Below, one piece after another: positions 1 through 64,000 of a stretch of 64,000 nucleotides of DNA. Source of the stretch: Promethearchaeota archaeon (GTDB lineage: Archaea; Asgardarchaeota; Lokiarchaeia; Sigyniarchaeales; SOKP01); contig JAEOSU010000037.1 in NCBI GenBank assembly GCA_016840165.1, positions 20,100 through 84,099 of the forward strand. Reading direction: 5' to 3'. Made by a program: the position numbers and the translations under genes. Below the pieces are notes generated by a model, which was not told the DNA's origin, searched no databases, and saw only the letters and a list, made by a program, of their open reading frames with translations. Positions within the stretch are counted from its first letter, which is position 1; each line of letters opens with the position of its first letter.

Positions 1-66
1 TTTTTTTTCATAAGTTTAAATAATTGAACACAGAAGAAAGTTTAAAACCTAGTGCTATAAATCAAG

Positions 67-927
67 GTGAATGCTGATTCTAAGGGATCCAAATCCCAAT
101 CATTTGAACATATGCGAATGAAGTTATACTTCTATGAAAACATCCCTCTCACAAATGAAGTCACACGCATAGAAGAGGAGTATAAAATAGAAGACCAAAT
201 TGTTGATGTATATGCCGAGTTGAAAAATGGGAAAAAAGTTGCAATAGAGATCCAACACTCTAAAATATCATATACCACTTTGATTGAGCGAACTTCAAAG
301 TACACTAAAAGAGGAATATATGTTTTATGGATTCTTAATGGAAATTCTTTTAATAAAATTCCCCAAAACCAAGATGGGATAAGATTATCCAATCTCGAAC
401 TGCATCTACATAAAATGTATAAGGGGCGGGTATATTACGTAAATTTAGATTCTAAAGGGCTCTTAAGTGCTGTGTATGCATTAAGCTATGCTCCTTATTT
501 TAATTTAAAAGATGTTGTATATAAAAAGAAAGCTAGAAGTAAGAGGAGTGTATATTGCCAACAAATTGAAAGCTTAGGGCTCAAATGTACTTCTAAAAAG
601 TATAAATTAGCTATGTTTAGGGATACAGATGTTAAGTTTCAATGTGAAACAGAAATTTATAATATTTTAAAAAAATATTGTAGAGAAACATCCCGTTTAA
701 AATCAAATGAAAAACAAAATTTCCTTATTATCCCTGTGATAAAAGTCATATCACTACTCAGAGAAAAATATGGTTTCTATTTGGTTTATGATGTCTTAAA
801 AACTTCCAGAAATAATACTAATAAGTTAAAAATAATTAGATTTGGATTTATGAAAGATCGAGAGAATAAAGTTAGAGAATGCATTAAACTATCTCTCGCT
901 GATTATATTAATACAGACGAATATTAA
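67..927 (+). CDS. CoiA-like PD-(D/E)XK nuclease family protein
   Basis: SFEHMRMK followed by IVDVYAE...VAIEIQHS.IS...LIERT..Y...GIYVLWI matches the CoiA nuclease core; no N-terminal Cys zinc ribbon (in-frame TAA at 58-60). Confidence 0.7.
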   Translation: MNADSKGSKSQSFEHMRMKLYFYENIPLTNEVTRIEEEYKIEDQIVDVYAELKNGKKVAIEIQHSKISYTTLIERTSKYTKRGIYVLWILNGNSFNKIPQNQDGIRLSNLELHLHKMYKGRVYYVNLDSKGLLSAVYALSYAPYFNLKDVVYKKKARSKRSVYCQQIESLGLKCTSKKYKLAMFRDTDVKFQCETEIYNILKKYCRETSRLKSNEKQNFLIIPVIKVISLLREKYGFYLVYDVLKTSRNNTNKLKIIRFGFMKDRENKVRECIKLSLADYINTDEY

Positions 928-1293
928 ATTCTTAAGTAATTAATTTGAATTAAATATCACTCTTCTATTTTATGAATATGGATGAAATGGTAAAGGTTTT
1001 AATTGAAAAAATTGTAAAGTTATTTCTTGATATTCATAGGAAAAAAATTACATATATAGGATGAATGAAATAATTTTTGAAAAATTTTTATATAAATTAA
1101 ACAGATATTAAATTTTTTAATAAGTCGATAAAACAAAATTATATCTGCTTTTTAAACATGGAAAAAAAATTATAAAAAATGCGATAGAGCTTCAAATTTG
1201 TACATTTAAAGCCCAAATGTCCAATTCCGGCCCTAAATGCCCTCAATTAGAGAAATAGGTAAATTTTTAGTTTTTTTTATATATTAATGTGTT

Positions 1294-1313
1294 AAAAAAA
1301 AAGGTTTATATAT
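1294..1313 (+). promoter_or_regulatory. Putative BRE/TATA promoter for the RHH gene
   Basis: Purine run AAAAAAAAAGG followed by TTTATATA about 60 nt upstream of the ATG; weak evidence in AT-rich DNA. Confidence 0.3.
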
Positions 1314-1373
1314 CAGTTTGCAATAAATAATTATATAGAAAAATTTAATGAAAAATACGGTTAAGGCGATTGC

Positions 1374-1664
1374 ATGAAGATTGTGACAGTTAATGTACCC
1401 GAAAGTTATATAGATGCGATAAATAAGTTAATAGGGCAAAATGGGCTTTATCCCTCCCGATCCGAACTCATAAGATGTGCAGTTCGTGATTTTCTTTTAA
1501 AAGAACTTAAAGCTGCCAATAATATTGTTCGGTTTAATAATGACGAATTAACCGATTTTGATGAGGAAAATTTTGTTCGAGTACCTAATGAACGCTTAGA
1601 TGAAAATTCTGAACCTGTTACGGAATTTAAAACTTGGAAAATTGTTAAGAGATTAGAATTTTAA
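1374..1664 (+). CDS. Ribbon-helix-helix (CopG/Arc/MetJ) transcriptional regulator
   Basis: MKIVTVNVPESYIDAINKLI...YPSRSELIRCAVRDFL is a typical RHH signature. Confidence 0.85.
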   Translation: MKIVTVNVPESYIDAINKLIGQNGLYPSRSELIRCAVRDFLLKELKAANNIVRFNNDELTDFDEENFVRVPNERLDENSEPVTEFKTWKIVKRLEF

Positions 1665-1714
1665 TATAAATAAGATTTAATTATAAAACTATCAATATTT
1701 CTGGGATATACAAG

Positions 1715-1738
1715 TTCTTTTCTTTCTTTCTTTTTTTA
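1715..1738 (+). terminator. Oligo-U/pyrimidine tract terminator candidate
   Basis: TCTTTTCTTTCTTTCTTTTTTT about 50 nt after the RHH stop. Confidence 0.35.
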
Positions 1739-1966
1739 TGCACTTCTTTGATTTCAGAAAATTTTACATTTAAGTCTAATAATTCAATATTACAAATTTT
1801 TCATTTTTTTCTATAATTTCTTAAACAATAGTTTAAATTAATTAAATATATTTTTGAAGAAAGAGGAAAAATTAGATATGCATATATGAATAGATATGCA
1901 TTAATACCCGATAATATGAATTCAATTCCATTTAATAAATTAATATGAGAGAGTAATAAATATACG

Positions 1967-3241
1967 ATGAAAGATAATGAAAGTAAGGAGGAACATTATA
2001 AACCAAAATTTATGGAATGGGGTATCATCTCCAAAGATAATTTTAGTGATATATATGAGATTCCTATTAAACGATGGGATCCGTTATCGACGATTTCTAT
2101 AACCTCTAATGAATTTGGTCTTCATAAAAAACTAAAAAGATATCATGGGCATTATTCCTATCTAAGTCCTATACGAGGGAAACGGCCAAAAGGCTATAAA
2201 ACTATTCATGAAGCTTTTAAAGGTAAAGATGTCTCTAAAGATGCTGTTAAAGCTTTCAATGATGTATTTACAGCTATAACAGAGGGTAAACCTATTTATG
2301 ATGAGAATGGAAATCAAATTGGTGATGGGTATACTATGATAATTACTCAGGATGAAGAAAAGCGAGACAAACCATTTTTAGATACGCCACATAAAGTAGA
2401 ACGAATTCCAAGCAATTGTAAGGCCCTGACTTTAATAAATCGATATCCATCTATGGCAAGGGTAATTGATCCAAGTATATCAGATTATATTCAAGAAAAC
2501 CTTCCTTCTCACTTAAAATTAGCCAGAGGCATCAATCTTCTAACGATCTCCCGAAACTTGTATCCTTCATCAAATTTTAAATTAATACCAGAAGACATTT
2601 TAACGGGGATTTTTTTATCAATGAAAGAAGCAATATTGTATTGTATTCTCGAAGCAATCGAAAAAGATTATTATGATATCCCTGTGAATCCTTTCTTTAA
2701 TATCGGGCTTAAGGCAGGAGGTTCTCAACCAAGGATACATAGCCAAACGTATATTGATTTGAATGGAGATGGTCATGGAAATCGACTTGAATCATATTTA
2801 AATGCCTTTAAAGAGATGGGGGATAATTGCCATTTATGTGAAACTACTCATGGAAATAGCGATAGAATCATTATTGCCACTCAATATTGGACATTTTATA
2901 CCACAGGAAGCCCTGTAAGGAATTATCATATTAGATTTCACCCAAATGAGCATATTCGAAGATTTACTCAATTAAAAGTTAACCAAATGGAGGATTTAGC
3001 AAAAACTTTAAAGAAGATATTTATTGCGTTAGATAATATCGGAATCGATCCTAATCGAAATATAATATTTAATTGCTGTCCGTATGGATATGATGCAAAT
3101 TTTCATATGTTTGGTGATATCATTCCCCATGAGGTCATAGGCGGTGCTGAAATGGCAGACGATATGCGTGTTGCTCGAAAATTACCCCATATTGCTGCCT
3201 CAGAGATAAGAGACTCCTTAGAGGAGGTTTTAAAGAAGTAA
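1967..3241 (+). CDS. GalT/HIT-superfamily nucleotidyltransferase (galactose-1-P uridylyltransferase / ADP-glucose phosphorylase-like)
   Basis: NRYPS motif, FFNIGLKAGGSQPRIHSQ (GalT GxSxxHxHxQ variant), CHLC and a second HIT-like half. Confidence 0.7.
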   Translation: MKDNESKEEHYKPKFMEWGIISKDNFSDIYEIPIKRWDPLSTISITSNEFGLHKKLKRYHGHYSYLSPIRGKRPKGYKTIHEAFKGKDVSKDAVKAFNDVFTAITEGKPIYDENGNQIGDGYTMIITQDEEKRDKPFLDTPHKVERIPSNCKALTLINRYPSMARVIDPSISDYIQENLPSHLKLARGINLLTISRNLYPSSNFKLIPEDILTGIFLSMKEAILYCILEAIEKDYYDIPVNPFFNIGLKAGGSQPRIHSQTYIDLNGDGHGNRLESYLNAFKEMGDNCHLCETTHGNSDRIIIATQYWTFYTTGSPVRNYHIRFHPNEHIRRFTQLKVNQMEDLAKTLKKIFIALDNIGIDPNRNIIFNCCPYGYDANFHMFGDIIPHEVIGGAEMADDMRVARKLPHIAASEIRDSLEEVLKK

Positions 3242-3320
3242 GTAAATATTAATAATAACAAGTTTTAAATTTCACATTATATTAGTTTATTTTTAAATAA
3301 GAAAGCATGAGTGGAACTCA

Positions 3321-4469
3321 TTGAGAGAATGGTCTGCCATAATACTTGCTGGAGGAAAAGGTTCAAGGCTTATGCCGTTAACTTCATTATTACCAAAGCC
3401 TCTTGTAAAGGTTACAAATAAACCAATGGTAGATTATTCTATTGCACACCTTATATATGCTGATATAAAGCATATAATCCTTGCTTTAGCTTATAAAGGG
3501 GAGGAATTAAAAGATCACATAAATGCTACATGGACTAAAGACAAACTAGGAGATGTAGAATTAGAGTGTATAATTCAAGAGAGTAAAGGCACTGCTGATG
3601 CATATCGCTTACTTACAGATAACTTGGACTCTGAAAATGTGGTTGTGAGCATGGCAGATATTGTAACCAATTTACCAATGAAACAGTTCATGGATTTTCA
3701 TAAACAAAAAGGTGGAATGTCCACAATTTCAATGAAGACCAGTGAAAGCCATACTAGTCAATATGGAGTAGTTTTATTGGATAAAAATAGGAAAATTTAC
3801 CTTTTTTTAGAAAAACCAGCGCCTATGGAACTTTATTTAAGCAGTATGGCTTCTAGAACAGATCTTTTTTTACATACAAACATTATTAATACGGGAATTT
3901 ATTGTTTCAAAAAAGATATCGGGACTATTTTACATGAATCTGGGTTAATTGATTTTGGGGGTGAGGTATTTCCCTACATGCTTGAAAACGATTATGAATT
4001 ATATGGTTTCGTAAAGAATTATTATTGGTTAGATTGCGGAAATTCACAAACATATATGTGGGCAAACTGGGATTTGCTACGCAAATATTCTTGGCCAATT
4101 ACCCCAAATGGAGAGGAATATGATGGAGTGTATGTTATGGGGATTATAAATTCAGGACAAAATGTCACTATTGAAAAGCCTACCTGTTTTGGAGAATGTG
4201 TTAAATTAGGCAATAGAGTTAGGATTAAAGAGTTATCATCGATTGGGAACCAAGCAAGTATAGGAGAGGATACAGTAATCGAAAAAAGTGTTATTTGGGA
4301 TAATGTAAAAATTGGGGCTGGATGTAAAATAATTGAATCGGTAATCTGTAATAATTGTGAAATAGGAAATAATGTTGTCTTAAATAAAGCAATTATAGCC
4401 CCAAATTGTAAAATTAGTAATGATTCCCAAATTCAAGATAAAACCCTTGACCTTGGTACAATATTCTAA
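3321..4469 (+). CDS. NDP-sugar pyrophosphorylase (mannose-1-P guanylyltransferase-like) with left-handed beta-helix
   Basis: ILAGGKGSRLMPLT...PKPL, GTADA, YGVV, FLEKP, INTGIY, YWLDCG; C-terminal hexapeptide repeats; TTG start. Confidence 0.9.
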   Translation: MREWSAIILAGGKGSRLMPLTSLLPKPLVKVTNKPMVDYSIAHLIYADIKHIILALAYKGEELKDHINATWTKDKLGDVELECIIQESKGTADAYRLLTDNLDSENVVVSMADIVTNLPMKQFMDFHKQKGGMSTISMKTSESHTSQYGVVLLDKNRKIYLFLEKPAPMELYLSSMASRTDLFLHTNIINTGIYCFKKDIGTILHESGLIDFGGEVFPYMLENDYELYGFVKNYYWLDCGNSQTYMWANWDLLRKYSWPITPNGEEYDGVYVMGIINSGQNVTIEKPTCFGECVKLGNRVRIKELSSIGNQASIGEDTVIEKSVIWDNVKIGAGCKIIESVICNNCEIGNNVVLNKAIIAPNCKISNDSQIQDKTLDLGTIF

Positions 4470-4490
4470 TATTTTACCCATAAAATCTCG

Positions 4491-7400
4491 TTATGAACTC
4501 TTCTCGATTTCTAAAAACTTTTGTACTTGATAACCGGATCTTTCAGAAATTTGGAGCCAATTTTTTAAACTGAACAGAGCTTTTTGAATTTGGACTTCTT
4601 TTAAATCATCCTTTAAGCCGTGTGATTGAATTAACGTAATTAAAAATAGCCATCGCAAAAAAATCTTAAATCTTTCAGCGCTAAACCATAGAATATTTTG
4701 ATATCTATTAAAATTGAGATATTCTTGAATATCGGGATCGCTCATTAAAATAACCATATAAGAAGGTTCAATATTATCACTGAGAGTAATAGTTTTAAAT
4801 ATATTTTGATATTTGACTAAAATTTTAATTAATGAGAGTTTTTCTGAAATCTCACCATCATTTTGAGAAAGAAAACTTTTAAGAACAATTTGGAGATATT
4901 TCGAAAGATGCCAATCATCAATTAAACTAATAGTGCGTAATTCATAGTTATTCAGAGCAGTTAATTTCCCTAGATTATGAATGAATACCCAGCATATTAA
5001 GATTGCTTTTTCAAAATTAGTTTTAGGAATTAAGTTAGAGATTTCACCGATCAATGTTGGCGATAACTTAATCTTATTTAAATCTTCCGTAAGATTCAAA
5101 ACGAGATTTAACTTATCTAAAATTTCATCTTTTGTGGGTGTGATTTCTCCTTTATAAGCAGAATATTTCTTAGCTTCCCCTAAAAAATCATTTAAACTCG
5201 TGTTTATTCTTCGTAGTAGCTTTTTAGTATTTTTTCCATTAGCAATTAAATCCGAAATAGTTATAGGATTAATAATTTCTTTAAATGGTTGATTTAATGG
5301 CTTATATACCATCTCTTGTAAGGTTTCTTTGATATTATAAACTCCATTCCCCGCCAATAAATCATGAAGTTGAGCATAATGGAAAAATTCGTTATCATAG
5401 ACAATCTGAAAATCCATGAATACAAATCTTTGGTATGCATTTAGTTCTATATAAAGCCCTTTATCAATCAAGTCATTCGTTCTGCGGATATATTCTAAGT
5501 TGCTTATATAATCTTTAAAAATGCAATACGCATCTTTAGGTAGATCAAGTCCTTCTGAGAGCCTTTTTTGGATAATTGTACTTTCATCACCAATCTTTAC
5601 TGAAAATCCTACGGAATTTTTAATATAACCTTTAGTCTCTCTAAATTTATTATGATATATTACAAGAGCCCTTTCATTTTTGAACTTATTTGAATACGCA
5701 AAAACATCCTCATTAACATAATTCCCAGTCCAGAAATCGTAAATTAGAAAATTTTTCACTCCAGCAAATAAATATCTCTTCTTTAGGAGGGGAAAGATAG
5801 TATCTTTATGATGTTGAAGTAAACTCTGATTGACCTCCTCGTCCCAGTAAGGTTTGCGATATTCCATCCCATACTTTTCATTATAACCCTCTACTTGACC
5901 ATGACCAAACATCGGTAATCCTGGCATTGTTACCATAAGGGTACAAATGCCAAAGTATTTCTCTCCATCACCAAATTGCTTAATTGCAGTCTCTTCATCA
6001 GGGTTATTCATAAAGTTGACAAATCTTTTAAGAATTTTAGGATCAAATTCTATTGTATTCCGAATAACTGCTCTATACTTTGCATTATCCTCGTCCCGTA
6101 ACATATTCATAAAAGCAGAGTTATAAACACGATGCATTCCAAGAGTTCTTACGAAAAAACCTTCTAATAACCAAAATGCTTCAGCGAGTAAAAGCGTGTC
6201 AGGATTCTCTTTATTTATTCTATCAACAACATCTCTCCAAAATTCATTTGGAAAGACTTTCAAATAATCAGCACGAGATATTCCATGTTCTGCTCTTGAA
6301 GGGATGGCTCCACCCGTACCAGGTTCAGGGAACCATAATCTCTGATAATGTTTATGTGTGAGAGTCATTGCAGCATCAAAACGTATGATAGGAAACAATC
6401 GAGAGACATGAAGTATCATTTGAATGACTGCTTCTCTTACATTTGGATTTAAAAAGTTTAATTGAGCCGTATCATTCCATGGAAAACTGGTCCCATCATT
6501 ACCATGATAAATATATCTCTCATCACCATTTCGATAATCAATCCGTTTGAAGGTAACCGCCGCATCAGATCGGGAGAAATATTTATCTTCAAGATAAATA
6601 CCAATATCTGGAATACCTGATAGATTCTCTCCAGTATAATTATATGACGGAAATGGGGGATATGGCAATGCTATAAACCAGTCTGGATGTTCAATGACCC
6701 ATTTTGAAACAATTCCCATATGATTTGGTACCATATCACTAGCTAATCGAATTCTTCTCACCCAAGCTCTTTCCTTTAAGTTTTTTAAAGCGTCATGACC
6801 CCCTAAATCATTAGCAATAACATAATCGTATATTGAGTAAGCGCTTGCTTCTGCCTCAGGATTGCCACACCATCGTTTTATTGTTTTTGAGGCTTGACTG
6901 CGTTCCCATACTCCAATGAGCCAGATTGCATTAAAACCACAATCTCGTAATCTATCTAATTCTTCATTGGGAATTTGATCCAGTTTATTAATTGAACGGT
7001 GATATTCTTTGGAAAGCTGTGCAAGCCAAACATAGATATTTTTTGCAATCATAACCACGTTAGGCATCCAGTCTTTATCAGGGGTAAAATTTTCATACTC
7101 TAATTGACTATATTCATAAACTAATGACTCTCCGGGCCCCAATCCTCTAAATTGTTCCTCTTCTCGAATCAAATCTAAAGCCGTTAATATTTTATAGAGG
7201 TTATCTCCTAATAATTCTCCCCAGTTTTGACTTATATATTCAAGTTGTTCACGGATAGAATGAGGATATTTTTCTGATGGCTCTTTTAGCAAATCGATCA
7301 GGTTTTGGTCATTTGGTCCAATTTTAGGTTTAGTGTCAAAAAAAGATTCAATTTCATTAATAATTTGGTTGTATTCCGTTTTTTTCTCCAGTGATGCATC

Positions 7401-7898
7401 ATCAAAAAACTCTAAATAAGGTGAAAAGGAAGGATTTTCATTTGCGATCCAAAGATTCAGGAATTCTTGTAAAAATTGAATCTTATTTTCAGAATCTTCA
7501 CTTTTTGTCTCTAAGAAATCTTCAAGAGGAATCTTATTTTGAAAAATAGGGTCGGGAGGAAAGTCTTCTACTAGTCTTTTTGTACTATCCAGTAGATTCG
7601 CCTCTCCAATAGCTTCCGATAGATGATCAAATAAATCTTTAAATAAATTACTCTCTGTAAACTTTTTTCCATATTGTTCTATAATATCATTTGATATTTC
7701 CCAAATTAGAGCCATTCCGTTAAACTGGGCCACTTTTACTGCTAATTCAGGATAATTAATTAAATCTTTATTTTGATTTAGTTTCTGAACAAAAAGTCTA
7801 ACAGAATATATATCTCCATCGAATTCTATGTTCCCCTTCTCGTTAAACTTAAAATCCTCTAAATTATACTTTTGACGGGCCTCTCGGGATAATTTCAT
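4491..7898 (-). CDS. Large GH13 alpha-amylase-family glycoside hydrolase
   Basis: DMVPNH, IRFDAAM (nucleophile), LLAEAFW (acid/base), FMNNPDEE; long N- and C-terminal extensions. Confidence 0.88.
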   Translation of the reverse strand: MKLSREARQKYNLEDFKFNEKGNIEFDGDIYSVRLFVQKLNQNKDLINYPELAVKVAQFNGMALIWEISNDIIEQYGKKFTESNLFKDLFDHLSEAIGEANLLDSTKRLVEDFPPDPIFQNKIPLEDFLETKSEDSENKIQFLQEFLNLWIANENPSFSPYLEFFDDASLEKKTEYNQIINEIESFFDTKPKIGPNDQNLIDLLKEPSEKYPHSIREQLEYISQNWGELLGDNLYKILTALDLIREEEQFRGLGPGESLVYEYSQLEYENFTPDKDWMPNVVMIAKNIYVWLAQLSKEYHRSINKLDQIPNEELDRLRDCGFNAIWLIGVWERSQASKTIKRWCGNPEAEASAYSIYDYVIANDLGGHDALKNLKERAWVRRIRLASDMVPNHMGIVSKWVIEHPDWFIALPYPPFPSYNYTGENLSGIPDIGIYLEDKYFSRSDAAVTFKRIDYRNGDERYIYHGNDGTSFPWNDTAQLNFLNPNVREAVIQMILHVSRLFPIIRFDAAMTLTHKHYQRLWFPEPGTGGAIPSRAEHGISRADYLKVFPNEFWRDVVDRINKENPDTLLLAEAFWLLEGFFVRTLGMHRVYNSAFMNMLRDEDNAKYRAVIRNTIEFDPKILKRFVNFMNNPDEETAIKQFGDGEKYFGICTLMVTMPGLPMFGHGQVEGYNEKYGMEYRKPYWDEEVNQSLLQHHKDTIFPLLKKRYLFAGVKNFLIYDFWTGNYVNEDVFAYSNKFKNERALVIYHNKFRETKGYIKNSVGFSVKIGDESTIIQKRLSEGLDLPKDAYCIFKDYISNLEYIRRTNDLIDKGLYIELNAYQRFVFMDFQIVYDNEFFHYAQLHDLLAGNGVYNIKETLQEMVYKPLNQPFKEIINPITISDLIANGKNTKKLLRRINTSLNDFLGEAKKYSAYKGEITPTKDEILDKLNLVLNLTEDLNKIKLSPTLIGEISNLIPKTNFEKAILICWVFIHNLGKLTALNNYELRTISLIDDWHLSKYLQIVLKSFLSQNDGEISEKLSLIKILVKYQNIFKTITLSDNIEPSYMVILMSDPDIQEYLNFNRYQNILWFSAERFKIFLRWLFLITLIQSHGLKDDLKEVQIQKALFSLKNWLQISERSGYQVQKFLEIEKSS

Positions 7899-8046
7899 AA
7901 TATTTCATGTAATGTGGATATGATTCTTATTATTTCTTCTAAGAATAATAGTACTTAATCATTAAAAACCATTAAAGTTATAAATTTAAAACTACCTACA
8001 TTAATTATATTTTCCAAATAGATAATTCAAAGTATATTTGATCTAA

Positions 8047-9438
8047 ATGGTTGATAATCTTAATAATTTAAATAAAAACGGTAGAATCATCGGACGCGCC
8101 AATCATATCTTCACACCAGAGATTTCGAGTGTAATAGGCTCTATTCATGGTAGTATGTTCAATGAAAATGAGACTATAGTTATTGGAAGGGATTATCATA
8201 ACGACAGTCGCATGTTAAAGAGAGGATATACTTCAGGAGTTATGAGTACAGGGGTAAATATATTAAATCTCTCAGATTGTACTTACCCTTTACTTCAATT
8301 CACGATAAGAAGGTTCGGAGCGAGCGGAGGAGTATATTTTTCGGGGGGACATTTGTATAGTGAGGATGTTGGAGTACGTTTTGTGGATGCAGGTGGAATT
8401 GAATTTTCTCCTAATGAAATTTCGAAATTGATCGCCGCATATAATATTTATCCGAAAAAAGTCAGACGAGTAGAACCCAGTAAAATTGGACAGATTACAG
8501 CAATCCCTCAAACTCAAGATGTCTATATTAAATCATTGGAGCAATTTGTAAGCTCGAAAGAAATTAAGGAGGCTAATCTAAAAATAGTTATTGATTGTTC
8601 ATATGGACCCACTGGAAAAATAACACCATTGTTACTAAATGGTATTGGAATAGAAGTTATTGCCCTAAATACTCACTACCGAGAACGATCAAAAGTACCA
8701 GTTCCTTCAATTAACACGATTAGAAATACTGCGGATATTGTTAAAGCATCAAATAGTCATCTAGGGGTTTGTTTTGATGTTGATGGTTCACGAATATTAG
8801 TCTTAGATGAAAATGGATTAGAAGTGAGTTATGAGGATTTATTAATGCTATTTATAACATTTAATAAAAAGATTCAACAATCCAAATCAAGCCCAATTAT
8901 TACAACACCTTCTATTTCTCCTATTGTGAAGTCGTTTATTGAAGAGAGTGGCTTCCCTGTGGCAAAGGTAGAAAATTATCCCGGTGAAATTTCAAGAAAG
9001 ATAAGAGATCTTAGGGCATGTTTTGCAGCTGCTGATACCTTAAAATTCTATTTCCCTAACTTCGGTCCTTATTCGGACGGAAATTTTATTCTATTGAAAG
9101 TCATTGAGATAATGGCAAACCAAAAAGATCTGATTAGCTCTATCATCAAAGGATTTCCTAAAGGAATTAAAATTAATAAAACTATAACGATTTCTGAAGA
9201 TAACATTGATAATATTCATAATCGTTTAATTGAGTACACTGAGGAACAAGGATTCCGCTATCATGATATTATCAATGAACTAAAAATTATTGATGAGGGT
9301 GTATATACCATAATTAAGGTTGATTTATACCGAAATGCGCTTTTATTGTCATCTGAATCAGAAGATCAGAATTTAGCAAAAAAAATGATTGATGATATAA
9401 CAAAGACAATTGAAAAATTTGAAAAAAACAAAAATTAA
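8047..9438 (+). CDS. Phosphoglucomutase/phosphomannomutase-fold protein with degenerate active site
   Basis: IVIGRDY..DSRML, KIVIDCSYG, GVCFDVDGSR; TASHN phosphoserine loop replaced by YFSGGH. Confidence 0.75.
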   Translation: MVDNLNNLNKNGRIIGRANHIFTPEISSVIGSIHGSMFNENETIVIGRDYHNDSRMLKRGYTSGVMSTGVNILNLSDCTYPLLQFTIRRFGASGGVYFSGGHLYSEDVGVRFVDAGGIEFSPNEISKLIAAYNIYPKKVRRVEPSKIGQITAIPQTQDVYIKSLEQFVSSKEIKEANLKIVIDCSYGPTGKITPLLLNGIGIEVIALNTHYRERSKVPVPSINTIRNTADIVKASNSHLGVCFDVDGSRILVLDENGLEVSYEDLLMLFITFNKKIQQSKSSPIITTPSISPIVKSFIEESGFPVAKVENYPGEISRKIRDLRACFAAADTLKFYFPNFGPYSDGNFILLKVIEIMANQKDLISSIIKGFPKGIKINKTITISEDNIDNIHNRLIEYTEEQGFRYHDIINELKIIDEGVYTIIKVDLYRNALLLSSESEDQNLAKKMIDDITKTIEKFEKNKN

Positions 9439-9520
9439 TCTATTTAATATTTAAAAGCTAAATTAATTATATTAATTAATAATAAATAAATTTAAATAAA
9501 TTAAAAAGAGAGTTTTTACC

Positions 9521-10219
9521 GTGGCTGTAATAGACATAAATGCAACAATCATATTGGTTACTCTATTTGTAATATATGGGGTGTTTTTATTTTTTGACTT
9601 ATTTAAAAGGAATGAGAATTATGGTTACTTAGCGTATTTAGTGGCACTTGCTCCAATAAACTTTCTATGGTTTTTAAATTTTGATGTATTGGGGATATAT
9701 CTTGTATTATTTATTTTATGGTGCATCTGTTTAATTCGAGATCTATGGGGCGTTAAATCTGAAAAGAAAGAGATTAATCAGATAGTTTTATATTTGGTTT
9801 TAGCAATAATCGTTCAATTAATCCTCTCTGCGATATTACCTGCATCAAATATCAATTTGCAAACAAATACCGAATTATTCTGGTTTTTCTATCTACCTGA
9901 TATATATGATATTAATTTTGCTCCAGAAAGTTGGGTAAATCTTGATATTTTGACCGCTTTTCGAATCACTGCAACATTATTAGTAATTTTGGTAATTATT
10001 CCATTGTTGGTTGATATTAAAGGAGAAGAAATTCCTGTTCCTGTGTTTATCATAATAATCGGTCTGTTTATTATACCATTTCTATATTTAGGTTGGATCT
10101 GGTTACCGCAGGGTATGGCTGTATTAACCTTACTCTTCTCTGTAATCCTTTTTATCGTGCTACTTCTGATTACGCGGTCTGGCAAGGAGGTCCAAGTCCA
10201 AGTTAAGAAAAAGCAATAA
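9521..10219 (+). CDS. Hypothetical polytopic membrane protein
   Basis: About 7 hydrophobic segments; GTG start; no recognisable motif. Confidence 0.7.
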   Translation: MAVIDINATIILVTLFVIYGVFLFFDLFKRNENYGYLAYLVALAPINFLWFLNFDVLGIYLVLFILWCICLIRDLWGVKSEKKEINQIVLYLVLAIIVQLILSAILPASNINLQTNTELFWFFYLPDIYDINFAPESWVNLDILTAFRITATLLVILVIIPLLVDIKGEEIPVPVFIIIIGLFIIPFLYLGWIWLPQGMAVLTLLFSVILFIVLLLITRSGKEVQVQVKKKQ

Positions 10220-10313
10220 GTTGACCAATATTATTATTTTTTTATTATAATTTTTATAGATAAATTGAAATACTTTAATGAGATCCAACAAACTAGTAAA
10301 AGGTAAATAACGT

Positions 10314-11312
10314 ATGGCTAAGAAGGAAGAAGATAAAGAAGAGAAGCAAAAAAAGGATGAGAGTAAATCGGAAAAGGAATTCACTTTAGATGATATACCG
10401 GGGGTAGGAGAAGCAACTTTAAAGAAATTAAAGGATGCGGGCATAATTTCAGTAAGGTCACTTGCTGTATATCCTCTAATAAAATTAATGGATGATGCAG
10501 GTGTTGGAGAAAAAACAGCACTTAAATTAATTAAAGCCGCTCAAGATGTAGAAAAAATGGGATTTAAATCAGCAGACGTAATCTGGGAAAAACGACGTCA
10601 ATTAAACCATTTAACGACATCTAGCCAAAATCTAGACGATTTATTAGCGGGAGGAGTAGAACCAGGTTCGGTGACAGAATTATTTGGTGAATATAGAACA
10701 GGTAAAACACAGATCGCCCATCAACTGTGTGTCAATGTACAATTACCTTATGAAAAAGGAGGTTTAGAGGGAAATGCACTGTATATAGATACCGAGGGAA
10801 CCTTTAGACCCGAAAGGATCATTCAGATGGCTAATGCATTAGATTTGAATTATTCTGAAATACTCAAGAATATTGTAATTGGTCGTGCTTATAATAGTGA
10901 CCATCAAGTATTATTAGCCAGAGAAGCAGCGAGAATAATTAAAGAGAAAAATATTAAATTAGTTGTCGTTGATTCCATTATTGGCCATTTTAGAAGCGAA
11001 TATGTAGGTAGAGGTACGTTAGCAAACCGTCAACAGTTGTTAAATAGTCATATTCATGATTTACTAAGATTAACTGAAACATTTGATGAATTAGCGGTGC
11101 TGTTTACAAATCAAGTCTCTTCAAGGCCAGATGTATTCTATGGAAATCCTATAACTCATACAGGAGGACATGTGTTAGCACATGGAGCAACTGTACGAAT
11201 CTATTTAAGGAAAGGTAAGGCAAATCAAAGAGTTGCGAAGGTTGTTGATGCGCCTCATTTACCTGAAGAAGATGCGGTATTTTCTATTAATGAAGATGGA
11301 ATTAGAGACTAA
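10314..11312 (+). CDS. radA: DNA repair and recombination protein RadA
   Basis: N-terminal HhH (DIPGVG), Walker A GEYRTGKTQ, YIDTEGTFRPER, Walker B VVVDS, FRSEYVGRGTLANRQQ. Confidence 0.96.
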   Translation: MAKKEEDKEEKQKKDESKSEKEFTLDDIPGVGEATLKKLKDAGIISVRSLAVYPLIKLMDDAGVGEKTALKLIKAAQDVEKMGFKSADVIWEKRRQLNHLTTSSQNLDDLLAGGVEPGSVTELFGEYRTGKTQIAHQLCVNVQLPYEKGGLEGNALYIDTEGTFRPERIIQMANALDLNYSEILKNIVIGRAYNSDHQVLLAREAARIIKEKNIKLVVVDSIIGHFRSEYVGRGTLANRQQLLNSHIHDLLRLTETFDELAVLFTNQVSSRPDVFYGNPITHTGGHVLAHGATVRIYLRKGKANQRVAKVVDAPHLPEEDAVFSINEDGIRD

Positions 11313-11323
11313 AGGCTATAAAT

Positions 11324-12052
11324 ATGGATAGTGTAAAAATAACAGTCCTAGTGGATAATATTAATGGTATTACTCCAGGATATATTAAAGACTTTGGATT
11401 CGCTGCTTTGATTGAAAAAGAAGAATTAAAAGTCCTATTTGATACTGGCACCAATCCTAACACCCTCAGCCATAATTTAAGTCAATATGGAATATCTCCT
11501 AAATCTGTAAATGCCGTTATCCTAAGCCATAATCATTATGATCATACAAATGGATTAACCAGTATTATCCAAGAACATCAAAATATCCCCATCTACGTTC
11601 ATAAATTTTGGAATAAACCAGTAAGGCATAGCGGAATTGGAATCTCACAATTACAGGTTTTTGTTAATGAAAAAGCTCGCGAATGTACAGAGCTTGCAAA
11701 AGGAATTTTTCTAACAAATACCCAATCATCAGGAGATTATGGGGGAATTCATGAACATGCATGTTATATTCAAGCCAATCAATCATATATACTTTTGTGT
11801 GGTTGCTGTCATCCCGGATTGAATAAATTCTTATCAGATCGCTCTGATTTAAACATTCCCATCGATGCTCCTCTTCATTTTATCGGGGGCATGCATAGTT
11901 TTAGATTTACAGACGCAGAAGCGGAAAAATTGGATCCGATTGTAAAATCAGTTACCCTCTGCCATTGTACACAAAATGTCAATACTTTTTTTAAGCAATT
12001 TCCTAGCAAATGTCAGAAAGCGATTCTAGGGAAAACTATTATTTATTCCTAA
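11324..12052 (+). CDS. MBL-fold metallo-hydrolase (COG1237-like)
   Basis: ITVLVDN, LFDTG, LSHNHYDHTNG, GCCHPG, IGGMH, CHCT. Confidence 0.85.
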   Translation: MDSVKITVLVDNINGITPGYIKDFGFAALIEKEELKVLFDTGTNPNTLSHNLSQYGISPKSVNAVILSHNHYDHTNGLTSIIQEHQNIPIYVHKFWNKPVRHSGIGISQLQVFVNEKARECTELAKGIFLTNTQSSGDYGGIHEHACYIQANQSYILLCGCCHPGLNKFLSDRSDLNIPIDAPLHFIGGMHSFRFTDAEAEKLDPIVKSVTLCHCTQNVNTFFKQFPSKCQKAILGKTIIYS

Positions 12053-12073
12053 TAATTAAATAAAAAGTAAAGA

Positions 12074-12511
12074 TTAATAGTCAAGATTTACTTTAACATC
12101 AATTCCTTCTCGGACAGCTTGAGTTACAATACAATATTGTTCAAACATCTTTTTACATTGATCTGCCCTCTTTCTTGTTTCCGGATCATCGATATCCATT
12201 TTGATTATGACATCAATATTATTTACTCTCCAAAAACCCTTGTCATTTCTGGCAATCGAAACTTCAGCTTCTGCCTTTAGGTCACTAAGACTTAAGTTTT
12301 TCTTTTTTAGACAAAAGATAAAACTAGCACTCAAACATCCCAGGATCGCCATTCCTAACATTCGACTTGGATTGGGGCCCCACATTGCAGCTTCGACATC
12401 ATGTTCTTCATCAATATAACAATCTTTTACTTTCATCTCACCGAGTTCACATTTAAAAATCATTTCTTTTTCTAAGGATAAGCCCACTTTTAATTTCTTA
12501 GGTTCACTCAT
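12074..12511 (-). CDS. OsmC/Ohr family protein
   Basis: GPNPSRML...LGCLSAS and FEQYCIVTQAV two-Cys pattern; AAGGAG SD. Confidence 0.85.
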   Translation of the reverse strand: MSEPKKLKVGLSLEKEMIFKCELGEMKVKDCYIDEEHDVEAAMWGPNPSRMLGMAILGCLSASFIFCLKKKNLSLSDLKAEAEVSIARNDKGFWRVNNIDVIIKMDIDDPETRKRADQCKKMFEQYCIVTQAVREGIDVKVNLDY

Positions 12512-12616
12512 ATATTACAAACTCCTTGATTTTACTTTATAAAGAATTTTTAGTTAATATACTTAAATTCAATTGAAATTCTTAAATTTTTCACATTTAA
12601 TTTATAAAAAAGTATA

Positions 12617-13219
12617 CTACTTTTTTTCTTTCTTCTTTAGATGAAAGTGACGAGAGAGATGAAAACCTAATCCTATAAAGTATAAAATGATAAAAAATAG
12701 ATATTCCAAAGCAAAAATAGAAACCACAATCAACATAGCGCAAAATAAGCATATTTCGATAGCAATGCATACACTATTAGTATAGTATTTCGTATCAAAA
12801 AATGAACTTGGATTTTTATATTTAGATAAGTAATGTGGAAGATTCTCACCTTCTTCAAGTGACATTAAAAATTTAAATCCATTTTGTTTTTTAGGAAAAT
12901 AGAACAAATTTGTCCCCCAATCGAAGGTGTCAATTATAATATGAAGCATGTAAGACAACCCACCTAGCAATATCACATTATAATTAAAGTATATCATGAT
13001 GATAATTCCTATAATGATCAAAATTGTACTTGGGATTAAAGAATGGGTAAGATAAAGACGATGATTCTGATTTTTTGCTAATTTTGTAAGGAATATATCA
13101 AAATCACATACAAATGATAAAAGCAAAACAATAGAATATTCTATAAAATTAAAGTTAAAGAAATAATGTAAAATTGAAGTAGTAATTATTCCAATTGCAA
13201 TATGAACGTTAATATGCAT
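12617..13219 (-). CDS. Membrane-bound metal-dependent hydrolase (YdjM-like)
   Basis: N-terminal His, DFD, HR..THS and HIIID motifs among transmembrane helices. Confidence 0.75.
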   Translation of the reverse strand: MHINVHIAIGIITTSILHYFFNFNFIEYSIVLLLSFVCDFDIFLTKLAKNQNHRLYLTHSLIPSTILIIIGIIIMIYFNYNVILLGGLSYMLHIIIDTFDWGTNLFYFPKKQNGFKFLMSLEEGENLPHYLSKYKNPSSFFDTKYYTNSVCIAIEICLFCAMLIVVSIFALEYLFFIILYFIGLGFHLSRHFHLKKKEKK

Positions 13220-13247
13220 TGTTTTTTACCATGATATAATTCTGATT

Positions 13248-14258
13248 TTAAGTAATATAATTTTTCCTTTGGACACGCTGCATGATTTTTTTCTTAGTTT
13301 GAACACCATCAGTCCCTTTCTCCTCAACTAAGAATGATGCAGCTGCGGACGCTATATACCCACTTTTCTCAACTGCGTTCCAACTTTTATCAGAAAGGAG
13401 ATACTCCAGTAAAAAAATAGCTAAATATACATCTCCTGCTCCTGTTTCATCTTTTACTCTTTTTGGTTTAAAAGCAGGAATCTTTAGTATCTTTTCTCCA
13501 TTTTTAACTAGCCATGAGCCTTGTTCACCCATAGTCATAATAAAAATTGAATTCCCTTTAAAACTTCTAAAAGAATTCATTATTTCATGAGAATCTTCGC
13601 ACCCTGAAAGAAGTTTCATTTCTATTTCTGATCCTTTCAAGATTAAACGATTTCCAATTAAATTAATAATATCTTTCATATTAGATATCAGATCTTCATT
13701 ATATGTATAAGAAACAACTCCTTTAGAGTCTATTTTCCGAATAAAACCTTGCAAATCAATCCCGATTAGAGTATCAGGAAATAAATCAATTATGTGTGCA
13801 ATATATTCATACAAGATTTCGTTACAGAGCGGTACAAGAACAATTATTTGAGGAGATTTTTCTAAATAAGATTTTGGAATATCCTCGATATTTAAATTAG
13901 GACTTCTTGATTCTAAAGTCAATATTCTGTTATGATCTAAGTAATCGAGTATAAATGTAGTATTATAAGTCTCTGACTTCTTAATTCCACGTAAGTCAAT
14001 TTGACTTTTTTCTAACTTTCGTAATAGCTTTTGATTAAAACCAAGATTTCCAATATGGGTTATTATTCCTACTTTTAACTTTGGTTGATATTTAGTTAAA
14101 GCTAAAGACCCATAAGATACACTACCTCCCAATGTTGGCTTGAAGATCTCATTAAAGCGAAGGATTCTGTCGACAGCTAGGTGTCCAATAAAAATTACTG
14201 AAAGGTTCTTATCCATTTGATCGCGCATCGTTTTTATTGTAAATTTGTTATTCTTCAA
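13248..14258 (-). CDS. PfkB/ribokinase-family carbohydrate kinase
   Basis: IGHLAVD, LGGSVSY, IDLQG, TMGEQGS, DETGAGDVY; true start may be a downstream ATG. Confidence 0.9.
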   Translation of the reverse strand: MKNNKFTIKTMRDQMDKNLSVIFIGHLAVDRILRFNEIFKPTLGGSVSYGSLALTKYQPKLKVGIITHIGNLGFNQKLLRKLEKSQIDLRGIKKSETYNTTFILDYLDHNRILTLESRSPNLNIEDIPKSYLEKSPQIIVLVPLCNEILYEYIAHIIDLFPDTLIGIDLQGFIRKIDSKGVVSYTYNEDLISNMKDIINLIGNRLILKGSEIEMKLLSGCEDSHEIMNSFRSFKGNSIFIMTMGEQGSWLVKNGEKILKIPAFKPKRVKDETGAGDVYLAIFLLEYLLSDKSWNAVEKSGYIASAAASFLVEEKGTDGVQTKKKIMQRVQRKNYIT

Positions 14259-14422
14259 AAATATTTCCCATTATTTCTGACAAGCTTAAATTTCTAGTCA
14301 TATATTTCTGAATATTTGTACATCTAGAATTTAAAAAAGATTAGAAAAGGGTTATTATTGTTTTAAAAAAATAATTAAAGTTAAGTATCAGAATAAAATC
14401 TCAATTAGATTAAAGATATTAA

Positions 14423-15508
14423 TTAAACTCCACTTAATTTTTTTAGTTCAGTAATTTCGTGGTCTTTTTCTTTAATGGTTAATTTTAATTTATTTATACT
14501 TTTTTGTAAGTCATCAACAAGACCAGACATTTGACCAGCAGGAATTATTTTTTGCTCTACTTGGTTTAACTTGAGTTCGGTAATGATCTTATCTTTTTCT
14601 TGTAATTTGAATTCCAAATCAGATATTTTTTCTTCTAAATTTGATAAGTTTATGGAGACACCATCAGTATTTTGTTTAACTTTTAATTGATTTTGTAAAG
14701 ATTCTATATCATTTTTTAATGCTTCATTTTCCTGTTGCAAATTTTGGATATCTCCACCCGTGAATTGAATGTCCTTACCTTCTAACGTTGACTTTAACTC
14801 TGAATTTTCTTGCTGTAATTTATCAATTATTTTTTTATGTTTGTTTAAATCCGTCTGAAGATCTTGGCATAAGGCTTCTAATGGCATTGAGGAACTTTCA
14901 GGAGGACTTGGTTTAATAACAGAGGATTCAGGAGATTCTACAGGTACAACATAATCAATTGGTAAAGATTTCATTTTCTCGACTAATTGTTTTTGTAGTT
15001 CTTCATTTTCTTCCTTCTTTTCAAGAAGATCTCGCTCGAGGTCTGTAATATGTTGTTTGTATTTAGTTAATTCTAATTTTAACTCTTCAATAATAGCAAG
15101 ATTCACGTCATTTTGATTACCTTCTTGAAGGTTAGATATTGTAGTATGTAGATTATTGATTTCTTGATCTTTTTCCATATTTAATTGAACCATACTTTTA
15201 ATCTTATCGCTTAGCTCCGCATTTTCAGTTTCCAATTGATTTAATCGTATACTCACTTCTTTTAGGCTTTGTTCGTTTTCTAATCTTAGTTTTTCCTTTT
15301 CTTGGGCTGCGTTTTTAATAATATCTTCGGCTTTACTAATTAATTGGATATTCTCAGCTATTTTATCTCTTAATTGCTGGTTTTCTTGTTGAAGCAAATC
15401 AAGTTTATTAGTTGTATTGCTGATGGACGCTGGTTTATTATTTTCCTGTTCCATTTTCTTTTTCCATAAGCTAATGAAATCTTCTACTTTTTCGTTATCT
15501 TCAGACAT
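14423..15508 (-). CDS. Long coiled-coil protein of unknown function
   Basis: Heptad-rich E/K/Q/L sequence broken by a Pro/Ser-rich linker. Confidence 0.7.
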   Translation of the reverse strand: MSEDNEKVEDFISLWKKKMEQENNKPASISNTTNKLDLLQQENQQLRDKIAENIQLISKAEDIIKNAAQEKEKLRLENEQSLKEVSIRLNQLETENAELSDKIKSMVQLNMEKDQEINNLHTTISNLQEGNQNDVNLAIIEELKLELTKYKQHITDLERDLLEKKEENEELQKQLVEKMKSLPIDYVVPVESPESSVIKPSPPESSSMPLEALCQDLQTDLNKHKKIIDKLQQENSELKSTLEGKDIQFTGGDIQNLQQENEALKNDIESLQNQLKVKQNTDGVSINLSNLEEKISDLEFKLQEKDKIITELKLNQVEQKIIPAGQMSGLVDDLQKSINKLKLTIKEKDHEITELKKLSGV

Positions 15509-15660
15509 TATTCTTAACCTAAATATTAATCATATAAATAAAGATTCAATTTATTTAAAAATTCTTTTAGAAGTAAAATTGCATATTCCTTTAAAAAAAA
15601 TTTTTTGTAAAAATAGTTATTAAGAGTTTTAAAATTACACTAAAAAAATCATGTAAATTT

Positions 15661-16584
15661 CTATCTAATTATTATCCCAGAAAAATAACCAACTGTCCAT
15701 GTACCCCCACCAGGAGAGATATCTTTGCTGGCATAATACTTCAAAAGCTTAGATTCTTTAGCATTCATATTTTTTCCAATAGAAACCAAAGTAGCAATTG
15801 TTTGTCGGCCACATATACTTGGACCTCTCTGATCGGCACGAAATTGATCATAGACTTCTTTAGAAACAACATTTTCTGGGTTTAAAATATTCTCTGGTTT
15901 AAAAGTAAGAAATTGATCAATAACGGTTAGATCAATTTCTTTCAAGGTTTTCATTTGCGATTCATTAATTATGTCATAATGGGACATATCAGATGATGCA
16001 ACTAATATGATATCTTTATCAATCCCATTAATTACAGTTGAGATTTCATTTGAGATAGTTTCCATTTCATTACGATTTATGTGGTTGGTAATCTTTATTG
16101 GGAGAATCTTTACATTATTTTCCCCCGCACAAAATTTTATAAATGGAAGTTGGATTTCAATATTATGTTCTTGGTAGTTTATAAAAGCCGATGTATCCTC
16201 GGTGATAATTTTTGCATTGTCAAGTATTAACTCTGCTAACTCATGATCTATTTCTAAATTTCCTAGTGGAGTTTTCCACACTCCTTTTTGCATTAAACCC
16301 ACCTTTGAATAATAATGATGGTGTGTTCCAAGAATGATAATGGTATCTGGGATCCGCTCTTTGAAGAGATTAAAATAAGTATATGCTGCGCAAGGACCAG
16401 AATAAGCATATCCTGCGTGGGGCGAAACTCCCCCAATAATGGTTCGCGACTCTTTATTTTGACACTTCGGAAGTGCTCCGGGACCAAATGTATCATTTTT
16501 AAAATGACGCTCTAAATCACGTTTTAAATCGTCTTTGTTATGTGAATACCAGTGGCCAGCAAAAATCGCTTTTCGTTCAATCAT
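15661..16584 (-). CDS. MEMO1 family protein (AmmeMemoRadiSam protein B)
   Basis: R.AIFAG.WY, PHAGYAYSG, GTHH, W.TPLG, EHNIEIQLPF, ASSDMSHY, SICG. Confidence 0.92.
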   Translation of the reverse strand: MIERKAIFAGHWYSHNKDDLKRDLERHFKNDTFGPGALPKCQNKESRTIIGGVSPHAGYAYSGPCAAYTYFNLFKERIPDTIIILGTHHHYYSKVGLMQKGVWKTPLGNLEIDHELAELILDNAKIITEDTSAFINYQEHNIEIQLPFIKFCAGENNVKILPIKITNHINRNEMETISNEISTVINGIDKDIILVASSDMSHYDIINESQMKTLKEIDLTVIDQFLTFKPENILNPENVVSKEVYDQFRADQRGPSICGRQTIATLVSIGKNMNAKESKLLKYYASKDISPGGGTWTVGYFSGIIIR

Positions 16585-16725
16585 GCTTTATATCCTAATT
16601 ATTATTGAATAATATATTGATAACAAGATATAAAACAATTTTTACTAGTTTTGATAATGCCTTACGACTTATTATCTTTTATATAAATTTACAAGAATTC
16701 TTAAGGTATAAATCATAATTCTGTC

Positions 16726-17331
16726 TTGATGAGTGAAGATAAGGAAGCTCTCATTTCTTTAGACGATCTTACAGAAAAGGATATCCCAGAAAAAATCCCC
16801 ACTAAATTCATTAATTCGAGAGTTATAGTATTTAATCCGTTATTTGCATCCTATCTTTATGTAAAACAGAATTTTTTTGGTTCTCCTTTAGGAATTAATA
16901 AACCGAGATTAGCATATTTCTCTAAACCTTCAGAATTGAGTTTAATTGAAGCATATTATTTACTTCTAAAGGGAAAAATTACGATTGAAAATCCTGAAAG
17001 GAATCAACTAATCTCTCCTGAAGAATTTTTTGAGAGCGCAAAACAACTCCATCATAAATTTGAAGAGAAATTTATTATCTATAATGATCTACGCGAAAAA
17101 GGATATATTCCTCGACCTGGACTTAAATTTGGGGCTGATTTTGTTGTATACAAGAAAGGTCCAGGATTAGAACACTCCCCTTTTATTGTCCATGTATTAC
17201 CTCATGATGCTAAGATTTCTGCCATCGATATGGTCAGAGCAGGAAGATTAGCAACTTCAGTCAGAAAAAAATTCGTAATCGCAAATCCTTTGACAATAAG
17301 TTATTATTTCTTTGAATGGTTCAAACCTTAA
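16726..17331 (+). CDS. endA: tRNA-splicing endonuclease, catalytic subunit
   Basis: LSLIEAYYL, YNDLREKGY..PGLKFGADFVVY..GPG..HS, GRLATSVRKK (Tyr-His-Lys triad). Confidence 0.93.
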   Translation: MMSEDKEALISLDDLTEKDIPEKIPTKFINSRVIVFNPLFASYLYVKQNFFGSPLGINKPRLAYFSKPSELSLIEAYYLLLKGKITIENPERNQLISPEEFFESAKQLHHKFEEKFIIYNDLREKGYIPRPGLKFGADFVVYKKGPGLEHSPFIVHVLPHDAKISAIDMVRAGRLATSVRKKFVIANPLTISYYFFEWFKP

Positions 17332-17777
17332 TCTAAAATAGGCTTTCCACAATTAGGACATTTCTTAACAAAGTTAGGAATGATTATCCCACAATAACGA
17401 CATTTTCGAATTATAGATTTTTTATACTTAAAATCTAAAGAGATATTATGTCTGGGTTTATCTGGAATTACTGGTCGTTCATACTTTAATTCTTCTTTAT
17501 ACATTTGATAATCTGATTTTTTCTTACTTTTATCTACCTTCTGAAATAATCTACGATACAAATCTTTTGATATTCCCGTAATTAGCGGTCCAATAACAAT
17601 TAAGATTAAAAATATTAGAATGAGTAAAATGATTAAAGGATTCATACCTAAATCAAGAAAAATGCTATATAAATAGAAAAGAAGTATCGTGTACAGTATT
17701 ATAAATATAATTCGGAAGATAATTGATTTTTTACTTCTGCTCTTTTTTCTATTTGAATTGTTTGGTTGATTTTCCAT
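17328..17777 (-). CDS. Two-TM membrane protein with C-terminal zinc ribbon
   Basis: Two hydrophobic helices, CRYCG...CPNCG; starts 1 nt after the ATPase subunit I stop. Confidence 0.75.
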   Translation of the reverse strand: MENQPNNSNRKKSRSKKSIIFRIIFIILYTILLFYLYSIFLDLGMNPLIILLILIFLILIVIGPLITGISKDLYRRLFQKVDKSKKKSDYQMYKEELKYERPVIPDKPRHNISLDFKYKKSIIRKCRYCGIIIPNFVKKCPNCGKPILD

Positions 17778-17778
17778 C

Positions 17779-20127
17779 CTATTTCCGATTTAAATATTTA
17801 TTTTCAATATACTTAACCGCCTTATCTACTTCTAATTTGGCTTTTTCTGGTTCAATCTCTTTTTGTATCTCTTCAGAGATTAAATCCTTGTCTAAACCCA
17901 CTTTAAATTTTATTGTGGAATAATTATTATCCAAATAAAATGGAAAAAATTCAGTTCCTGTACCTTTGTAAAATTTAAAGAAAAATTCGTAGAAATGAAG
18001 TCGAATAGTGTTGATAAAAACCAATACCCCTTCTAATAAAATTACCAAAAGATTTCCGAATATTGTACCAGTTATCCTTAATATGTCAAATAATAGACCT
18101 TCCCCTTGAACTAAGCCAGTTAGCGCTTGAATTGAAATCATTAATGCTATATGAGCAAGAGCTAGTGCTAACAAACGAATATATGACGCCACATTACTTA
18201 AAATGGATAATGCAGTTTCAAAGGTTTCAACAGTCCCTTCTCCCATAAGAGCACCATATGACTCTTTTTTTAAGTAGGAAATTCCAAAAATTTTACCGAG
18301 AGGTTTTAATATTATTAAAAGAATGCCAGGGATAATAACAAATAAGATAGGTGGTGGTAACGGAATCGGAACACCAGAAAATGGGAGATATACGGATGTT
18401 GGTGATAACCAAGTTCTTAGATCTATACCATACTGAAAAATTAAATATGTACCTCCAGTTAATAGACATATTTTCATAAATGAATTTGTAAAAGCTATAT
18501 ACTTTTTCGATTGTCTAGCATAGTTAATAAATTCAAGAAACCATCCTAGATTAATATGCACGACTCCAATAAATAAGGCAAACATAAATACACTTGTGAT
18601 ATTTTGAAGAGGATCGTAAATATTTACTGGTCCCAAGAATGGAAGATATAGAAGTATCGGTTGTAATTGTATCCCCAAGAAATTTTCATAACCAAAAAAT
18701 TCTCCGTAAAATATTCCTCCCAAAGTGGCTCCTAATCCACAATAAAATACGATCCAACTAAATTTGCCAATTGATTTCTTTCTAAAAATAATTCCTCCGA
18801 GAATGCCAGAGATAATAAGGATTAGTCCATGACCAATATCCCCAAACATTAACCCAAAGATGAAAGGAAATGTAAATGCTAAAAAAGGAGTAGGGTCAAT
18901 TTCAGAATAGGAAGGTACTCCATACATTTTCGTGATCATTTCAAAAGGTCTAATGACCCAAGGATTTTTCATAATTGTAGGAGTTTCTTCCTTTATCTCT
19001 TCTTTATTGATACTCTCTTCCAATTTACTTTGTTCTAAATCATATTCGTTTTCATTTTCTTTTAAAACTTCAATCTTTTCAGATTTAGGTACTAGTCTCT
19101 CTTCTTCCTTTATTTCATGAAAACGTGGAATATCAATAATATTAATCATTATTTTATTTCTAAATGTTTTTAACAATTGTTGCTTTACTTGTTCTTTTTT
19201 CCAAGAAGGTACATAAAATTGAAATGAAAGAGTATTAGGAGAAATACGCTTAAACTGCCTTTCAGCCCAATGATATTCTTCAATATTCTGAACTACTTCA
19301 TTTATGGCAGCAAACTTATAAATATTTGAGTCTCTTAACTTTTGTCTTTCGGTTTTATATTTTAATAAAGTTGTATTGATGATATTGATTTCGCCTTCGA
19401 TACGAGTGAAATTAATTCCTTCTGGAGTTAAATACTTTTTTAAGATTGGAACTTCTTCTGCATGAATAAGATTTAATTTTTCTTTTAATTCTTCCTCCAA
19501 ATCTTTTGGATAAAAGAGATAAAAAGTAATTCGATCCTCTAATTTATAGACATTTGGGAACAGTTCATCCGTTTCATGGATATTGGGAAAGTTGGAAAAT
19601 TTAAATAGAGTATTAAAGTTATCAATATTCTTTTTAAACATAGTATAAACTTTAAAACTGATCTTCTTTAAGTCCGATATACTTTCTCTATTTAAATTAA
19701 ATTGTTCTAAAAATGTATAGCTAGATTTTATGATTTGAATATTCTCTATTTCAATCTGTGCTTTTGCTATGTATCTATCTAATTCATTTATCCGGTTTGT
19801 ATAAAAATTTATCTCTTCTAAGGATTTATTTACTAATTCTGCTAAATCGTGTACTATGAATTCAACTCTATCCTCAGATGGTATTTCTTTTAACTCTTGA
19901 AGATTTACTTCATTAATATTAAGTTTGCTCAATAAAGAGTCTAAATTTTGCCTTAAATTTTTTAATTTTCCTATAAAAGGATCTTTTTCTTCTGATGTTT
20001 CCAATTTTTTTTTTTCTTTTGTCTTTATGTGAGTATTGTTTATATTTGAAAGTGTATTTAAAAGTTGATCCTTATAGTATTCATAAATACCAACTTCGAT
20101 TAGGCTCATTTGAACTTTATTAGTCAT
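17779..20127 (-). CDS. atpI: V/A-type ATPase subunit I (a)
   Basis: TPT, PFE.ITKMYGVPSYSEIDPT, FGLMFGDIGHG, SYIRLLAL, RLHFYEFF.KFY.G.G..F.PF. Confidence 0.95.
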   Translation of the reverse strand: MTNKVQMSLIEVGIYEYYKDQLLNTLSNINNTHIKTKEKKKLETSEEKDPFIGKLKNLRQNLDSLLSKLNINEVNLQELKEIPSEDRVEFIVHDLAELVNKSLEEINFYTNRINELDRYIAKAQIEIENIQIIKSSYTFLEQFNLNRESISDLKKISFKVYTMFKKNIDNFNTLFKFSNFPNIHETDELFPNVYKLEDRITFYLFYPKDLEEELKEKLNLIHAEEVPILKKYLTPEGINFTRIEGEINIINTTLLKYKTERQKLRDSNIYKFAAINEVVQNIEEYHWAERQFKRISPNTLSFQFYVPSWKKEQVKQQLLKTFRNKIMINIIDIPRFHEIKEEERLVPKSEKIEVLKENENEYDLEQSKLEESINKEEIKEETPTIMKNPWVIRPFEMITKMYGVPSYSEIDPTPFLAFTFPFIFGLMFGDIGHGLILIISGILGGIIFRKKSIGKFSWIVFYCGLGATLGGIFYGEFFGYENFLGIQLQPILLYLPFLGPVNIYDPLQNITSVFMFALFIGVVHINLGWFLEFINYARQSKKYIAFTNSFMKICLLTGGTYLIFQYGIDLRTWLSPTSVYLPFSGVPIPLPPPILFVIIPGILLIILKPLGKIFGISYLKKESYGALMGEGTVETFETALSILSNVASYIRLLALALAHIALMISIQALTGLVQGEGLLFDILRITGTIFGNLLVILLEGVLVFINTIRLHFYEFFFKFYKGTGTEFFPFYLDNNYSTIKFKVGLDKDLISEEIQKEIEPEKAKLEVDKAVKYIENKYLNRK

Positions 20128-20147
20128 AATATTTCATCCAATTCTAT

Positions 20148-20798
20148 TCATTTTCTCTTCTTTTCAATTAAATCTTTAGTTTTTTTTAATCGAACAAAGT
20201 TTTCTCTGTCCATTTCTTCCAATATTCCTTTAATTTTTCTAATATCATCCGAAAGAGCAGGAATAATTTGATTTTTTAATCCAGTAATTCTTCGATTTAA
20301 CTTCTTTAAATTAAAAGCTAATGAAAAAAATAAATCTTCAAATTCAGCAAAATTAATCATTAATTCGAAAAACTTTTCTAATAACGGCATTAATTCATCA
20401 ATAAAGCGACTAGTGTTTTCAAAGGAGTATGCTGGGAGTCTTCCTATTCGATTTAAATCATAATCTATTTTTTGAAATGAAATACCTATATCTTTAGCAA
20501 ATTTAACGCTAATAGTAGGTTTATATTGGATTTTGCTTAAATTACTAATTAAGACAACATCTCTCTTTCCCATTTCTTTATATGCCTCATTCATATAAAT
20601 TAATGATTTTTTAACAGTTCCCAAAAATTGCTCCAATTTATCTTGATAAACTTGATTTTTAGACTTAATTTGTGAAATGAGTTGCTCCCGTTTGAATTCT
20701 AAAAATGTTGCTCCTTTTTCAGCAAGAGCTAATTTTTTCTCTAAACTGATTAAATTTGTTTTCGTTGGCTTAATCTCTCGGAAGCTTAATGTAAACAC
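20148..20798 (-). CDS. atpD: V/A-type ATPase subunit D
   Basis: IKPTKTNL...GATFLEFKRE, RRITGLKNQIIP, LEEMDRENFVRLKK. Confidence 0.92.
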   Translation of the reverse strand: MFTLSFREIKPTKTNLISLEKKLALAEKGATFLEFKREQLISQIKSKNQVYQDKLEQFLGTVKKSLIYMNEAYKEMGKRDVVLISNLSKIQYKPTISVKFAKDIGISFQKIDYDLNRIGRLPAYSFENTSRFIDELMPLLEKFFELMINFAEFEDLFFSLAFNLKKLNRRITGLKNQIIPALSDDIRKIKGILEEMDRENFVRLKKTKDLIEKKRK

Positions 20799-22187
20799 CT
20801 ATTTGGTATAATATTTTTCAATAAATTCTTGATGAATTCTAAATAATTGATTTTGTGATAAATTTGAAAGGACCTCCCATGCAATTGTAAAGGTTTCATC
20901 AAAAGAACGGTTTTCTGTAATTCCCTGATCCAAGAATTTCTTCTCAAAATCATCTCCAAAAGAGAGTAATTCTTTCTGATCCGGATTTAAACCATCTTCT
21001 CCGATAACAGAAAGGATATCTCGAACTTCTAGAGCATCTGAATATGATGCTAAAAGTTGAGAGCTAATATCAGCATGATCTTCACGAGTGGTACCCTTTC
21101 CAATTGAATCCTTCATTAATCTTGAAATTGATGCTAAAACTTCAAATGGTGGATAAATACCTTTCTTATTTAAATCTCTATTTAAAACTAACTGTCCTTC
21201 GGTAATATAACCCGTTGTATCAGGAATGGGATGTGAGATGTCGTCATTGGGCATAGTTAAAATCGGCAATTGTGTAATTGAGCCTTTCTTTCCTTTTAAT
21301 TTACCAGTTCTTTCATAAATTGAAGCTAAATCAGAATAGAGATAGCCTGGATATCCTTTCCTACTAGGTATTTCTTCTTTTGCCGAGCTTAATTCTCTTA
21401 ACGCTTCAGCATAGTTAGTCATATCAATAAGTACTACGAGAACTTGCATATCTTTTTCAAAGGCAAAATACTCTGCTGTTGTCAAAGCGACGCGAGGAAT
21501 TATTAATCGCTCCATTATTGGATCAGAAGCAAAATTTATGAAAGAAATTATATTTTGGATATTTCCACCTTCTTTAAAAGTATTTAAAAATGTGATAGCC
21601 TCATCTTCAATAATTCCAATACCGCAAAAAATGATCAAAAAAGGTTCTTCTGTTAGTACCTTGGCTTGAGTGACTATTTGTGCTGCCAGTTTATTATGAG
21701 GCAAACCTTGTGCACTGAAAATGGGTAATTTTTGTCCACGAATAATAGTAAAAAGACCATCAATTACAGAAATCCCTGTTTGAATTACTTCCGAGGGATA
21801 CTGCCTTGAAAATGGATTAATAGGTGAACCATAAATATCTAATTCAAGATCACCTATTATTTCATTCTTTAGAATTTCTTTGGAAAAAATGTTAAGAGGT
21901 CTTCCAAAGGAATTAAAGGTTCTACCAAACATATCATTTTCTGATATTCTTACTTTGAAAGTGTCTTCAGTGAAGAATATTTTAGCGTTTTCACTGGATA
22001 AACCTTTAGTATCCTCAAATACTTCAATTATGATTACTTCTTCATTTATTTTAATTACTTGCCCAAATCTATCTTTACTATCTTCAGATTGGATTTTTAC
22101 AATCTCTCCGTAGTGGACCTCATGCTGATTTTCCAAGAAAATTAAGGGGCCAATTATTTTCTGAATATTTCTATAAATGATACTCAT
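20799..22187 (-). CDS. atpB: V/A-type ATPase subunit B
   Basis: [60 protein letters not shown]. Confidence 0.96.
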
Positions 22188-24028
22188 TTTGTTTTCTTCC
22201 CACTATAACTTAATTTTATGGATTGAATCTCTCTTAACAACTTCGTCTTTATTTCTTCTATTTTTTCAAATTCATCATTTGGAATTGCTTGATTAACTCT
22301 TCTTATATCATCTAAAACCTCAAGAGATTTAATATCTTCAAGCATATATCCCTGATCTAAAAACGTTAACCCTTGTTGGTATAAAAGTATAATTAATTTT
22401 ACATATCCCAGTAATTTAGTAGAATTAGTGAATTTATCAATATCATCAAACGCATTTTGAATAAGGAAACTTTCTCTTATTAGTTTTCCAATAAAAATTA
22501 TGAATTGCTGGTCATCAGGTAAATTTTCTTCTCCAATTAATTGGATTATGTTTTTTAATTCATTTTCTTTCGATAGAATAGAATTTATTTCCGCTCTACA
22601 TTGAGTCCAGTCTTGATCAATTTCGGACCAATTTATATCTCTTTCATGCCACCATTCTGAGACATATTCTATATAATTTGAGTAGGACGTTAACCAATTT
22701 ATTGCAGGATAGTGTTTTGAATAAGCAAGACTGGCATCTAAAGCCCAAAAAGCTTGAACAAATCGCTTTGTTGTAGCAGTCACTGGTTCACTAAAATCCC
22801 CTGCAGGAGGAGAAACAGATCCTACTACCGTTAATGAACCAAATCTTTTATTTTCAACATCATTACTACCCAATAACTCTACTTTTCCAGCTCTTTCATA
22901 AAAGCTTGAGAGTTTTGAAGGAAGATAGGCGGGATATCCTTCTTCTGCAGGCATTTCCTCTAATAATCCAGAAATTTCCCTCAAAGATTCTGCCCAACGC
23001 GAAGTGCTATCTGCAAGAACCGCTACGTTATAACCCATATCTCTATAATATTCTGCTATAGTTATTCCTGAAAAGATACTTGCTTCACGCGCAGAAACAG
23101 GCATATTAGATGTATTAGCGATAAGGACTAATCTTTCGATAAGGGGTCGTCCACTTCTTGGATCGATTAATTTTGTAAATTCCTTTAAAACGTCAGCAAT
23201 CTCATTCCCTCTTTCTCCACATCCTACAAATATAATTATATCCGCGTCACACCATTTTGCCAAGGATTGTTGAATAACCGTTTTTCCGGTACCAAACCCA
23301 CCAGGTACTGCCACCGTCCCTCCTTTAGCGATAGGAAAAAGTAAATCTATTACCCTTATTCCCGTAATCAAAGGTTCTTCTGAAAGAATTCTCTCTTTAT
23401 ATGGTCTACTCCTTGTTATAGGCCATTTTTGCAACATTGTTAATGAACTTTCTTTTCCATTTTTTCTCAAGCGATAAATTTCATCTATTATAGTGAAATC
23501 TCCTTCTTCAACTATGAAGGATAAAACTCCAGAATAATTAGTTGGAACTAAAATTCTGTGTTCTATTAACTCAGTTTCTTGAACTACGCCAACTATTTCA
23601 CCAGGAATAATTTTATCTCCCACGTTCTTTTTTGGTACGAAATGCCATTTAACATCCCTTGATAGAGAAGGAATTTCAGTACCACGTTTCAAAAATGAGT
23701 TTTTCGTTTCTTTATGAATTATATTTAAAGGACGTTGAACTCCATCAAATACACTTGTTAGGAGTCCTGGTGCTAATTCCATTGACAAGGGTTCTTGTAG
23801 ATTAATAATTTCTTGATTTAGTTTTAAATTATTTGTATTTTCATAGCACTGAACGACGACATAATTTTCATATATTTGAATTACTTCCCCCAAAATATTT
23901 TGTTCTGAAATTTTAACTAAATCGTGTAATTTAATCTGTTTTTCTATGCCCTTAACATAGATTAGTGTTCCATTTATAGCACTAATATATCCTTTTTCAA
24001 AAGTCTCACTAGATTTGTTCATACTCAT
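22184..24028 (-). CDS. atpA: V/A-type ATPase catalytic subunit A
   Basis: Walker [46 protein letters not shown]. Confidence 0.97.
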
Positions 24029-24731
24029 TTAAGTAATCCTTCATTTCTTCTTTTTTATTTTTAATAAAATTTTCAAAATTAACCTGTAATTCTTTTACTT
24101 GTTCTTCAGAAAATACCTGTGATAAGTGCTTCTCGATAATAATAATGTTTCGCTCTAATAATGCATTAATAGAATAGTTGTAGTTAATTTTTCCTCCTTG
24201 AGAAACAACTTTAAATCCTCCGATAAATTCTTCTTCAGATCTAATGATCTCGACATCATTTTTGAATAAAGAGTTAATTTTAGAGGGGTTGGTTTTAATG
24301 TTGTCATAATCTTTATCATTTAATATAACGATAACTTTTGGTGATTTATCGATAATATGAACTAATTCCTTTATTTTCTCAGTTAAAAATTGTAGATAAT
24401 GTGAATAATTGTTTGTTATCAAATCTTTAATTTTCAACAACAAACTATTATTCAAATCACTTAATATGTTGTTTTTAAGATTTAAAATCGATTCTTTTGC
24501 ATCAATTAGGGTCGAAGCTAATGATTTATTTAAGAAATTCCTATACAAATTTGCAAATTGATCTTTGAGTTTTATCGAATTCTCATTAATACGCCTTAAA
24601 TAATTTTTTTTTGCTTCTGCCTTTTGATAAAGCATTTGTTGGTTTAATTCTTTTATTTTTTCTTGAGCACTTTTAATTAAATATATTCCTAACTTTCCGA
24701 ATTGATCTTTTATAATATTTTCCTCAGACAA
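24009..24731 (-). CDS. atpE: V/A-type ATPase subunit E
   Basis: Coiled-coil N-half, FIGGFKV...INYNYSI; TTG start with GGTGAGG SD; operon position. Confidence 0.85.
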   Translation of the reverse strand: MSEENIIKDQFGKLGIYLIKSAQEKIKELNQQMLYQKAEAKKNYLRRINENSIKLKDQFANLYRNFLNKSLASTLIDAKESILNLKNNILSDLNNSLLLKIKDLITNNYSHYLQFLTEKIKELVHIIDKSPKVIVILNDKDYDNIKTNPSKINSLFKNDVEIIRSEEEFIGGFKVVSQGGKINYNYSINALLERNIIIIEKHLSQVFSEEQVKELQVNFENFIKNKKEEMKDYLNEYEQI

Positions 24732-24745
24732 GTTAATCCCTCACC

Positions 24746-25066
24746 CTAATCTATAATTCTCCTGATACTTTTATTTATTTCTTTAAGAAATACAGTTTGT
24801 TCTTCAATTTTTGTTTTGAAGATATTAGGTAAATAGAATATAAATGGTTTTAACTTACTTAATTTATGTTCCATTAAGATTTGAATATCTTCATCTAATA
24901 AATCTATCGCGATAACAATCATACCTATAGAAGGATCTTCTTTTAATCTGTTGAATTCTTCTAAAAAGTCCCCAGGTTTATTGAGAACTATTCCCTCAAT
25001 ACCTAATAATCCCATCAATACAATGATTTCTTCTTCTCCAATAACATAAATTTTATCTTCAGGCAC
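24746..25066 (-). CDS. atpF: V/A-type ATPase subunit F
   Basis: KIYVIGEEE...GLLGI, IGMIVI; 106 aa. Confidence 0.88.
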   Translation of the reverse strand: MPEDKIYVIGEEEIIVLMGLLGIEGIVLNKPGDFLEEFNRLKEDPSIGMIVIAIDLLDEDIQILMEHKLSKLKPFIFYLPNIFKTKIEEQTVFLKEINKSIRRIID

Positions 25067-25382
25067 TAAAATCTAAACCTAGTTTATCTATAATTTTATT
25101 TATCAAAACAGTTTTATTTTGGTTATAACTATGTTCAAATTCAATTAGAATCTTCTCTAAATTCTTTTTAAACTGAGAAATTTCTTTATTAACGTCATTT
25201 TGTAGAGAATTTAAAGCTCCTTTAACTAAATCTTGTTTAGTCTTTTGAGTTTCTTCTAATGATTTTTCATTATTTTTCCGGAGTTCATCGATTTCCTTTA
25301 AGTTCTGCTCTTTAGCTTTTTTTAATAAATCATTATAAACTTCTTCCAAATCCTTGGCCCAGTCAAATATTCTCATTCCCAT
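25059..25382 (-). CDS. V/A-type ATPase peripheral stalk subunit H/G
   Basis: 107-aa charged all-helical protein inside the operon; assigned by size and elimination. Confidence 0.65.
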   Translation of the reverse strand: MGMRIFDWAKDLEEVYNDLLKKAKEQNLKEIDELRKNNEKSLEETQKTKQDLVKGALNSLQNDVNKEISQFKKNLEKILIEFEHSYNQNKTVLINKIIDKLGLDFSA

Positions 25383-26430
25383 TTTTTAGACTCTCATATT
25401 TTTCATGAATAATTCTAATTACATTTGGCATTATGTTAAATTTGATTTCTTTTTCTTTTTTAATTATCAATTCCAATATGCGATAGATTGTAAAATACTC
25501 AAAATCATCAATTTTTAATTGGAATTTTTTAAAATAATAATTTTGATAGATTCCTTCTAAGGACCATCTCAAATGTTTTTTATTTATATTAATAGGGATA
25601 TATAATTCTTTTAATTCTTTTATGGAGTTTAAGAACTTTTGAATTTCCGATATGAATTTATCGATATCATTAATCTCTAATAAAGCATCGATTTTTTCTT
25701 GGCTTAAAAATAAGTATTCTCTAATAAGTAGTTGCGATGTTAAATTCTTATCAAAATGATTAATTATTGCTCGTGATAAAATTCTCAAGTTATAAACTTC
25801 TGCTGAATAATCAATAAAAAGCGATATCATCGCTTTTTCTTTTTTATCATAAAAATGTTTTGTTAATATAAGATTTTCATAATATAATTTATCTAAAAAA
25901 GCCTCTAAAATAAAAATTTCGTTAGTATTTTTAAAATAGAGTATTCCCTCCCTTATGGGCTTGTTATAGCGCGTGTTTTTCATATAAAACTGAATTTCCT
26001 CTAAACTAGTGATCTCGAGCAAATCTTTAATAAAATCTGAACGCTCCAAATATTCTTCAACTAAATAATTAATCCTTTTAGATTTTTCTGATTTGCTAAT
26101 ACCGATTATTGATCCGAGTATTATTTGCTTAATGTTAGAGATTTCATACTTTAAAAGGTAGGCTTTTAAAAAGAGTTTCATATTATCCGGGGAAAAATAT
26201 AAAATCCTTCCTATTAATTTAATAAGGATATGAAAAAGAGCTTGTTCTATTTCCATAATATTATAATCCGAAATTTTGATTTCAGGATAATACGGAGAGA
26301 TAAATTCCATGAAATCCTTAATGCTATCAAATTTCTTTAACTGTGATAGGTTATTATCTTCAATAATTAATTTCTTAAGAAACTCTATCTTGATATAGGT
26401 ATAAACATAAGAGGGAATTACTATACTCGT
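25363..26430 (-). CDS. atpC: V/A-type ATPase subunit C (d); probable ACG start
   Basis: KYEISNIK, LEAFLDKLYY, YNLRILSR; frame open 40 codons above the ATG at 26310, up to an ACG preceded by GGTG, giving 355 aa. Confidence 0.85.
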   Translation of the reverse strand, partial: TSIVIPSYVYTYIKIEFLKKLIIEDNNLSQLKKFDSIKDFMEFISPYYPEIKISDYNIMEIEQALFHILIKLIGRILYFSPDNMKLFLKAYLLKYEISNIKQIILGSIIGISKSEKSKRINYLVEEYLERSDFIKDLLEITSLEEIQFYMKNTRYNKPIREGILYFKNTNEIFILEAFLDKLYYENLILTKHFYDKKEKAMISLFIDYSAEVYNLRILSRAIINHFDKNLTSQLLIREYLFLSQEKIDALLEINDIDKFISEIQKFLNSIKELKELYIPININKKHLRWSLEGIYQNYYFKKFQLKIDDFEYFTIYRILELIIKKEKEIKFNIMPNVIRIIHEKYESLKNGNENI

Positions 26431-26493
26431 AAAACAACACCAATTTATGAAATATTTATTTAGCTTAGTTTACAGATATGTCAAATCAATTGA

Positions 26494-26859
26494 TTATCCT
26501 GGCGGAGAGGGTATTTTTGTCCACAGAAGTATACCAACAATTAACCCATAAACCGCTAACGCTTCTGCTAACGCTACTACTAAAAAGGCTTTAAAGAAAG
26601 ATTCTTCTCTTTCTGCGAGTGAAGAAATTGCTGCGGTTCCTACGGTTTTTATTGCTAATGCACTACCCAATACTGAAGCCCCAACAGAAATTGCTGCTGA
26701 CATAGCTAGGATGGCTGAGGTGGCTGTATTGTAATAATCTAACGTAGTTGCTTGGGCTGCTACTAATGTCACTACTCCATTTGTAGAAAAAAATACAATG
26801 AATACTAGAACAATTTGAAATAATCCAAGTAATAAATAAAATTTCTTTTTGCCATTCAT
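26494..26859 (-). CDS. atpK: V/A-type ATPase proteolipid subunit K (c)
   Basis: One hairpin with ALAEALAVYGL (ion-binding Glu) plus an N-terminal hydrophobic extension. Confidence 0.93.
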   Translation of the reverse strand: MNGKKKFYLLLGLFQIVLVFIVFFSTNGVVTLVAAQATTLDYYNTATSAILAMSAAISVGASVLGSALAIKTVGTAAISSLAEREESFFKAFLVVALAEALAVYGLIVGILLWTKIPSPPG

Positions 26860-27060
26860 TTTTTAACCATTGCAATAATTTATTAATGTTTAAAAGGAAT
26901 AAGCGTTCACTAGCGTATAAATTCTTCGTTTATAAAATTAAAATTTATTAAATATTAAATCAGAAATAGCAAAAAGGAGTTTTTCAAGTTAGAAGTATTA
27001 ATGTATTATTATTCCGATATGAAATGATTTTCTTCAATTATTAGTCAAATATTTAACAAA

Positions 27061-27705
27061 TCAAGAATAGATTATTACTCTGATTTGATCTGCAATATCG
27101 TGTATTCTATCAGCTAGATTTTCAAGTAAAACAATACTATCTCTAATTCTAAGTGTCATTCTTATATCCAAATCTGTATTAGAATAAAGATATTCAAGGA
27201 ATTGCCTATAAATTCTATCAATTTTATTTTCTATTTCATGAATTTCAGTAGTGTTATTAAAGACTTTTTCTTGATTATCTCTTAGATTTTTTATAGTTGT
27301 TTTTAACACATTTGCCATATTCATTATCATGTTAATTAACTTTTCATACCTCTCAAAAATTTCTTTAGAACTATTAACTTTCAATTTAATATTAGGAAGC
27401 ATATCAACAAATTCGAGAGGATAGTTAATTAGATTGTCCATTCGAAGGATTAGAGCTACAATATTTCCCAATTGTGAGTCAATTTCTGCATAGTCTTTTA
27501 TTATTTTGATTTTAATCTCATCTGCTTCTTCTTCAACTAATTGCATTTTACTTTTTTTCTTAGTTAAGCTTTTTTTGTTCGATTCATAATTTTCAGACCA
27601 TCCAGTATAATATACGCCCATGTCACTGATTACGGAATAGATTAATCTTGAGTGATCTATAAGCAATGTGATTATTTCTTCTTTTATCTTTCTGTTTGAT
27701 AACAT
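27061..27705 (-). CDS. DUF47/PhoU-like phosphate transport regulator
   Basis: EEEADEIK and EIENKIDRIYR...LENLADRIHDIAD helical repeats. Confidence 0.85.
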   Translation of the reverse strand: MLSNRKIKEEIITLLIDHSRLIYSVISDMGVYYTGWSENYESNKKSLTKKKSKMQLVEEEADEIKIKIIKDYAEIDSQLGNIVALILRMDNLINYPLEFVDMLPNIKLKVNSSKEIFERYEKLINMIMNMANVLKTTIKNLRDNQEKVFNNTTEIHEIENKIDRIYRQFLEYLYSNTDLDIRMTLRIRDSIVLLENLADRIHDIADQIRVIIYS

Positions 27706-27815
27706 TTTAAGTTAAACCAAATTTGAAATACAATATTAATAATATATGATTAAAATAATAAAAATCATAAGATTCCAAATTACATAAAAGAAAAATAATA
27801 AAGAAAAAATATTTA

Positions 27816-27902
27816 TTATCTTACGATTAAGACATCAGAAGGAGTTTTGTTAATCACTTCATCTGAGTTTATTCCGTAATTTTTTAAAATCAAATCAGAA
27901 GA
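27816..27902 (-). pseudogene. Possible remnant of a universal stress protein C-terminus
   Basis: Reads SSDLILKNYGINSDEVINKTPSDVLIVR*, resembling the Usp GSxxxxVxxxxPxxVLxVR tail; no convincing start. Confidence 0.3.
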
Positions 27903-28421
27903 TTAGTGATTAAAGATATTATCAAGACGTAATACTAATTTTTTTACAATAATAAAAGTATTCAGTAAAACATGAGTATTTACCTTATCGGGTTGATCTT
28001 TCTTAGTATGTGAGCATTTTGAAGCAGAAGGTGTTGAAAAATCAATTGTTTCTAAAATAAGCAAATGAAAAGGTAAAGAATCAGTAGGAGCTCCTGATAA
28101 TAAAGTGTGACCCTTGATCTCTATTTTTTCTTCTTGAAAAATTTCATCTAATATTGATATAAGTAGGGAAGAACTCTTTTTTTTTGGAATAATACCATAT
28201 GATTTAATATATTCAACTCTATTTTCACCATTTCTACATGAAACCATATCAAAATTGATCTGATATATTTGATTATTAAGTAATTCTTGTTTAAAAAGAT
28301 CAAGAAATACTCTAGAGCCCATTGTACCTATTTCTTCTGCTGAAAACTGGTAAAACCAGATGTTATAATTATTAAGTGGATTTGCTTTAAAATATGAAGA
28401 TAATCCAAAAACTAAAGACAT
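27903..28421 (-). pseudogene. N-terminally truncated M28 family metallopeptidase
   Basis: FSAEEIGTMGS, INFDMV, TD.LPF, HT..D..DKV present; upstream HxD and DNASG metal ligands missing, with an in-frame stop 9 codons above the ATG. Confidence 0.65.
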
Positions 28422-28516
28422 GATTGAGTATTCAAAATTATATGTTTATCATGATAAATTTAATTTCAAATATTATTTTATTAAATTTTATATATTATTA
28501 ATAATGGCGAATACAT

Positions 28517-29758
28517 ATGAAAGCTGTAAAAATAGCAGATAAAGTTTTTTGGATTGGAGCAAATGTGCATTCAGAAGATTTATTTGAAGGAATTTGGCCT
28601 ATACCAAATGGGATAGCTCTTAATTCTTACGTAATAAAAGCAAATAAAGTCGCTGTGATAGAACTTGTTAGAGAATGGGGTGGCGCCTCAATGAGTTTTA
28701 TTGAGAGTCTTAGATCCCTTAATCTTACTTTAAAAGATGTTGACTTCATCATACTTAATCATCTTGAGCCAGATCATACAGGATTTGCACATATCCTGAA
28801 GTCTCTTTCACCAAAGGCTAAATTTGTAACTACGGAAAAGGGTGCAGCATTATTAGATGGTTTTTATGGCATAGATGAGAATATTATGGTTGTGAAGAGC
28901 GGAGATAAAGTAGATCTTGGTGAAAACAAATCTTTAGAGTTTATAGAAATACCACATGTACATTGGCCTGAGACAATGGCAAGTTATGAAGAGGATTCGA
29001 AGATATTATTTAGTGGGGATGCATTTGGAGCATTTGGGGTCCATCAAGGAAGTATTTTTGACGATCAGACCCCGGAAGTAAATAAACCTTATTGGGAACA
29101 AGAAATGTTAAGATATTATGCAAATATTATTGCTATGTTTTCTCCGAATGTAATTAAAGCAATCGACGCTCTTGCTCAATTTAAAATAAATGCGATCGCT
29201 CCTTCTCATGGTTTAATTTGGCGAGGGAAACCAGAAGTGGTAATAAAAAAGTACTCTCGTTACGCTAATTATAATAAAGATTTTGCTGAACCTGAAATAT
29301 GTGTTGTATGGGGAAGCATGTATGGAAATACGGAAGCGATGTTAAATGCGATCTTAAAAGGTATAGCCTCTGAAGGGATATATATCCATATTCATAGAGT
29401 TCCTAATGAAGAACCATCCTTTATTCTGGCAGACGCTTATAAATCAGCTGGTTTAATTATAGGAGCTCCTACATATGAATACAGTATGTTTCCCCCAATG
29501 AAATATTTATTGGAACTTTTACAAAAGAAACATATGTGGCATAAAAAAGTCATATATTTTGGATCATACGGATGGAGTGGAGGAGCTCAAAAGGATTTTA
29601 ATGCGTTATCTGAACATATGAATTGGGATATCATTGAACAACTAGTATTTAAAGGTCATCCAACCGTTCAAGACCTTAACAAAGGAGAGGAGATAGCAAA
29701 GAAATTTGCTCAATCAATATTAGAAATACCTTCTAAAATAAAAGATGAGGATTATTGA
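28517..29758 (+). CDS. fprA: Flavodiiron protein FprA (O2/NO reductase)
   Basis: NHLEPDH, PHVHWPE, FSGDAFG, YYANI, PSHG, and flavodoxin domain SMYGNTE...GSYGWSGG. Confidence 0.94.
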   Translation: MKAVKIADKVFWIGANVHSEDLFEGIWPIPNGIALNSYVIKANKVAVIELVREWGGASMSFIESLRSLNLTLKDVDFIILNHLEPDHTGFAHILKSLSPKAKFVTTEKGAALLDGFYGIDENIMVVKSGDKVDLGENKSLEFIEIPHVHWPETMASYEEDSKILFSGDAFGAFGVHQGSIFDDQTPEVNKPYWEQEMLRYYANIIAMFSPNVIKAIDALAQFKINAIAPSHGLIWRGKPEVVIKKYSRYANYNKDFAEPEICVVWGSMYGNTEAMLNAILKGIASEGIYIHIHRVPNEEPSFILADAYKSAGLIIGAPTYEYSMFPPMKYLLELLQKKHMWHKKVIYFGSYGWSGGAQKDFNALSEHMNWDIIEQLVFKGHPTVQDLNKGEEIAKKFAQSILEIPSKIKDEDY

Positions 29759-29915
29759 TTTTTTTTTCTTCTTATTAAAAGTTGAGGTATTGAAATGTAA
29801 TTTATATATCATATGAAGCTATAATCACAAAATATTAATTTCTGGAATCCTTTCATAATTTAAAAGTAAAATGCGAGATAGATATAGCATCACTTATAAT
29901 GATGGGTTGTATTAA

Positions 29916-31397
29916 ATGATATATCAGGGCTTATTTAACATTCTAAGCTTATATCTTGATAATCTAGAATTTTTTTATAATTCTCTTGACCTATATTTTC
30001 AAGATAAAATTATACCTTCTCTGAGTATTGATTTAAAGGGTAAAAAGAACCTTGATCTTGCTTTAGATGAATTAAGAAAGGTAATATCGAAAGCTTTACG
30101 AGAAATTGGAGTAAAAGAAATAGAAGTTGAAAATAAATTATCTGACCCTTTTTTAGAACTTAATCCGGAGGATTACGATAGAATAAATTCTTTAAATGAT
30201 TTATATCAATATAAAATAGCTCCTATTATCTATGAAATCTTTTTGGAGGAATTAGTTCATTACATTGCTGAATCCACCGCCAGCGAAATTATTATAAATC
30301 TAAAATCGAAAGGTTTTTTAAATATTGAGTTTATGGTCGATATTAAGGGCTTAAAAAGCTTATTTGATGAGAATGAGGATAAAAAAGAAAATTTAAAAAA
30401 ATATATCGAAATTCGAGATACCTTTATTAAAAATTTAAGTGAGAACAAACGAAGAATAGAGGTTTTAGAAGATTTAAATAACCCGAAGGATAAACTCCAA
30501 CTATTATATTTGATTTATCGAATTATTAATTTTTTTCATTTGCAAAGAAGATTTGATTTTTCTCATATAATTGAGTATATTAAAAATAACGTGGATGATT
30601 GGCTAATGACTATCCCATTAGTTACTTTAAAAAATCCTGATCTTTATTTTTGCGGTTTATATTTAGCTACAAACCTAAAAATTCCATTAGACAAAGAGAA
30701 GATTAAAAACTTCCTTATGGAATTATATGAAGAAGCTATCGATGAGTTTGAGGCTCCATTAGTGGAAGCAACAGATGGATTGTACTATTTTTTAAAATCA
30801 ACCAATTTAATGAAGATATGGTTAGATGACTCCCAGGTAGATAGATTAATTGAAACTGATACAAAATTTTTTGAGCCTAATTATTTAAAAAATTTGGAAA
30901 CTTCGCAATTAGTCATAATTCTTAAAATTTATAATTTAGTTAAAAGAAAGGCAACAATGGAAGAGAATATTACTAAAATCATAGCAGAAATAGAAAATAG
31001 AATTAGCTCCGATGGTATTGCACAATATAGAGAGGGTTTTATATCCTCAGAAGCTACATATTATGTGTTGTTTTGCCGATATATGAATCAGTCGTTAGAT
31101 AATTTACAGGATTATGAGTTATTAAATACTATCGTATCTCGAATTTATAGAAATCTTGAATTATTAGAATTTACAGCCGATATGAATTATGACCTCATAT
31201 CTGAATTGTTCTATTCATTCGAAAGTTTAAAATTATTCAACTGCATAGAAACTAAGGAAATGATTATCCTGCTAGCAAATTATTTGTTCCCTCCAAAAGT
31301 TGTAGAAAAAATTGAGAGTTCAAGCGAGATTGTCAAGGCCGATGCTAAATTTCGACATTTGAAAGTAGACAGGATAACGGGCGAGACCATATATTAA
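29916..31397 (+). CDS. Hypothetical all-helical protein, possible alpha/alpha-toroid C-terminal half
   Basis: Long ORF with normal composition; repeated EAT..YY-like helix starts. Confidence 0.6.
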   Translation: MIYQGLFNILSLYLDNLEFFYNSLDLYFQDKIIPSLSIDLKGKKNLDLALDELRKVISKALREIGVKEIEVENKLSDPFLELNPEDYDRINSLNDLYQYKIAPIIYEIFLEELVHYIAESTASEIIINLKSKGFLNIEFMVDIKGLKSLFDENEDKKENLKKYIEIRDTFIKNLSENKRRIEVLEDLNNPKDKLQLLYLIYRIINFFHLQRRFDFSHIIEYIKNNVDDWLMTIPLVTLKNPDLYFCGLYLATNLKIPLDKEKIKNFLMELYEEAIDEFEAPLVEATDGLYYFLKSTNLMKIWLDDSQVDRLIETDTKFFEPNYLKNLETSQLVIILKIYNLVKRKATMEENITKIIAEIENRISSDGIAQYREGFISSEATYYVLFCRYMNQSLDNLQDYELLNTIVSRIYRNLELLEFTADMNYDLISELFYSFESLKLFNCIETKEMIILLANYLFPPKVVEKIESSSEIVKADAKFRHLKVDRITGETIY

Positions 31398-31580
31398 AAC
31401 CCCAATATTTAATTTACAAATTTTAAAGTTTTAAATTATCAAAAATTACTCTAAGAAGATCTATGATTTATATTGTAAACTTAATAACGGTGTTAGATTC
31501 TGATCTATTAATTAATTTATCACAAGATTGATACCTGAAAAGAGATTCAAACAATTGATTTAAAAGAGAGAGGATAGCAA

Positions 31581-32366
31581 ATGGGTCTGAAAGAAACAAC
31601 TGCAAAATGGAGAAAATATGCAGAAATGTCTGATTTGGGCATTATTGTTCGGAGAAAGTTTTTTAATAATTGTTTTGATGGAGCATTAACTTGTGCAGGA
31701 ATTGTAAGCGGTATATTTGTTCTTTTTTTAGCTGGTATCAGTGAAAACACTCCAGGGAATATTGTTGTGTTAGGATTTTCAACAGCATTAGCGATTGGTA
31801 TCAGTGGATTGTGGGGCGCCTTTCTTTCTGAAGAAGCAGAACGAAAAAAAAAAATAATTGATCTTAAAAAAGAGATGGTTATCATTGATCAAGAAGGTGT
31901 TAATGATATACTTGAAAAAGAAAAATTAGACCTGGCAAGAGAAATACTAAAAGAGAGATCCATAGAAAGAGCTATGCTAATTCCACTTAAGAAGAGTAAT
32001 ACGGGGGAAAATGAAAAAGCGGTCTTGATTCCTATCCAAAGAAGACCTAAAATGAAAAAAAATGATAAAACTCTTATCGAACAAGCAGAAAATTTCGCAA
32101 CGATAGTAGCTTCTCTTGTGGATGGTGGTGCCCCTGCCTTAGGATCAACTCTGCCTCTCATTCCATTTTTCTTTGGAAGCGAATTAGTTATTTTACACTT
32201 TTTAATTTCGTATGCGATTCTTGTTGGTTTACTTATTTATTTGGGGATATTTTTGGGTAATATTTCAGGTCAAGGGAAATTAAAGTATGCTATACATCTT
32301 GTAACAGCAGGGGTGGTAACACTCTTAGTTTCCTTATTATTAAGTCTTGCAACCGGTAATTTTTAG
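31581..32366 (+). CDS. VIT1/CCC1 family metal transporter
   Basis: RRKFFNNCFDG, ISG.WGAFLSEEAER, DGGAP..G..LPLIPF. Confidence 0.85.
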   Translation: MGLKETTAKWRKYAEMSDLGIIVRRKFFNNCFDGALTCAGIVSGIFVLFLAGISENTPGNIVVLGFSTALAIGISGLWGAFLSEEAERKKKIIDLKKEMVIIDQEGVNDILEKEKLDLAREILKERSIERAMLIPLKKSNTGENEKAVLIPIQRRPKMKKNDKTLIEQAENFATIVASLVDGGAPALGSTLPLIPFFFGSELVILHFLISYAILVGLLIYLGIFLGNISGQGKLKYAIHLVTAGVVTLLVSLLLSLATGNF

Positions 32367-32456
32367 TAAAAAGTTGATTCGAAGATTATAATTTCGTAAT
32401 ATATCATAGAAAAGTTTAAAATATTCCTTTAAAAGTAAATAATTGGAGTATTTCTA

Positions 32457-33167
32457 TTGAAGATAATCGAAAAAGTAAAAACTTATTCTAGGATAACTAA
32501 CTTATGGGGAGTTGCTCGAAGATATTTTGTAAATAATTTCTATGATGGCATGCTTACAGTATTAGGCATTCTTTTAGGATTTTTTGTGGTTTTACTTAAA
32601 GAAAATTTAGTTATAATAAATAGCAATTTAGTTATTCTTGCGGGATCGGGATCATCGATAAGCATGTTAATATCTGGAATCACTGGATCTTATTTATCAG
32701 AGAGAGCTGAACAAAAAAAAATCAAAGATACTATAAAGAAATCGATGATAATGAATGAAGAATTGGAAATGAATAACATACGCAACCAATCTATTGAAGA
32801 AATAGAGAAATCGATGCTTATTAAAATTGAAAAGAAACGGAATAGAAAGCGAAATATCTCCCAAAAAGAAAAAAAGCAGATAAAAACCATCCAAGAAAAA
32901 GCAGAAAGATTCGCTAGCATTGTTGTTTCTATAGTTAATGGCTTTTCTCCTTTTTTAGGTGGAATTGTTCCTTTAATCCCATTCATGTTTGTTTCAGAGG
33001 CGGGATTAATGATTTTTGTTGTTTCTTTTTTAATTATTTTAATATGTATTATAATGTTAGGCACGTTCTTAGGTTTAGTTGCCCGGGAATCTATTATTAA
33101 AAACATACTTCAAATGGTATTTGCTTTTTTAATTACTATCATTATTACATTGTTTTTCTTAGGTTAA
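32457..33167 (+). CDS. VIT1/CCC1 family metal transporter (tandem paralog)
   Basis: RRYFVNNFYDG, ISG.TGSYLSERAE, NGFSPFLGG.VPLIPF. Confidence 0.85.
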   Translation: MKIIEKVKTYSRITNLWGVARRYFVNNFYDGMLTVLGILLGFFVVLLKENLVIINSNLVILAGSGSSISMLISGITGSYLSERAEQKKIKDTIKKSMIMNEELEMNNIRNQSIEEIEKSMLIKIEKKRNRKRNISQKEKKQIKTIQEKAERFASIVVSIVNGFSPFLGGIVPLIPFMFVSEAGLMIFVVSFLIILICIIMLGTFLGLVARESIIKNILQMVFAFLITIIITLFFLG

Positions 33168-33248
33168 ATATCGCTTATTTGATTTATAATAAAATTAAAA
33201 TCTTGTTAACCATTTTTAAAATAAAATTAAAAGGAGCATAACTAGATC

Positions 33249-34022
33249 GTGAAGAATTTTATTGGTATTGATATTGGATCCTTAGCAACGAAGATTGTTC
33301 TTATTAACGAGGGGAAATTATTGGATCATAAAACCGAACGATCCACCTATGATTTTAAAAGAGTTGGTCACAATCTATTTGATGATATATTAAAACAGCA
33401 CAATTTAGAGAGAAAGGATGTTTATGTAATGAGTACGGGTTATGGTCGTAATACAATCGATATTGCTGATGACAGAGTGACAGAAATTACAGCTCATGCG
33501 CGTGGAGCACAATATTTCTTTCCAGATGCTGCTTCAGTTATAGATATAGGCGGTCAGGATAGTAAAGCTATTGTAATGTCTAAGAAGACCGGAAGTGTTA
33601 TAGATTTTCAGATGAATGATAAATGCGCAGCAGGAACAGGCAGGTTTTTAGAAGTGATGGCACATGCTTTAGAAGTTCCGATTGATCAATTTGGAGTTTT
33701 AGCATTACAATCTAATAAACCAGCATCGATAAGTTCAACATGTACAGTGTTTGCAGAGAGCGAAGTTATTAGTTTATTTGCCCGGGGGGCTTCTAAACAA
33801 GATATTGCGAGCGGCATTCATAAATCAATAGCCCGTAGAGTAGCAGGGATGGCAAAAAGAATTGGTGTAGGCCCGAAATTAGTTTTTTGCGGTGGAGTTG
33901 CTAAAAATGATGCCGTTAAAAATTATTTAGAAGAGGAGCTTGGATTTGAAATCATTCGTCCTGAATATCCTCAACTCACCGGAGCAATAGGAGCCGCGAT
34001 CATTGCAGAAGAAAAAAAATAA
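33249..34022 (+). CDS. 2-hydroxyacyl-CoA dehydratase activator ATPase (HgdC/HadI/BcrAD-like)
   Basis: GIDIGS..TK, TGYGR, EITAHARG, DIGGQDSK, MNDKCAAGTGRFLE, CTVFAESEV, GGVAKN. Confidence 0.95.
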   Translation: MKNFIGIDIGSLATKIVLINEGKLLDHKTERSTYDFKRVGHNLFDDILKQHNLERKDVYVMSTGYGRNTIDIADDRVTEITAHARGAQYFFPDAASVIDIGGQDSKAIVMSKKTGSVIDFQMNDKCAAGTGRFLEVMAHALEVPIDQFGVLALQSNKPASISSTCTVFAESEVISLFARGASKQDIASGIHKSIARRVAGMAKRIGVGPKLVFCGGVAKNDAVKNYLEEELGFEIIRPEYPQLTGAIGAAIIAEEKK

Positions 34023-34097
34023 AGAGTAAGATACAATTTATAATTCTTAGCTCAATTGACTCTTTTTGATTGATTAACTATATATATTCCAATTAAA

Positions 34098-35240
34098 ATG
34101 CAAGCATTAGAGATTTTCGAGGAATTTTCTCTTTATTTAAAAGAGATGAAAAGCAAGGGGAAAAAAGTAATAGCATTTATCTCGCATGATAATATTCCTG
34201 AGGAATTAATAGACGCTGCCGGATTTATTCCATTACGGTTGATTTTCGCAGGAAATGATGAATTAATGGATGCGAGTCATGATTATTTACCCCCATCTAC
34301 CTGTGCTTTTGCGCAAACTTGTATCGGTCTTTTTGCTTTAAAACCTCGTCAATTTGATTTTTTAGATTTAATAGATTATTTTATCGTATCTAATCATTGT
34401 GTATCAGATATATGTGCTTCTGAAGTTATATGTAAGTATTTTAATATTCCTCGATTAAATTTTTACATCTCTTACATAAGAAATAGCAATAGTGAGAAAT
34501 ACTTTCGGTTAGAAATCTTGGAATTTAGAAAGAAATTAGAGGAAATTAAGAATTCAGTAATATCTGATGAGGCAATAATTGAAAGTATTAAGAAATACAA
34601 TGAATTCAGAAAATTCCTTGAAACTTTAAATAATTTAACTATTCAAGGAAGTCTAAAACTAAAACTCATGCAGAAGGCTTTTTTATTTGGACCTAAAATC
34701 ATCCCAGAACTAAAAGATTTTATCAATTCCAATAATAATTTAAGAGCACAATCGTCCAATTCGAAAGATCTCTTACTTACGGGATGTTCAATCTTCATGA
34801 ACGATATATTAATCGATTTAATCAAAGAAGGAGGAGGAAATATTATATTTTTTGATTCTTGGATTGGATCCAATTATTATTCGCAACAATTTGATAATAG
34901 TGCTTTTGAGAATACACAAAAACCAATTGATTTATTAGCCTCTCGATATATAAACAATATTTATGGCGATCATTGTGTGCCGAATTTTTTAGAAAATAAA
35001 ATCGCTCAAATTGAACAGATCTACAGGAAGTATAAGGAAAAAACGGGGAAAAGATTAGGAGTGATAAACCATATCATAAAATTTTGTGATCATATGTCTC
35101 TCATGTCATCCTTTTTTAAAAATAAATTACAAGAAAAGGGTATTCAAGTACTAAATATCGAACGTGATTATTCAAGAGCCAATCGAGGTCAATTGTCGAC
35201 TCGTATTGAAGCTTATTTGGAGATGGGTGATTCAGAATGA
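34098..35240 (+). CDS. 2-hydroxyacyl-CoA dehydratase subunit (HgdB/BcrC-like)
   Basis: PEELIDAAGFIP.R, TCAFAQ, KFCD, QLSTRIEAYLEM. Confidence 0.88.
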   Translation: MQALEIFEEFSLYLKEMKSKGKKVIAFISHDNIPEELIDAAGFIPLRLIFAGNDELMDASHDYLPPSTCAFAQTCIGLFALKPRQFDFLDLIDYFIVSNHCVSDICASEVICKYFNIPRLNFYISYIRNSNSEKYFRLEILEFRKKLEEIKNSVISDEAIIESIKKYNEFRKFLETLNNLTIQGSLKLKLMQKAFLFGPKIIPELKDFINSNNNLRAQSSNSKDLLLTGCSIFMNDILIDLIKEGGGNIIFFDSWIGSNYYSQQFDNSAFENTQKPIDLLASRYINNIYGDHCVPNFLENKIAQIEQIYRKYKEKTGKRLGVINHIIKFCDHMSLMSSFFKNKLQEKGIQVLNIERDYSRANRGQLSTRIEAYLEMGDSE

Positions 35241-36589
35241 GTTTAATTGCAGATGAAATCGTTAGATTCTCCTCAGTATTAAAAATAGCTTATAATTTCT
35301 TGACAGGAAGAGCATATTTAAAACGAAAAAAGTTTAGGGAAAAACAAAAATTAGTGTCAGTACCACTTCCGTTTTCGGATTTGCCTTTCGCTGCGGGAAC
35401 GGTACCAGTTTTTCCGATCAGGATGCATAATTTTAAGATAAATCAATATCTTACCTATTTAGGGACTGCTTCGAATATTTTTGGATGGAAAGGAGTATCG
35501 AATTTTTTAAGTTTTGTGAAGAACCTTGGGATTAGTGAAGTGAGTAAAATTGTTGATGATATTATCGAAGATGTCATCCGAGAAATTAATGAAAAATATA
35601 ACGAAATGTATGACATCGGTATAGAGGGGGGGATTTCAAGTGATTTCTGTTATGGCCTAAAAAGTCTTGTAGGTATGAATTTATCAAAAAGTCGCAATGT
35701 TGACGCGTATATGAATGTCACTATTCGATGCAGTGCCTTCAATAAATACTTAGAATCATTAAGTGCTATAAATAATGAACCGCGCCCAATTTGGATCGAT
35801 ATTCCTCCTAGAAATATAGGTAATGCTTTAGAATTATTAACAGATAACGTATCACACGCTTTAAGTGATTTTGAGCAGTTAACTGGGAATACCATATCAG
35901 ACAATATGTTAAGAAATCATTTTAATATCAGTAATCAAGTAAAGCGTGCTTACAACACCATTATTTATGATATTAGTGCCTCTGATTTTTATCCATGTAA
36001 TCCTGCAACTTTTAGCGAAATCATGTCTTTATTAAACATTACATTTATTGATTATAACTCTAATGCAACTCGTTATAGAGATAATATGAATTCGTTAGTG
36101 AATGAGATGCGAGAAAGGATCAGGAAACATATCGGAATGGATGTCTCTGATATGCCACGAATCTTTGTCACCCCTATCTTTGGTGGATGGGAACCAAAAA
36201 CTCATGACTATATTTATGAGTTAGGAGGAAGGGCACTTTACGCTGATTGGGGGCTATTAAAATTACTTGAAGAGTTACCTATTTCACCTAGTAATAATCC
36301 AGTAGAAGAATATGCACGATTTCTTTTGAATGCCACACAAACAGGAATTGGTTGTGATAATGACAAACTGACGGATTCATATCTTCGTATGGCAAAAGAA
36401 TTGAATGCTGATGGTGTAGTTTTTATTCAATTGTTTGGTTGTCATTCGATTTCTAATTGTTATCGAATGTTAAGAGACAAAGTAAGAAAAGAATTAGAGA
36501 TTCCTATAACCGCGATTACTTTTAATAAAATTGGAGAGAATATCGAACAAGTGAAAACTCGTATTGGGGCTTTTATGGAGATGTTTTAA
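35237..36589 (+). CDS. 2-hydroxyacyl-CoA dehydratase-family subunit (divergent)
   Basis: DFCYG, IRCS, ADGVVF...FGCHS, EQVKTRIGAFMEM; 4-nt overlap with the upstream subunit. Confidence 0.8.
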   Translation: MSLIADEIVRFSSVLKIAYNFLTGRAYLKRKKFREKQKLVSVPLPFSDLPFAAGTVPVFPIRMHNFKINQYLTYLGTASNIFGWKGVSNFLSFVKNLGISEVSKIVDDIIEDVIREINEKYNEMYDIGIEGGISSDFCYGLKSLVGMNLSKSRNVDAYMNVTIRCSAFNKYLESLSAINNEPRPIWIDIPPRNIGNALELLTDNVSHALSDFEQLTGNTISDNMLRNHFNISNQVKRAYNTIIYDISASDFYPCNPATFSEIMSLLNITFIDYNSNATRYRDNMNSLVNEMRERIRKHIGMDVSDMPRIFVTPIFGGWEPKTHDYIYELGGRALYADWGLLKLLEELPISPSNNPVEEYARFLLNATQTGIGCDNDKLTDSYLRMAKELNADGVVFIQLFGCHSISNCYRMLRDKVRKELEIPITAITFNKIGENIEQVKTRIGAFMEMF

Positions 36590-36714
36590 GAGCAATCTGT
36601 CATTATTGTGTTTAGAAGGGAATTAATAATTTTTAACAAATCCGAATCTTTACTTGGTAGGTTATTTGGAGATTTTTTCTTTTGAATTTAACTATCAGAA
36701 AAGGTGAAAAAAGA

Positions 36715-37071
36715 TTGAATGATAAAGATACTGAGAGTAAAAATGTATTTGTTTATGGTACTTTACAGCATGGAGAAAGTAGAAACAATGTACTTGAGAA
36801 TTTAGAATATGAAAAAGCAACATTGCCAAAACATAGAAAAGTCTCTCCTCCTACTTTAGGATTTCCATTCATAATTTTTGATGAAGATTGCGAAGTAAAA
36901 GGGGAGGTATATTATAATATAGATTCAGAATTGCTTAAAACTTTAGATTCGATTGAAGGTGAAGGTTCATTATATCATAGAATTGTTGTTGAAGTCCTAA
37001 CTCATATGGGAGAAAAGGTTAAAGCCTATACTTATTATCCATCTGATATATTAGTAAATAAATATTTGTAA
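36715..37071 (+). CDS. Gamma-glutamylcyclotransferase (AIG2-like) family protein
   Basis: VFVYGTL..GE, VKGEVY, LD.IEG...LY.R; TTG at 36715 follows an AGGTGA SD. Confidence 0.88.
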   Translation: MNDKDTESKNVFVYGTLQHGESRNNVLENLEYEKATLPKHRKVSPPTLGFPFIIFDEDCEVKGEVYYNIDSELLKTLDSIEGEGSLYHRIVVEVLTHMGEKVKAYTYYPSDILVNKYL

Positions 37072-37088
37072 GGTGAGAGATTAAATCA

Positions 37089-37820
37089 ATGGAAGAAAGT
37101 AATGTAGAAAAAGATGTAGATGAGAATCAAATCCTACTAATTGATAATTACTCTTATGGTTTTCCCACAGATCGAATAAAGAGGATTGAAACCATTGTTA
37201 ATGATTGTATGGCGGATGTGACACTTAAAATAATTCATTATAGTCAATTCAACTATGAATCTGCTAAAAATTACATCGGAATTGTTTTATCGGGTTCAGA
37301 TCTAAATGTTTCCAGTTTTTATTACCATAATAAACTTAAAAAACGTTTTGAAGAAGAATTAAAATTAATTCGATGTATTGAGCAAACTCCGATACTCGCT
37401 ATATGTTTTGGGATTCATTTAGTTGCTTATACTTATGGTGCTCAAGTCTGCCGAATGAGGATACCAGGCTTAGTTGGAGATATCATCTTCTTAGTAATTA
37501 AAGAGACTGATGTATTAATTACTCATCTTAATTTTCCGGTAGATCTACATCATCGCGATTTTGTATCTCCTAATGATTGCGAAGTTCAAAAAAACTTTGA
37601 TATTAAATCAATTTCTAGAACAAAAGGGTATAGAATTGTACAATATATGTCTCATAAATCCAAGCCCATCTATTCAATCCAATTTCATCCCGAAACCCAT
37701 AATCCCCTCTACTTTCATTCAGGTCTCTTTGATGAGAGGATAATAAATAAAGTAAGGATTATTGGCAAAGAAATTATTGAAAATTTCTTATGGATGTGCC
37801 TCTATAAAAGAAATTATTAA
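37089..37820 (+). CDS. Class I glutamine amidotransferase-like protein
   Basis: LLIDNY, GIVLSGS, PILAICFG (nucleophile Cys), SIQFHPE. Confidence 0.88.
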   Translation: MEESNVEKDVDENQILLIDNYSYGFPTDRIKRIETIVNDCMADVTLKIIHYSQFNYESAKNYIGIVLSGSDLNVSSFYYHNKLKKRFEEELKLIRCIEQTPILAICFGIHLVAYTYGAQVCRMRIPGLVGDIIFLVIKETDVLITHLNFPVDLHHRDFVSPNDCEVQKNFDIKSISRTKGYRIVQYMSHKSKPIYSIQFHPETHNPLYFHSGLFDERIINKVRIIGKEIIENFLWMCLYKRNY

Positions 37821-37853
37821 AAATTCTTTTATATTGATTTTATTTTCCGAATA

Positions 37854-38858
37854 TTATTTCTCTTCCAATTTTCTTTTTAGCTCTTCCTTTTCTTCTTCAA
37901 GTTCTTCAATTTTCTTTTCACGTCTTTTAATTTTCTGTTGTGCAATGGTAATTCCTTGTAGACTTAATAACTTTTTAACAAAAATAATCGATGCTATAAC
38001 TATACCTATTAGATAAAAAAGCTCAGCAGTCCAATAGAAGTTAGAAAGATTAGTATAAACTGAAAGGTTCAAAAATGGTAAGATCAATGTAATTATTCCA
38101 ATAAAGACCAAAGATATTAGCAATGATATTCTTTCATATGCCTTAATCTTGCTTCGAAAGAATATGTAAACTCTTAACCAAAAGATAATACATATCAATG
38201 TAATAGGAGTAAATATAATAGAACCGATTCCTATTATCAATAGAAAGTTCAAAGCAAACTTTTTTCTCCATAAATCTAATATTTCCTTAGTTGTCATTTG
38301 AACTTGAACTTGAGCACTTGCATATTCTTTTCTCAATTCAAAATATTTCTTCTTGATTCGTCTCGCGACTCGCTTAGCGCCTTTTTTCCACCAGCTTAAT
38401 TTGCCTAATTCTGCTGCTTCTGTAATTTCATCCCTAATTATTGGTAAGATGTAAAGGTTCAATAATAAAGAGAGTATACCATAGAAGTATAATAGCAAAT
38501 CAAACCAAAACCAAAAGCCTGTTTGAGTTATAATTGTTTTACTAATGTAACTTATGACGACTTTATACGTAGCATAACCAATTAAAATTAAAGGAACTAC
38601 AATTTGAATAATATTAAAGATTGTTAATTCTTTCTCACCAAATTTATCCTTGAATTTTTTTAGAACTATTAAAAAAACATTAGCAATACTCAGTAAGAGT
38701 CCAAAACCGGATAAAAATTTAACAGCCCAGAAAAAAACTAGCAAGAATGTGTCTAAATAAAACAAGTCAAAAGTAAGGTTTAGTATCATAAAGATTAATG
38801 ATACCGATAAAGCAATGAAATAAATTAATCTATATAACTTTTCATTCATGATTATCAC
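37854..38858 (-). CDS. Hypothetical polytopic membrane protein with C-terminal coiled coil
   Basis: About 8 hydrophobic segments, a basic loop and a charged tail. Confidence 0.7.
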   Translation of the reverse strand: MIIMNEKLYRLIYFIALSVSLIFMILNLTFDLFYLDTFLLVFFWAVKFLSGFGLLLSIANVFLIVLKKFKDKFGEKELTIFNIIQIVVPLILIGYATYKVVISYISKTIITQTGFWFWFDLLLYFYGILSLLLNLYILPIIRDEITEAAELGKLSWWKKGAKRVARRIKKKYFELRKEYASAQVQVQMTTKEILDLWRKKFALNFLLIIGIGSIIFTPITLICIIFWLRVYIFFRSKIKAYERISLLISLVFIGIITLILPFLNLSVYTNLSNFYWTAELFYLIGIVIASIIFVKKLLSLQGITIAQQKIKRREKKIEELEEEKEELKRKLEEK

Positions 38859-39026
38859 TTCTATCTATATTAAAACTTTGCAACAATTAAATATTTAGAA
38901 GATTTTTAAAATATTTTAAGATTTCAAAAGAAAAGGGTAGAGAGAAAGAAAAAAACATAAAATAATGATTTATTTTAATTATAATAGTAGTAATGAAAAT
39001 AATTGACTAAAAAAGAGGTGATAAAT

Positions 39027-39188
39027 ACGAGAAGAGGAGGAAAGGGAAGAGGGGGTGGTCCGTATGCTGCAGGGCCAGGGGGCAATTGTGTTTGCCCAAA
39101 TTGTGGTTATCAAAAGCCACATCAAACGGGTGTACCTTGTATGAATGAAGTATGCCCAAAATGTGGTACAAGAATGACTAGAAAATGA
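39027..39188 (+). CDS. Small Gly/Cys-rich metal-binding protein; probable ACG start
   Basis: GPGGNCVCPNCG...HQTGVPC...CPKCGTRMTR; GAGGTGA SD lies 5 nt before ACG at 39027 (in-frame TTG 39003 and GTG 39018 are alternatives). Confidence 0.8.
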   Translation, partial: TRRGGKGRGGGPYAAGPGGNCVCPNCGYQKPHQTGVPCMNEVCPKCGTRMTRK

Positions 39189-39312
39189 AAAATACTTAAG
39201 GTAATTTTGGAATAGGAATTTATCCTTAGTTTCCAAATTAACTAATAATTTCAACAGATTTCAAATCTATATGATTTATTAAATCTACAAAAAAAATAAA
39301 AAATTATTAAAT

Positions 39313-39420
39313 TTAATTAGAATGGTGCTTTTCGGCATGTTCTTTCATTTTTTTCTTAGCTTCAGCTTCATCTTTTCCCATGAATGACATACCACATTTA
39401 GGACATTTTAGTTCTACCAT
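39313..39420 (-). CDS. 35-aa C2H2-like zinc-binding microprotein (DUF1059-like)
   Basis: MVELKCPKCGMSFMGKDEAEAKKKMKEHAEKHHSN*; GAGGA SD upstream; below the ORF-track size cut-off. Confidence 0.75.
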   Translation of the reverse strand: MVELKCPKCGMSFMGKDEAEAKKKMKEHAEKHHSN

Positions 39421-39586
39421 ATACAACACTTTCCTCTTTTATTTATAATATTTTAATTTATTAAATTATCATAGGTTTAATTTCAATTGAGTTTATTAAA
39501 TATTTTCTACATAAACTATTTATAATTTCGAAATTTCAACTCTATTTAATAAGTGGAATTAGAAAAAAGGTATTAGAATCTTTTTT

Positions 39587-39599
39587 AAAAAAAAAAAAA
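39587..39599 (-). terminator. U13 tract, probable terminator of the ferritin-like gene
   Basis: 13-A run on + strand about 45 nt beyond the stop of 39645..39941(-). Confidence 0.4.
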
Positions 39600-39644
39600 G
39601 AATTTTAAGAAGCTATAAAAATAAGTGTATTACAGTTTATTTGA

Positions 39645-39941
39645 TCACTCACCTAAGAGTTCTTGGACTTCTTTTTTTCCGTCTTCAAGCTCTTCTTGTT
39701 GTTGCTTATCCAGTTTCAATAATAGATATTGGAACTCTCCGACATGCTCTTTTTCTTCTTTTGCGATATCCAAAAGGACCATCTTCAAATGCTTGTTTTC
39801 GGTCATGTTTGCCATTTGCTCGTAAAGATTAATTGCATCTAATTCGGCGAGGATTCCAAACCGCAAAATTTGCTTATCGATATCTTCTTTTCTTACTTTT
39901 TCTAACATAATTGGTACATTTGCCAACGTCATATTGATCAT
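39645..39941 (-). CDS. Small ferritin-like protein (encapsulated-ferritin/rubrerythrin-like)
   Basis: ILAELDAINLYEQMA...DIAKEEKEHVGEF..LL..LD. Confidence 0.85.
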   Translation of the reverse strand: MINMTLANVPIMLEKVRKEDIDKQILRFGILAELDAINLYEQMANMTENKHLKMVLLDIAKEEKEHVGEFQYLLLKLDKQQQEELEDGKKEVQELLGE

Positions 39942-40105
39942 CTCGTTATATTGGAAAGTTATATCAATATCTAATATGATTAGGTCTATAATAAAATCTT
40001 GTGTTTTAACTCATTAATCACATTTCTATAAAATTTATGATTTTTAGGAAATTTTTCGACTAAATTCTTCATAACTAATAATAATCGAAATTGAGTAAAG
40101 ATTTT

Positions 40106-41209
40106 TTAATTAATTGGTATCTGTTGTTCAGCTCCCATATTAATTAATTCTTCAGATGTGATTCTTCTCTTAATATATTCTTCTAATTTTAATTTATTAA
40201 TTGTTCTGCCTAGGCTTTTGAAATCCATTCCACAGAGTATTGAAGATAAGTTTATTATGGAATCAATAATAGGTGTATTGATACCTAAAAATTCGGCTAA
40301 GGAAGAAATTGTCACTAATCCTGTTGGTACATCCTCAGTGAAATATCTTGTTACTAATCTTTTAGGTACGATAATATCCTTATATGCTATGATTTCTTGA
40401 ATTACATCGTACATGCATTTTCCACTTACGCCATAAGAATTTTTTGCCCATTTACAGAAGTTAATTTGTTTTAGACCTAAAATATGCATAATTTTATTGA
40501 TTTCTATTTGAATTCTCTCAAGTACTTCACATGTTCTTTTAGTCGCGCCTTCAGAATAGAATTTAAATTCTTTTCCAATATCTATTATTCCAGAGTTTAA
40601 GACTGAAAGAGTTGGATGAAGTAGCATTCCTATATTATTTAGGGTCATTTCAAGATAATCATCAACGGGAACTAATTGTGGAAAAATCTCATGTAGAGTG
40701 TCATAAACAAAAAATGTATATTTTTCAGGATAAGCCGAAAATTGAACAGAATCCTTGATTTTAAGAATTTGAACCCCATTTTTTTTTAACTGTCTCGAAG
40801 TAAATAATAAAGTTTGTGTTTCCGCGACAAAAACTGGAAAAGAACCGATTTCTTCTTTTATAGTTTGTGAAAATTCAATCGCTCCAAAGGTTCTTCCAGG
40901 ATTTAAAAGGATGATTTGATCTTTTGTTAAGAAATGGGCTATTTTTTGAGCGATATCCTTGTGGGCAGAGGCAGGAGTCACCACTAAGATAACATCTGCT
41001 TTCTTTAAAGCATAATCTAATCTTTGGGTAATTATATTTAATGGAAAGTATCCTTTAATTTCTCCTTTTGACTTTACTCCTCCTTTTTTTTTAATATCTG
41101 CGATTCTTGAAAAAGACCTATTATATAAATTCACAGGATGTCCCTTTGAGGATAAGTATGCAGCAAAGGCACGTCCTCCGTTTCCAGCACCTATGATACT
41201 AAATTTCAT
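40106..41209 (-). CDS. NAD(P)-dependent opine (octopine/nopaline) dehydrogenase family protein
   Basis: IIGAGNGG, LNPGRTFG, AETQTL, N.G..LHP, FY.EG, RYFTEDVPTGL, TPIIDSII, GRT. Confidence 0.9.
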   Translation of the reverse strand: MKFSIIGAGNGGRAFAAYLSSKGHPVNLYNRSFSRIADIKKKGGVKSKGEIKGYFPLNIITQRLDYALKKADVILVVTPASAHKDIAQKIAHFLTKDQIILLNPGRTFGAIEFSQTIKEEIGSFPVFVAETQTLLFTSRQLKKNGVQILKIKDSVQFSAYPEKYTFFVYDTLHEIFPQLVPVDDYLEMTLNNIGMLLHPTLSVLNSGIIDIGKEFKFYSEGATKRTCEVLERIQIEINKIMHILGLKQINFCKWAKNSYGVSGKCMYDVIQEIIAYKDIIVPKRLVTRYFTEDVPTGLVTISSLAEFLGINTPIIDSIINLSSILCGMDFKSLGRTINKLKLEEYIKRRITSEELINMGAEQQIPIN

Positions 41210-42921
41210 TTCTCACTCCCCTGGCGGATAAATCTTCTCTTTCTGAATGGTGAATTAAAAAGACTTAATTCATTAGTTACATTATCAATGTCTTTTATCC
41301 TTTCGATTTCCTCATAAATTTTATCACGTGCAGAATCCCATGAATAACAAGCTCCATTAATAATCTTCGTTTTGAGTTCTCCTTTAGCAAACTTATTATT
41401 TTTCAAATGGGGGGCATCAAAGATTCCATACTTAACAATCCTATTTAATATGTTTGGATTAATATAAGGATCTTCAGCTTCTTCTAAATTATTAGCTAAG
41501 TTAGGAATTAAGCTTATTATATCTTGTGCTTGTGTAATTAGTTGCTCTTTTCTTGCTATAATACTGCTGTTTATAAAATTTAGGTTGCTAGAGAGGGATT
41601 TAGTAATAATTTGACTTACAATTTTGCAGCTTTCTATGATGTCATTAGGCTTAGCAACATGATCTGCCTCAGAGTAACTCACTATATGAACGATATCCGG
41701 TTTTAATGCTAATTGTACCATAGTAGCTGCTGCGAGTTGTCCTTTTGCTTTATCTAAATCTAATGGAAAACTAGCTAATCCAGTTCTGACTTGTTTAATC
41801 ACTGAGAAATCTTTATCAACTAGAGTATTAAGTAATTCGTTTTTCGCTATCATCTTAGCTAAATCCATATCGAGTGTGAGATTTGGTGGAGTATTAAACA
41901 TATATTGTGCAATAAAATGCTTGACACCTAATTTCTTAGCAATGATCCCACATAGGTACATATCTGCTACTGCTATTGCATCTGAAGTATCTCGCAAACT
42001 CCATTGGTGTGAATCATTTATCTCAACAGGAATATTGTTTGTAGCGTGCCATTTAATCGCTCTTAAATGTTGTCTAATCGATTCTTTTAATGACAAAGGA
42101 CCTCTTCCATCCATTTGATTAAACCAGAAGATAGGGATTGCTGCCCATGCATTTTTTATAGTTTCAAGAAATAAGCGTCCCAGTTTAATGAAATCTCGCG
42201 TACCCGCATAAATTCGAAGCAAGGGATAATTACCTCGCTTTCTTGCATTATCTATGTTTTTAAAATCCTCTTTTGATCGTAGTGGAACTCCTCCGGCACC
42301 GTCTAGATCTTGTTGTTGATCTTCGGGATGAAAATAATGTGATTGAGTATTCTGATCAGGTGCGATTGAGATTATATCTAAAATTTTAGCTTCAGCAATT
42401 TTTTTTATCCCTTTAATTGTCTCAGATAAATCTGATAGTCCAAAATGAGCTCTTAAGATGGGATAAGGCTTTTTCCATTTAATTCTTGAAATTAAATCCA
42501 TTGGGGGTTGAAATTTTTTTTCAGAAGATTCATCAGTATTTCTTAAAATTGAAATAATCTCATATCTAGTTTCACCACCAACAAAATAATAATCAAATTC
42601 CCCAATACTTTTTGCGGCTTTAACGACTTCAGGAGTTCCAGCAAAAAGTAATTTATTCGGCTTTTTATCTAAAGTATTATAACTTTGAAAAAATCGCTCT
42701 AGTAAAGGTATAACTGTTTTAGGGGTTAATCTATAACTAAGTCCAACTATCTCTGGGTTAGTATTATTGATTTTATCGATAAGATCTGGGATAGGGGTCG
42801 CGGGTCCCATAAAATAAGTTTGAAACCCAAGTTGCCGTGCGATCTGCATAAAGTTGTAACTACCAGCAACATGGACACATTGTCCAATACATGCTATTAA
42901 AATAACTTTTTTCTTTCGCAT
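41206..42921 (-). CDS. Cobalamin-binding protein with glutamate-mutase-E-like catalytic domain (single-chain AdoCbl mutase candidate)
   Basis: N-terminal CVHVAG...GLSY...FAG B12-binding pattern; C-terminal motif order parallels GlmE. Confidence 0.7.
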   Translation of the reverse strand: MRKKKVILIACIGQCVHVAGSYNFMQIARQLGFQTYFMGPATPIPDLIDKINNTNPEIVGLSYRLTPKTVIPLLERFFQSYNTLDKKPNKLLFAGTPEVVKAAKSIGEFDYYFVGGETRYEIISILRNTDESSEKKFQPPMDLISRIKWKKPYPILRAHFGLSDLSETIKGIKKIAEAKILDIISIAPDQNTQSHYFHPEDQQQDLDGAGGVPLRSKEDFKNIDNARKRGNYPLLRIYAGTRDFIKLGRLFLETIKNAWAAIPIFWFNQMDGRGPLSLKESIRQHLRAIKWHATNNIPVEINDSHQWSLRDTSDAIAVADMYLCGIIAKKLGVKHFIAQYMFNTPPNLTLDMDLAKMIAKNELLNTLVDKDFSVIKQVRTGLASFPLDLDKAKGQLAAATMVQLALKPDIVHIVSYSEADHVAKPNDIIESCKIVSQIITKSLSSNLNFINSSIIARKEQLITQAQDIISLIPNLANNLEEAEDPYINPNILNRIVKYGIFDAPHLKNNKFAKGELKTKIINGACYSWDSARDKIYEEIERIKDIDNVTNELSLFNSPFRKRRFIRQGSEK

Positions 42922-43246
42922 TTTAAATCACCCTCATATTTTTTGCATAATTGACTTATTGCTCTTTGATGCTCATGAAGTGAAATCGAAAATATGATTA
43001 TATGCAGATTATAGCGCTGATATTGAGCCTATAGCTACAATTATACTATCAACTTTTTAGATTATAACCTATTTACTTATTTGAATGCGTCTGTTATACT
43101 CTTATATTGATAACTTATTGATATAAAGATATTTACTTCAGAACTTTCTTTATGTATTTATATCACCTTAGCAATATAAATTTTAGGGTGATTTAAATAG
43201 ATTAGGCTTTAAACTTTAATTCTACTAAACTTTATATAAATTTCTT
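42922..43246 (-). promoter_or_regulatory. BRE/TATA plus about 285-nt leader containing anti-SD and decoy elements
   Basis: AAGAAA-TTTATATAAA on the minus strand at 43246-43231; perfect 13-bp inverted repeat 42922-42934/43185-43197; 14/16-bp inverted repeat 43155-43170/43184-43199. Confidence 0.5.
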
Positions 43247-43466
43247 ATTCCTTAAGCACTTTTAATTTGGTTATTTAATATCTTTAAATTTTTTATAAAT
43301 TTATTTTTACTCCCCATCTTCTAATTTTTCTAATTCTTTAGATATCTGAATATGTAGCTGCTTCCTTTCAATAAAATCGTTGACTATTGGGCTCCTATAA
43401 ACCTTAATTTTTATATTGAGGGAGTTAGATACCTTCCTCTTAATTTTTATTATATATTAGTGAGAA

Positions 43467-43922
43467 TTAAAAAATCAATTTTCTTTTTGCGTGAGTGGTT
43501 TCGAAATAGCTTTTATACTTTCTTATCTCATCATGAATTTCTTCTAATTGCTCATTTTCTAACAATTTATTAAAAAAGTTTTTCACTGATAAATATAATT
43601 TAGGAACAAAAGTATCAACCTGAGACATATGGTAAGCTATCTCCATTATTGAGGAATAATCAATTTTAATATCAATCTGCCTTTTGCGAATGTCTTCTAT
43701 TATTTTCTCTTTAAGCCTTTTCCTGCTAATGTTGCTCCAAATCAATTCATAAACAAAATAATTAATTGCTTGCACCGATTCAGTGAGAATTGCTGTTCCT
43801 GTGGCAATTTCAATACTCCCAGTTATGAAGTAGGCGGTTAAAGTGCCTAGAACTAAGGTAATTCCTCTATAAATTAGACTCTTGATTAAACTTTCCTTCC
43901 ATTCTATATTTGGAGTTTCCAT
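43467..43922 (-). CDS. DUF2061-like membrane protein with soluble C-terminal extension
   Basis: SLIKSLIYR...AYFITGS...A...YFVYELIWS. Confidence 0.7.
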   Translation of the reverse strand: METPNIEWKESLIKSLIYRGITLVLGTLTAYFITGSIEIATGTAILTESVQAINYFVYELIWSNISRKRLKEKIIEDIRKRQIDIKIDYSSIMEIAYHMSQVDTFVPKLYLSVKNFFNKLLENEQLEEIHDEIRKYKSYFETTHAKRKLIF

Positions 43923-44095
43923 AATTGATAATAATATAACATCATTCTTATTTGAATTTGAGTAGAATATTCTTATTCTTTATAAAGACCGCTTATTTTT
44001 AAAAAACTGCTCAAAAATTTTATTACCTTACCATGATTAAATTAAAAATATATATATTCAGTTAAGAAGTTAAGAACGAAGGAGATGAAGAAGGA

Positions 44096-45451
44096 ACGAG
44101 TATCTATGCTGATGATGTTATTAGCTTTACTTCCCTTTTAAAAATGGCAAATAACTTCTTAACAGGTAGAGAATATTTACGAAGAAAAAAACTTCGAGAA
44201 AAAAAGAAGCTCATTTCAGTTGCTTTAGGTTTTCCTGATTTAATTTTTGCTGCTGGAGGTATACCTGTTTTTCCAATTAGATTAGAATCATTTACTGTTA
44301 ACCGATATTTAACTGCCCTAAATTCAGCGACAAGTGTTTTAGGATGGAGTTTAACCGCCAAATTTCTAGATTTTGCTCGACAATTTGATATATTAAAATT
44401 AGTGGATAAAATACTCGAGGAAGTAATTTCCTCAATCAATCAGAAATACAATCAAATGTACGACTTAGGGGTTCAAAATGGAGTTCCCTCTGATTTATGT
44501 TATGGAATCTATGCGCTTTATGGCATGCATAAGGAACGGAAGCAAATAGATGCCAATTTAAATTTTGCGATGAGGTGTGGAGAATGGAATAAAATCTCCG
44601 AATCGCTGAGATCGATTGTACCAAATCAAATTTGGGTAGATATACCTGCTTTAAATGCAGAAGATGAGAAAGAACGGTTATCGTTAATGGTGTCGAATGT
44701 CAATAAGGCTATTGATGAATTAGAATTGTTAACTGGGAACGTAATATCTGATAATAGCCTTAACAAGCAATTTCGGATAGGTAACCAGGTGAAACGTTTT
44801 TATAACACAATCTTATATGAAATTAGTGCGTCAAATTTTTATCCATGTAATCCTGCAACTTTTGCAGAAATCCTAGCTCTATTAACAATAACCTTTCAAG
44901 ATTATAATTCCAATGCTCAGCGGTTTTTAGAGAATATGAGCCATCTTGTAAAAGAGATGCGAGAACGTATAAAAAAAGGGATTGGAATGGATGTAACAAA
45001 TATGCCAAAATTACTTTTCTCTCCAATGTATAGCGGTTGGGAACCAGAAATCCATGAAATTATCTATAAATTGGGGGGACGTGTATTATATGCCGATTGG
45101 GAGATCTTAGGCTTACTTGAAGAAATTCCTGTATCAAAAAATTCAGATCCTATAGAAAGTTATTCCCGATATTTATTAGATGCATCTACTAAAGGTATAG
45201 GATGCGATAACGAAAACTTAACAAGTTCGTATCTCAAGGCTGCCAAAAACATGGAGGTTGATGGTCTTATTTTCAATCAGGTATATGGATGTCCTTCAAT
45301 GTCAAACATATATGAGAATCTTAAGAGAAAAGTTGAATCTGAATTAAAATTGCCTTCAATAGTAATAAAGTTCAAAAAGATAGGAGAAAATATTGAAGAA
45401 ATTGAAAATCGCTTGAAACCATTTATGGAGGAACTTCGAAGTATCGATTAA
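44096..45451 (+). CDS. 2-hydroxyacyl-CoA dehydratase-family subunit, paralog of 35237..36589; probable ACG start
   Basis: Shares NFLTGR.YL, PVFPIR, CYG, ISAS.FYPCNPATF.EI, LGGR.LYADW, GIGCDN with the paralog; alignment extends 16 codons above ATG 44144 to ACG 44096. Confidence 0.82.
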   Translation, partial: TSIYADDVISFTSLLKMANNFLTGREYLRRKKLREKKKLISVALGFPDLIFAAGGIPVFPIRLESFTVNRYLTALNSATSVLGWSLTAKFLDFARQFDILKLVDKILEEVISSINQKYNQMYDLGVQNGVPSDLCYGIYALYGMHKERKQIDANLNFAMRCGEWNKISESLRSIVPNQIWVDIPALNAEDEKERLSLMVSNVNKAIDELELLTGNVISDNSLNKQFRIGNQVKRFYNTILYEISASNFYPCNPATFAEILALLTITFQDYNSNAQRFLENMSHLVKEMRERIKKGIGMDVTNMPKLLFSPMYSGWEPEIHEIIYKLGGRVLYADWEILGLLEEIPVSKNSDPIESYSRYLLDASTKGIGCDNENLTSSYLKAAKNMEVDGLIFNQVYGCPSMSNIYENLKRKVESELKLPSIVIKFKKIGENIEEIENRLKPFMEELRSID

Positions 45452-45466
45452 TTTTTTTTGAAATAT

Positions 45467-46036
45467 CTACTTTTTAAATAAATCTGAAGGTTTCATGAGG
45501 TGAGGTTCATCCTCATCATCTTTCTTCTTTTTCTTTGGCACAAATCCGTATATTTCAGTTTCTTCGCCAGCTTTATTGGGATCAGGGGGCTTTAAATTCA
45601 TTGCTGCTGTGATTTGTTCTGGCTGTTGTCCTACAGAGATTTTTTCAGGTATAACTGAGGCTTGAGATATGCCTCCAGTTCCGGTAGCTGCTTTAAGTAC
45701 CTTTAATTCACTTAAAACCTTTTCCAAATTCATACTCTGCACACTTTTATTCATTGTATCCATTATCTCTTGAAGTGACTTTGAGGTCTCCCTTAATCCC
45801 TTAGGATTAATACCCGTTAATAACGAATCTAAGTTGTTATTTATATTCTCATTTAGCTCTTTCAGTGATTCTAAAACAGTAGACCAATGTTTGTTCATTT
45901 GAGATTCAATAGCACTAATCATCCGGATAGTTTCATTCATGAAATTCACATGAGCTTCGTAACGTTCTTCATCTTTTGCTCTTAAATCAGATATAAGCAT
46001 AATTAGTTTTCTAAGGGCTTCCTTTTCTTCACTCAT
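45467..46036 (-). CDS. Hypothetical helical/coiled-coil protein with low-complexity tail
   Basis: Helical N-terminal two thirds; tail YGFVPKKKKKDDEDEPHLMKPSDLFKK. Confidence 0.65.
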   Translation of the reverse strand: MSEEKEALRKLIMLISDLRAKDEERYEAHVNFMNETIRMISAIESQMNKHWSTVLESLKELNENINNNLDSLLTGINPKGLRETSKSLQEIMDTMNKSVQSMNLEKVLSELKVLKAATGTGGISQASVIPEKISVGQQPEQITAAMNLKPPDPNKAGEETEIYGFVPKKKKKDDEDEPHLMKPSDLFKK

Positions 46037-46220
46037 TTTTAATTTAATCCTTAGTTATTTCTTTATATTATTATGATTATTTACTAATTTATATATATTG
46101 ATTTTAACTTTAGGATGAAATTAAGCTTTTTTATAGATAATAACAATTTCTTGGTTGGAGAGAATTTATTTTATAAAGAAGGACGGATATTAAATATTAT
46201 TCAAGATGTGAAATGGTTTT

Positions 46221-47714
46221 ATGAAAATGAATTGTAATATTACAAATAACCATCCTCTTATTTTTGAAATTAATACTTTTCCATGGTTAAAGACTCTTTC
46301 AGATATATTCGGGCACCCTATTGATTTAAATAATATCCCCATCGAGTTAATTGACCAAGAATTAACAGTTTTTGATGCAATTTGGTGTATGGGTGTTTGG
46401 GAAAGAAGTCCAAAAGGAAGAAATATCGCACAAAATCGTGAGGACTTACAAAAAGAATTTCAAAAGGCATTAAGATATTATAATACAGATGATGTAATCG
46501 GTTCTCCTTATTCTGTTTACTATTATCATGTAGATGCTCAAATTGGAGGGACTGAAGGGTTAGAATCCTTCCGGAAAGACATAGCGGAAAGAGATATTTC
46601 GTTAATCTTAGATTATGTTCCTAATCATGTCGCAATAGACCATCTTTGGACATTAGAAAAGTCAAACGTGTTTGTGAAAGGTACAATCGAGGATCTTATG
46701 CAAAAACCCTATGAATATTTTTCTGTAGGTCAGGACGTATATGCCAATGGACGTGACCCTAACTTCCCTGCTTGGACAGATACAGTACAGATTAATGCAT
46801 TCTCCCCAGAAGCTCGTGAGAAAGCAATATATACTCTATTAAATATTGCCAATCAGTGTGATGGAGTAAGATGTGATATGGCTATGCTTATGACGAATAA
46901 GGTATTCAAACAAACTTGGGGTGAGAAAGTTGGTGATGAACCAGAGACGGAATTTTGGGAAGACGTCATTCCAGCAATTAAAAAAAAGTTTCCAGATTTT
47001 AAGTTTATAGCTGAAGTGTACTGGAATATGGAATGGGAATTAATGCAACAAGGTTTTGATTACTGTTATGATAAAAGACTATATGAAAGATTAGCAAATG
47101 AGAAGGCTGAGAGAGTAGTAGAGCATCTTCAAGCAGATTGGGATTATCAAAAAAAACTGCTTCGTTTTATAGAAAATCATGATGAACCAAGAGCAGTTTC
47201 TGTATTTGGTGAAGAGGCATCAAAAGCTGCAGCTATAATAGCTTTGACGTTACCCGGGGCAAAATTAATTTATGAGGGGCAAATGCGAGGATATGAAATT
47301 AAATTGCCTGTTCAATTAGGAAGAAATCCAACTGAGGAAGATAACTTAGATATCATGGAATTCTATGAAAAATTGGTAAAAGCTGTACCAGGAAAGAGAT
47401 ATAGTGATGGTCAATGGTCATTATGCGAATTGTTCTCAGTTGGTGGAGATGACCATTCTAATAAAAATATAGTGGCATTTCAATGGTGTAAAGAGAACGA
47501 GCGGAGAGTCATCGTAGTAAATTATAGTTTGAGACCTTCTAAAGCAAATATTCAAATTCAAGGAATAGAATATGGGAATTCAAAATGGCAATTTACAGAT
47601 CTATTATCAGAGAAGATATATTCTCATTTTGGCGAAAATCTCAACAAGAACGGTTTATATGTTGAATTAGATCCTTGGAAAGGCTATATCTTTGATATAA
47701 AGAAAATGTATTAA
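46221..47714 (+). CDS. GH13 alpha-amylase-family glycoside hydrolase
   Basis: GVWERS, GSPYS, DYVPNH, WTDTVQ, GVRCDMAM, IAEVYW, FIENHDEPR. Confidence 0.92.
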   Translation: MKMNCNITNNHPLIFEINTFPWLKTLSDIFGHPIDLNNIPIELIDQELTVFDAIWCMGVWERSPKGRNIAQNREDLQKEFQKALRYYNTDDVIGSPYSVYYYHVDAQIGGTEGLESFRKDIAERDISLILDYVPNHVAIDHLWTLEKSNVFVKGTIEDLMQKPYEYFSVGQDVYANGRDPNFPAWTDTVQINAFSPEAREKAIYTLLNIANQCDGVRCDMAMLMTNKVFKQTWGEKVGDEPETEFWEDVIPAIKKKFPDFKFIAEVYWNMEWELMQQGFDYCYDKRLYERLANEKAERVVEHLQADWDYQKKLLRFIENHDEPRAVSVFGEEASKAAAIIALTLPGAKLIYEGQMRGYEIKLPVQLGRNPTEEDNLDIMEFYEKLVKAVPGKRYSDGQWSLCELFSVGGDDHSNKNIVAFQWCKENERRVIVVNYSLRPSKANIQIQGIEYGNSKWQFTDLLSEKIYSHFGENLNKNGLYVELDPWKGYIFDIKKMY

Positions 47715-47717
47715 GAC

Positions 47718-49574
47718 TTAATGAACGGTAACTGTTTTGGCGAGATTGAGTGGTTGATCAGGGTCTAAATTATGTTTCAATGCGGCATAATATGAGAGCA
47801 GTTGTAGTGCGGGAATAAATGTAATTGGGCTTATTATATTATAATATTTATTAGCGGGTTGAGGAATTCTAATTGTTCTATCACTTAACTCAGTAATCAC
47901 TTTATCTGAATCAACTACTACAGAAATGATGTTACCGCCTCTTGCCTTAAACTCCATAACATTTCCCACCAATCTCTGATAGGTTTCATCAGGAGGGGCA
48001 ATAAAGATAATGGGGAATCCTTCTCGAACTAAAGATATGGGTCCATGTTTAGCATGGGCCGCAGAGTATCCTTCAATAAACCTACAAGCTACTTCTTTTA
48101 ATTTAAGACCGCCTTCTTTAGCAGTAGCAATAGAAATACCTCGTGCAAGGTAAAAAAAATTTGAGCTTTTATCAAGGTTATTTACTATATCTTTAATGTT
48201 TGAAACATTATTTTTTAAATAATTATCAATAATATCTGCTGTGGATTTTAAAGCATCATAATACTTGTCAATCTCTTGTTTAGTTATAACTTTCCTATAC
48301 CTAGCAATTTCTAACGCAATTAAGGCAAGAGTGAGAACTTGAGTACAATATGTTTTAGTAGCTGCAACTCCTATTTCAGGACCTGCCTGTGTAATGATCG
48401 ATTCATCTGAGTATCTTGTTAATGAAGACCCAACTACATTTGTAATACACAATACTGTTATTTTTTTCTTTAATTTCTCTTTAGCCCATCTTATTGCCTC
48501 AATAAGATCAATAGTTTCTCCAGATTGAGAAACTGCAATAATAACAGAATCTTCTTGGAGCGCATCATCTAATTCTGTTTGGAATTCAGAACATTCAATT
48601 GCATGGATATATTTTCCTAAAAATTTAGTTATTATATGTTTTCCTGCTAATGAAGCATAAAACGAGGTTCCAGCTGCGGTTATATAGATATTTTTTGCAG
48701 ACCAAAGAATTTTTGCAAATGCCTGCAGATTAGTTCGTGGAATTTTCATAGTTCTTCTTAAAGCTACAGGTTCTTCGTAAATTTCTTTAAGCATAAAATG
48801 TTCATATCCTCCCTTCTCAGCAGCATCAATACTCCATTCGATGTTAATAATCTCTTTTTTTATGGGCATATCTGGATCTAAAACATTAAGAAAATTTACA
48901 GAACCTGCTTTTAAGATAGCCATCTCATTATCTTCAAGAATATAACATTGTCGAGTGTAGGGAAGAAATGCGGGAATATCAGATGCACAATATGTAGTTT
49001 TACCTTTTTCAATCCCAATAACTAAAGGTGATTCTTTTCTTACCGCAATAATAATATCAGGATAATCGGCATGACATATGACAACTCCGTATGCGCCAAT
49101 ACACTGATTGACTGCATTCACAACTGCTTGTATCAAATCATCTCCTTTTTTCATATAGCTTTCAATTAGGTGGGGAATAATTTCAGTATCCGTATCCGAT
49201 ATAAATTTATGTCCTTCTCTTTCCAACATTTCTTTTAACTCTAAAAAGTTTTCCAAGATACCATTATGAATTACTGCGATTTTCTTACTACAGTCTAAAT
49301 GAGGATGACTATTTACTTTAGTGGGTGGACCATGAGTAGCCCATCTTGTATGGGCTAATGCAAGCTTGGATTCAGAAGGAAATTCAGAAAGTTTAAGCCG
49401 TTCATTGATTTCATCAATTTTTCCCGCATCTTTTTTGATAAATAATTGTGAATCATGTAAGGCTACAATACCACATGAATCATATCCTCTATACTCTAAA
49501 CGTTTAATTCCTTCAAGAGCAAATTTTCCGATAGAGATATCTTGATTAGTAATAATTCCAAATATTCCACACAT
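47718..49574 (-). CDS. glmS: Glutamine--fructose-6-phosphate aminotransferase
   Basis: MCGIFG, LEYRGYDS.G, HTRWATHG, HNGI.EN, SQSGET, GVAATK, LKLKE, KHGP, NLAKTVTV. Confidence 0.96.
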   Translation of the reverse strand: MCGIFGIITNQDISIGKFALEGIKRLEYRGYDSCGIVALHDSQLFIKKDAGKIDEINERLKLSEFPSESKLALAHTRWATHGPPTKVNSHPHLDCSKKIAVIHNGILENFLELKEMLEREGHKFISDTDTEIIPHLIESYMKKGDDLIQAVVNAVNQCIGAYGVVICHADYPDIIIAVRKESPLVIGIEKGKTTYCASDIPAFLPYTRQCYILEDNEMAILKAGSVNFLNVLDPDMPIKKEIINIEWSIDAAEKGGYEHFMLKEIYEEPVALRRTMKIPRTNLQAFAKILWSAKNIYITAAGTSFYASLAGKHIITKFLGKYIHAIECSEFQTELDDALQEDSVIIAVSQSGETIDLIEAIRWAKEKLKKKITVLCITNVVGSSLTRYSDESIITQAGPEIGVAATKTYCTQVLTLALIALEIARYRKVITKQEIDKYYDALKSTADIIDNYLKNNVSNIKDIVNNLDKSSNFFYLARGISIATAKEGGLKLKEVACRFIEGYSAAHAKHGPISLVREGFPIIFIAPPDETYQRLVGNVMEFKARGGNIISVVVDSDKVITELSDRTIRIPQPANKYYNIISPITFIPALQLLSYYAALKHNLDPDQPLNLAKTVTVH

Positions 49575-49753
49575 TAGGATACATCTTGTTTCAAATAACT
49601 ACAAAGAATCTTTTTTCTATCAATTTTTAATAATGCGAATAACTTAAAAAATAATGGTACTTATTTGAAGATCATCTCAGATTTATTCTAAACTGAAATT
49701 TGAGATTCATTTCTTTCTAATATTCACAAATTCTATTAAATTATCTAATAAAA

Positions 49754-50884
49754 TTGGAAAAGGCGATTGAATTGAAAAGTAATGAAGATTTTGAAGAGAA
49801 AAGTAATTTAGGGTTATTAACAGAGAAAGAAGTTTATGAAATCCCTTCAGCCTTACATAATGTATTAGATCAAAAAGATTTTCTAAGAGATATAGCAAAA
49901 AAACTTATAGAACAAAAGATCCATCACTTATTTTTAATTGGTGCGGGAAGTTCCTATCATGCGGGATTCGCAATTTCTTATATGTTCAATAGAATAACTA
50001 AAATACCAACTTTTACGGAATTTTCGATGGAATTCCAGTATCTTATCCAACCAATTCTACAAAAAGACGATTGTGTCATTGGAATTTCTCAAAGCGGAGA
50101 GACTAAAGATACTATAGAATCACTGAAACTAGCAAAAGAGAAGGGATGCATTACTATCGGAATAACAAATAATTCAAACTCGAATTTAGCTAAAGTTAGT
50201 GATTATACCTTGGAGTTGAAATGTGGAAAGGAAAAATCGGTTTTAGCTACAAAAACATATCTTGCTGAATTAGCGGTGCTAGTTATATTATCCCTTGAGC
50301 TTGGAAGAGCAAATAAGGCAGTATCCAATGAGGAATATAATAGAATATGGGTGGAATTAATTAGAATCCCAGATAAAATTCATTCAATTTTACCAAATTT
50401 GCATAAAAAAATTAAAGAAAGGTCTTCATTTTTTAAATCAACTAAATTTTGCTTCATCATAGGAAGTGGCCCTGATTATGCGACAGCAATGGAAGCAGCA
50501 TTAAAATTAAAAGAGGGAGCACGTATTTTTGGGCAAGCTTATTCTACGGCAGAGTTCCCTCATGGGCCTATAACACTTGCAGATGCTGACACATGCATAT
50601 TAGCAATAATTCCCCATGAAGAGGACAAAAGAAAAAAGCATCTAATCAATTTATTAGATAGAATTAAAGAGAGGGGCGCAAAGATTTTAGCTATATATGA
50701 GTCAGAAGATCCAAAATCTTTCCCAGAGTCTTCTGATTATGTTATAGAAGTTCCTAATACCTATATTGATTTACAACCTCTAGTTATGATTATTGCAATA
50801 CAGTTATTAACTATAGAAATCGCACGGATAAATGGTTTAAACCCTGACACACCAAAATTTTTAACAAAAGTTTCGAATCTTTAA
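49754..50884 (+). CDS. SIS-domain sugar-phosphate isomerase/deaminase (GlmS C-terminal-like)
   Basis: GAGSSYHA, ISQSGET, SVLATKTY, EAALKLKE, EFPHGP, PDTPKFLTKV; no glutaminase domain. Confidence 0.88.
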   Translation: MEKAIELKSNEDFEEKSNLGLLTEKEVYEIPSALHNVLDQKDFLRDIAKKLIEQKIHHLFLIGAGSSYHAGFAISYMFNRITKIPTFTEFSMEFQYLIQPILQKDDCVIGISQSGETKDTIESLKLAKEKGCITIGITNNSNSNLAKVSDYTLELKCGKEKSVLATKTYLAELAVLVILSLELGRANKAVSNEEYNRIWVELIRIPDKIHSILPNLHKKIKERSSFFKSTKFCFIIGSGPDYATAMEAALKLKEGARIFGQAYSTAEFPHGPITLADADTCILAIIPHEEDKRKKHLINLLDRIKERGAKILAIYESEDPKSFPESSDYVIEVPNTYIDLQPLVMIIAIQLLTIEIARINGLNPDTPKFLTKVSNL

Positions 50885-50904
50885 GACTATAGAATTAAAA
50901 TTTA

Positions 50905-52335
50905 TTAAGAATGAATTAAATTAAGAGCCAACATTTTTTCTTTCGCAAGGTTATTTAGAGTAATAGTTGTCTCTAAATCTTTATTGGATTCACCAGAGAT
51001 CCTTAAGTAAGGACTTGTACCCGAACGCCTAATCAAGATCCAACCCCCATCATAATCCAAGCGACATCCATCTAATTGATTTATTTGTTTAATATCCTTA
51101 CCAAGATTCTCAAAAACTTCCTTCATCGCTGTAATTATGTTATTGTTAATTTTCTTGTCAAAGGGAATATCTTTTTTTAATTTAAATTTCTCAGCATGAT
51201 ATGGATAAATGGGAATATCTTCTAACAACTCTCTTAGACTTTTTCCCGATGATATGATCATTTGTAATACTTTTGCTATTGTGATTATAGAATCAGGGCC
51301 GTAATGAAAGCGAGGCCATATATATGTTCCAGATGTTTCACCTCCTAAAAACCCTCCCTGATTTTTTAAGGCGATAGCGACTTTGATATCACCAACTTCG
51401 GTTCTAAGAACTTCGCACCCTAAAGGATTTAGTACATCTTCCAATAAGCTAGAGGAATTAATTGGAGTCGAAATTTTCATATCTTTAGGATTAATCTTAT
51501 TTTTATTTTCCTCTATATAACGTTTTGCCATAAGGGCTAAAAGTCTAATTGGATCGACTCTCTCGCCATTTTCATCTAAGAAAATTACTCGATCTGCATC
51601 CCCATCAAGAGCAATACCAATGTCCTCTTGAGGAGATATTCTTAGAAAGTTAGAAATTTGTTCTAAGTTTTCCTTACTTGGCTCAGAAGCTCGACCTGGG
51701 AATCTACCATCCATTTGAGCATTGATGGTAACAATATTAATATTGTATTTTGCCAATAATTTCGGAACAATTTCACAACCAGAACCATTTCCAGGATCAA
51801 CGATAATATTTAATTTACTACCATCAAAGATAATTCGATTTGTAATGTCTAAAATATGAATATCATTAATATCATTTACTTGAGTAACCTTTCCAATCTC
51901 ATACCACTGAGTTTTAGAATATGCTTTTTCATTAAATATTCTCTCAATCTCCTCTTCTTGTTCAGGAGAAAACCCAAGCCCAGAAGGATTCCATAATTTC
52001 AAACCTATATACTCAGGCGTGTTGTGGGATGCCGTTATCATAACAGAAGCATCAGCATTTAGATATCTAGAAGACATCGCTAGTGTTGGTGTGGTTACGA
52101 TCCCTAAGTTCTTCACTGTACATCCAGTACTCACTAATCCCGAAACCAGCGCATACTCTATGGGTAATGCAGAAGTGCGTATATCAATTCCAATAACAAC
52201 GGTGCCTCCTTCTAAGTATGTACCTAAAGCTAATCCAACTTCTAAAGCCATTTGAGGGGTAAACATTAAATCTGACTCAGAATAGTTTTGAAATACGCGT
52301 CTTATACCAGAAGTTCCAAAAATATTGCTTGTCAT
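50905..52335 (-). CDS. glmM: Phosphoglucosamine mutase (archaeal phosphohexomutase)
   Basis: FGTSGIR, MITASHNT, DGDADR, GGETSG, RRSGTSP; next to glmS. Confidence 0.82.
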   Translation of the reverse strand: MTSNIFGTSGIRRVFQNYSESDLMFTPQMALEVGLALGTYLEGGTVVIGIDIRTSALPIEYALVSGLVSTGCTVKNLGIVTTPTLAMSSRYLNADASVMITASHNTPEYIGLKLWNPSGLGFSPEQEEEIERIFNEKAYSKTQWYEIGKVTQVNDINDIHILDITNRIIFDGSKLNIIVDPGNGSGCEIVPKLLAKYNINIVTINAQMDGRFPGRASEPSKENLEQISNFLRISPQEDIGIALDGDADRVIFLDENGERVDPIRLLALMAKRYIEENKNKINPKDMKISTPINSSSLLEDVLNPLGCEVLRTEVGDIKVAIALKNQGGFLGGETSGTYIWPRFHYGPDSIITIAKVLQMIISSGKSLRELLEDIPIYPYHAEKFKLKKDIPFDKKINNNIITAMKEVFENLGKDIKQINQLDGCRLDYDGGWILIRRSGTSPYLRISGESNKDLETTITLNNLAKEKMLALNLIHS

Positions 52336-52523
52336 TTTAATTTTTCAATGTATTAATTTTTGTTGTTGTGGTTATGAGTTTTTATAATGTTGTGTATGGA
52401 GAATAGAATAAACCATTCATATTAAATTTAATTTTAGAAATTTTAATTTAATCTTAATCATTTTATTAGATATTATTGATTATCATAAGGCTGAAAATAT
52501 TGAATATAGATAATTTTAAAGTA

Positions 52524-53978
52524 ATGTATAATGAGAATCGTGTTAAAATTCACGATAAACAAAAAATTGAGAATAGTTTACGGGAGATTCTAGGTGATGG
52601 AAATTTTTCCTCTAAAGCGATTGATTTAATGGCTTATTCTAAAGATGCGACATTATTATCAATGAACTGGACGATCGAGGGAAAATTAGCCGCACTTCCT
52701 GATTATATCACTTGGCCAGAAAATTCTTCTCAAATTTCTCAGATTTTAAAGCTTGCTAATAAAGAAAAAGTCCCTATCATCCCTTACGCTGAAGGTTCTT
52801 CGGTTGTTGGTGGTTCAGTGCCGATTAATGGAGGAATTATCATTGATATGAAAAAGTTTAACAACATTTTAAAGATTAATGATGAGAACCTTACGGTCAC
52901 TGTAGAAGCTGGAATAAATGGTATGAACTTAGAACGTTATTTAAATGCAAAGGGATATACTTCCGGTCATATTCCTCAATCATTATACACCTCATCCTTA
53001 GGGGGATGGTTAGGTCATAAAGCGGCGGGACAATTTTCAACCAAATACGGGAAAATTGAAGATATAGTCCTTGGATTTGAAGTAATTTTACCAAATGGCG
53101 AAATATTAGACTTTCACCCCATTCCAAGGAATTCAACCGGTCCACAATTTGACAAATTGTTTATTGGAGCTGAAGGTACTTTAGGAATCATTACCAAAGC
53201 AACTTTAAAGATTTGGCCCAAGCCAGAGAAACGGGCATTAATCTCTTATTCTTTTCCGAACATCGAAGATTCCTTTGCCGCAACAAGAACTATATTACGA
53301 GAACATATCTTTCCTGCGGTTATTCGAATTTATGATCATTCAGAAACCGAAAGACATTTTGAACATATTGATAAAGCTAAGGATCGAGTTATGGTTGTAT
53401 TTGTTTGCGAGGGAAATTCCAAATTAGTTGACTTAGAGGAAAAAATTACAAGAGAAAAATGCGAGGAGCATAATGGTATTGATTGCGGAAAAACACCGGT
53501 AGAGCATTGGTTTGAAACCAGATTCCGGGTTACTGAGACCTCTTCGATGCCACCTTATAAAATTGTGTTTGATACAATAGAGGTTGCAGCATCATGGGAC
53601 AATGCAGCTATTATATACCATAATGTATTAAAAAATATGGATACTGTAAAGGGAATACTTATGATCACTGCCCATGTTTCCCACTTTTACCCGAATGGAG
53701 TAGGAATTTACTTTTCATGGGGAGGAGTCCCCCCCAGAGAGATGAATGAATTCGAATTTTATAAGAAAGGTTGGGATACCGTCATTAAGGCTGTAATTGA
53801 GGCTGGCGGTTCTATAGCCCACCACCATGGAATTGGTATTAATCGTGCTCATTGGATGAAAAAAGAATGGGGTGACGCTATGAAATATTTATCAAAAGTC
53901 AAGGAATTACTTGACCCAAACAATATATTAAATCCAGGAAAATTATATACTGCCATTTGGCAGAGAGGTAATCCATAA
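52524..53978 (+). CDS. FAD-linked oxidoreductase, alkyl-dihydroxyacetonephosphate synthase-like
   Basis: GHIPQS...SLGGW...AAGQFSTKYGKIED, GAEGTLGIIT, HVSHFYPNG, HHHGIG, DPNNILNPGK; ATG 52524 preferred over TTG 52476. Confidence 0.85.
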   Translation: MYNENRVKIHDKQKIENSLREILGDGNFSSKAIDLMAYSKDATLLSMNWTIEGKLAALPDYITWPENSSQISQILKLANKEKVPIIPYAEGSSVVGGSVPINGGIIIDMKKFNNILKINDENLTVTVEAGINGMNLERYLNAKGYTSGHIPQSLYTSSLGGWLGHKAAGQFSTKYGKIEDIVLGFEVILPNGEILDFHPIPRNSTGPQFDKLFIGAEGTLGIITKATLKIWPKPEKRALISYSFPNIEDSFAATRTILREHIFPAVIRIYDHSETERHFEHIDKAKDRVMVVFVCEGNSKLVDLEEKITREKCEEHNGIDCGKTPVEHWFETRFRVTETSSMPPYKIVFDTIEVAASWDNAAIIYHNVLKNMDTVKGILMITAHVSHFYPNGVGIYFSWGGVPPREMNEFEFYKKGWDTVIKAVIEAGGSIAHHHGIGINRAHWMKKEWGDAMKYLSKVKELLDPNNILNPGKLYTAIWQRGNP

Positions 53979-55250
53979 ATGGGTGTCTTTGAAACATTAA
54001 AAAAATATAAATGGATGCTTCCACTTATTAATAAGGCGGATAGGGAAACAAAATCCATTTTGATGAAAAACTTTCGAAAAAAGAAAGCTAATTTTTACCC
54101 TAAAAAAGAACTTAAAGCTAATATAGATGATCTTATAAAATGTATGTTATGCCCAAATATGTGTAGATTCGATTGCGGTACGCTTCAAGCAAGTAACACA
54201 GAAACTATGAGTCCTGCATACAAGGCAAGAATCGGATATTATCTTTCAATAGGTAAAATTGATCCTACTTTAGCAGAAAACAAAGAATTCATCGATTTAA
54301 TGTACAAGTGTACAAATGAGGAGAATTGTAAAGTCTGGTGCCCATTTGATTTTTCGGTGGTTTCCTTATTAGAGACCGTCAGAGATGACTTAAATGAAAA
54401 TGGATTAATGCCAGAGTACTGTAAGAAGCAAATTGAGAAGATTAAAAGTACGGGGACAATTGAAGATTATAATATCTTTAAAACTTATGAGGAAAAGGAA
54501 ATCGATAATATCGAAACTGATGGAAAAGATGAGGTCTTTTATTATATTGGATGCGAAACCATGAAGTTTCCCGCTGTAGTTAATGCTAATATTGAACTTT
54601 TAAAAAAAGCTAAGGTAAAATTTTCAACAAATCTTGATCAACGAGTATGTTGTGGAGCTCCGGTGCTAAATATAAGAGACATGAATTTGGCAAAAGAACT
54701 TGCTCAGAAAAATATCGAATTGATTAATAAAACTGGAGCTAAAGTTTTAATTTCTGACTGTCCAGGCTGTGTTTTAAGTTTAACTAAGAGATATGAATCT
54801 ATTGGCATTAAAACAGAGACAAAAGTAATTCATATCGCTGAATTTCTTAAGGATTTAATAGAGAAAGATAAATTAAAACCAAGGACTATAAATGAAGATT
54901 TAAATAAAGTAACCATTCATGATCCATGCCTTCTTGCGCGAAATCTTCACAATACGAGCACAATAAGAGCGGTACTTAAATCAATTCCAAATCTCGAGAT
55001 TGTTGAACCTATTTATAACAAGGAAGATACTCATTGCTGTGGTTGGAGCGGTACCGCTCATTGGGCGGATAAAAATCTAGCTATTCAAGAAGCTACAAAT
55101 AGGATTAAAGAGTTAATGGAAACTAATGCGAAAAATATCATATCAGCATGTCCATTATGTGAATTAGGACTAAATTATGGAATCAAAAATAAAGATAAAG
55201 AAAAGATTAAAATATATGATGTATCTGAATTATTAATTAAAAGTCTTTAA
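53979..55250 (+). CDS. Fe-S protein with two CCG domains (GlpC/HdrD/GlcF-like)
   Basis: CMLCPNMCRFDC, CT...NC..WCP, CCG...CPGC, HDPC...CCG...ACPLC. Confidence 0.88.
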   Translation: MGVFETLKKYKWMLPLINKADRETKSILMKNFRKKKANFYPKKELKANIDDLIKCMLCPNMCRFDCGTLQASNTETMSPAYKARIGYYLSIGKIDPTLAENKEFIDLMYKCTNEENCKVWCPFDFSVVSLLETVRDDLNENGLMPEYCKKQIEKIKSTGTIEDYNIFKTYEEKEIDNIETDGKDEVFYYIGCETMKFPAVVNANIELLKKAKVKFSTNLDQRVCCGAPVLNIRDMNLAKELAQKNIELINKTGAKVLISDCPGCVLSLTKRYESIGIKTETKVIHIAEFLKDLIEKDKLKPRTINEDLNKVTIHDPCLLARNLHNTSTIRAVLKSIPNLEIVEPIYNKEDTHCCGWSGTAHWADKNLAIQEATNRIKELMETNAKNIISACPLCELGLNYGIKNKDKEKIKIYDVSELLIKSL

Positions 55251-55261
55251 GATGTGATTAT

Positions 55262-56722
55262 ATGAGTGATTTGATTTGTGTATTTGATGTTGGAACAACA
55301 GGAGCGAGAACAATAATATTTGATAGTGAAGGTAGAGAAATTGCACATGCTTATGAAGAATATCCCGTTGCGAAACAACCCGTTGGAATATCGGAACAAG
55401 ATCCTGCAATCTGGTGGAATGCAATTAAGAACACATGTAATTATGTTTCTCAAAAAGTCAATGTTAACGATATTGTTGGTATTTGTGCAGCTTTTTTACG
55501 CCAAACAGTAACAATTCTAGATGATAAAGGAACTCCTTTACACCCTGCTTTAACATGGATGGATGAAAGAGAAGAATCAAGTGCTAAAGATTGGGTAAAT
55601 GAAGAAGGTGCTTTTAGGAGAGTCATGCCAAAGCTTTTATGGTTGAAAAAAAATAAATCTGAAGTTTTCGAGAAAGCATCGAAAATTGCTTTTGTTGATA
55701 CTTACCTTATGAATAAATTATGTGAAAGAGCCGTAACTGATCCTACTAATGGATATTGGGGAATTCTTAATTTACAAACACTAAAATGGGATGAAAGATT
55801 AGCTGAAGCTTATGAAATTCCTTTAGATTTATGGCCCGAAGTAATATTTCCCGGAGAAGTTATTGGTGAGCTCATCAGTAATACTGCTAAAGAATTAGGA
55901 TTACCACCTAATATTCCTGTGATAATGGGGACCGGAGATCAACAATGTGCTGCTTTAGGGTTAGGTGTCATTGAAACAGGTCAAGCAAAGATCACTATTG
56001 GTACTGGAACATTTGTTGATTATGTTGTTGATAAACCAATTATGCCCACCGGGAACATTCCTATATTTTCTATACCGTCACCAATCAAAGGAAAATGGAA
56101 TCTTGAAGGTGCAGTGCCTGGAACTGGAACAGCTATGAAATGGTTTAAAGATAATTTCTCTCAACTTCAAATAAAAGAAAGTATTGAGAAAAATGTAAAT
56201 GTTTATGATATGTTGACAGAAGAAGCGTCGAGTATCAAGCCTGGAAGTGAGGGTTTGCTTTTTATACCTTTATATATGTTTAGAAAAGGAGCAATTCATG
56301 GTCTTGGATGGAATCATACTAGGGCACATATGATTCGAGCTATTATGGAGTCTGCTGCTCTAAGTGCTCAGGTGTATCTCCAAATGTTGGAGGCTATGGG
56401 AGGCTATAAAGCCTCAGAAGTAAAAGTCGATGGAGGGGCCGTGAACAGTCATTTATGGGCGCAAATTGTCGCAGATGTAACAGCAAGAAAAATTTTGATA
56501 CCTGAAATAAAAGATGGTGCGGCAATGGGGGCTGCAATTTTAGGGTTTTATGGCACTAAGAAATATGAAAGTTTTGAGAAGGCTATTAATAACATGGTAA
56601 GATTTACTGATGTTAAGGAGCCTATCAAAGAGAGTGCTAAGATTTATAAAAAATTGAATAGGATTTTTATGCCAGCCCTATTAGATCTCTATGAGAAAAA
56701 GAGAATAACAAAAGATTTATAA
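55262..56722 (+). CDS. FGGY-family carbohydrate kinase (xylulose/glycerol kinase-like)
   Basis: FDVGTTGAR, EQDP..WW, WMDER, GTGDQQCAALG, IGTG, RAIMES, DGG. Confidence 0.92.
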   Translation: MSDLICVFDVGTTGARTIIFDSEGREIAHAYEEYPVAKQPVGISEQDPAIWWNAIKNTCNYVSQKVNVNDIVGICAAFLRQTVTILDDKGTPLHPALTWMDEREESSAKDWVNEEGAFRRVMPKLLWLKKNKSEVFEKASKIAFVDTYLMNKLCERAVTDPTNGYWGILNLQTLKWDERLAEAYEIPLDLWPEVIFPGEVIGELISNTAKELGLPPNIPVIMGTGDQQCAALGLGVIETGQAKITIGTGTFVDYVVDKPIMPTGNIPIFSIPSPIKGKWNLEGAVPGTGTAMKWFKDNFSQLQIKESIEKNVNVYDMLTEEASSIKPGSEGLLFIPLYMFRKGAIHGLGWNHTRAHMIRAIMESAALSAQVYLQMLEAMGGYKASEVKVDGGAVNSHLWAQIVADVTARKILIPEIKDGAAMGAAILGFYGTKKYESFEKAINNMVRFTDVKEPIKESAKIYKKLNRIFMPALLDLYEKKRITKDL

Positions 56723-57076
56723 TTTCTTTTTAAATATTATTTTTTTATCATTTTAGCATAATTAAAGAAAAATTCATTAAGCAATTTAGAGTATATTTTG
56801 AACCTATCTTTCAAAATCGTTTCATTTCTGAATAAGATACTTTAAAGAACTTAATTTTTTCATTCACATCATTTCTTATTTCTAACATATCTGTCTATTT
56901 TATTTAAAAAAAGTAATCGATTTTGAAAAAAATTCTATAAATATAAAACCCAATCTCATAAATTGGGAAAAACAAGCATGATTATTCATTATTTTGAATG
57001 ATTTTTCAATTTAGAAAAGTATTTTTTGAATCTAAAATTTTCAATATCAATATTTTAAATAAGATGTTATAACATT

Positions 57077-57910
57077 ATGCCCTTCTTCAAAAATCAAGAG
57101 GGATACAATCTATATTACGAAGATATTAATGGGGAAACAAAAGAAAAAACCGAAGGAACTATAATACTCCTTCATGGTTTTGCTTCTTCAGCTTCTTTTT
57201 TCAAAGGGCAAATTAAAATATTAAGAAAATTTTATCGTATCATTGCTTTTGATGCTCTAGGGCATGGAAAAAGTGATATTTCAAAAAGCTTAAATTTATC
57301 TAAAAATTTACGCCATGATATTATCCGGGATTTAGAAGATCTTTTACTCTATTTAGGAGTGACAGAAAAATATGGCATTATTGGACATTCATTAGTAGGG
57401 GGTATGATAGCTCAATTATATTGCTCAAAACATCCAGAAGAGATTAAATTTCTTATCCTTCTTAATTCAGGATATATCATGATTGATAATGTAATCCGAA
57501 ATATCTTTTACAACTTGCTTCCTTACTTTATACGGATGAACTTTTTAGAGGTGGTTGCAAATTCTGTTGAAGATATTTTAGATAAAGTTATTCCTTATAT
57601 TCTAACTTCGATTGCAGAGACTATAAACGGCATGAAATTAAGCAGAGATGAGATTTTAATGCTAATCGAAGATCAAATTTTTGGGATGATCACCGAAATT
57701 AAAGAATATGATCCTTCAAATATTCAATGTCCCACACTGATTATCGGGGGGCGATTAGATAATTTTGCCCCAGAGCAAATGTCAGAAGAACTGAATAAAA
57801 AAATTCCTAACTCACGGTTAGAGATACTTGATATGGCTGGTCATTTCGCACCTGCTCAACGTCAAGATGAAATTAATCACTTAATATGTGAATTTATTAA
57901 TAGTCTTTAG
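57077..57910 (+). CDS. Alpha/beta-fold hydrolase
   Basis: LLHGF, FDALGHGKS, GHSLVGG, PTLIIGGRLD, AGH. Confidence 0.9.
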   Translation: MPFFKNQEGYNLYYEDINGETKEKTEGTIILLHGFASSASFFKGQIKILRKFYRIIAFDALGHGKSDISKSLNLSKNLRHDIIRDLEDLLLYLGVTEKYGIIGHSLVGGMIAQLYCSKHPEEIKFLILLNSGYIMIDNVIRNIFYNLLPYFIRMNFLEVVANSVEDILDKVIPYILTSIAETINGMKLSRDEILMLIEDQIFGMITEIKEYDPSNIQCPTLIIGGRLDNFAPEQMSEELNKKIPNSRLEILDMAGHFAPAQRQDEINHLICEFINSL

Positions 57911-57951
57911 TAAGATAATATTACTATTATGGAATCAAAATACCAATTGAA

Positions 57952-58320
57952 GTGAGTATTATTTTAAGCGATAAACACACTACACTTTCATTTTTCAAGG
58001 ATGAAGTTGCAGAATTTGTACAAAACCGGGATTGGGGGAAATATCATACACCAAAAAACCTGATTCAAGCTCTACAAATTGAAGCTTCTGAATTATCAGA
58101 AATATTTTTATTCAAAGACTATTCACTCGAACAGATCCTCGATAATAGTGAATTATTAAAAGATATTTCAGATGAATTAGCAGATGTATTTATCTATCTA
58201 ATTAGTTTAATAAACCTATTTGGAATCGATTTAACAGAAACCTTTTCCAATAAAATGAAAAAAAATAGTGCTAAATATCCGATTAAAGAATTTAATAATG
58301 GAATTTATTATAAGAAATAG
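57952..58320 (+). CDS. MazG-like all-alpha NTP pyrophosphohydrolase (dCTPase/DCTPP1-like)
   Basis: RDWGKYHTPKNL...EASELSEIF, DELADVFIY, KM.KN..KYP. Confidence 0.9.
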   Translation: MSIILSDKHTTLSFFKDEVAEFVQNRDWGKYHTPKNLIQALQIEASELSEIFLFKDYSLEQILDNSELLKDISDELADVFIYLISLINLFGIDLTETFSNKMKKNSAKYPIKEFNNGIYYKK

Positions 58321-58412
58321 ATTATATCTTTTTACTCCCTTTTTTTGATGTAATAATTCCTCAATAAATTATAGATGAAGTATTTTAATGGCATTAAATC
58401 TAAAGATCTATC

Positions 58413-59390
58413 ATGGTCAAGGATAATATTGAAACAATTATTAAAGAACAGTTGGGAAAAACCTTAAATGGAACCAATTTTACCTCGCTAGGCGAGTTGT
58501 ATACAGGAAAAGTACGAGATAATTATATAAAAAAAGATATTCGTATAATTATCGCGACGGATCGTCTCTCTGCGTTTGATCGAGTAATTACTACTATTCC
58601 ATTTAAAGGGGAATTACTTAATCGAGTTTCTTCTTTTTGGTTTGAAAAGACAAAGGATTTAGTTAAGAATCATGTCATTGAGATTCCAGATCCAAATGTA
58701 GCAGTAGTCCATCAGTGTGAGATGATTCCTATTGAAATGATTGTTCGAGCATATATTACTGGTTCAGCATGGCGTAATTATACAAAAGGTGTGCCGACAT
58801 CTGGAATAGAGTTACCCTCAGGATTGCGAAAGAATCAAAAGTTAGATGGAGTGTTATTAACACCATCAACAAAAGCAGAAACAGGTCATGATATCTATAT
58901 TTCTCGAGAACAAATCCTTAAAGAAAAGATGGTTGATAAAGAAATTTATGAACAAATAGAAGATGCTGCATTAAAATTGTTTGAATTTGGTCAAAGGTAT
59001 TGCAGAAAAAATGGTTTAATTTTAGTAGATACTAAATATGAATTTGGAATGAAGAATGGGGAATTGATGGTAATTGATGAGATTCACACCCAAGATTCTT
59101 CTCGATTTTGGATTCTTGATTCTTATGAGGAAAGATTTGAACGTAATGATGAGCCAGAGATTTTAGATAAGGAAATATTTAGAGGATGGTTAATGGATAC
59201 CTATCCCGATATTTTTCCTAACATTAAACCCAATCAAGAAATCCCTCCAATTAGTAATGGTATTAAGATAGAATTAGCAAAGCGATATATGAAGAGTTAT
59301 GAGAAAATTACAGGATTAGAATTCGAAGCTACTGTTGCTAATGTGCAACAGAGAATTTATAATAATTTAAAGAAAGCAAATTACATATAG
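58413..59390 (+). CDS. purC: SAICAR synthase (long Ade1-like form)
   Basis: GKVRDNY, ATDRLSAFD, EMIVRAYITGS, TPSTKA, LVDTKYEFG, DEIHT.DSSRFW, DKE.FR.W. Confidence 0.95.
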   Translation: MVKDNIETIIKEQLGKTLNGTNFTSLGELYTGKVRDNYIKKDIRIIIATDRLSAFDRVITTIPFKGELLNRVSSFWFEKTKDLVKNHVIEIPDPNVAVVHQCEMIPIEMIVRAYITGSAWRNYTKGVPTSGIELPSGLRKNQKLDGVLLTPSTKAETGHDIYISREQILKEKMVDKEIYEQIEDAALKLFEFGQRYCRKNGLILVDTKYEFGMKNGELMVIDEIHTQDSSRFWILDSYEERFERNDEPEILDKEIFRGWLMDTYPDIFPNIKPNQEIPPISNGIKIELAKRYMKSYEKITGLEFEATVANVQQRIYNNLKKANYI

Positions 59391-59437
59391 AAAATAAGAA
59401 AAATTATATAAAAGAATAAATAGTATTTTTTTGTATT

Positions 59438-59644
59438 ATGATTGATTTTATTCTTCTCATTGGAGCTTTGGTTTTATTTATTAGTAGTTTTGTTTTATTA
59501 ATGAAAGACCTTTTATTAAAAAATAGCCTTCAAAATCAAAGTTCAGAGGGAAAGTTAACTAAATATAGTGGGTATTGTCTTGGATCTTCACTGTTGGCTC
59601 TTATGCTCATGATTTTTGTAAGCTTTGGCTATATTTATAGATAA
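59438..59644 (+). CDS. Small two-TM membrane protein
   Basis: 68-aa ORF with two hydrophobic helices, filling the purC-purS gap. Confidence 0.5.
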   Translation: MIDFILLIGALVLFISSFVLLMKDLLLKNSLQNQSSEGKLTKYSGYCLGSSLLALMLMIFVSFGYIYR

Positions 59645-59773
59645 TGAGCTATATTGAATATCAATAAAGCATTTTCTTTTAAAGAAACGATTTTTTGTCG
59701 TATTTCGTGAATCTAAATTATTTATTAATTAATAAGCATTAATATAATTATAACACACTTTTTTCTTTTAAAG

Positions 59774-60043
59774 ATGGATCAATTAGAATTTATAATAGAA
59801 GTTTCACTCGAGAACAAACCTGCTGCTCGTGATCCAGTTGCTGAAACCATAAAAAGGGATTTAATCGCTAAAAAAGGTTATAATATGGTTTCAAATGTAA
59901 GATCAGGTCAATACTTAAGAATAAATATCTTAGCTGAGAATGAAACCCAAGCTAAGGAGATTGTAACCAAGATGTGTAACGATCTTAGGATATTTAATCC
60001 TGTAACTCAGAATTTAACCGTTCTTAATGTGAAAAAATTATGA
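59774..60043 (+). CDS. purS: FGAM synthase subunit PurS
   Basis: KPAARDP.AETI, VRSG, NPV; overlaps purQ. Confidence 0.9.
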   Translation: MDQLEFIIEVSLENKPAARDPVAETIKRDLIAKKGYNMVSNVRSGQYLRINILAENETQAKEIVTKMCNDLRIFNPVTQNLTVLNVKKL

Positions 60044-60753
60044 AAGCAAAAATCGCAGTTCTCATGTTTCCCGGTAGTAATTGTGATTTAGATACAGTAC
60101 ATGTGCTTAAAAATGTGATAAAAGTAGAAACAGATTTAGTATGGCATAATCATTTTAAAGAAGAGAATTATGACGGGGTTATTTTACCGGGCGGATTTGC
60201 ATTTGGAGATTATTTAAGAGCTGGTATCATCGCAGCACATAGTCCAGCTATCGATGAGGCTAAAGTAATGCTTAAGGATGGAAGACCAGTAATTGGTATT
60301 TGCAATGGATTTCAAATTTTAACTGAGGCACAATTTCTCCCAGGAGCACTGCTTCAGAACGATTCTCTTAAATTTGTTTGTAAGTGGGTTAATCTTGTCG
60401 TAGAGAACAATAATACTGCACTCTCAAATAAGATGAAAGAAGGAGAAGTTATCGATATACCAATTGCTCATGGTGAAGGACGCTTCTTCACAGATAATCT
60501 AAAAGAGTTAGAGGAAAATAATCAAATTGTCTTTCGTTATGCAGATGAGCAGGGAAAAGTCACCAAAGATTCCAATCCAAATGGATCTTTGGGAAATATA
60601 GCAGGAATATGCAATTTAGAACGAAATTGTGTTGGATTAATGCCTCATCCTGAACGCGCTTCTGAGGTAATTTTATCTCCAAAAAAAACGACTCATGGCC
60701 GATTATTTTTTGAATCAATGATGGAATATATTGGGAGGAGGATACTTCAATGA
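60040..60753 (+). CDS. purQ: FGAM synthase glutaminase subunit PurQ
   Basis: FPGSNCD, PGGFAFGDYLRAG, GICNGFQ, PIAHGEG, NPNGS, MPHPER. Confidence 0.96.
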   Translation: MKAKIAVLMFPGSNCDLDTVHVLKNVIKVETDLVWHNHFKEENYDGVILPGGFAFGDYLRAGIIAAHSPAIDEAKVMLKDGRPVIGICNGFQILTEAQFLPGALLQNDSLKFVCKWVNLVVENNNTALSNKMKEGEVIDIPIAHGEGRFFTDNLKELEENNQIVFRYADEQGKVTKDSNPNGSLGNIAGICNLERNCVGLMPHPERASEVILSPKKTTHGRLFFESMMEYIGRRILQ

Positions 60754-62996
60754 CTAAAGTAAATCTAAATGGGGAAGAAGTAAATGTAGAAATGACGAAA
60801 AATGAATATGAGAAAGTTAAAGAATTATTAAATAGAGAGCCAACTATTACTGAGCTTGGAGCATTTGATGTAATGTGGAGTGAACATTGCTCATACAAGT
60901 CATCTCGTCCTAAATTGAAATTATTTGAGGATGCTGAAGCGGAATATGACTATGTACTTGCGGGACCTGGTCAAGATGCAGGAGTTATAGATATTGGTGA
61001 TGGATATGCTTTAGCTTTTAGAATAGAATCACATAATCATCCCTCAGCAATTGAACCTTACCATGGTGCTGCTACGGGAATCGGAGGAATTATTCGAGAC
61101 ATTCTCTGTATGGGAGTTCGACCTATAGCATTATTAGATCCATTAAGATTTGGTAGATTAAAGAATAATCCTCATTCACAATGGTTGTTTAAGTATGTTG
61201 TAAAAGGTATTGCAGATTACGGTAATTGTACGGGAATTCCAACGATAGGGGGAGAAGTAGAGTTTGATGAAAGTTTTGAAAGTAATTGTTTAGTCAACGT
61301 AGCATGTATTGGTTTAGGTAATATTGAGGATTATAAACACGCTCCCAGTAGAGCATATAATCCTGGGGATTATGTAATACTGATGGGTGGATCTACTGGA
61401 CGTGATGGAATTCACGGGGTCACCTTTGCATCTCGTACTTTAACAGAGATGTCTGAAGCAGATAGACCGGCAGTTCAAATTGGTGATCCATTCACCAAAA
61501 AAATGATTATTGAAGCTACAATAGAAGCTGTTAAAACAGGTTATGTAAGAGGGTTAAAAGATCTTGGTGGTGGAGGTTTAACCTGTGCCACTAGCGAGTT
61601 AACGGGAGATGGGAACACGGGAGCAAAAATAGATTTGAAAAACGTATTCACGAGAGAACCGGGCATGAACTCTTACGAATTAATGTTATCTGAATCTCAA
61701 GAAAGGATGGCTTTTGTCGTTAAACCAGAAGGTTTAGATACAATTTTGGAAATATTTCGAAAATATGAGATGAATTTTGCCGTTCTTGGAAGAACTGACG
61801 ATTCAAAAGTATTAAAAGTATTTTATGGTGATCAGTTAGTAGTTAGTCTACCCGCAAAAGCGCTTTCTGAATCACCAACATTTAAAAGACAAGAGAAGCG
61901 TCCCTCTTATTTAGATGAATTACTGAGGCAAAAAACGCCAACACCATCACTAGGATTTGATGAGAATATATTTCAATTAATAGCTTCGGAGAATATTTGT
62001 AGTAAGGAATGGGTATACCGGCAATATGATCATGAAGTAGGAGTTCGATCCGTAGTTAAGTGTGGAGAGGGAGATTCAGGTGTCTTAAGAATAATAGGGA
62101 CTAATAAATTTATCGCAGCAAGTGTTGGCGTTAATTCTAAGCATTGTTATCTAGATCCTTATGAAGGAGCTAAAGGGGGGTTAGTTGAAGTCTGTGGAAA
62201 TGTTCTTGCAAACGGAGCGAAACCGATGGCTATGGTGAATTGCTGTAATTTTGGTAATCCAGAAATTTCCGAATCTTATTGGTATTTTTCTAAAGCTGTG
62301 GAAGGGATGAATGATTTCTGTAGAAAATTGAAAATTCCAATCGTTGGAGGGAATGTCTCTTTCTATAATGAAGACGAGGTTAAAAAGACCGCGATTAAAG
62401 CTACTCCAATGATTATGGTGGTAGGATTGATTGAAGGAGAGGAGAAAATAATCACTTTACCTTTCAAAAGTCCAGGTAATGATATTTTTTTAATTGGAAG
62501 TACTAAAAAAGAATTAGGGGGATCTGAATATCATTCTATAATTCACAATATTGAAGGAGGTCAACCCCCTAAAGTCGATGAGAACCAAATTAGAGCTACT
62601 TGGGATTTTCTCTTGAAATTATATCAAGAAAAATTAGTTAAATCAAATCACGATGTAAATAAAGGCGGATTCATAATTACCATTATAGAGATGTGCTTTA
62701 AAAATGAACTAGGGGCAGATCTTGATCTTAGTGGTGTTAATATCGATAATTTACGAGATGATGAGCTTTTGTTTAGTGAATCTGTAGGGCGATTTATAAT
62801 TGAAACAGATCCTAACAGCTATGATATGATAACTGAATTAGCTAATAGATATGGTGTTTTTGCTCAGAAAGTTGGAGTTGTAGATAAAAAACCACATATT
62901 CGGATAGAAGGTTTAGCAGTAGGTTCATTAGAACTTGATGTTCATAAACTGAAAAATCTATATGAATCGACCATTCCAAATCTAATGGAAATTTAA
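60750..62996 (+). CDS. purL: FGAM synthase subunit PurL
   Basis: MWSEHCSYKSS, ESHNHPSA.EPY.GAATG.GGI.RD, DLGGGG, LSESQERM, QYDHEV, GGNVSFYN. Confidence 0.97.
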   Translation: MTKVNLNGEEVNVEMTKNEYEKVKELLNREPTITELGAFDVMWSEHCSYKSSRPKLKLFEDAEAEYDYVLAGPGQDAGVIDIGDGYALAFRIESHNHPSAIEPYHGAATGIGGIIRDILCMGVRPIALLDPLRFGRLKNNPHSQWLFKYVVKGIADYGNCTGIPTIGGEVEFDESFESNCLVNVACIGLGNIEDYKHAPSRAYNPGDYVILMGGSTGRDGIHGVTFASRTLTEMSEADRPAVQIGDPFTKKMIIEATIEAVKTGYVRGLKDLGGGGLTCATSELTGDGNTGAKIDLKNVFTREPGMNSYELMLSESQERMAFVVKPEGLDTILEIFRKYEMNFAVLGRTDDSKVLKVFYGDQLVVSLPAKALSESPTFKRQEKRPSYLDELLRQKTPTPSLGFDENIFQLIASENICSKEWVYRQYDHEVGVRSVVKCGEGDSGVLRIIGTNKFIAASVGVNSKHCYLDPYEGAKGGLVEVCGNVLANGAKPMAMVNCCNFGNPEISESYWYFSKAVEGMNDFCRKLKIPIVGGNVSFYNEDEVKKTAIKATPMIMVVGLIEGEEKIITLPFKSPGNDIFLIGSTKKELGGSEYHSIIHNIEGGQPPKVDENQIRATWDFLLKLYQEKLVKSNHDVNKGGFIITIIEMCFKNELGADLDLSGVNIDNLRDDELLFSESVGRFIIETDPNSYDMITELANRYGVFAQKVGVVDKKPHIRIEGLAVGSLELDVHKLKNLYESTIPNLMEI

Positions 62997-63130
62997 TGTT
63001 TTTTATTGTAATTCAAAGATTGAAAGATTTGTACGTTCTTATAACACGAACATTTAAAAAATAATTAGAAATTAGAAATATTTTACATTTTTATGTGTAT
63101 ATAGGGTTAATACATATAGGTGTATAGGCT

Positions 63131-63379
63131 ATAAGGGTTCGAGCTTGTGTTAAATGTAAAGAGTATGTTGTTATTCATCCTAATAATCCTATAAATCAGA
63201 ATTTGATTTCGGTATTCGAAAAAAATCACCGACAGCATACGCTTATTACCGTAAATTTAGATGAGGTTAAAGAATCATATCAAATTTTTAAAGCCAATAG
63301 CTCTACAGAGAACTTAAAGGATTACGGCCAAAATGGAGAGTTTAAATATAGTCCAGAATCATTGAAAAATTCTCTATAA
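63131..63379 (+). CDS. Small putative Zn-binding protein (CxxC...HxxH); probable ATA start
   Basis: (M)RVRACVKCKEYVVIHPNNP...FEKNHRQHTLITVNLDEVK, 82 codons; AGGTG SD 8 nt before ATA; in-frame TAG two codons upstream. Confidence 0.65.
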   Translation: MRVRACVKCKEYVVIHPNNPINQNLISVFEKNHRQHTLITVNLDEVKESYQIFKANSSTENLKDYGQNGEFKYSPESLKNSL

Positions 63380-64000
63380 CTAGATGGGGTTTTATTGATT
63401 TGTTTGAATCTTCATAAGATTTACCCTTACCGGTTCTAACTAATAATCCTTTTAAACCTGCGTTTAATGCTCCTTGAATATCTGAAAAGAGATCATCACC
63501 TACAACCAAGATCTCTTTTTTGTCTAAGTTAATCTTCTTTAATGCCTGGATATAAAAGTGTTTTGATGGTTTTCCAAATATCTCTGCGGATGAGTTAGAG
63601 GCATTTGAGAGCATTTTTATGAATGAACCTGTATCCAAGACAGGTTCACCGTTCCGATCGAGATAATAAATATTTCCTTGACTTCCTATTAGTTTAGCAC
63701 CTTTTAAGACATATTTAAATGCTTGATTAAGACGCTTGACGTCCCAATTGTCATGAAAATCACATAATATAACAAAATCTGGGACTTCAGAACCTGTTAT
63801 TTGTGGAAATTCTTGGAATTCCCTTTCAACTTCCCTGGTTGTTACAAAATATGATTTTTTATCTAAATTTTCATTTAAAAATTCCTTGAGTGCTATAATT
63901 GGTGTATAGATCTCATTATAATCCACTTCAAAACCATAATCTATTAACGTTTTAAAAACTGTTTGCGGAGATTTACTATCTGTGTTTGTAAAAAATAATA
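63342..64000 (-). CDS. HAD-IIA phosphatase (LHPP/HDHD2-like), 5' end outside the window
   Basis: FFTNT, LDTGSF, FGKPS, VVGDDLFSDIQGA...LVRTGK; frame open to the window edge. Confidence 0.9.
   Translation of the reverse strand, partial: LFFTNTDSKSPQTVFKTLIDYGFEVDYNEIYTPIIALKEFLNENLDKKSYFVTTREVEREFQEFPQITGSEVPDFVILCDFHDNWDVKRLNQAFKYVLKGAKLIGSQGNIYYLDRNGEPVLDTGSFIKMLSNASNSSAEIFGKPSKHFYIQALKKINLDKKEILVVGDDLFSDIQGALNAGLKGLLVRTGKGKSYEDSNKSIKPHLVIENFSMILDYI

Follow-up and report, generated by a model that had tools for sequence, protein, structure and literature searches.

The window analysed here, the whole stretch of 64,000 nucleotides, contains four genes with a near-cognate codon at the position expected for the start. 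They encode subunit C of the A-type ATPase (atpC, 25363–26430, minus strand), a Cys-rich microprotein of 53 amino acids (39027–39188, plus strand), a paralog of the 2-hydroxyacyl-CoA dehydratase D-component (Pfam HGD-D; 44096–45451, plus strand) and a conserved small protein of 82 amino acids (63131–63379, plus strand). The four codons, ACG in the first three genes and ATA in the last one, had been pointed out in a sequence-only reading of this DNA and are all present in the sequence. Each of them is preceded at a distance of 6–8 nt by a positioning signal, either GGTG(A) or GGAGATGA (4/4 sites). GGTG(A) is complementary to the 3' end of 16S rRNA (GGATCACCTCCT), in which the anti-Shine-Dalgarno sequence was found. 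The GGTG type of Shine-Dalgarno (SD) element had been claimed for three sites and is indeed located 7 nt 5' of the ACG of atpC (26438–26441, minus strand), 6 nt before the ACG of the microprotein (end of the GGTG within GAGGTGAT, 39015–39022, plus strand) and 8 nt 5' of the ATA of the small ORF (63119–63122, plus strand).

The atpC frame contains no ATG, GTG or TTG from the stop codon at 26472–26470 to ACG AGT at 26430–26425 (start codon 26428–26430, minus strand), and its first canonical codon is ATG 26310, 40 codons 3' of ACG. With residues numbered from ACG, the Pfam match (vATP-synt_AC39) spans residues 17–330 and the homology to 24 relatives begins at residue 1–5. The start codon of 16 congeners is ACG (12/16), ATG (3/16) or TTG (1/16), and ATG in other genera; in several species in-frame stops are found 1–5 codons 5' of it. 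The GGTG(A) element is kept 6–8 nt upstream in almost all congeners regardless of the start codon. In the first 40 codons after ACG the residues are invariant and the codons vary synonymously (Pro CCC/CCA/CCG/CCT, Ser TCT/TCC/TCA, Tyr TAT/TAC). The ACG is also present in additional public MAGs from different studies. Judging from this alternation, ACG is very probably the real start of atpC.

The start of the dehydratase gene (ACG, 44096–44098) was located by alignment of orthologs. Here ACG AGT follows an in-frame TAA at 44063, the earliest ATG is at 44144, and the frame is free of canonical start codons from the stop up to the conserved N-terminus. The homology begins at residue 1–2 as counted from ACG. 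At this very codon the source genome (G000) and nine congeners have ACG AGY, six congeners as well as the paralogues have ATG AGY, and in six species an in-frame TGA lies 4 codons 5' of the start. The SD element of this gene is imperfect: GGAGATGA (44081–44088, plus strand), located 7 nt 5' of ACG, has 7/8 matches to GGAGGTGA. GAGATGA is retained with identical spacing in most of the orthologues that bear ACG. To all appearance, ACG is the real start of this gene as well.

The small ORF begins with ATA AGG at 63131, preceded by the SD core and by an in-frame TAG at 63125. No canonical start codon occurs in frame from the upstream stop to the conserved N-terminus (xRARACIKCKEY in relatives), the earliest one being TTG near 63203, about 24 codons 3' of ATA. 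At the single aligned position of the first codon, 28 homologues in relatives have ATG (17), ATT (6), ATA (2, in addition to G000), GTT (1) or GTA (2). GGTG is present 4–9 nt upstream in 8/10 near-cognate versus 1/17 ATG starts (P = 1.7e-4; this and the P values given below overstate the evidence, because the species compared are related and not independent). The alignment indicates that ATA is the real start. The label of a Zn-binding protein given to this ORF earlier is not upheld, as it contains a single CxxC and a Pfam search returned no match.

Lack of an in-frame canonical codon had been ascribed to three of the four sites, and this is correct. The exception is the microprotein, where TTG 39003 and GTG 39018 (the latter within the SD) precede ACG AGA at 39027 in frame. 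In G024 the same SD is followed by ATG, and in G016 the SD is followed by TTG, with stops upstream. In both homologues a single residue precedes the RRGG motif, and initiation at ACG would give the same arrangement. ACG 39027 is therefore the probable start of the microprotein, and it is possible that the in-frame GTG or TTG is used instead.

Alignment of N-termini places the near-cognate codons of the other three genes opposite ATG/TTG in relatives: the homologous codon is either the same near-cognate or ATG/TTG, and the protein homology starts exactly there. The pattern at these three sites evidently exceeds chance. The further observation that the codons are all followed by AG holds for the four sites and breaks down in the wider set, which includes ACG GAA, ACG GGT, ATT TCA, ATT AAG and CTG AAA. 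AG also follows 10% of the well-defined ATG/GTG/TTG starts, and the AGY second codon is retained in ATG-bearing orthologues too.

These alignments bear on the possibility that translation begins further 3', at canonical codons (ATG 26310, ATG 44144 and TTG near 63203), and that the conserved upstream stretches are untranslated or regulatory. Gene callers would pick such starts, and leaderless mRNAs are frequent in archaea. However, the stretches are conserved as protein, in frame and with synonymous third-position changes, and begin where relatives have ATG/TTG. Starting downstream would cost 40 conserved residues of the AC39 domain of AtpC, an example of the truncation by automated annotation that had been foreseen, as well as the CxxC-containing N-terminus of the small protein; in hisB and aIF1 (see below) the first canonical codon lies mid-domain. 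We consider this explanation very unlikely.

Similar cases were found outside the window. According to the comparison with a sister species, about 2–3% of genes have a conserved N-terminus without an available ATG, GTG or TTG, which is lower than the rate of ~4/60 genes (~7%) extrapolated earlier from the window. ACG, which accounts for three of the four sites in the window, is in the minority genome-wide: ATT and ATA predominate, and ACG and CTG come next. A by-eye count gave ~15 genes of G000 in which the conserved N-terminus lacks a canonical codon and a non-canonical start is needed. G000 was also compared with 1.2 Mb of G018 (691 ORF pairs), selecting pairs in which 10 or more codons separate the partner's start from the first canonical codon of the genome itself, located 3' of it, and in which identity over the following 8 residues reaches at least 50%. 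In the 15 strict cases thus obtained the aligned codon is ATT (6), ATA (2) or ACG (1) (binomial P = 3e-4 versus 18% background); single-pair ATT/ATA calls carry a risk of being false positives, since these codons are common in a genome with 30% G+C, and noise is visible in the scan. The well-defined starts of G000 are ATG (85%), TTG (9%) and GTG (5.5%). In a flavodoxin-like gene the start is CTG in G000, G007, G018 and a G012 paralogue and GTG/ATG in others. Together with the conservation of ACG across the genus in atpC and the dehydratase, where it alternates with ATG/TTG, and the ATT/ATA/ATG variation of the ATA family, these cases agree with the relaxed, lineage-wide choice of start codons proposed originally. 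No paper describing ACG starts in archaea was found in the literature.

A second hisB copy has ACG where G016 has TTG, the two SD elements being identical; the earliest canonical codon of this copy is located 98 codons 3' of ACG. This ACG is confined to a single species, where it lies on a 2.3-kb contig of a bin showing 6.3% contamination. An intact hisB copy with ATG exists, and the ACG-bearing one could be a dying copy. It is this case, along with the fact that all the genomes are short-read MAGs, that speaks for sequencing or assembly errors (true base T) or decaying pseudogenes as the source of the pattern. Against this, the identical ACG is found in more than a dozen species-level genomes assembled independently in several projects, ATG AGY is present elsewhere in the same genomes, and the ORFs show no disruption and evolve under purifying selection. 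Such an origin is extremely unlikely; base-calling error had already been dismissed, and the agreement of independent MAGs from several studies excludes it.

Near-cognate starts are usually located 4–9 nt 3' of a strong GGTG(A) element. In the strict set, GGTG is found at this distance in 4/9 near-cognate versus 32/579 canonical starts (Fisher P = 0.0012). In leader regions of G000, CTG and ACG have such an SD in 3.7% and 2.8% of cases, similarly to ATG/TTG, the value for all non-canonical codons being 0.75%.

The gene of initiation factor aIF1 itself appears to start at ATT. All 14 congeners share an in-frame TGA with an invariant ATT three codons 3' of it, and no canonical codon precedes the middle of the SUI1 domain. 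The N-terminus read from ATT is 2 residues longer than that of the solved M. jannaschii aIF1. In other genera this position is occupied by ATA (g5), TTG (g2/g9) and, further out, ATG. Upstream of ATT are a TTG-TGA 'start-stop' and a uORF of 5 codons, which is out of frame and terminates in ATTAA.

Such an arrangement could suggest that the near-cognate codons serve only for re-initiation after an upstream ORF and not for de novo initiation. Location of atpC within an operon, 63 nt past the preceding gene, and the TGA that the SD often places in frame just upstream of the start are also in line with translational coupling. The latter feature, however, arises automatically from GGTGA at 7-nt spacing. 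Moreover, the dehydratase gene is the first in its unit, since its upstream neighbour is divergently oriented and separated by a 170-nt spacer, and the association with strong SDs fits direct binding of the 30S subunit. Coupling as the general explanation is thus unlikely.

The initiator tRNA, where substitutions had been envisaged, is canonical: the gene (G000, C49) has the anticodon CAT, A1:U72 and, in the anticodon stem, three G:C pairs (GGG/CCC). A search for an initiator-like tRNA with the anticodon CGT gave none in G000, whose tRNA set is incomplete (22 Rfam matches), and tRNA-Thr(CGT) has elongator features. C-to-U editing of mRNA, the alternative raised originally, would convert ACG to AUG and CUG to UUG before translation, and the ribosome would meet a canonical start. 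Both C-containing near-cognates found here would become canonical in this way, and ACG is stably retained in many species and not mutated to ATG. On the other hand, this reaction cannot repair ATT and ATA, which outnumber the other non-canonical starts here, and the strong SDs accompanying near-cognate starts are what one would expect of an intrinsically weak codon. A search for the DYW-type deaminase (PF14432) gave no match, nor did it in control genomes, and the only deaminase of the CDA fold is an ordinary one (PF00383), as in most prokaryotes. To our knowledge, start-codon editing of mRNA is not known in archaea, and we regard this scheme as quite improbable.

Most likely, ACG, ATA/ATT and CTG truly serve as start codons in this Promethearchaeota genus (Asgard, Lokiarchaeia-type), have been maintained as such in evolution and operate by SD-anchored near-cognate initiation. 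In this archaeon and its sister species, ordinary genes carry ACG, ATA, ATT or CTG at the very codon that is ATG in relatives, and are therefore very probably translated from codons outside the accepted set. We infer that the strong GGTG(A) element, pairing with the 16S 3' end, would set the codon 4–9 nt downstream in the P site, where the ordinary initiator Met-tRNA (CAU) would pair with one mismatch and methionine would become the first residue. Reporter assays in E. coli showed that ACG and AUU can start translation with Met (bioRxiv 10.1101/063800); the published view is that archaea use AUG, GUG and UUG and that aIF1 rejects AUU, discrimination against which has been described in Sulfolobus (PMC4705826). 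Weak starts would be tolerated for roughly 2–3% of genes, and aIF1, which rejects non-AUG codons and would itself be translated from AUU, may exert negative feedback on the stringency of initiation, as at bacterial infC. More tentatively, aIF1 and ~80–100 genes with SD-anchored AUU/AUA/ACG/CUG starts might constitute a tunable 'stringency regulon', co-regulated via initiation fidelity with aIF1 self-feedback by AUU: a conceivable archaeal forerunner of eIF1-controlled near-cognate initiation, convergent with bacterial infC. Its proposed members are ATP synthase subunit C, acyl-CoA dehydratases, flavodoxin and small proteins.

Prodigal-type gene callers accept only ATG, GTG and TTG. For this reason a few per cent of the proteins in these Asgard genomes, including AtpC, HisB and aIF1, are probably truncated, over-extended or missed, with consequences for domain assignment, the prediction of signal peptides and phylogenomic matrices that draw on Asgard MAGs. 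The conserved ACG and the AUU of aIF1 in the closest prokaryotic relatives of eukaryotes bear on the evolution of start-codon stringency, a question posed previously (PMC4705826). The sites are concrete and testable, and the pattern of SD compensation offers a simple rule for finding near-cognate starts.

In eukaryotes and viruses ACG and CUG starts are read by Met-tRNAi, e.g. in AAV VP2 and Sendai C'. The present system resembles them in its codons (ACG, CUG, AUU, AUA), the proposed one-mismatch pairing, the need for a favourable context and a stringency-setting eIF1/aIF1 homologue. In contrast, the context here is a Shine-Dalgarno element and not a Kozak/scanning one, and the codon is conserved across species and is the sole start of ordinary housekeeping genes, not an alternative start of an isoform. 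In plant organelles ACG is converted to an AUG start by C-to-U editing. There, as here, the genomic ACG occupies the position of a conserved Met; this organism, however, is an archaeon in which ATT/ATA starts coexist with ACG, and no editing factor was detected in the DYW search (controls likewise without a match). Non-AUG starts of chloroplasts have been discussed (PMC9845219). The accepted archaeal start set is AUG/GUG/UUG (reviewed in PMC4705826); SD-led mRNAs and the aIF1/aIF1A/aIF2 machinery are common to it and the present case, whereas the additional tier of ATT/ATA/ACG/CTG lies outside both this set and common gene callers. In E. coli non-canonical starts are reported to have been confirmed for two genes only, infC (IF3) and pcnB, both with AUU (bioRxiv 10.1101/063800), and IF3 autoregulates via its AUU (PMC3326321, PMC4705826). 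Similarly to infC, a weak near-cognate stands here behind an SD and the gene of a fidelity factor bears a weak start (the ATT of aIF1, invariant in 14 species), but aIF1 is not a homologue of IF3, its feedback is a proposal, and dozens of genes per genome, some of them with ACG, are involved instead of two. Finally, eIF1 is autoregulated through a poor initiation context (PMC3326321). Both stringency factors would thus be translated from a deliberately weak start, the weak element being the flanking context in eIF1 and the codon AUU, as in bacteria, in aIF1.

The window has a G+C content of 30% and is part of contig C14 of the source genome (G000), a 3.6-Mb MAG of 105 contigs that is 99.7% complete with 6.3% bin contamination. 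The 16S rRNA of this genome ends (3') in GGATCACCTCCT, hence GGAGGTGAT-type motifs are true Shine-Dalgarno (SD) sequences here. All four near-cognate codons (one-mismatch variants of ATG outside the canonical set ATG/GTG/TTG) described in the sequence-only reading are found in their places: ACG of atpC at 26430 (minus strand), ACG of a Cys-rich microprotein at 39027, ACG of a dehydratase paralogue at 44096 and ATA of an 82-aa ORF at 63131. As was claimed, the stretch from the upstream stop to the near-cognate codon contains no in-frame ATG, GTG or TTG in three of them (atpC, the dehydratase paralogue and the 82-aa ORF), and GGTG precedes the starts of atpC, the microprotein and the 82-aa ORF by 7, 6 and 8 nt, respectively. 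The dehydratase ACG has GGAGATGA 7 nt upstream. The AG that follows all four codons did not prove to be a general feature, since the second codon is GAA, GGT, TCA, AAG, TTT or AAA at other near-cognate starts. AG follows 10% of well-defined canonical starts, where AGT ranks third among second codons, and the orthologues of atpC and the dehydratase that start with ATG likewise have AGY in second place. Judging by these alignments, the AG context is a property of the particular genes and not of the initiation mechanism.

When AtpC is read from the ACG, its match to Pfam vATP-synt_AC39 begins at residue 17 and its homology with relatives at residue 1–5. Among 16 congeners the start position is occupied by ACG AGT in 12, by ATG in three and by TTG in one; the homologous codon is ATG in three genomes from other genera. 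The following residues I-I-P-S-Y-A-Y-T-Y-I-K-I are invariant in spite of variation at the third codon positions, a pattern that marks translated sequence. Translation from downstream canonical starts cannot be reconciled with such conservation of coding. The public records of the congeners are MAGs of several projects, some of them from hadal trenches. In nine of these records atpC carries ACG eight times and ATG once, and the ATG-bearing record is otherwise nearly identical to its ACG-bearing neighbours. Sequencing error as the source of the near-cognate codons is excluded, in line with the earlier judgement that a base-calling error was less likely. GGTG(A) is located 6–8 nt upstream of the atpC start in almost all of the congeners, and several of them have an in-frame stop 1–5 codons upstream of the ACG. 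The TTG or GTG contained in this SD is in frame in some species, but in others its frame differs or a stop intervenes; the alignment indicates that the conserved feature is the SD rather than an upstream start.

The dehydratase paralogue (Pfam HGD-D) begins with ACG AGY in G000 and nine congeners; the same codon is ATG (or GTG) in six congeners, in paralogues and in other families. Six ACG-bearing species have a TGA four codons upstream of the ACG. The gene is preceded by a divergently oriented one, so there is no need to assume coupling to an upstream ORF. The two HGD-D paralogues of the window (35237–36589 and 44096–45451) are 54% identical and 7.5 kb apart, and nearly all congeners retain both copies. 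Out-of-frame starts inside the SD, from the GTG in GGTG or the ATG in GAGATGA, would amount to an upstream ORF combined with frameshifting; this reading was rejected because homology at the protein level sets in precisely at the ACG and the GTG and ATG show no conservation of frame.

The 82-aa ORF (63131–63379) belongs to a family of small proteins of which a genome has several copies (four at most). The family is uncharacterised (homologues L232–L261) and its N-terminus reads MRARACIKCKEY; in two comparison genomes (G017 and G005) this motif is found inside open reading frames of ~400 aa. The aligned first codon is ATG in 17 copies, ATT in 6, ATA in 3 (including G000), GTT in 1 and GTA in 2. 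GGTG is present 4–9 nt upstream in 8 of 10 near-cognate copies versus 1 of 17 ATG copies (Fisher P = 1.7e-4, a value that is merely indicative since the kin are non-independent). Of all the data, these alignments point most clearly to compensation of a weak start codon by a strong SD.

The microprotein is less straightforward, as in-frame TTG (39003) and GTG (39018) precede its ACG, and it is possible that one of these is used instead. In G024 its homologue carries the identical SD and then ATG; in G016 an SD precedes TTG, and there are stops upstream. In both proteins the first residue directly precedes the RRGG motif. Homology and SD spacing together agree best with a start at the ACG (39027).

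How widespread such starts are was estimated by comparing stop-to-stop ORFs of G000 with 1.2 Mb (about a third) of the congener G018, which gave 691 ortholog-like pairs. A canonical codon is found at the same place in both genomes for 579 starts, the G000 members of which are ATG in 85%, TTG in 9% and GTG in 5.5%. A strict filter required a canonical start in one genome and none within 10 codons in the other, with at least 50% identity over the next 8 residues. Fifteen cases passed, in which the aligned codon was ATT six times, ATA twice and ACG once (binomial P 3e-4 against an 18% background); in the six remaining cases a near-cognate codon is mostly 1–3 codons away. GGTG lies 4–9 nt upstream of 4 of the 9 strict near-cognate starts versus 32 of the 579 canonical ones (P = 0.0012). 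In each genome, inspection showed ~15 genes in which conservation reaches 10 codons or more upstream of the first canonical codon (antisense shadow ORFs and ORFs with conservation running through an in-frame TGA were left out), and most genes of this kind carry GGTG(A) 4–9 nt before ATT, ATA, ACG, CTG or ATC. A conserved N-terminus upstream of any canonical start is found in roughly 2–3% of the genes compared. The proposal of lineage-wide relaxed start use is supported by the alternation with ATG/TTG at conserved codons, by the SD association and by this comparison; the suggested rate of ~4 in 60 genes has to be lowered to these 2–3%, and ACG loses its prominence, being outnumbered by ATT and ATA (1 versus 8 under the strict filter).

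The gene bearing the weak start varies between the two species. On contig C3 of G018, the orthologue of an ATPase-operon gene (24009..24731 of the window, minus strand) has ATT for the window's TTG, and that of a membrane-protein gene (12617..13219, minus strand) has ATA behind AGGTGA for ATG. Codon tallies without a long conserved extension were too noisy, as the position of starts varies by a few codons and the genome is rich in ATT, ATA and AAA. A loose scan for GGTG/GGAG 4–14 nt upstream had no power (SD at 8.5% of first ATGs, ACG 6/141) and was replaced by a stricter spacing-aware one, in which an SD at proper spacing precedes 3.7% of CTG, 2.8% of ACG, 3.0% of ATG and 4.2% of TTG codons in G000 leaders, versus 0.75% for all non-canonical codons. 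In 400 kb of a complete genome from a sister family (G026), 128 low-identity pairs gave no clear near-cognate case, at low power.

Several ORFs that seemed to lack a start were removed from the counts, since conservation crosses an in-frame TGA in both G000 and G018; these codons probably encode selenocysteine. Such ORFs are located in G000 on C40 (from 17381, plus strand), C79 (minus), C42 (minus) and C9 (one per strand), with counterparts in G018. They include a SelD-like ORF (SCKLGP) and ORFs beginning GINIAEII and YEGECDYE, so that the genus apparently has several selenoproteins.

Scanning of G000 leaders for ACG behind an SD revealed a hisB copy (C102:141-743, minus strand) for which the nearest canonical codon downstream is 98 codons away. 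The aligned codon is TTG behind an identical SD in G016, and ATG in other congeners and in the second G000 copy (C50:7754-8353, minus strand). This evidence is weaker, as the ACG is confined to one species that has a second copy with ATG. The copies are 78% identical and may come from two strains, C102 being a 2.3-kb contig in a bin with the contamination mentioned. A flavodoxin-like gene (C68:3512-3964, minus strand; homologues L158–L175) starts with CTG in G000, G007, G018 and a G012 paralogue and with GTG or ATG in others, all behind AGAGGTG. A candidate on C72 (SD and ACG GGT) matches only the interior of 640–670-aa ORFs in relatives and was discarded as a gene fragment.

The best-supported explanation is that the SD would anchor initiation at the near-cognate codon, which would be read by the ordinary Met-tRNAi. 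The initiator tRNA gene (C49 ~11021–11160, plus strand; L139:132-270) has anticodon CAT, A1:U72 and GGG/CCC in the anticodon stem, with apparently two introns, after the anticodon loop and in the T arm. It was located through its anticodon-arm sequence, as ARAGORN found few tRNAs owing to introns; only 22 tRNA hits were obtained in this nearly complete MAG, probably because many of its tRNA genes are split or rich in introns. No initiator-like tRNA with a CGT anticodon was found in G000, and its tRNA-Thr(CGT) looks like an elongator. C-to-U editing could restore ACG and CTG starts but is unable to serve ATT and ATA, which are more numerous. One generic deaminase is encoded in G000, and a DYW deaminase search, run without a positive control, gave no match there.

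The gene for aIF1, the initiation fidelity factor (SUI1 domain; C49:34399-34737, minus strand; L205:1462-1800), has no in-frame ATG, GTG or TTG before mid-domain. Its 5' region is almost invariant in all 14 gene-bearing congeners: TTG TGA, three codons, then ATT AAA GAC and, after three further codons, the first Cys of the zinc knuckle. The ATT is replaced by ATA in a sister genus (g5), by TTG in two others (g2, including a complete genome, and g9) and by ATG in more distant families. Read from the ATT, the N-terminus is two residues longer than that of the solved M. jannaschii aIF1 (4MO0). The TTG-TGA start-stop is conserved, and so is an out-of-frame uORF of 5 codons with a TAA that overlaps the ATT; re-initiation at the ATT after either of these is possible. 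Given the invariant ATT and the lack of a canonical start, translation of the fidelity factor itself appears to begin at a weak codon, which suggests infC-like autoregulation.

No relevant paper turned up in a literature search on archaeal or Asgard start codons that are ACG or otherwise non-canonical. The accepted archaeal start set is AUG/GUG/UUG, and AUU is rejected by aIF1 in vitro (PMC4705826). Confirmed non-canonical starts in E. coli are limited to infC and pcnB, both with AUU; in reporters AUA, AUC, AUU and CUG give ~1–2% of AUG activity and the remaining codons, including ACG, 0.1–1%, and the N-terminal residue made from non-canonical starts is Met (bioRxiv 10.1101/063800). The apparent weak ATT start of aIF1 would follow the same logic as the AUU start of bacterial infC and the poor initiation context of eIF1 (PMC3326321, PMC4705826).

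Follow-up and report, generated by a model that had tools for sequence, protein, structure and literature searches.

A conserved ACG triplet as the probable initiation codon of a 2-hydroxyacyl-CoA dehydratase subunit-like gene in Promethearchaeota

The window analyzed here, a 64,000-nucleotide stretch of contig JAEOSU010000037.1, belongs to a Promethearchaeota metagenome-assembled genome (MAG; designated G000) of 3.6 Mb, 31.6% GC and 99.7% completeness, whose congeners carry archaeal 16S rRNA. Two paralogous genes of the HGD-D family (PF06050) lie within it. One begins with an ordinary ATG and closes an operon in which it follows genes for a BcrAD/BadFG-type activator ATPase and an alpha-like HGD-D subunit. 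The other stands alone outside this operon, flanked by two minus-strand genes, and its reading frame continues upstream of the first canonical start codon to an ACG triplet that is the subject of this report. The features concerned, in positions of the window, are as follows.

35237-36589, plus strand: ATG-initiated paralog, closing the operon at 33249-36589 (activator / alpha-like / beta-like)
44080-44088, plus strand: Shine-Dalgarno-like box AGGAGATGA, with one central mismatch against the 16S rRNA 3' tail; contains the out-of-frame ATG 44085
44085-44141, plus strand: out-of-frame open reading frame of 18 codons from ATG 44085, ending with TAA 44139-44141
44096-44098, plus strand: ACG, proposed initiation codon, opposite the ATG of the paralog and of 16 orthologs
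44099-44143, plus strand: codons 2-16 (SIYADDVISFTSLLK), an N-terminal extension absent from public gene calls
44144-44146, plus strand: ATG (Met17), the first canonical start in the open reading frame listing, used by public annotations
44096-45451, plus strand: full coding sequence from the ACG, 451 codons and the stop (45449-45451)

The product of the ACG gene meets the criterion for membership of the HGD-D family, matching PF06050 with an E-value of 4.6e-30 and 105.8 bits against a curated cut-off of 28.4, and on the basis of its sequence it is a 2-hydroxyacyl-CoA dehydratase/benzoyl-CoA reductase subunit-like protein. It displays weak similarity to the beta subunit of 3-methylbenzoyl-CoA reductase, MbdO, and retains the Cys residues that it has in common with the paralog. 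Sequence matches in the PDB are confined to the C-terminal third of the protein, and the N-terminal half is poorly modelled in the predicted structure (pLDDT 27-60).

Read from 44096, the frame encodes T-SIYADDVISFTSLLK-M and is continuous with the open reading frame called at ATG 44144. Comparison of the ACG product with the paralog by BLASTP places residue 2 opposite residue 2, with 53% identity overall and no gap in the first 97 residues, such that ACG 44096 falls exactly opposite the ATG of the paralog. An earlier note on this DNA had proposed just such a gap-free alignment, and its description of the leader is likewise upheld: upstream of the ACG and in frame with it are ten sense codons (GAA GTT AAG AAC GAA GGA GAT GAA GAA GGA), none of them ATG, GTG or TTG, preceded by TAA at 44063-44065, and the neighboring ATG, at 44085, is out of frame and opens nothing beyond the 18-codon frame. 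The arrangement of the two genes varies among congeners. In genome G016 the ortholog (L018, G016:C5:53548-57885) lies directly downstream of the paralog, in tandem and with approximately 120 nt between them, while the copies in G000 are 7.5 kb apart.

To place the ACG in an evolutionary context, 35 distinct full-length orthologs and 4 paralogs were gathered from congeneric Promethearchaeota MAGs by whole-genome searches and a contig scan. The aligned first codon is ACG in 19 of the 35 orthologs and ATG in the other 16. A quick maximum-likelihood tree gathers all ACG genes into one clade of 20 (SH-aLRT 94), within which a single ATG gene, L040, is nested. The promoter, leader and first three codons of L040 resemble those of the ATG-type allele, so its ATG looks to have been acquired by recombination, a judgement made from sequence comparison. 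In this one nested lineage (L040, L021/L073), ATG occurs together with an ATG-clade leader, the apparent recombination breakpoint lying near codon 4. As the ACG orthologs form one clade, neither the count of 19/19 that recurs below nor the Shine-Dalgarno comparison rests upon independent samples.

Within the ACG clade, both the triplet and the codons that follow it are constrained. The third base of the triplet is G in 19/19 orthologs, whereas among 59 conserved four-fold codon columns just one is equally invariant; ACG makes up only 15% of threonine codons in ACG-type orthologs, and the conserved threonine at codon 12 is written with all four codons. These figures indicate that the triplet is conserved as ACG and not merely as a threonine codon. 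Over codons 2-16, the 19 ACG-type orthologs yield a pS of 0.60 and a pN of 0.057, and the resulting pN/pS of 0.09, compared with 0.17 for the remainder of the gene, indicates that these codons are translated in this frame. An in-frame stop lies 2-23 codons upstream of the ACG (4 in most orthologs), no ATG, GTG or TTG intervenes between that stop and the ACG in any of the 19, and the ACG is the sole near-cognate codon that all of them share in this region. The proposal of the earlier note that the 16 extra codons are still conserved is thus borne out, the comparison of selection across orthologs that it recommended having found constraint on codons 2-16 to be no weaker than on the remaining codons. 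Of the two outcomes that it held would refute the idea, stops or frameshifts in the extension are found in no relative, and an assembly error is excluded given that the same aligned codon is ACG in 19 distinct, independent assemblies, which can be ascribed neither to chance nor to sequencing error. Its further claim, that the extension is translated from the ACG, draws support from the codon constraint; neither the initiation event nor the N-terminal residue has been observed.

The leader of the ACG gene carries a sequence with the properties of a ribosome-binding site. Since 16S rRNA is not assembled in G000, the tail sequence was taken from six congeners, in which the 3' end reads ...CUGGAUCACCUCCU. 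The motif GAG-(A/T)-TG (GAG-N-TG) is present in 19/19 ACG orthologs, 15 to 9 nt upstream of the ACG, usually within the extended box GAGAUGAUCC, in which 9 of 10 positions can pair with the rRNA tail; in the variant that has TTG (GAGUUGGUUU), pairing is kept through G-U wobbles. The predicted duplex between box and anti-Shine-Dalgarno sequence amounts to -9.9 kcal/mol in G000 and to a mean of -10.1 in the ACG clade versus -7.1 in ATG orthologs (Mann-Whitney p 0.002, a value that overstates the evidence because the sequences compared are related). Aligned spacing between box and ACG is 5-6 nt, and 6 nt in G000, where Shine-Dalgarno-bearing ATG genes peak at 4-6 nt. Such boxes are uncommon in this genome, a Shine-Dalgarno 5-mer being found at 7% of first ATGs against a background of 1.2%. 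No conserved RNA structure was found around the ACG, the consensus comprising 3 pairs at -1.2 kcal/mol without covariation.

A dedicated initiator tRNA with a CGU anticodon was considered as a means of reading the ACG and was rejected. The single initiator tRNA of G000, located by motif search, has the standard CAU anticodon, and a pattern search of the anticodon arm in 41 congeners returned no CGU initiator, all 14 matches being CAT. With only CAU available, reading of the ACG would involve a C-A mismatch at its middle base. Introns in the initiator tRNA genes differ in place, lying after the anticodon loop in G000 (contig C49, near 11030, plus strand) and in the T-loop in G005 (L141:1469-1576). 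Detectable tRNAs in the 99.7% complete MAG number only 22; owing to introns, the majority of tRNAs in this genome escape both ARAGORN and the Rfam tRNA model.

The dehydratase-like gene is not the only one in this genome for which an ACG start can be considered. Three further cases are listed below, the first and third in positions of the window.

26428-26430, minus strand: ACG where homology places the start of atpC (subunit C of the A-type ATP synthase), a codon that is ACG in 26 of 30 congeners and ATG in 4
141-743 of L105 (contig C102 of G000), minus strand: hisB copy found in a genome-wide screen, with an ACG start one base after the stop of the upstream gene
39027-39029, plus strand: ACG in a small zinc-ribbon gene (39003-39188), where GAGGTGAT is followed by 4 nt and then the ACG

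The first canonical ATG of atpC, at 26310 on the minus strand, lies 40 codons inside the homologous region (26310-26430). The ACG is preceded by GGTG(A/T) in congeners, constraint on codons 2-40 is on a par with that on the remaining codons (0.33 vs. 0.36), and 0 of 9 conserved four-fold columns are invariant. Three separate changes between ACG and ATG, read as returns to ATG, are required by the atpC tree, and at precisely the position of codon 1 three genomes from another family within the order carry ATG. In hisB, GAGGTGAATTAAA is followed by ACG in three genomes, while the next relative has TTG there and ATG opens the orthologs whose leaders differ; across relatives, ACG, TTG and ATG are all met behind one and the same Shine-Dalgarno box and spacer; the first canonical start of the copy on C102 is 98 codons downstream of its ACG. 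G000 has a second, ATG-initiated hisB on contig C50, which suggests that C102 may come from a co-binned strain. Upstream of hisB on C102, a 376-codon open reading frame has an apparent CTG start behind GGAGG. The zinc-ribbon ACG is a weaker candidate: the Shine-Dalgarno box is preceded by an in-frame TTG and includes a GTG, and orthologs start with ATG-AAC or with TTG nearby.

Near-cognate codons other than ACG were encountered as well. A genome scan that took Shine-Dalgarno 6-mers as anchors was dominated by in-frame GGT-GAT matches within coding sequence. Behind a Shine-Dalgarno box, ATT is enriched genome-wide in G000 (26/214, p=3e-8), which suggests that near-cognate starts are in general use in this genome; CTG (3/21) and ACG (2/15, p=0.1) follow the same trend without reaching significance, the analysis being underpowered for ACG. 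In G000, dozens of long open reading frames reach their first canonical start only after 30 or more codons and carry ATT, ATA or CTG immediately after a strong GGTGA/GAGGT box. The open reading frame for the initiation factor aIF1 (SUI1; L148, G000:C49:34438-34653, minus strand) measures 113 codons from stop to stop, and its zinc knuckle is preceded in frame by neither ATG nor GTG nor TTG, ATA and ATT being the only near-cognate candidates.

In our assessment, ACG 44096 is probably a real start codon, used through Shine-Dalgarno-guided near-cognate initiation, kept across the clade and belonging to a small group of such starts in the genus; no protein or RNA data bear upon this proposal, which rests on comparative sequence analysis. 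The box (AGGAGATGA in G000, GAGAUGAUCC in most relatives) would pair with the 3' tail of 16S rRNA and thereby put the ACG in the P site at the spacing of ATG starts, where the ordinary CAU initiator tRNA is inferred to read it with a mismatch at the middle base. The first residue would accordingly be methionine, most likely removed before Ser2. On this reading ATG was replaced by ACG a single time, in the common ancestor of one clade of the Promethearchaeota genus, and the ACG has been retained since. The weak codon could plausibly reduce expression of this paralog relative to the operon copy, an inference for which there are no expression data. Selection for a weak start and near-neutrality are both possible reasons for the retention of the ACG, and the two are not separable here. 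The idea of selection against reversion to ATG was dropped: given that synonymous sites are near saturation, the reversions seen, one in this gene by apparent recombination and three in atpC, are about as many as near-neutral C-to-T change could produce.

Other readings of the locus need to be weighed against initiation at the ACG. Sequencing error or a decaying pseudogene would account for the missing ATG and for nothing else, and is virtually ruled out by the recurrence of the same ACG in 19 independent assemblies and by an intact reading frame evolving at a pN/pS of 0.17. The gene might instead start at ATG 44144, leaving the 16 upstream codons as the untranslated relic of an ancestral N-terminus. 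This is the first canonical start, it is the one used by every public annotation, and Met17 is kept in 19/19 ACG-type orthologs; it is nevertheless very unlikely in view of the codon-level constraint on codons 2-16 (pN/pS 0.09 at a pS of 0.60), the lack of a Shine-Dalgarno box 5' of 44144, and the presence of isoleucine at position 17 in three ATG-type orthologs and in the G000 paralog. A short minor isoform from Met17 is not excluded. Initiation at ATC 44102 (codon 3), or at another near-cognate codon nearby in G000, is likewise considered unlikely. ATC is a table-11 start, so that the full table-11 set would call a 449-aa open reading frame from 44102, AAGGA is found 6 nt upstream in G000, and ATT and ATA starts are common in that genome; yet the variability of codon 3 among ACG orthologs (ATC, ATT, ATA, CTA, TTA, GTA) shows that it is not a conserved alternative start, and neither the invariant third base of the ACG nor the conserved Ser2 would be explained.

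Two further possibilities remain. Translation could begin at the out-of-frame ATG 44085 (MKKE...) and shift into the main frame before or at the ACG, a notion favored by the presence of ATG or TTG at this position in 19/19 ACG orthologs and in none of the ATG orthologs except L019 (TTG). That triplet, however, is separated from the ACG by an offset of 11 nt in 18 orthologs but of 10 nt in L038, and the shift required would therefore differ; the frame in L006 reaches a TAA before the ACG; and there is neither a shared slippery sequence nor a Shine-Dalgarno box upstream of ATG 44085. A programmed frameshift or uORF from this ATG was rejected on the grounds of the inconsistent offsets, the L006 stop and the absent slippery motif, and any start there is highly improbable, the triplet being better understood as part of the pairing with the anti-Shine-Dalgarno sequence, in which the TTG variant takes part by G-U wobble. 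Finally, the transcript might be edited from C to U at 44097, turning ACG into AUG. In plant organelles, C-to-U RNA editing turns some ACG codons into AUG starts, and, as in the dehydratase gene, a conserved genomic ACG is found there where homologs have ATG; that editing needs machinery not known in archaea. Editing would explain the strict conservation of the ACG, third-base G included, equally well, and ACGAG is invariant in both the dehydratase and atpC sets. Against it, hisB reads ACG GAA, leaving the ACG sites without a common context, and there is no conserved RNA structure at the site. To our knowledge, C-to-U editing of mRNA is without precedent in archaea. In addition, database relatives of at least 84% identity are called at 435-436 aa, with no M-initiated full-length form (whether RNA-derived assemblies are among them is not known). 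Editing is not excluded in the absence of RNA data but is for these reasons considered improbable, and direct initiation at ACG 44096 remains the preferred reading.

So understood, the dehydratase gene invites comparison with known systems. Near-cognate ACG starts occur in eukaryotes and their viruses, examples being those of AAV VP2 and Sendai virus C'. These resemble the dehydratase gene in the codon itself, in its presumed reading by a methionine initiator tRNA with a middle-base mismatch, and in the combination of a weak start with a full-length product; they differ in that the eukaryotic codon is selected by scanning and Kozak context, whereas the prokaryotic gene appears to rely for its positioning on a Shine-Dalgarno box set at a fixed distance. 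Bacterial infC has an AUU start through which IF3 exerts autocontrol, and such Shine-Dalgarno-directed weak starts have in common with the dehydratase gene a box, a near-cognate codon and a likely low rate of initiation. Data for yeast CYC7 place ACG among the strongest non-AUG codons (PMC4705826). When all 64 codons were measured in E. coli, ACG fell in the class initiating at 0.1-1% of AUG, and ACG-initiated GFP carried an N-terminal methionine (10.1101/063800). ACG is not a natural conserved start in E. coli, while in the Asgard genus it is conserved across many species, including in a gene for an ATP synthase subunit. In archaea, GUG and UUG serve as alternative starts and initiation is less stringent than in eukaryotes (PMC4705826), and the reviews consulted give AUG, GUG and UUG as the only archaeal start codons. 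GUG and UUG entail a mismatch at the first base, the dehydratase ACG one at the second. ACG is absent from the start codons of table 11, and full-text literature searches returned no report of a natural archaeal ACG start.

A wider proposition is that this genus, and perhaps several archaeal lineages, possess a relaxed, Shine-Dalgarno-dependent system in which ACG, with the mismatch at the second position that typifies near-cognate starts in eukaryotes, would be a regular and stable start for housekeeping genes such as atpC and hisB, and which may be tuned by aIF1, itself encoded by a gene without a canonical start. This remains tentative and is judged less likely than not. Were it true, tolerance of ACG would predate the eukaryotes and the archaeal start-codon table would need revision. 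Whatever the reach of the phenomenon, the dehydratase, atpC and hisB genes offer natural mRNAs with which to probe the fidelity of archaeal aIF1 and aIF2. For the locus itself, initiation at the ACG implies a full-length stand-alone beta-like subunit, probably present at a low level relative to the operon-encoded paralog, as inferred in the absence of expression data.

Because ACG falls outside the accepted prokaryotic start codons, genes of this kind are truncated or given wrong starts by gene finders. ACG-type proteins in the databases measure 433-439 aa and cover 96% of the query, and approximately 70 of the best 120 database relatives are called 16 residues short. Calls made from canonical starts would cost atpC 40 residues and hisB 98, its catalytic motifs included. 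Public records that contain this Loki-type gene under the titles Candidatus Nanopelagicaceae bacterium, Odinarchaeota or Hermodarchaeota (L044, which is DATKTW010000061.1, as well as L048 and L054) look to be mis-binned or mislabelled.
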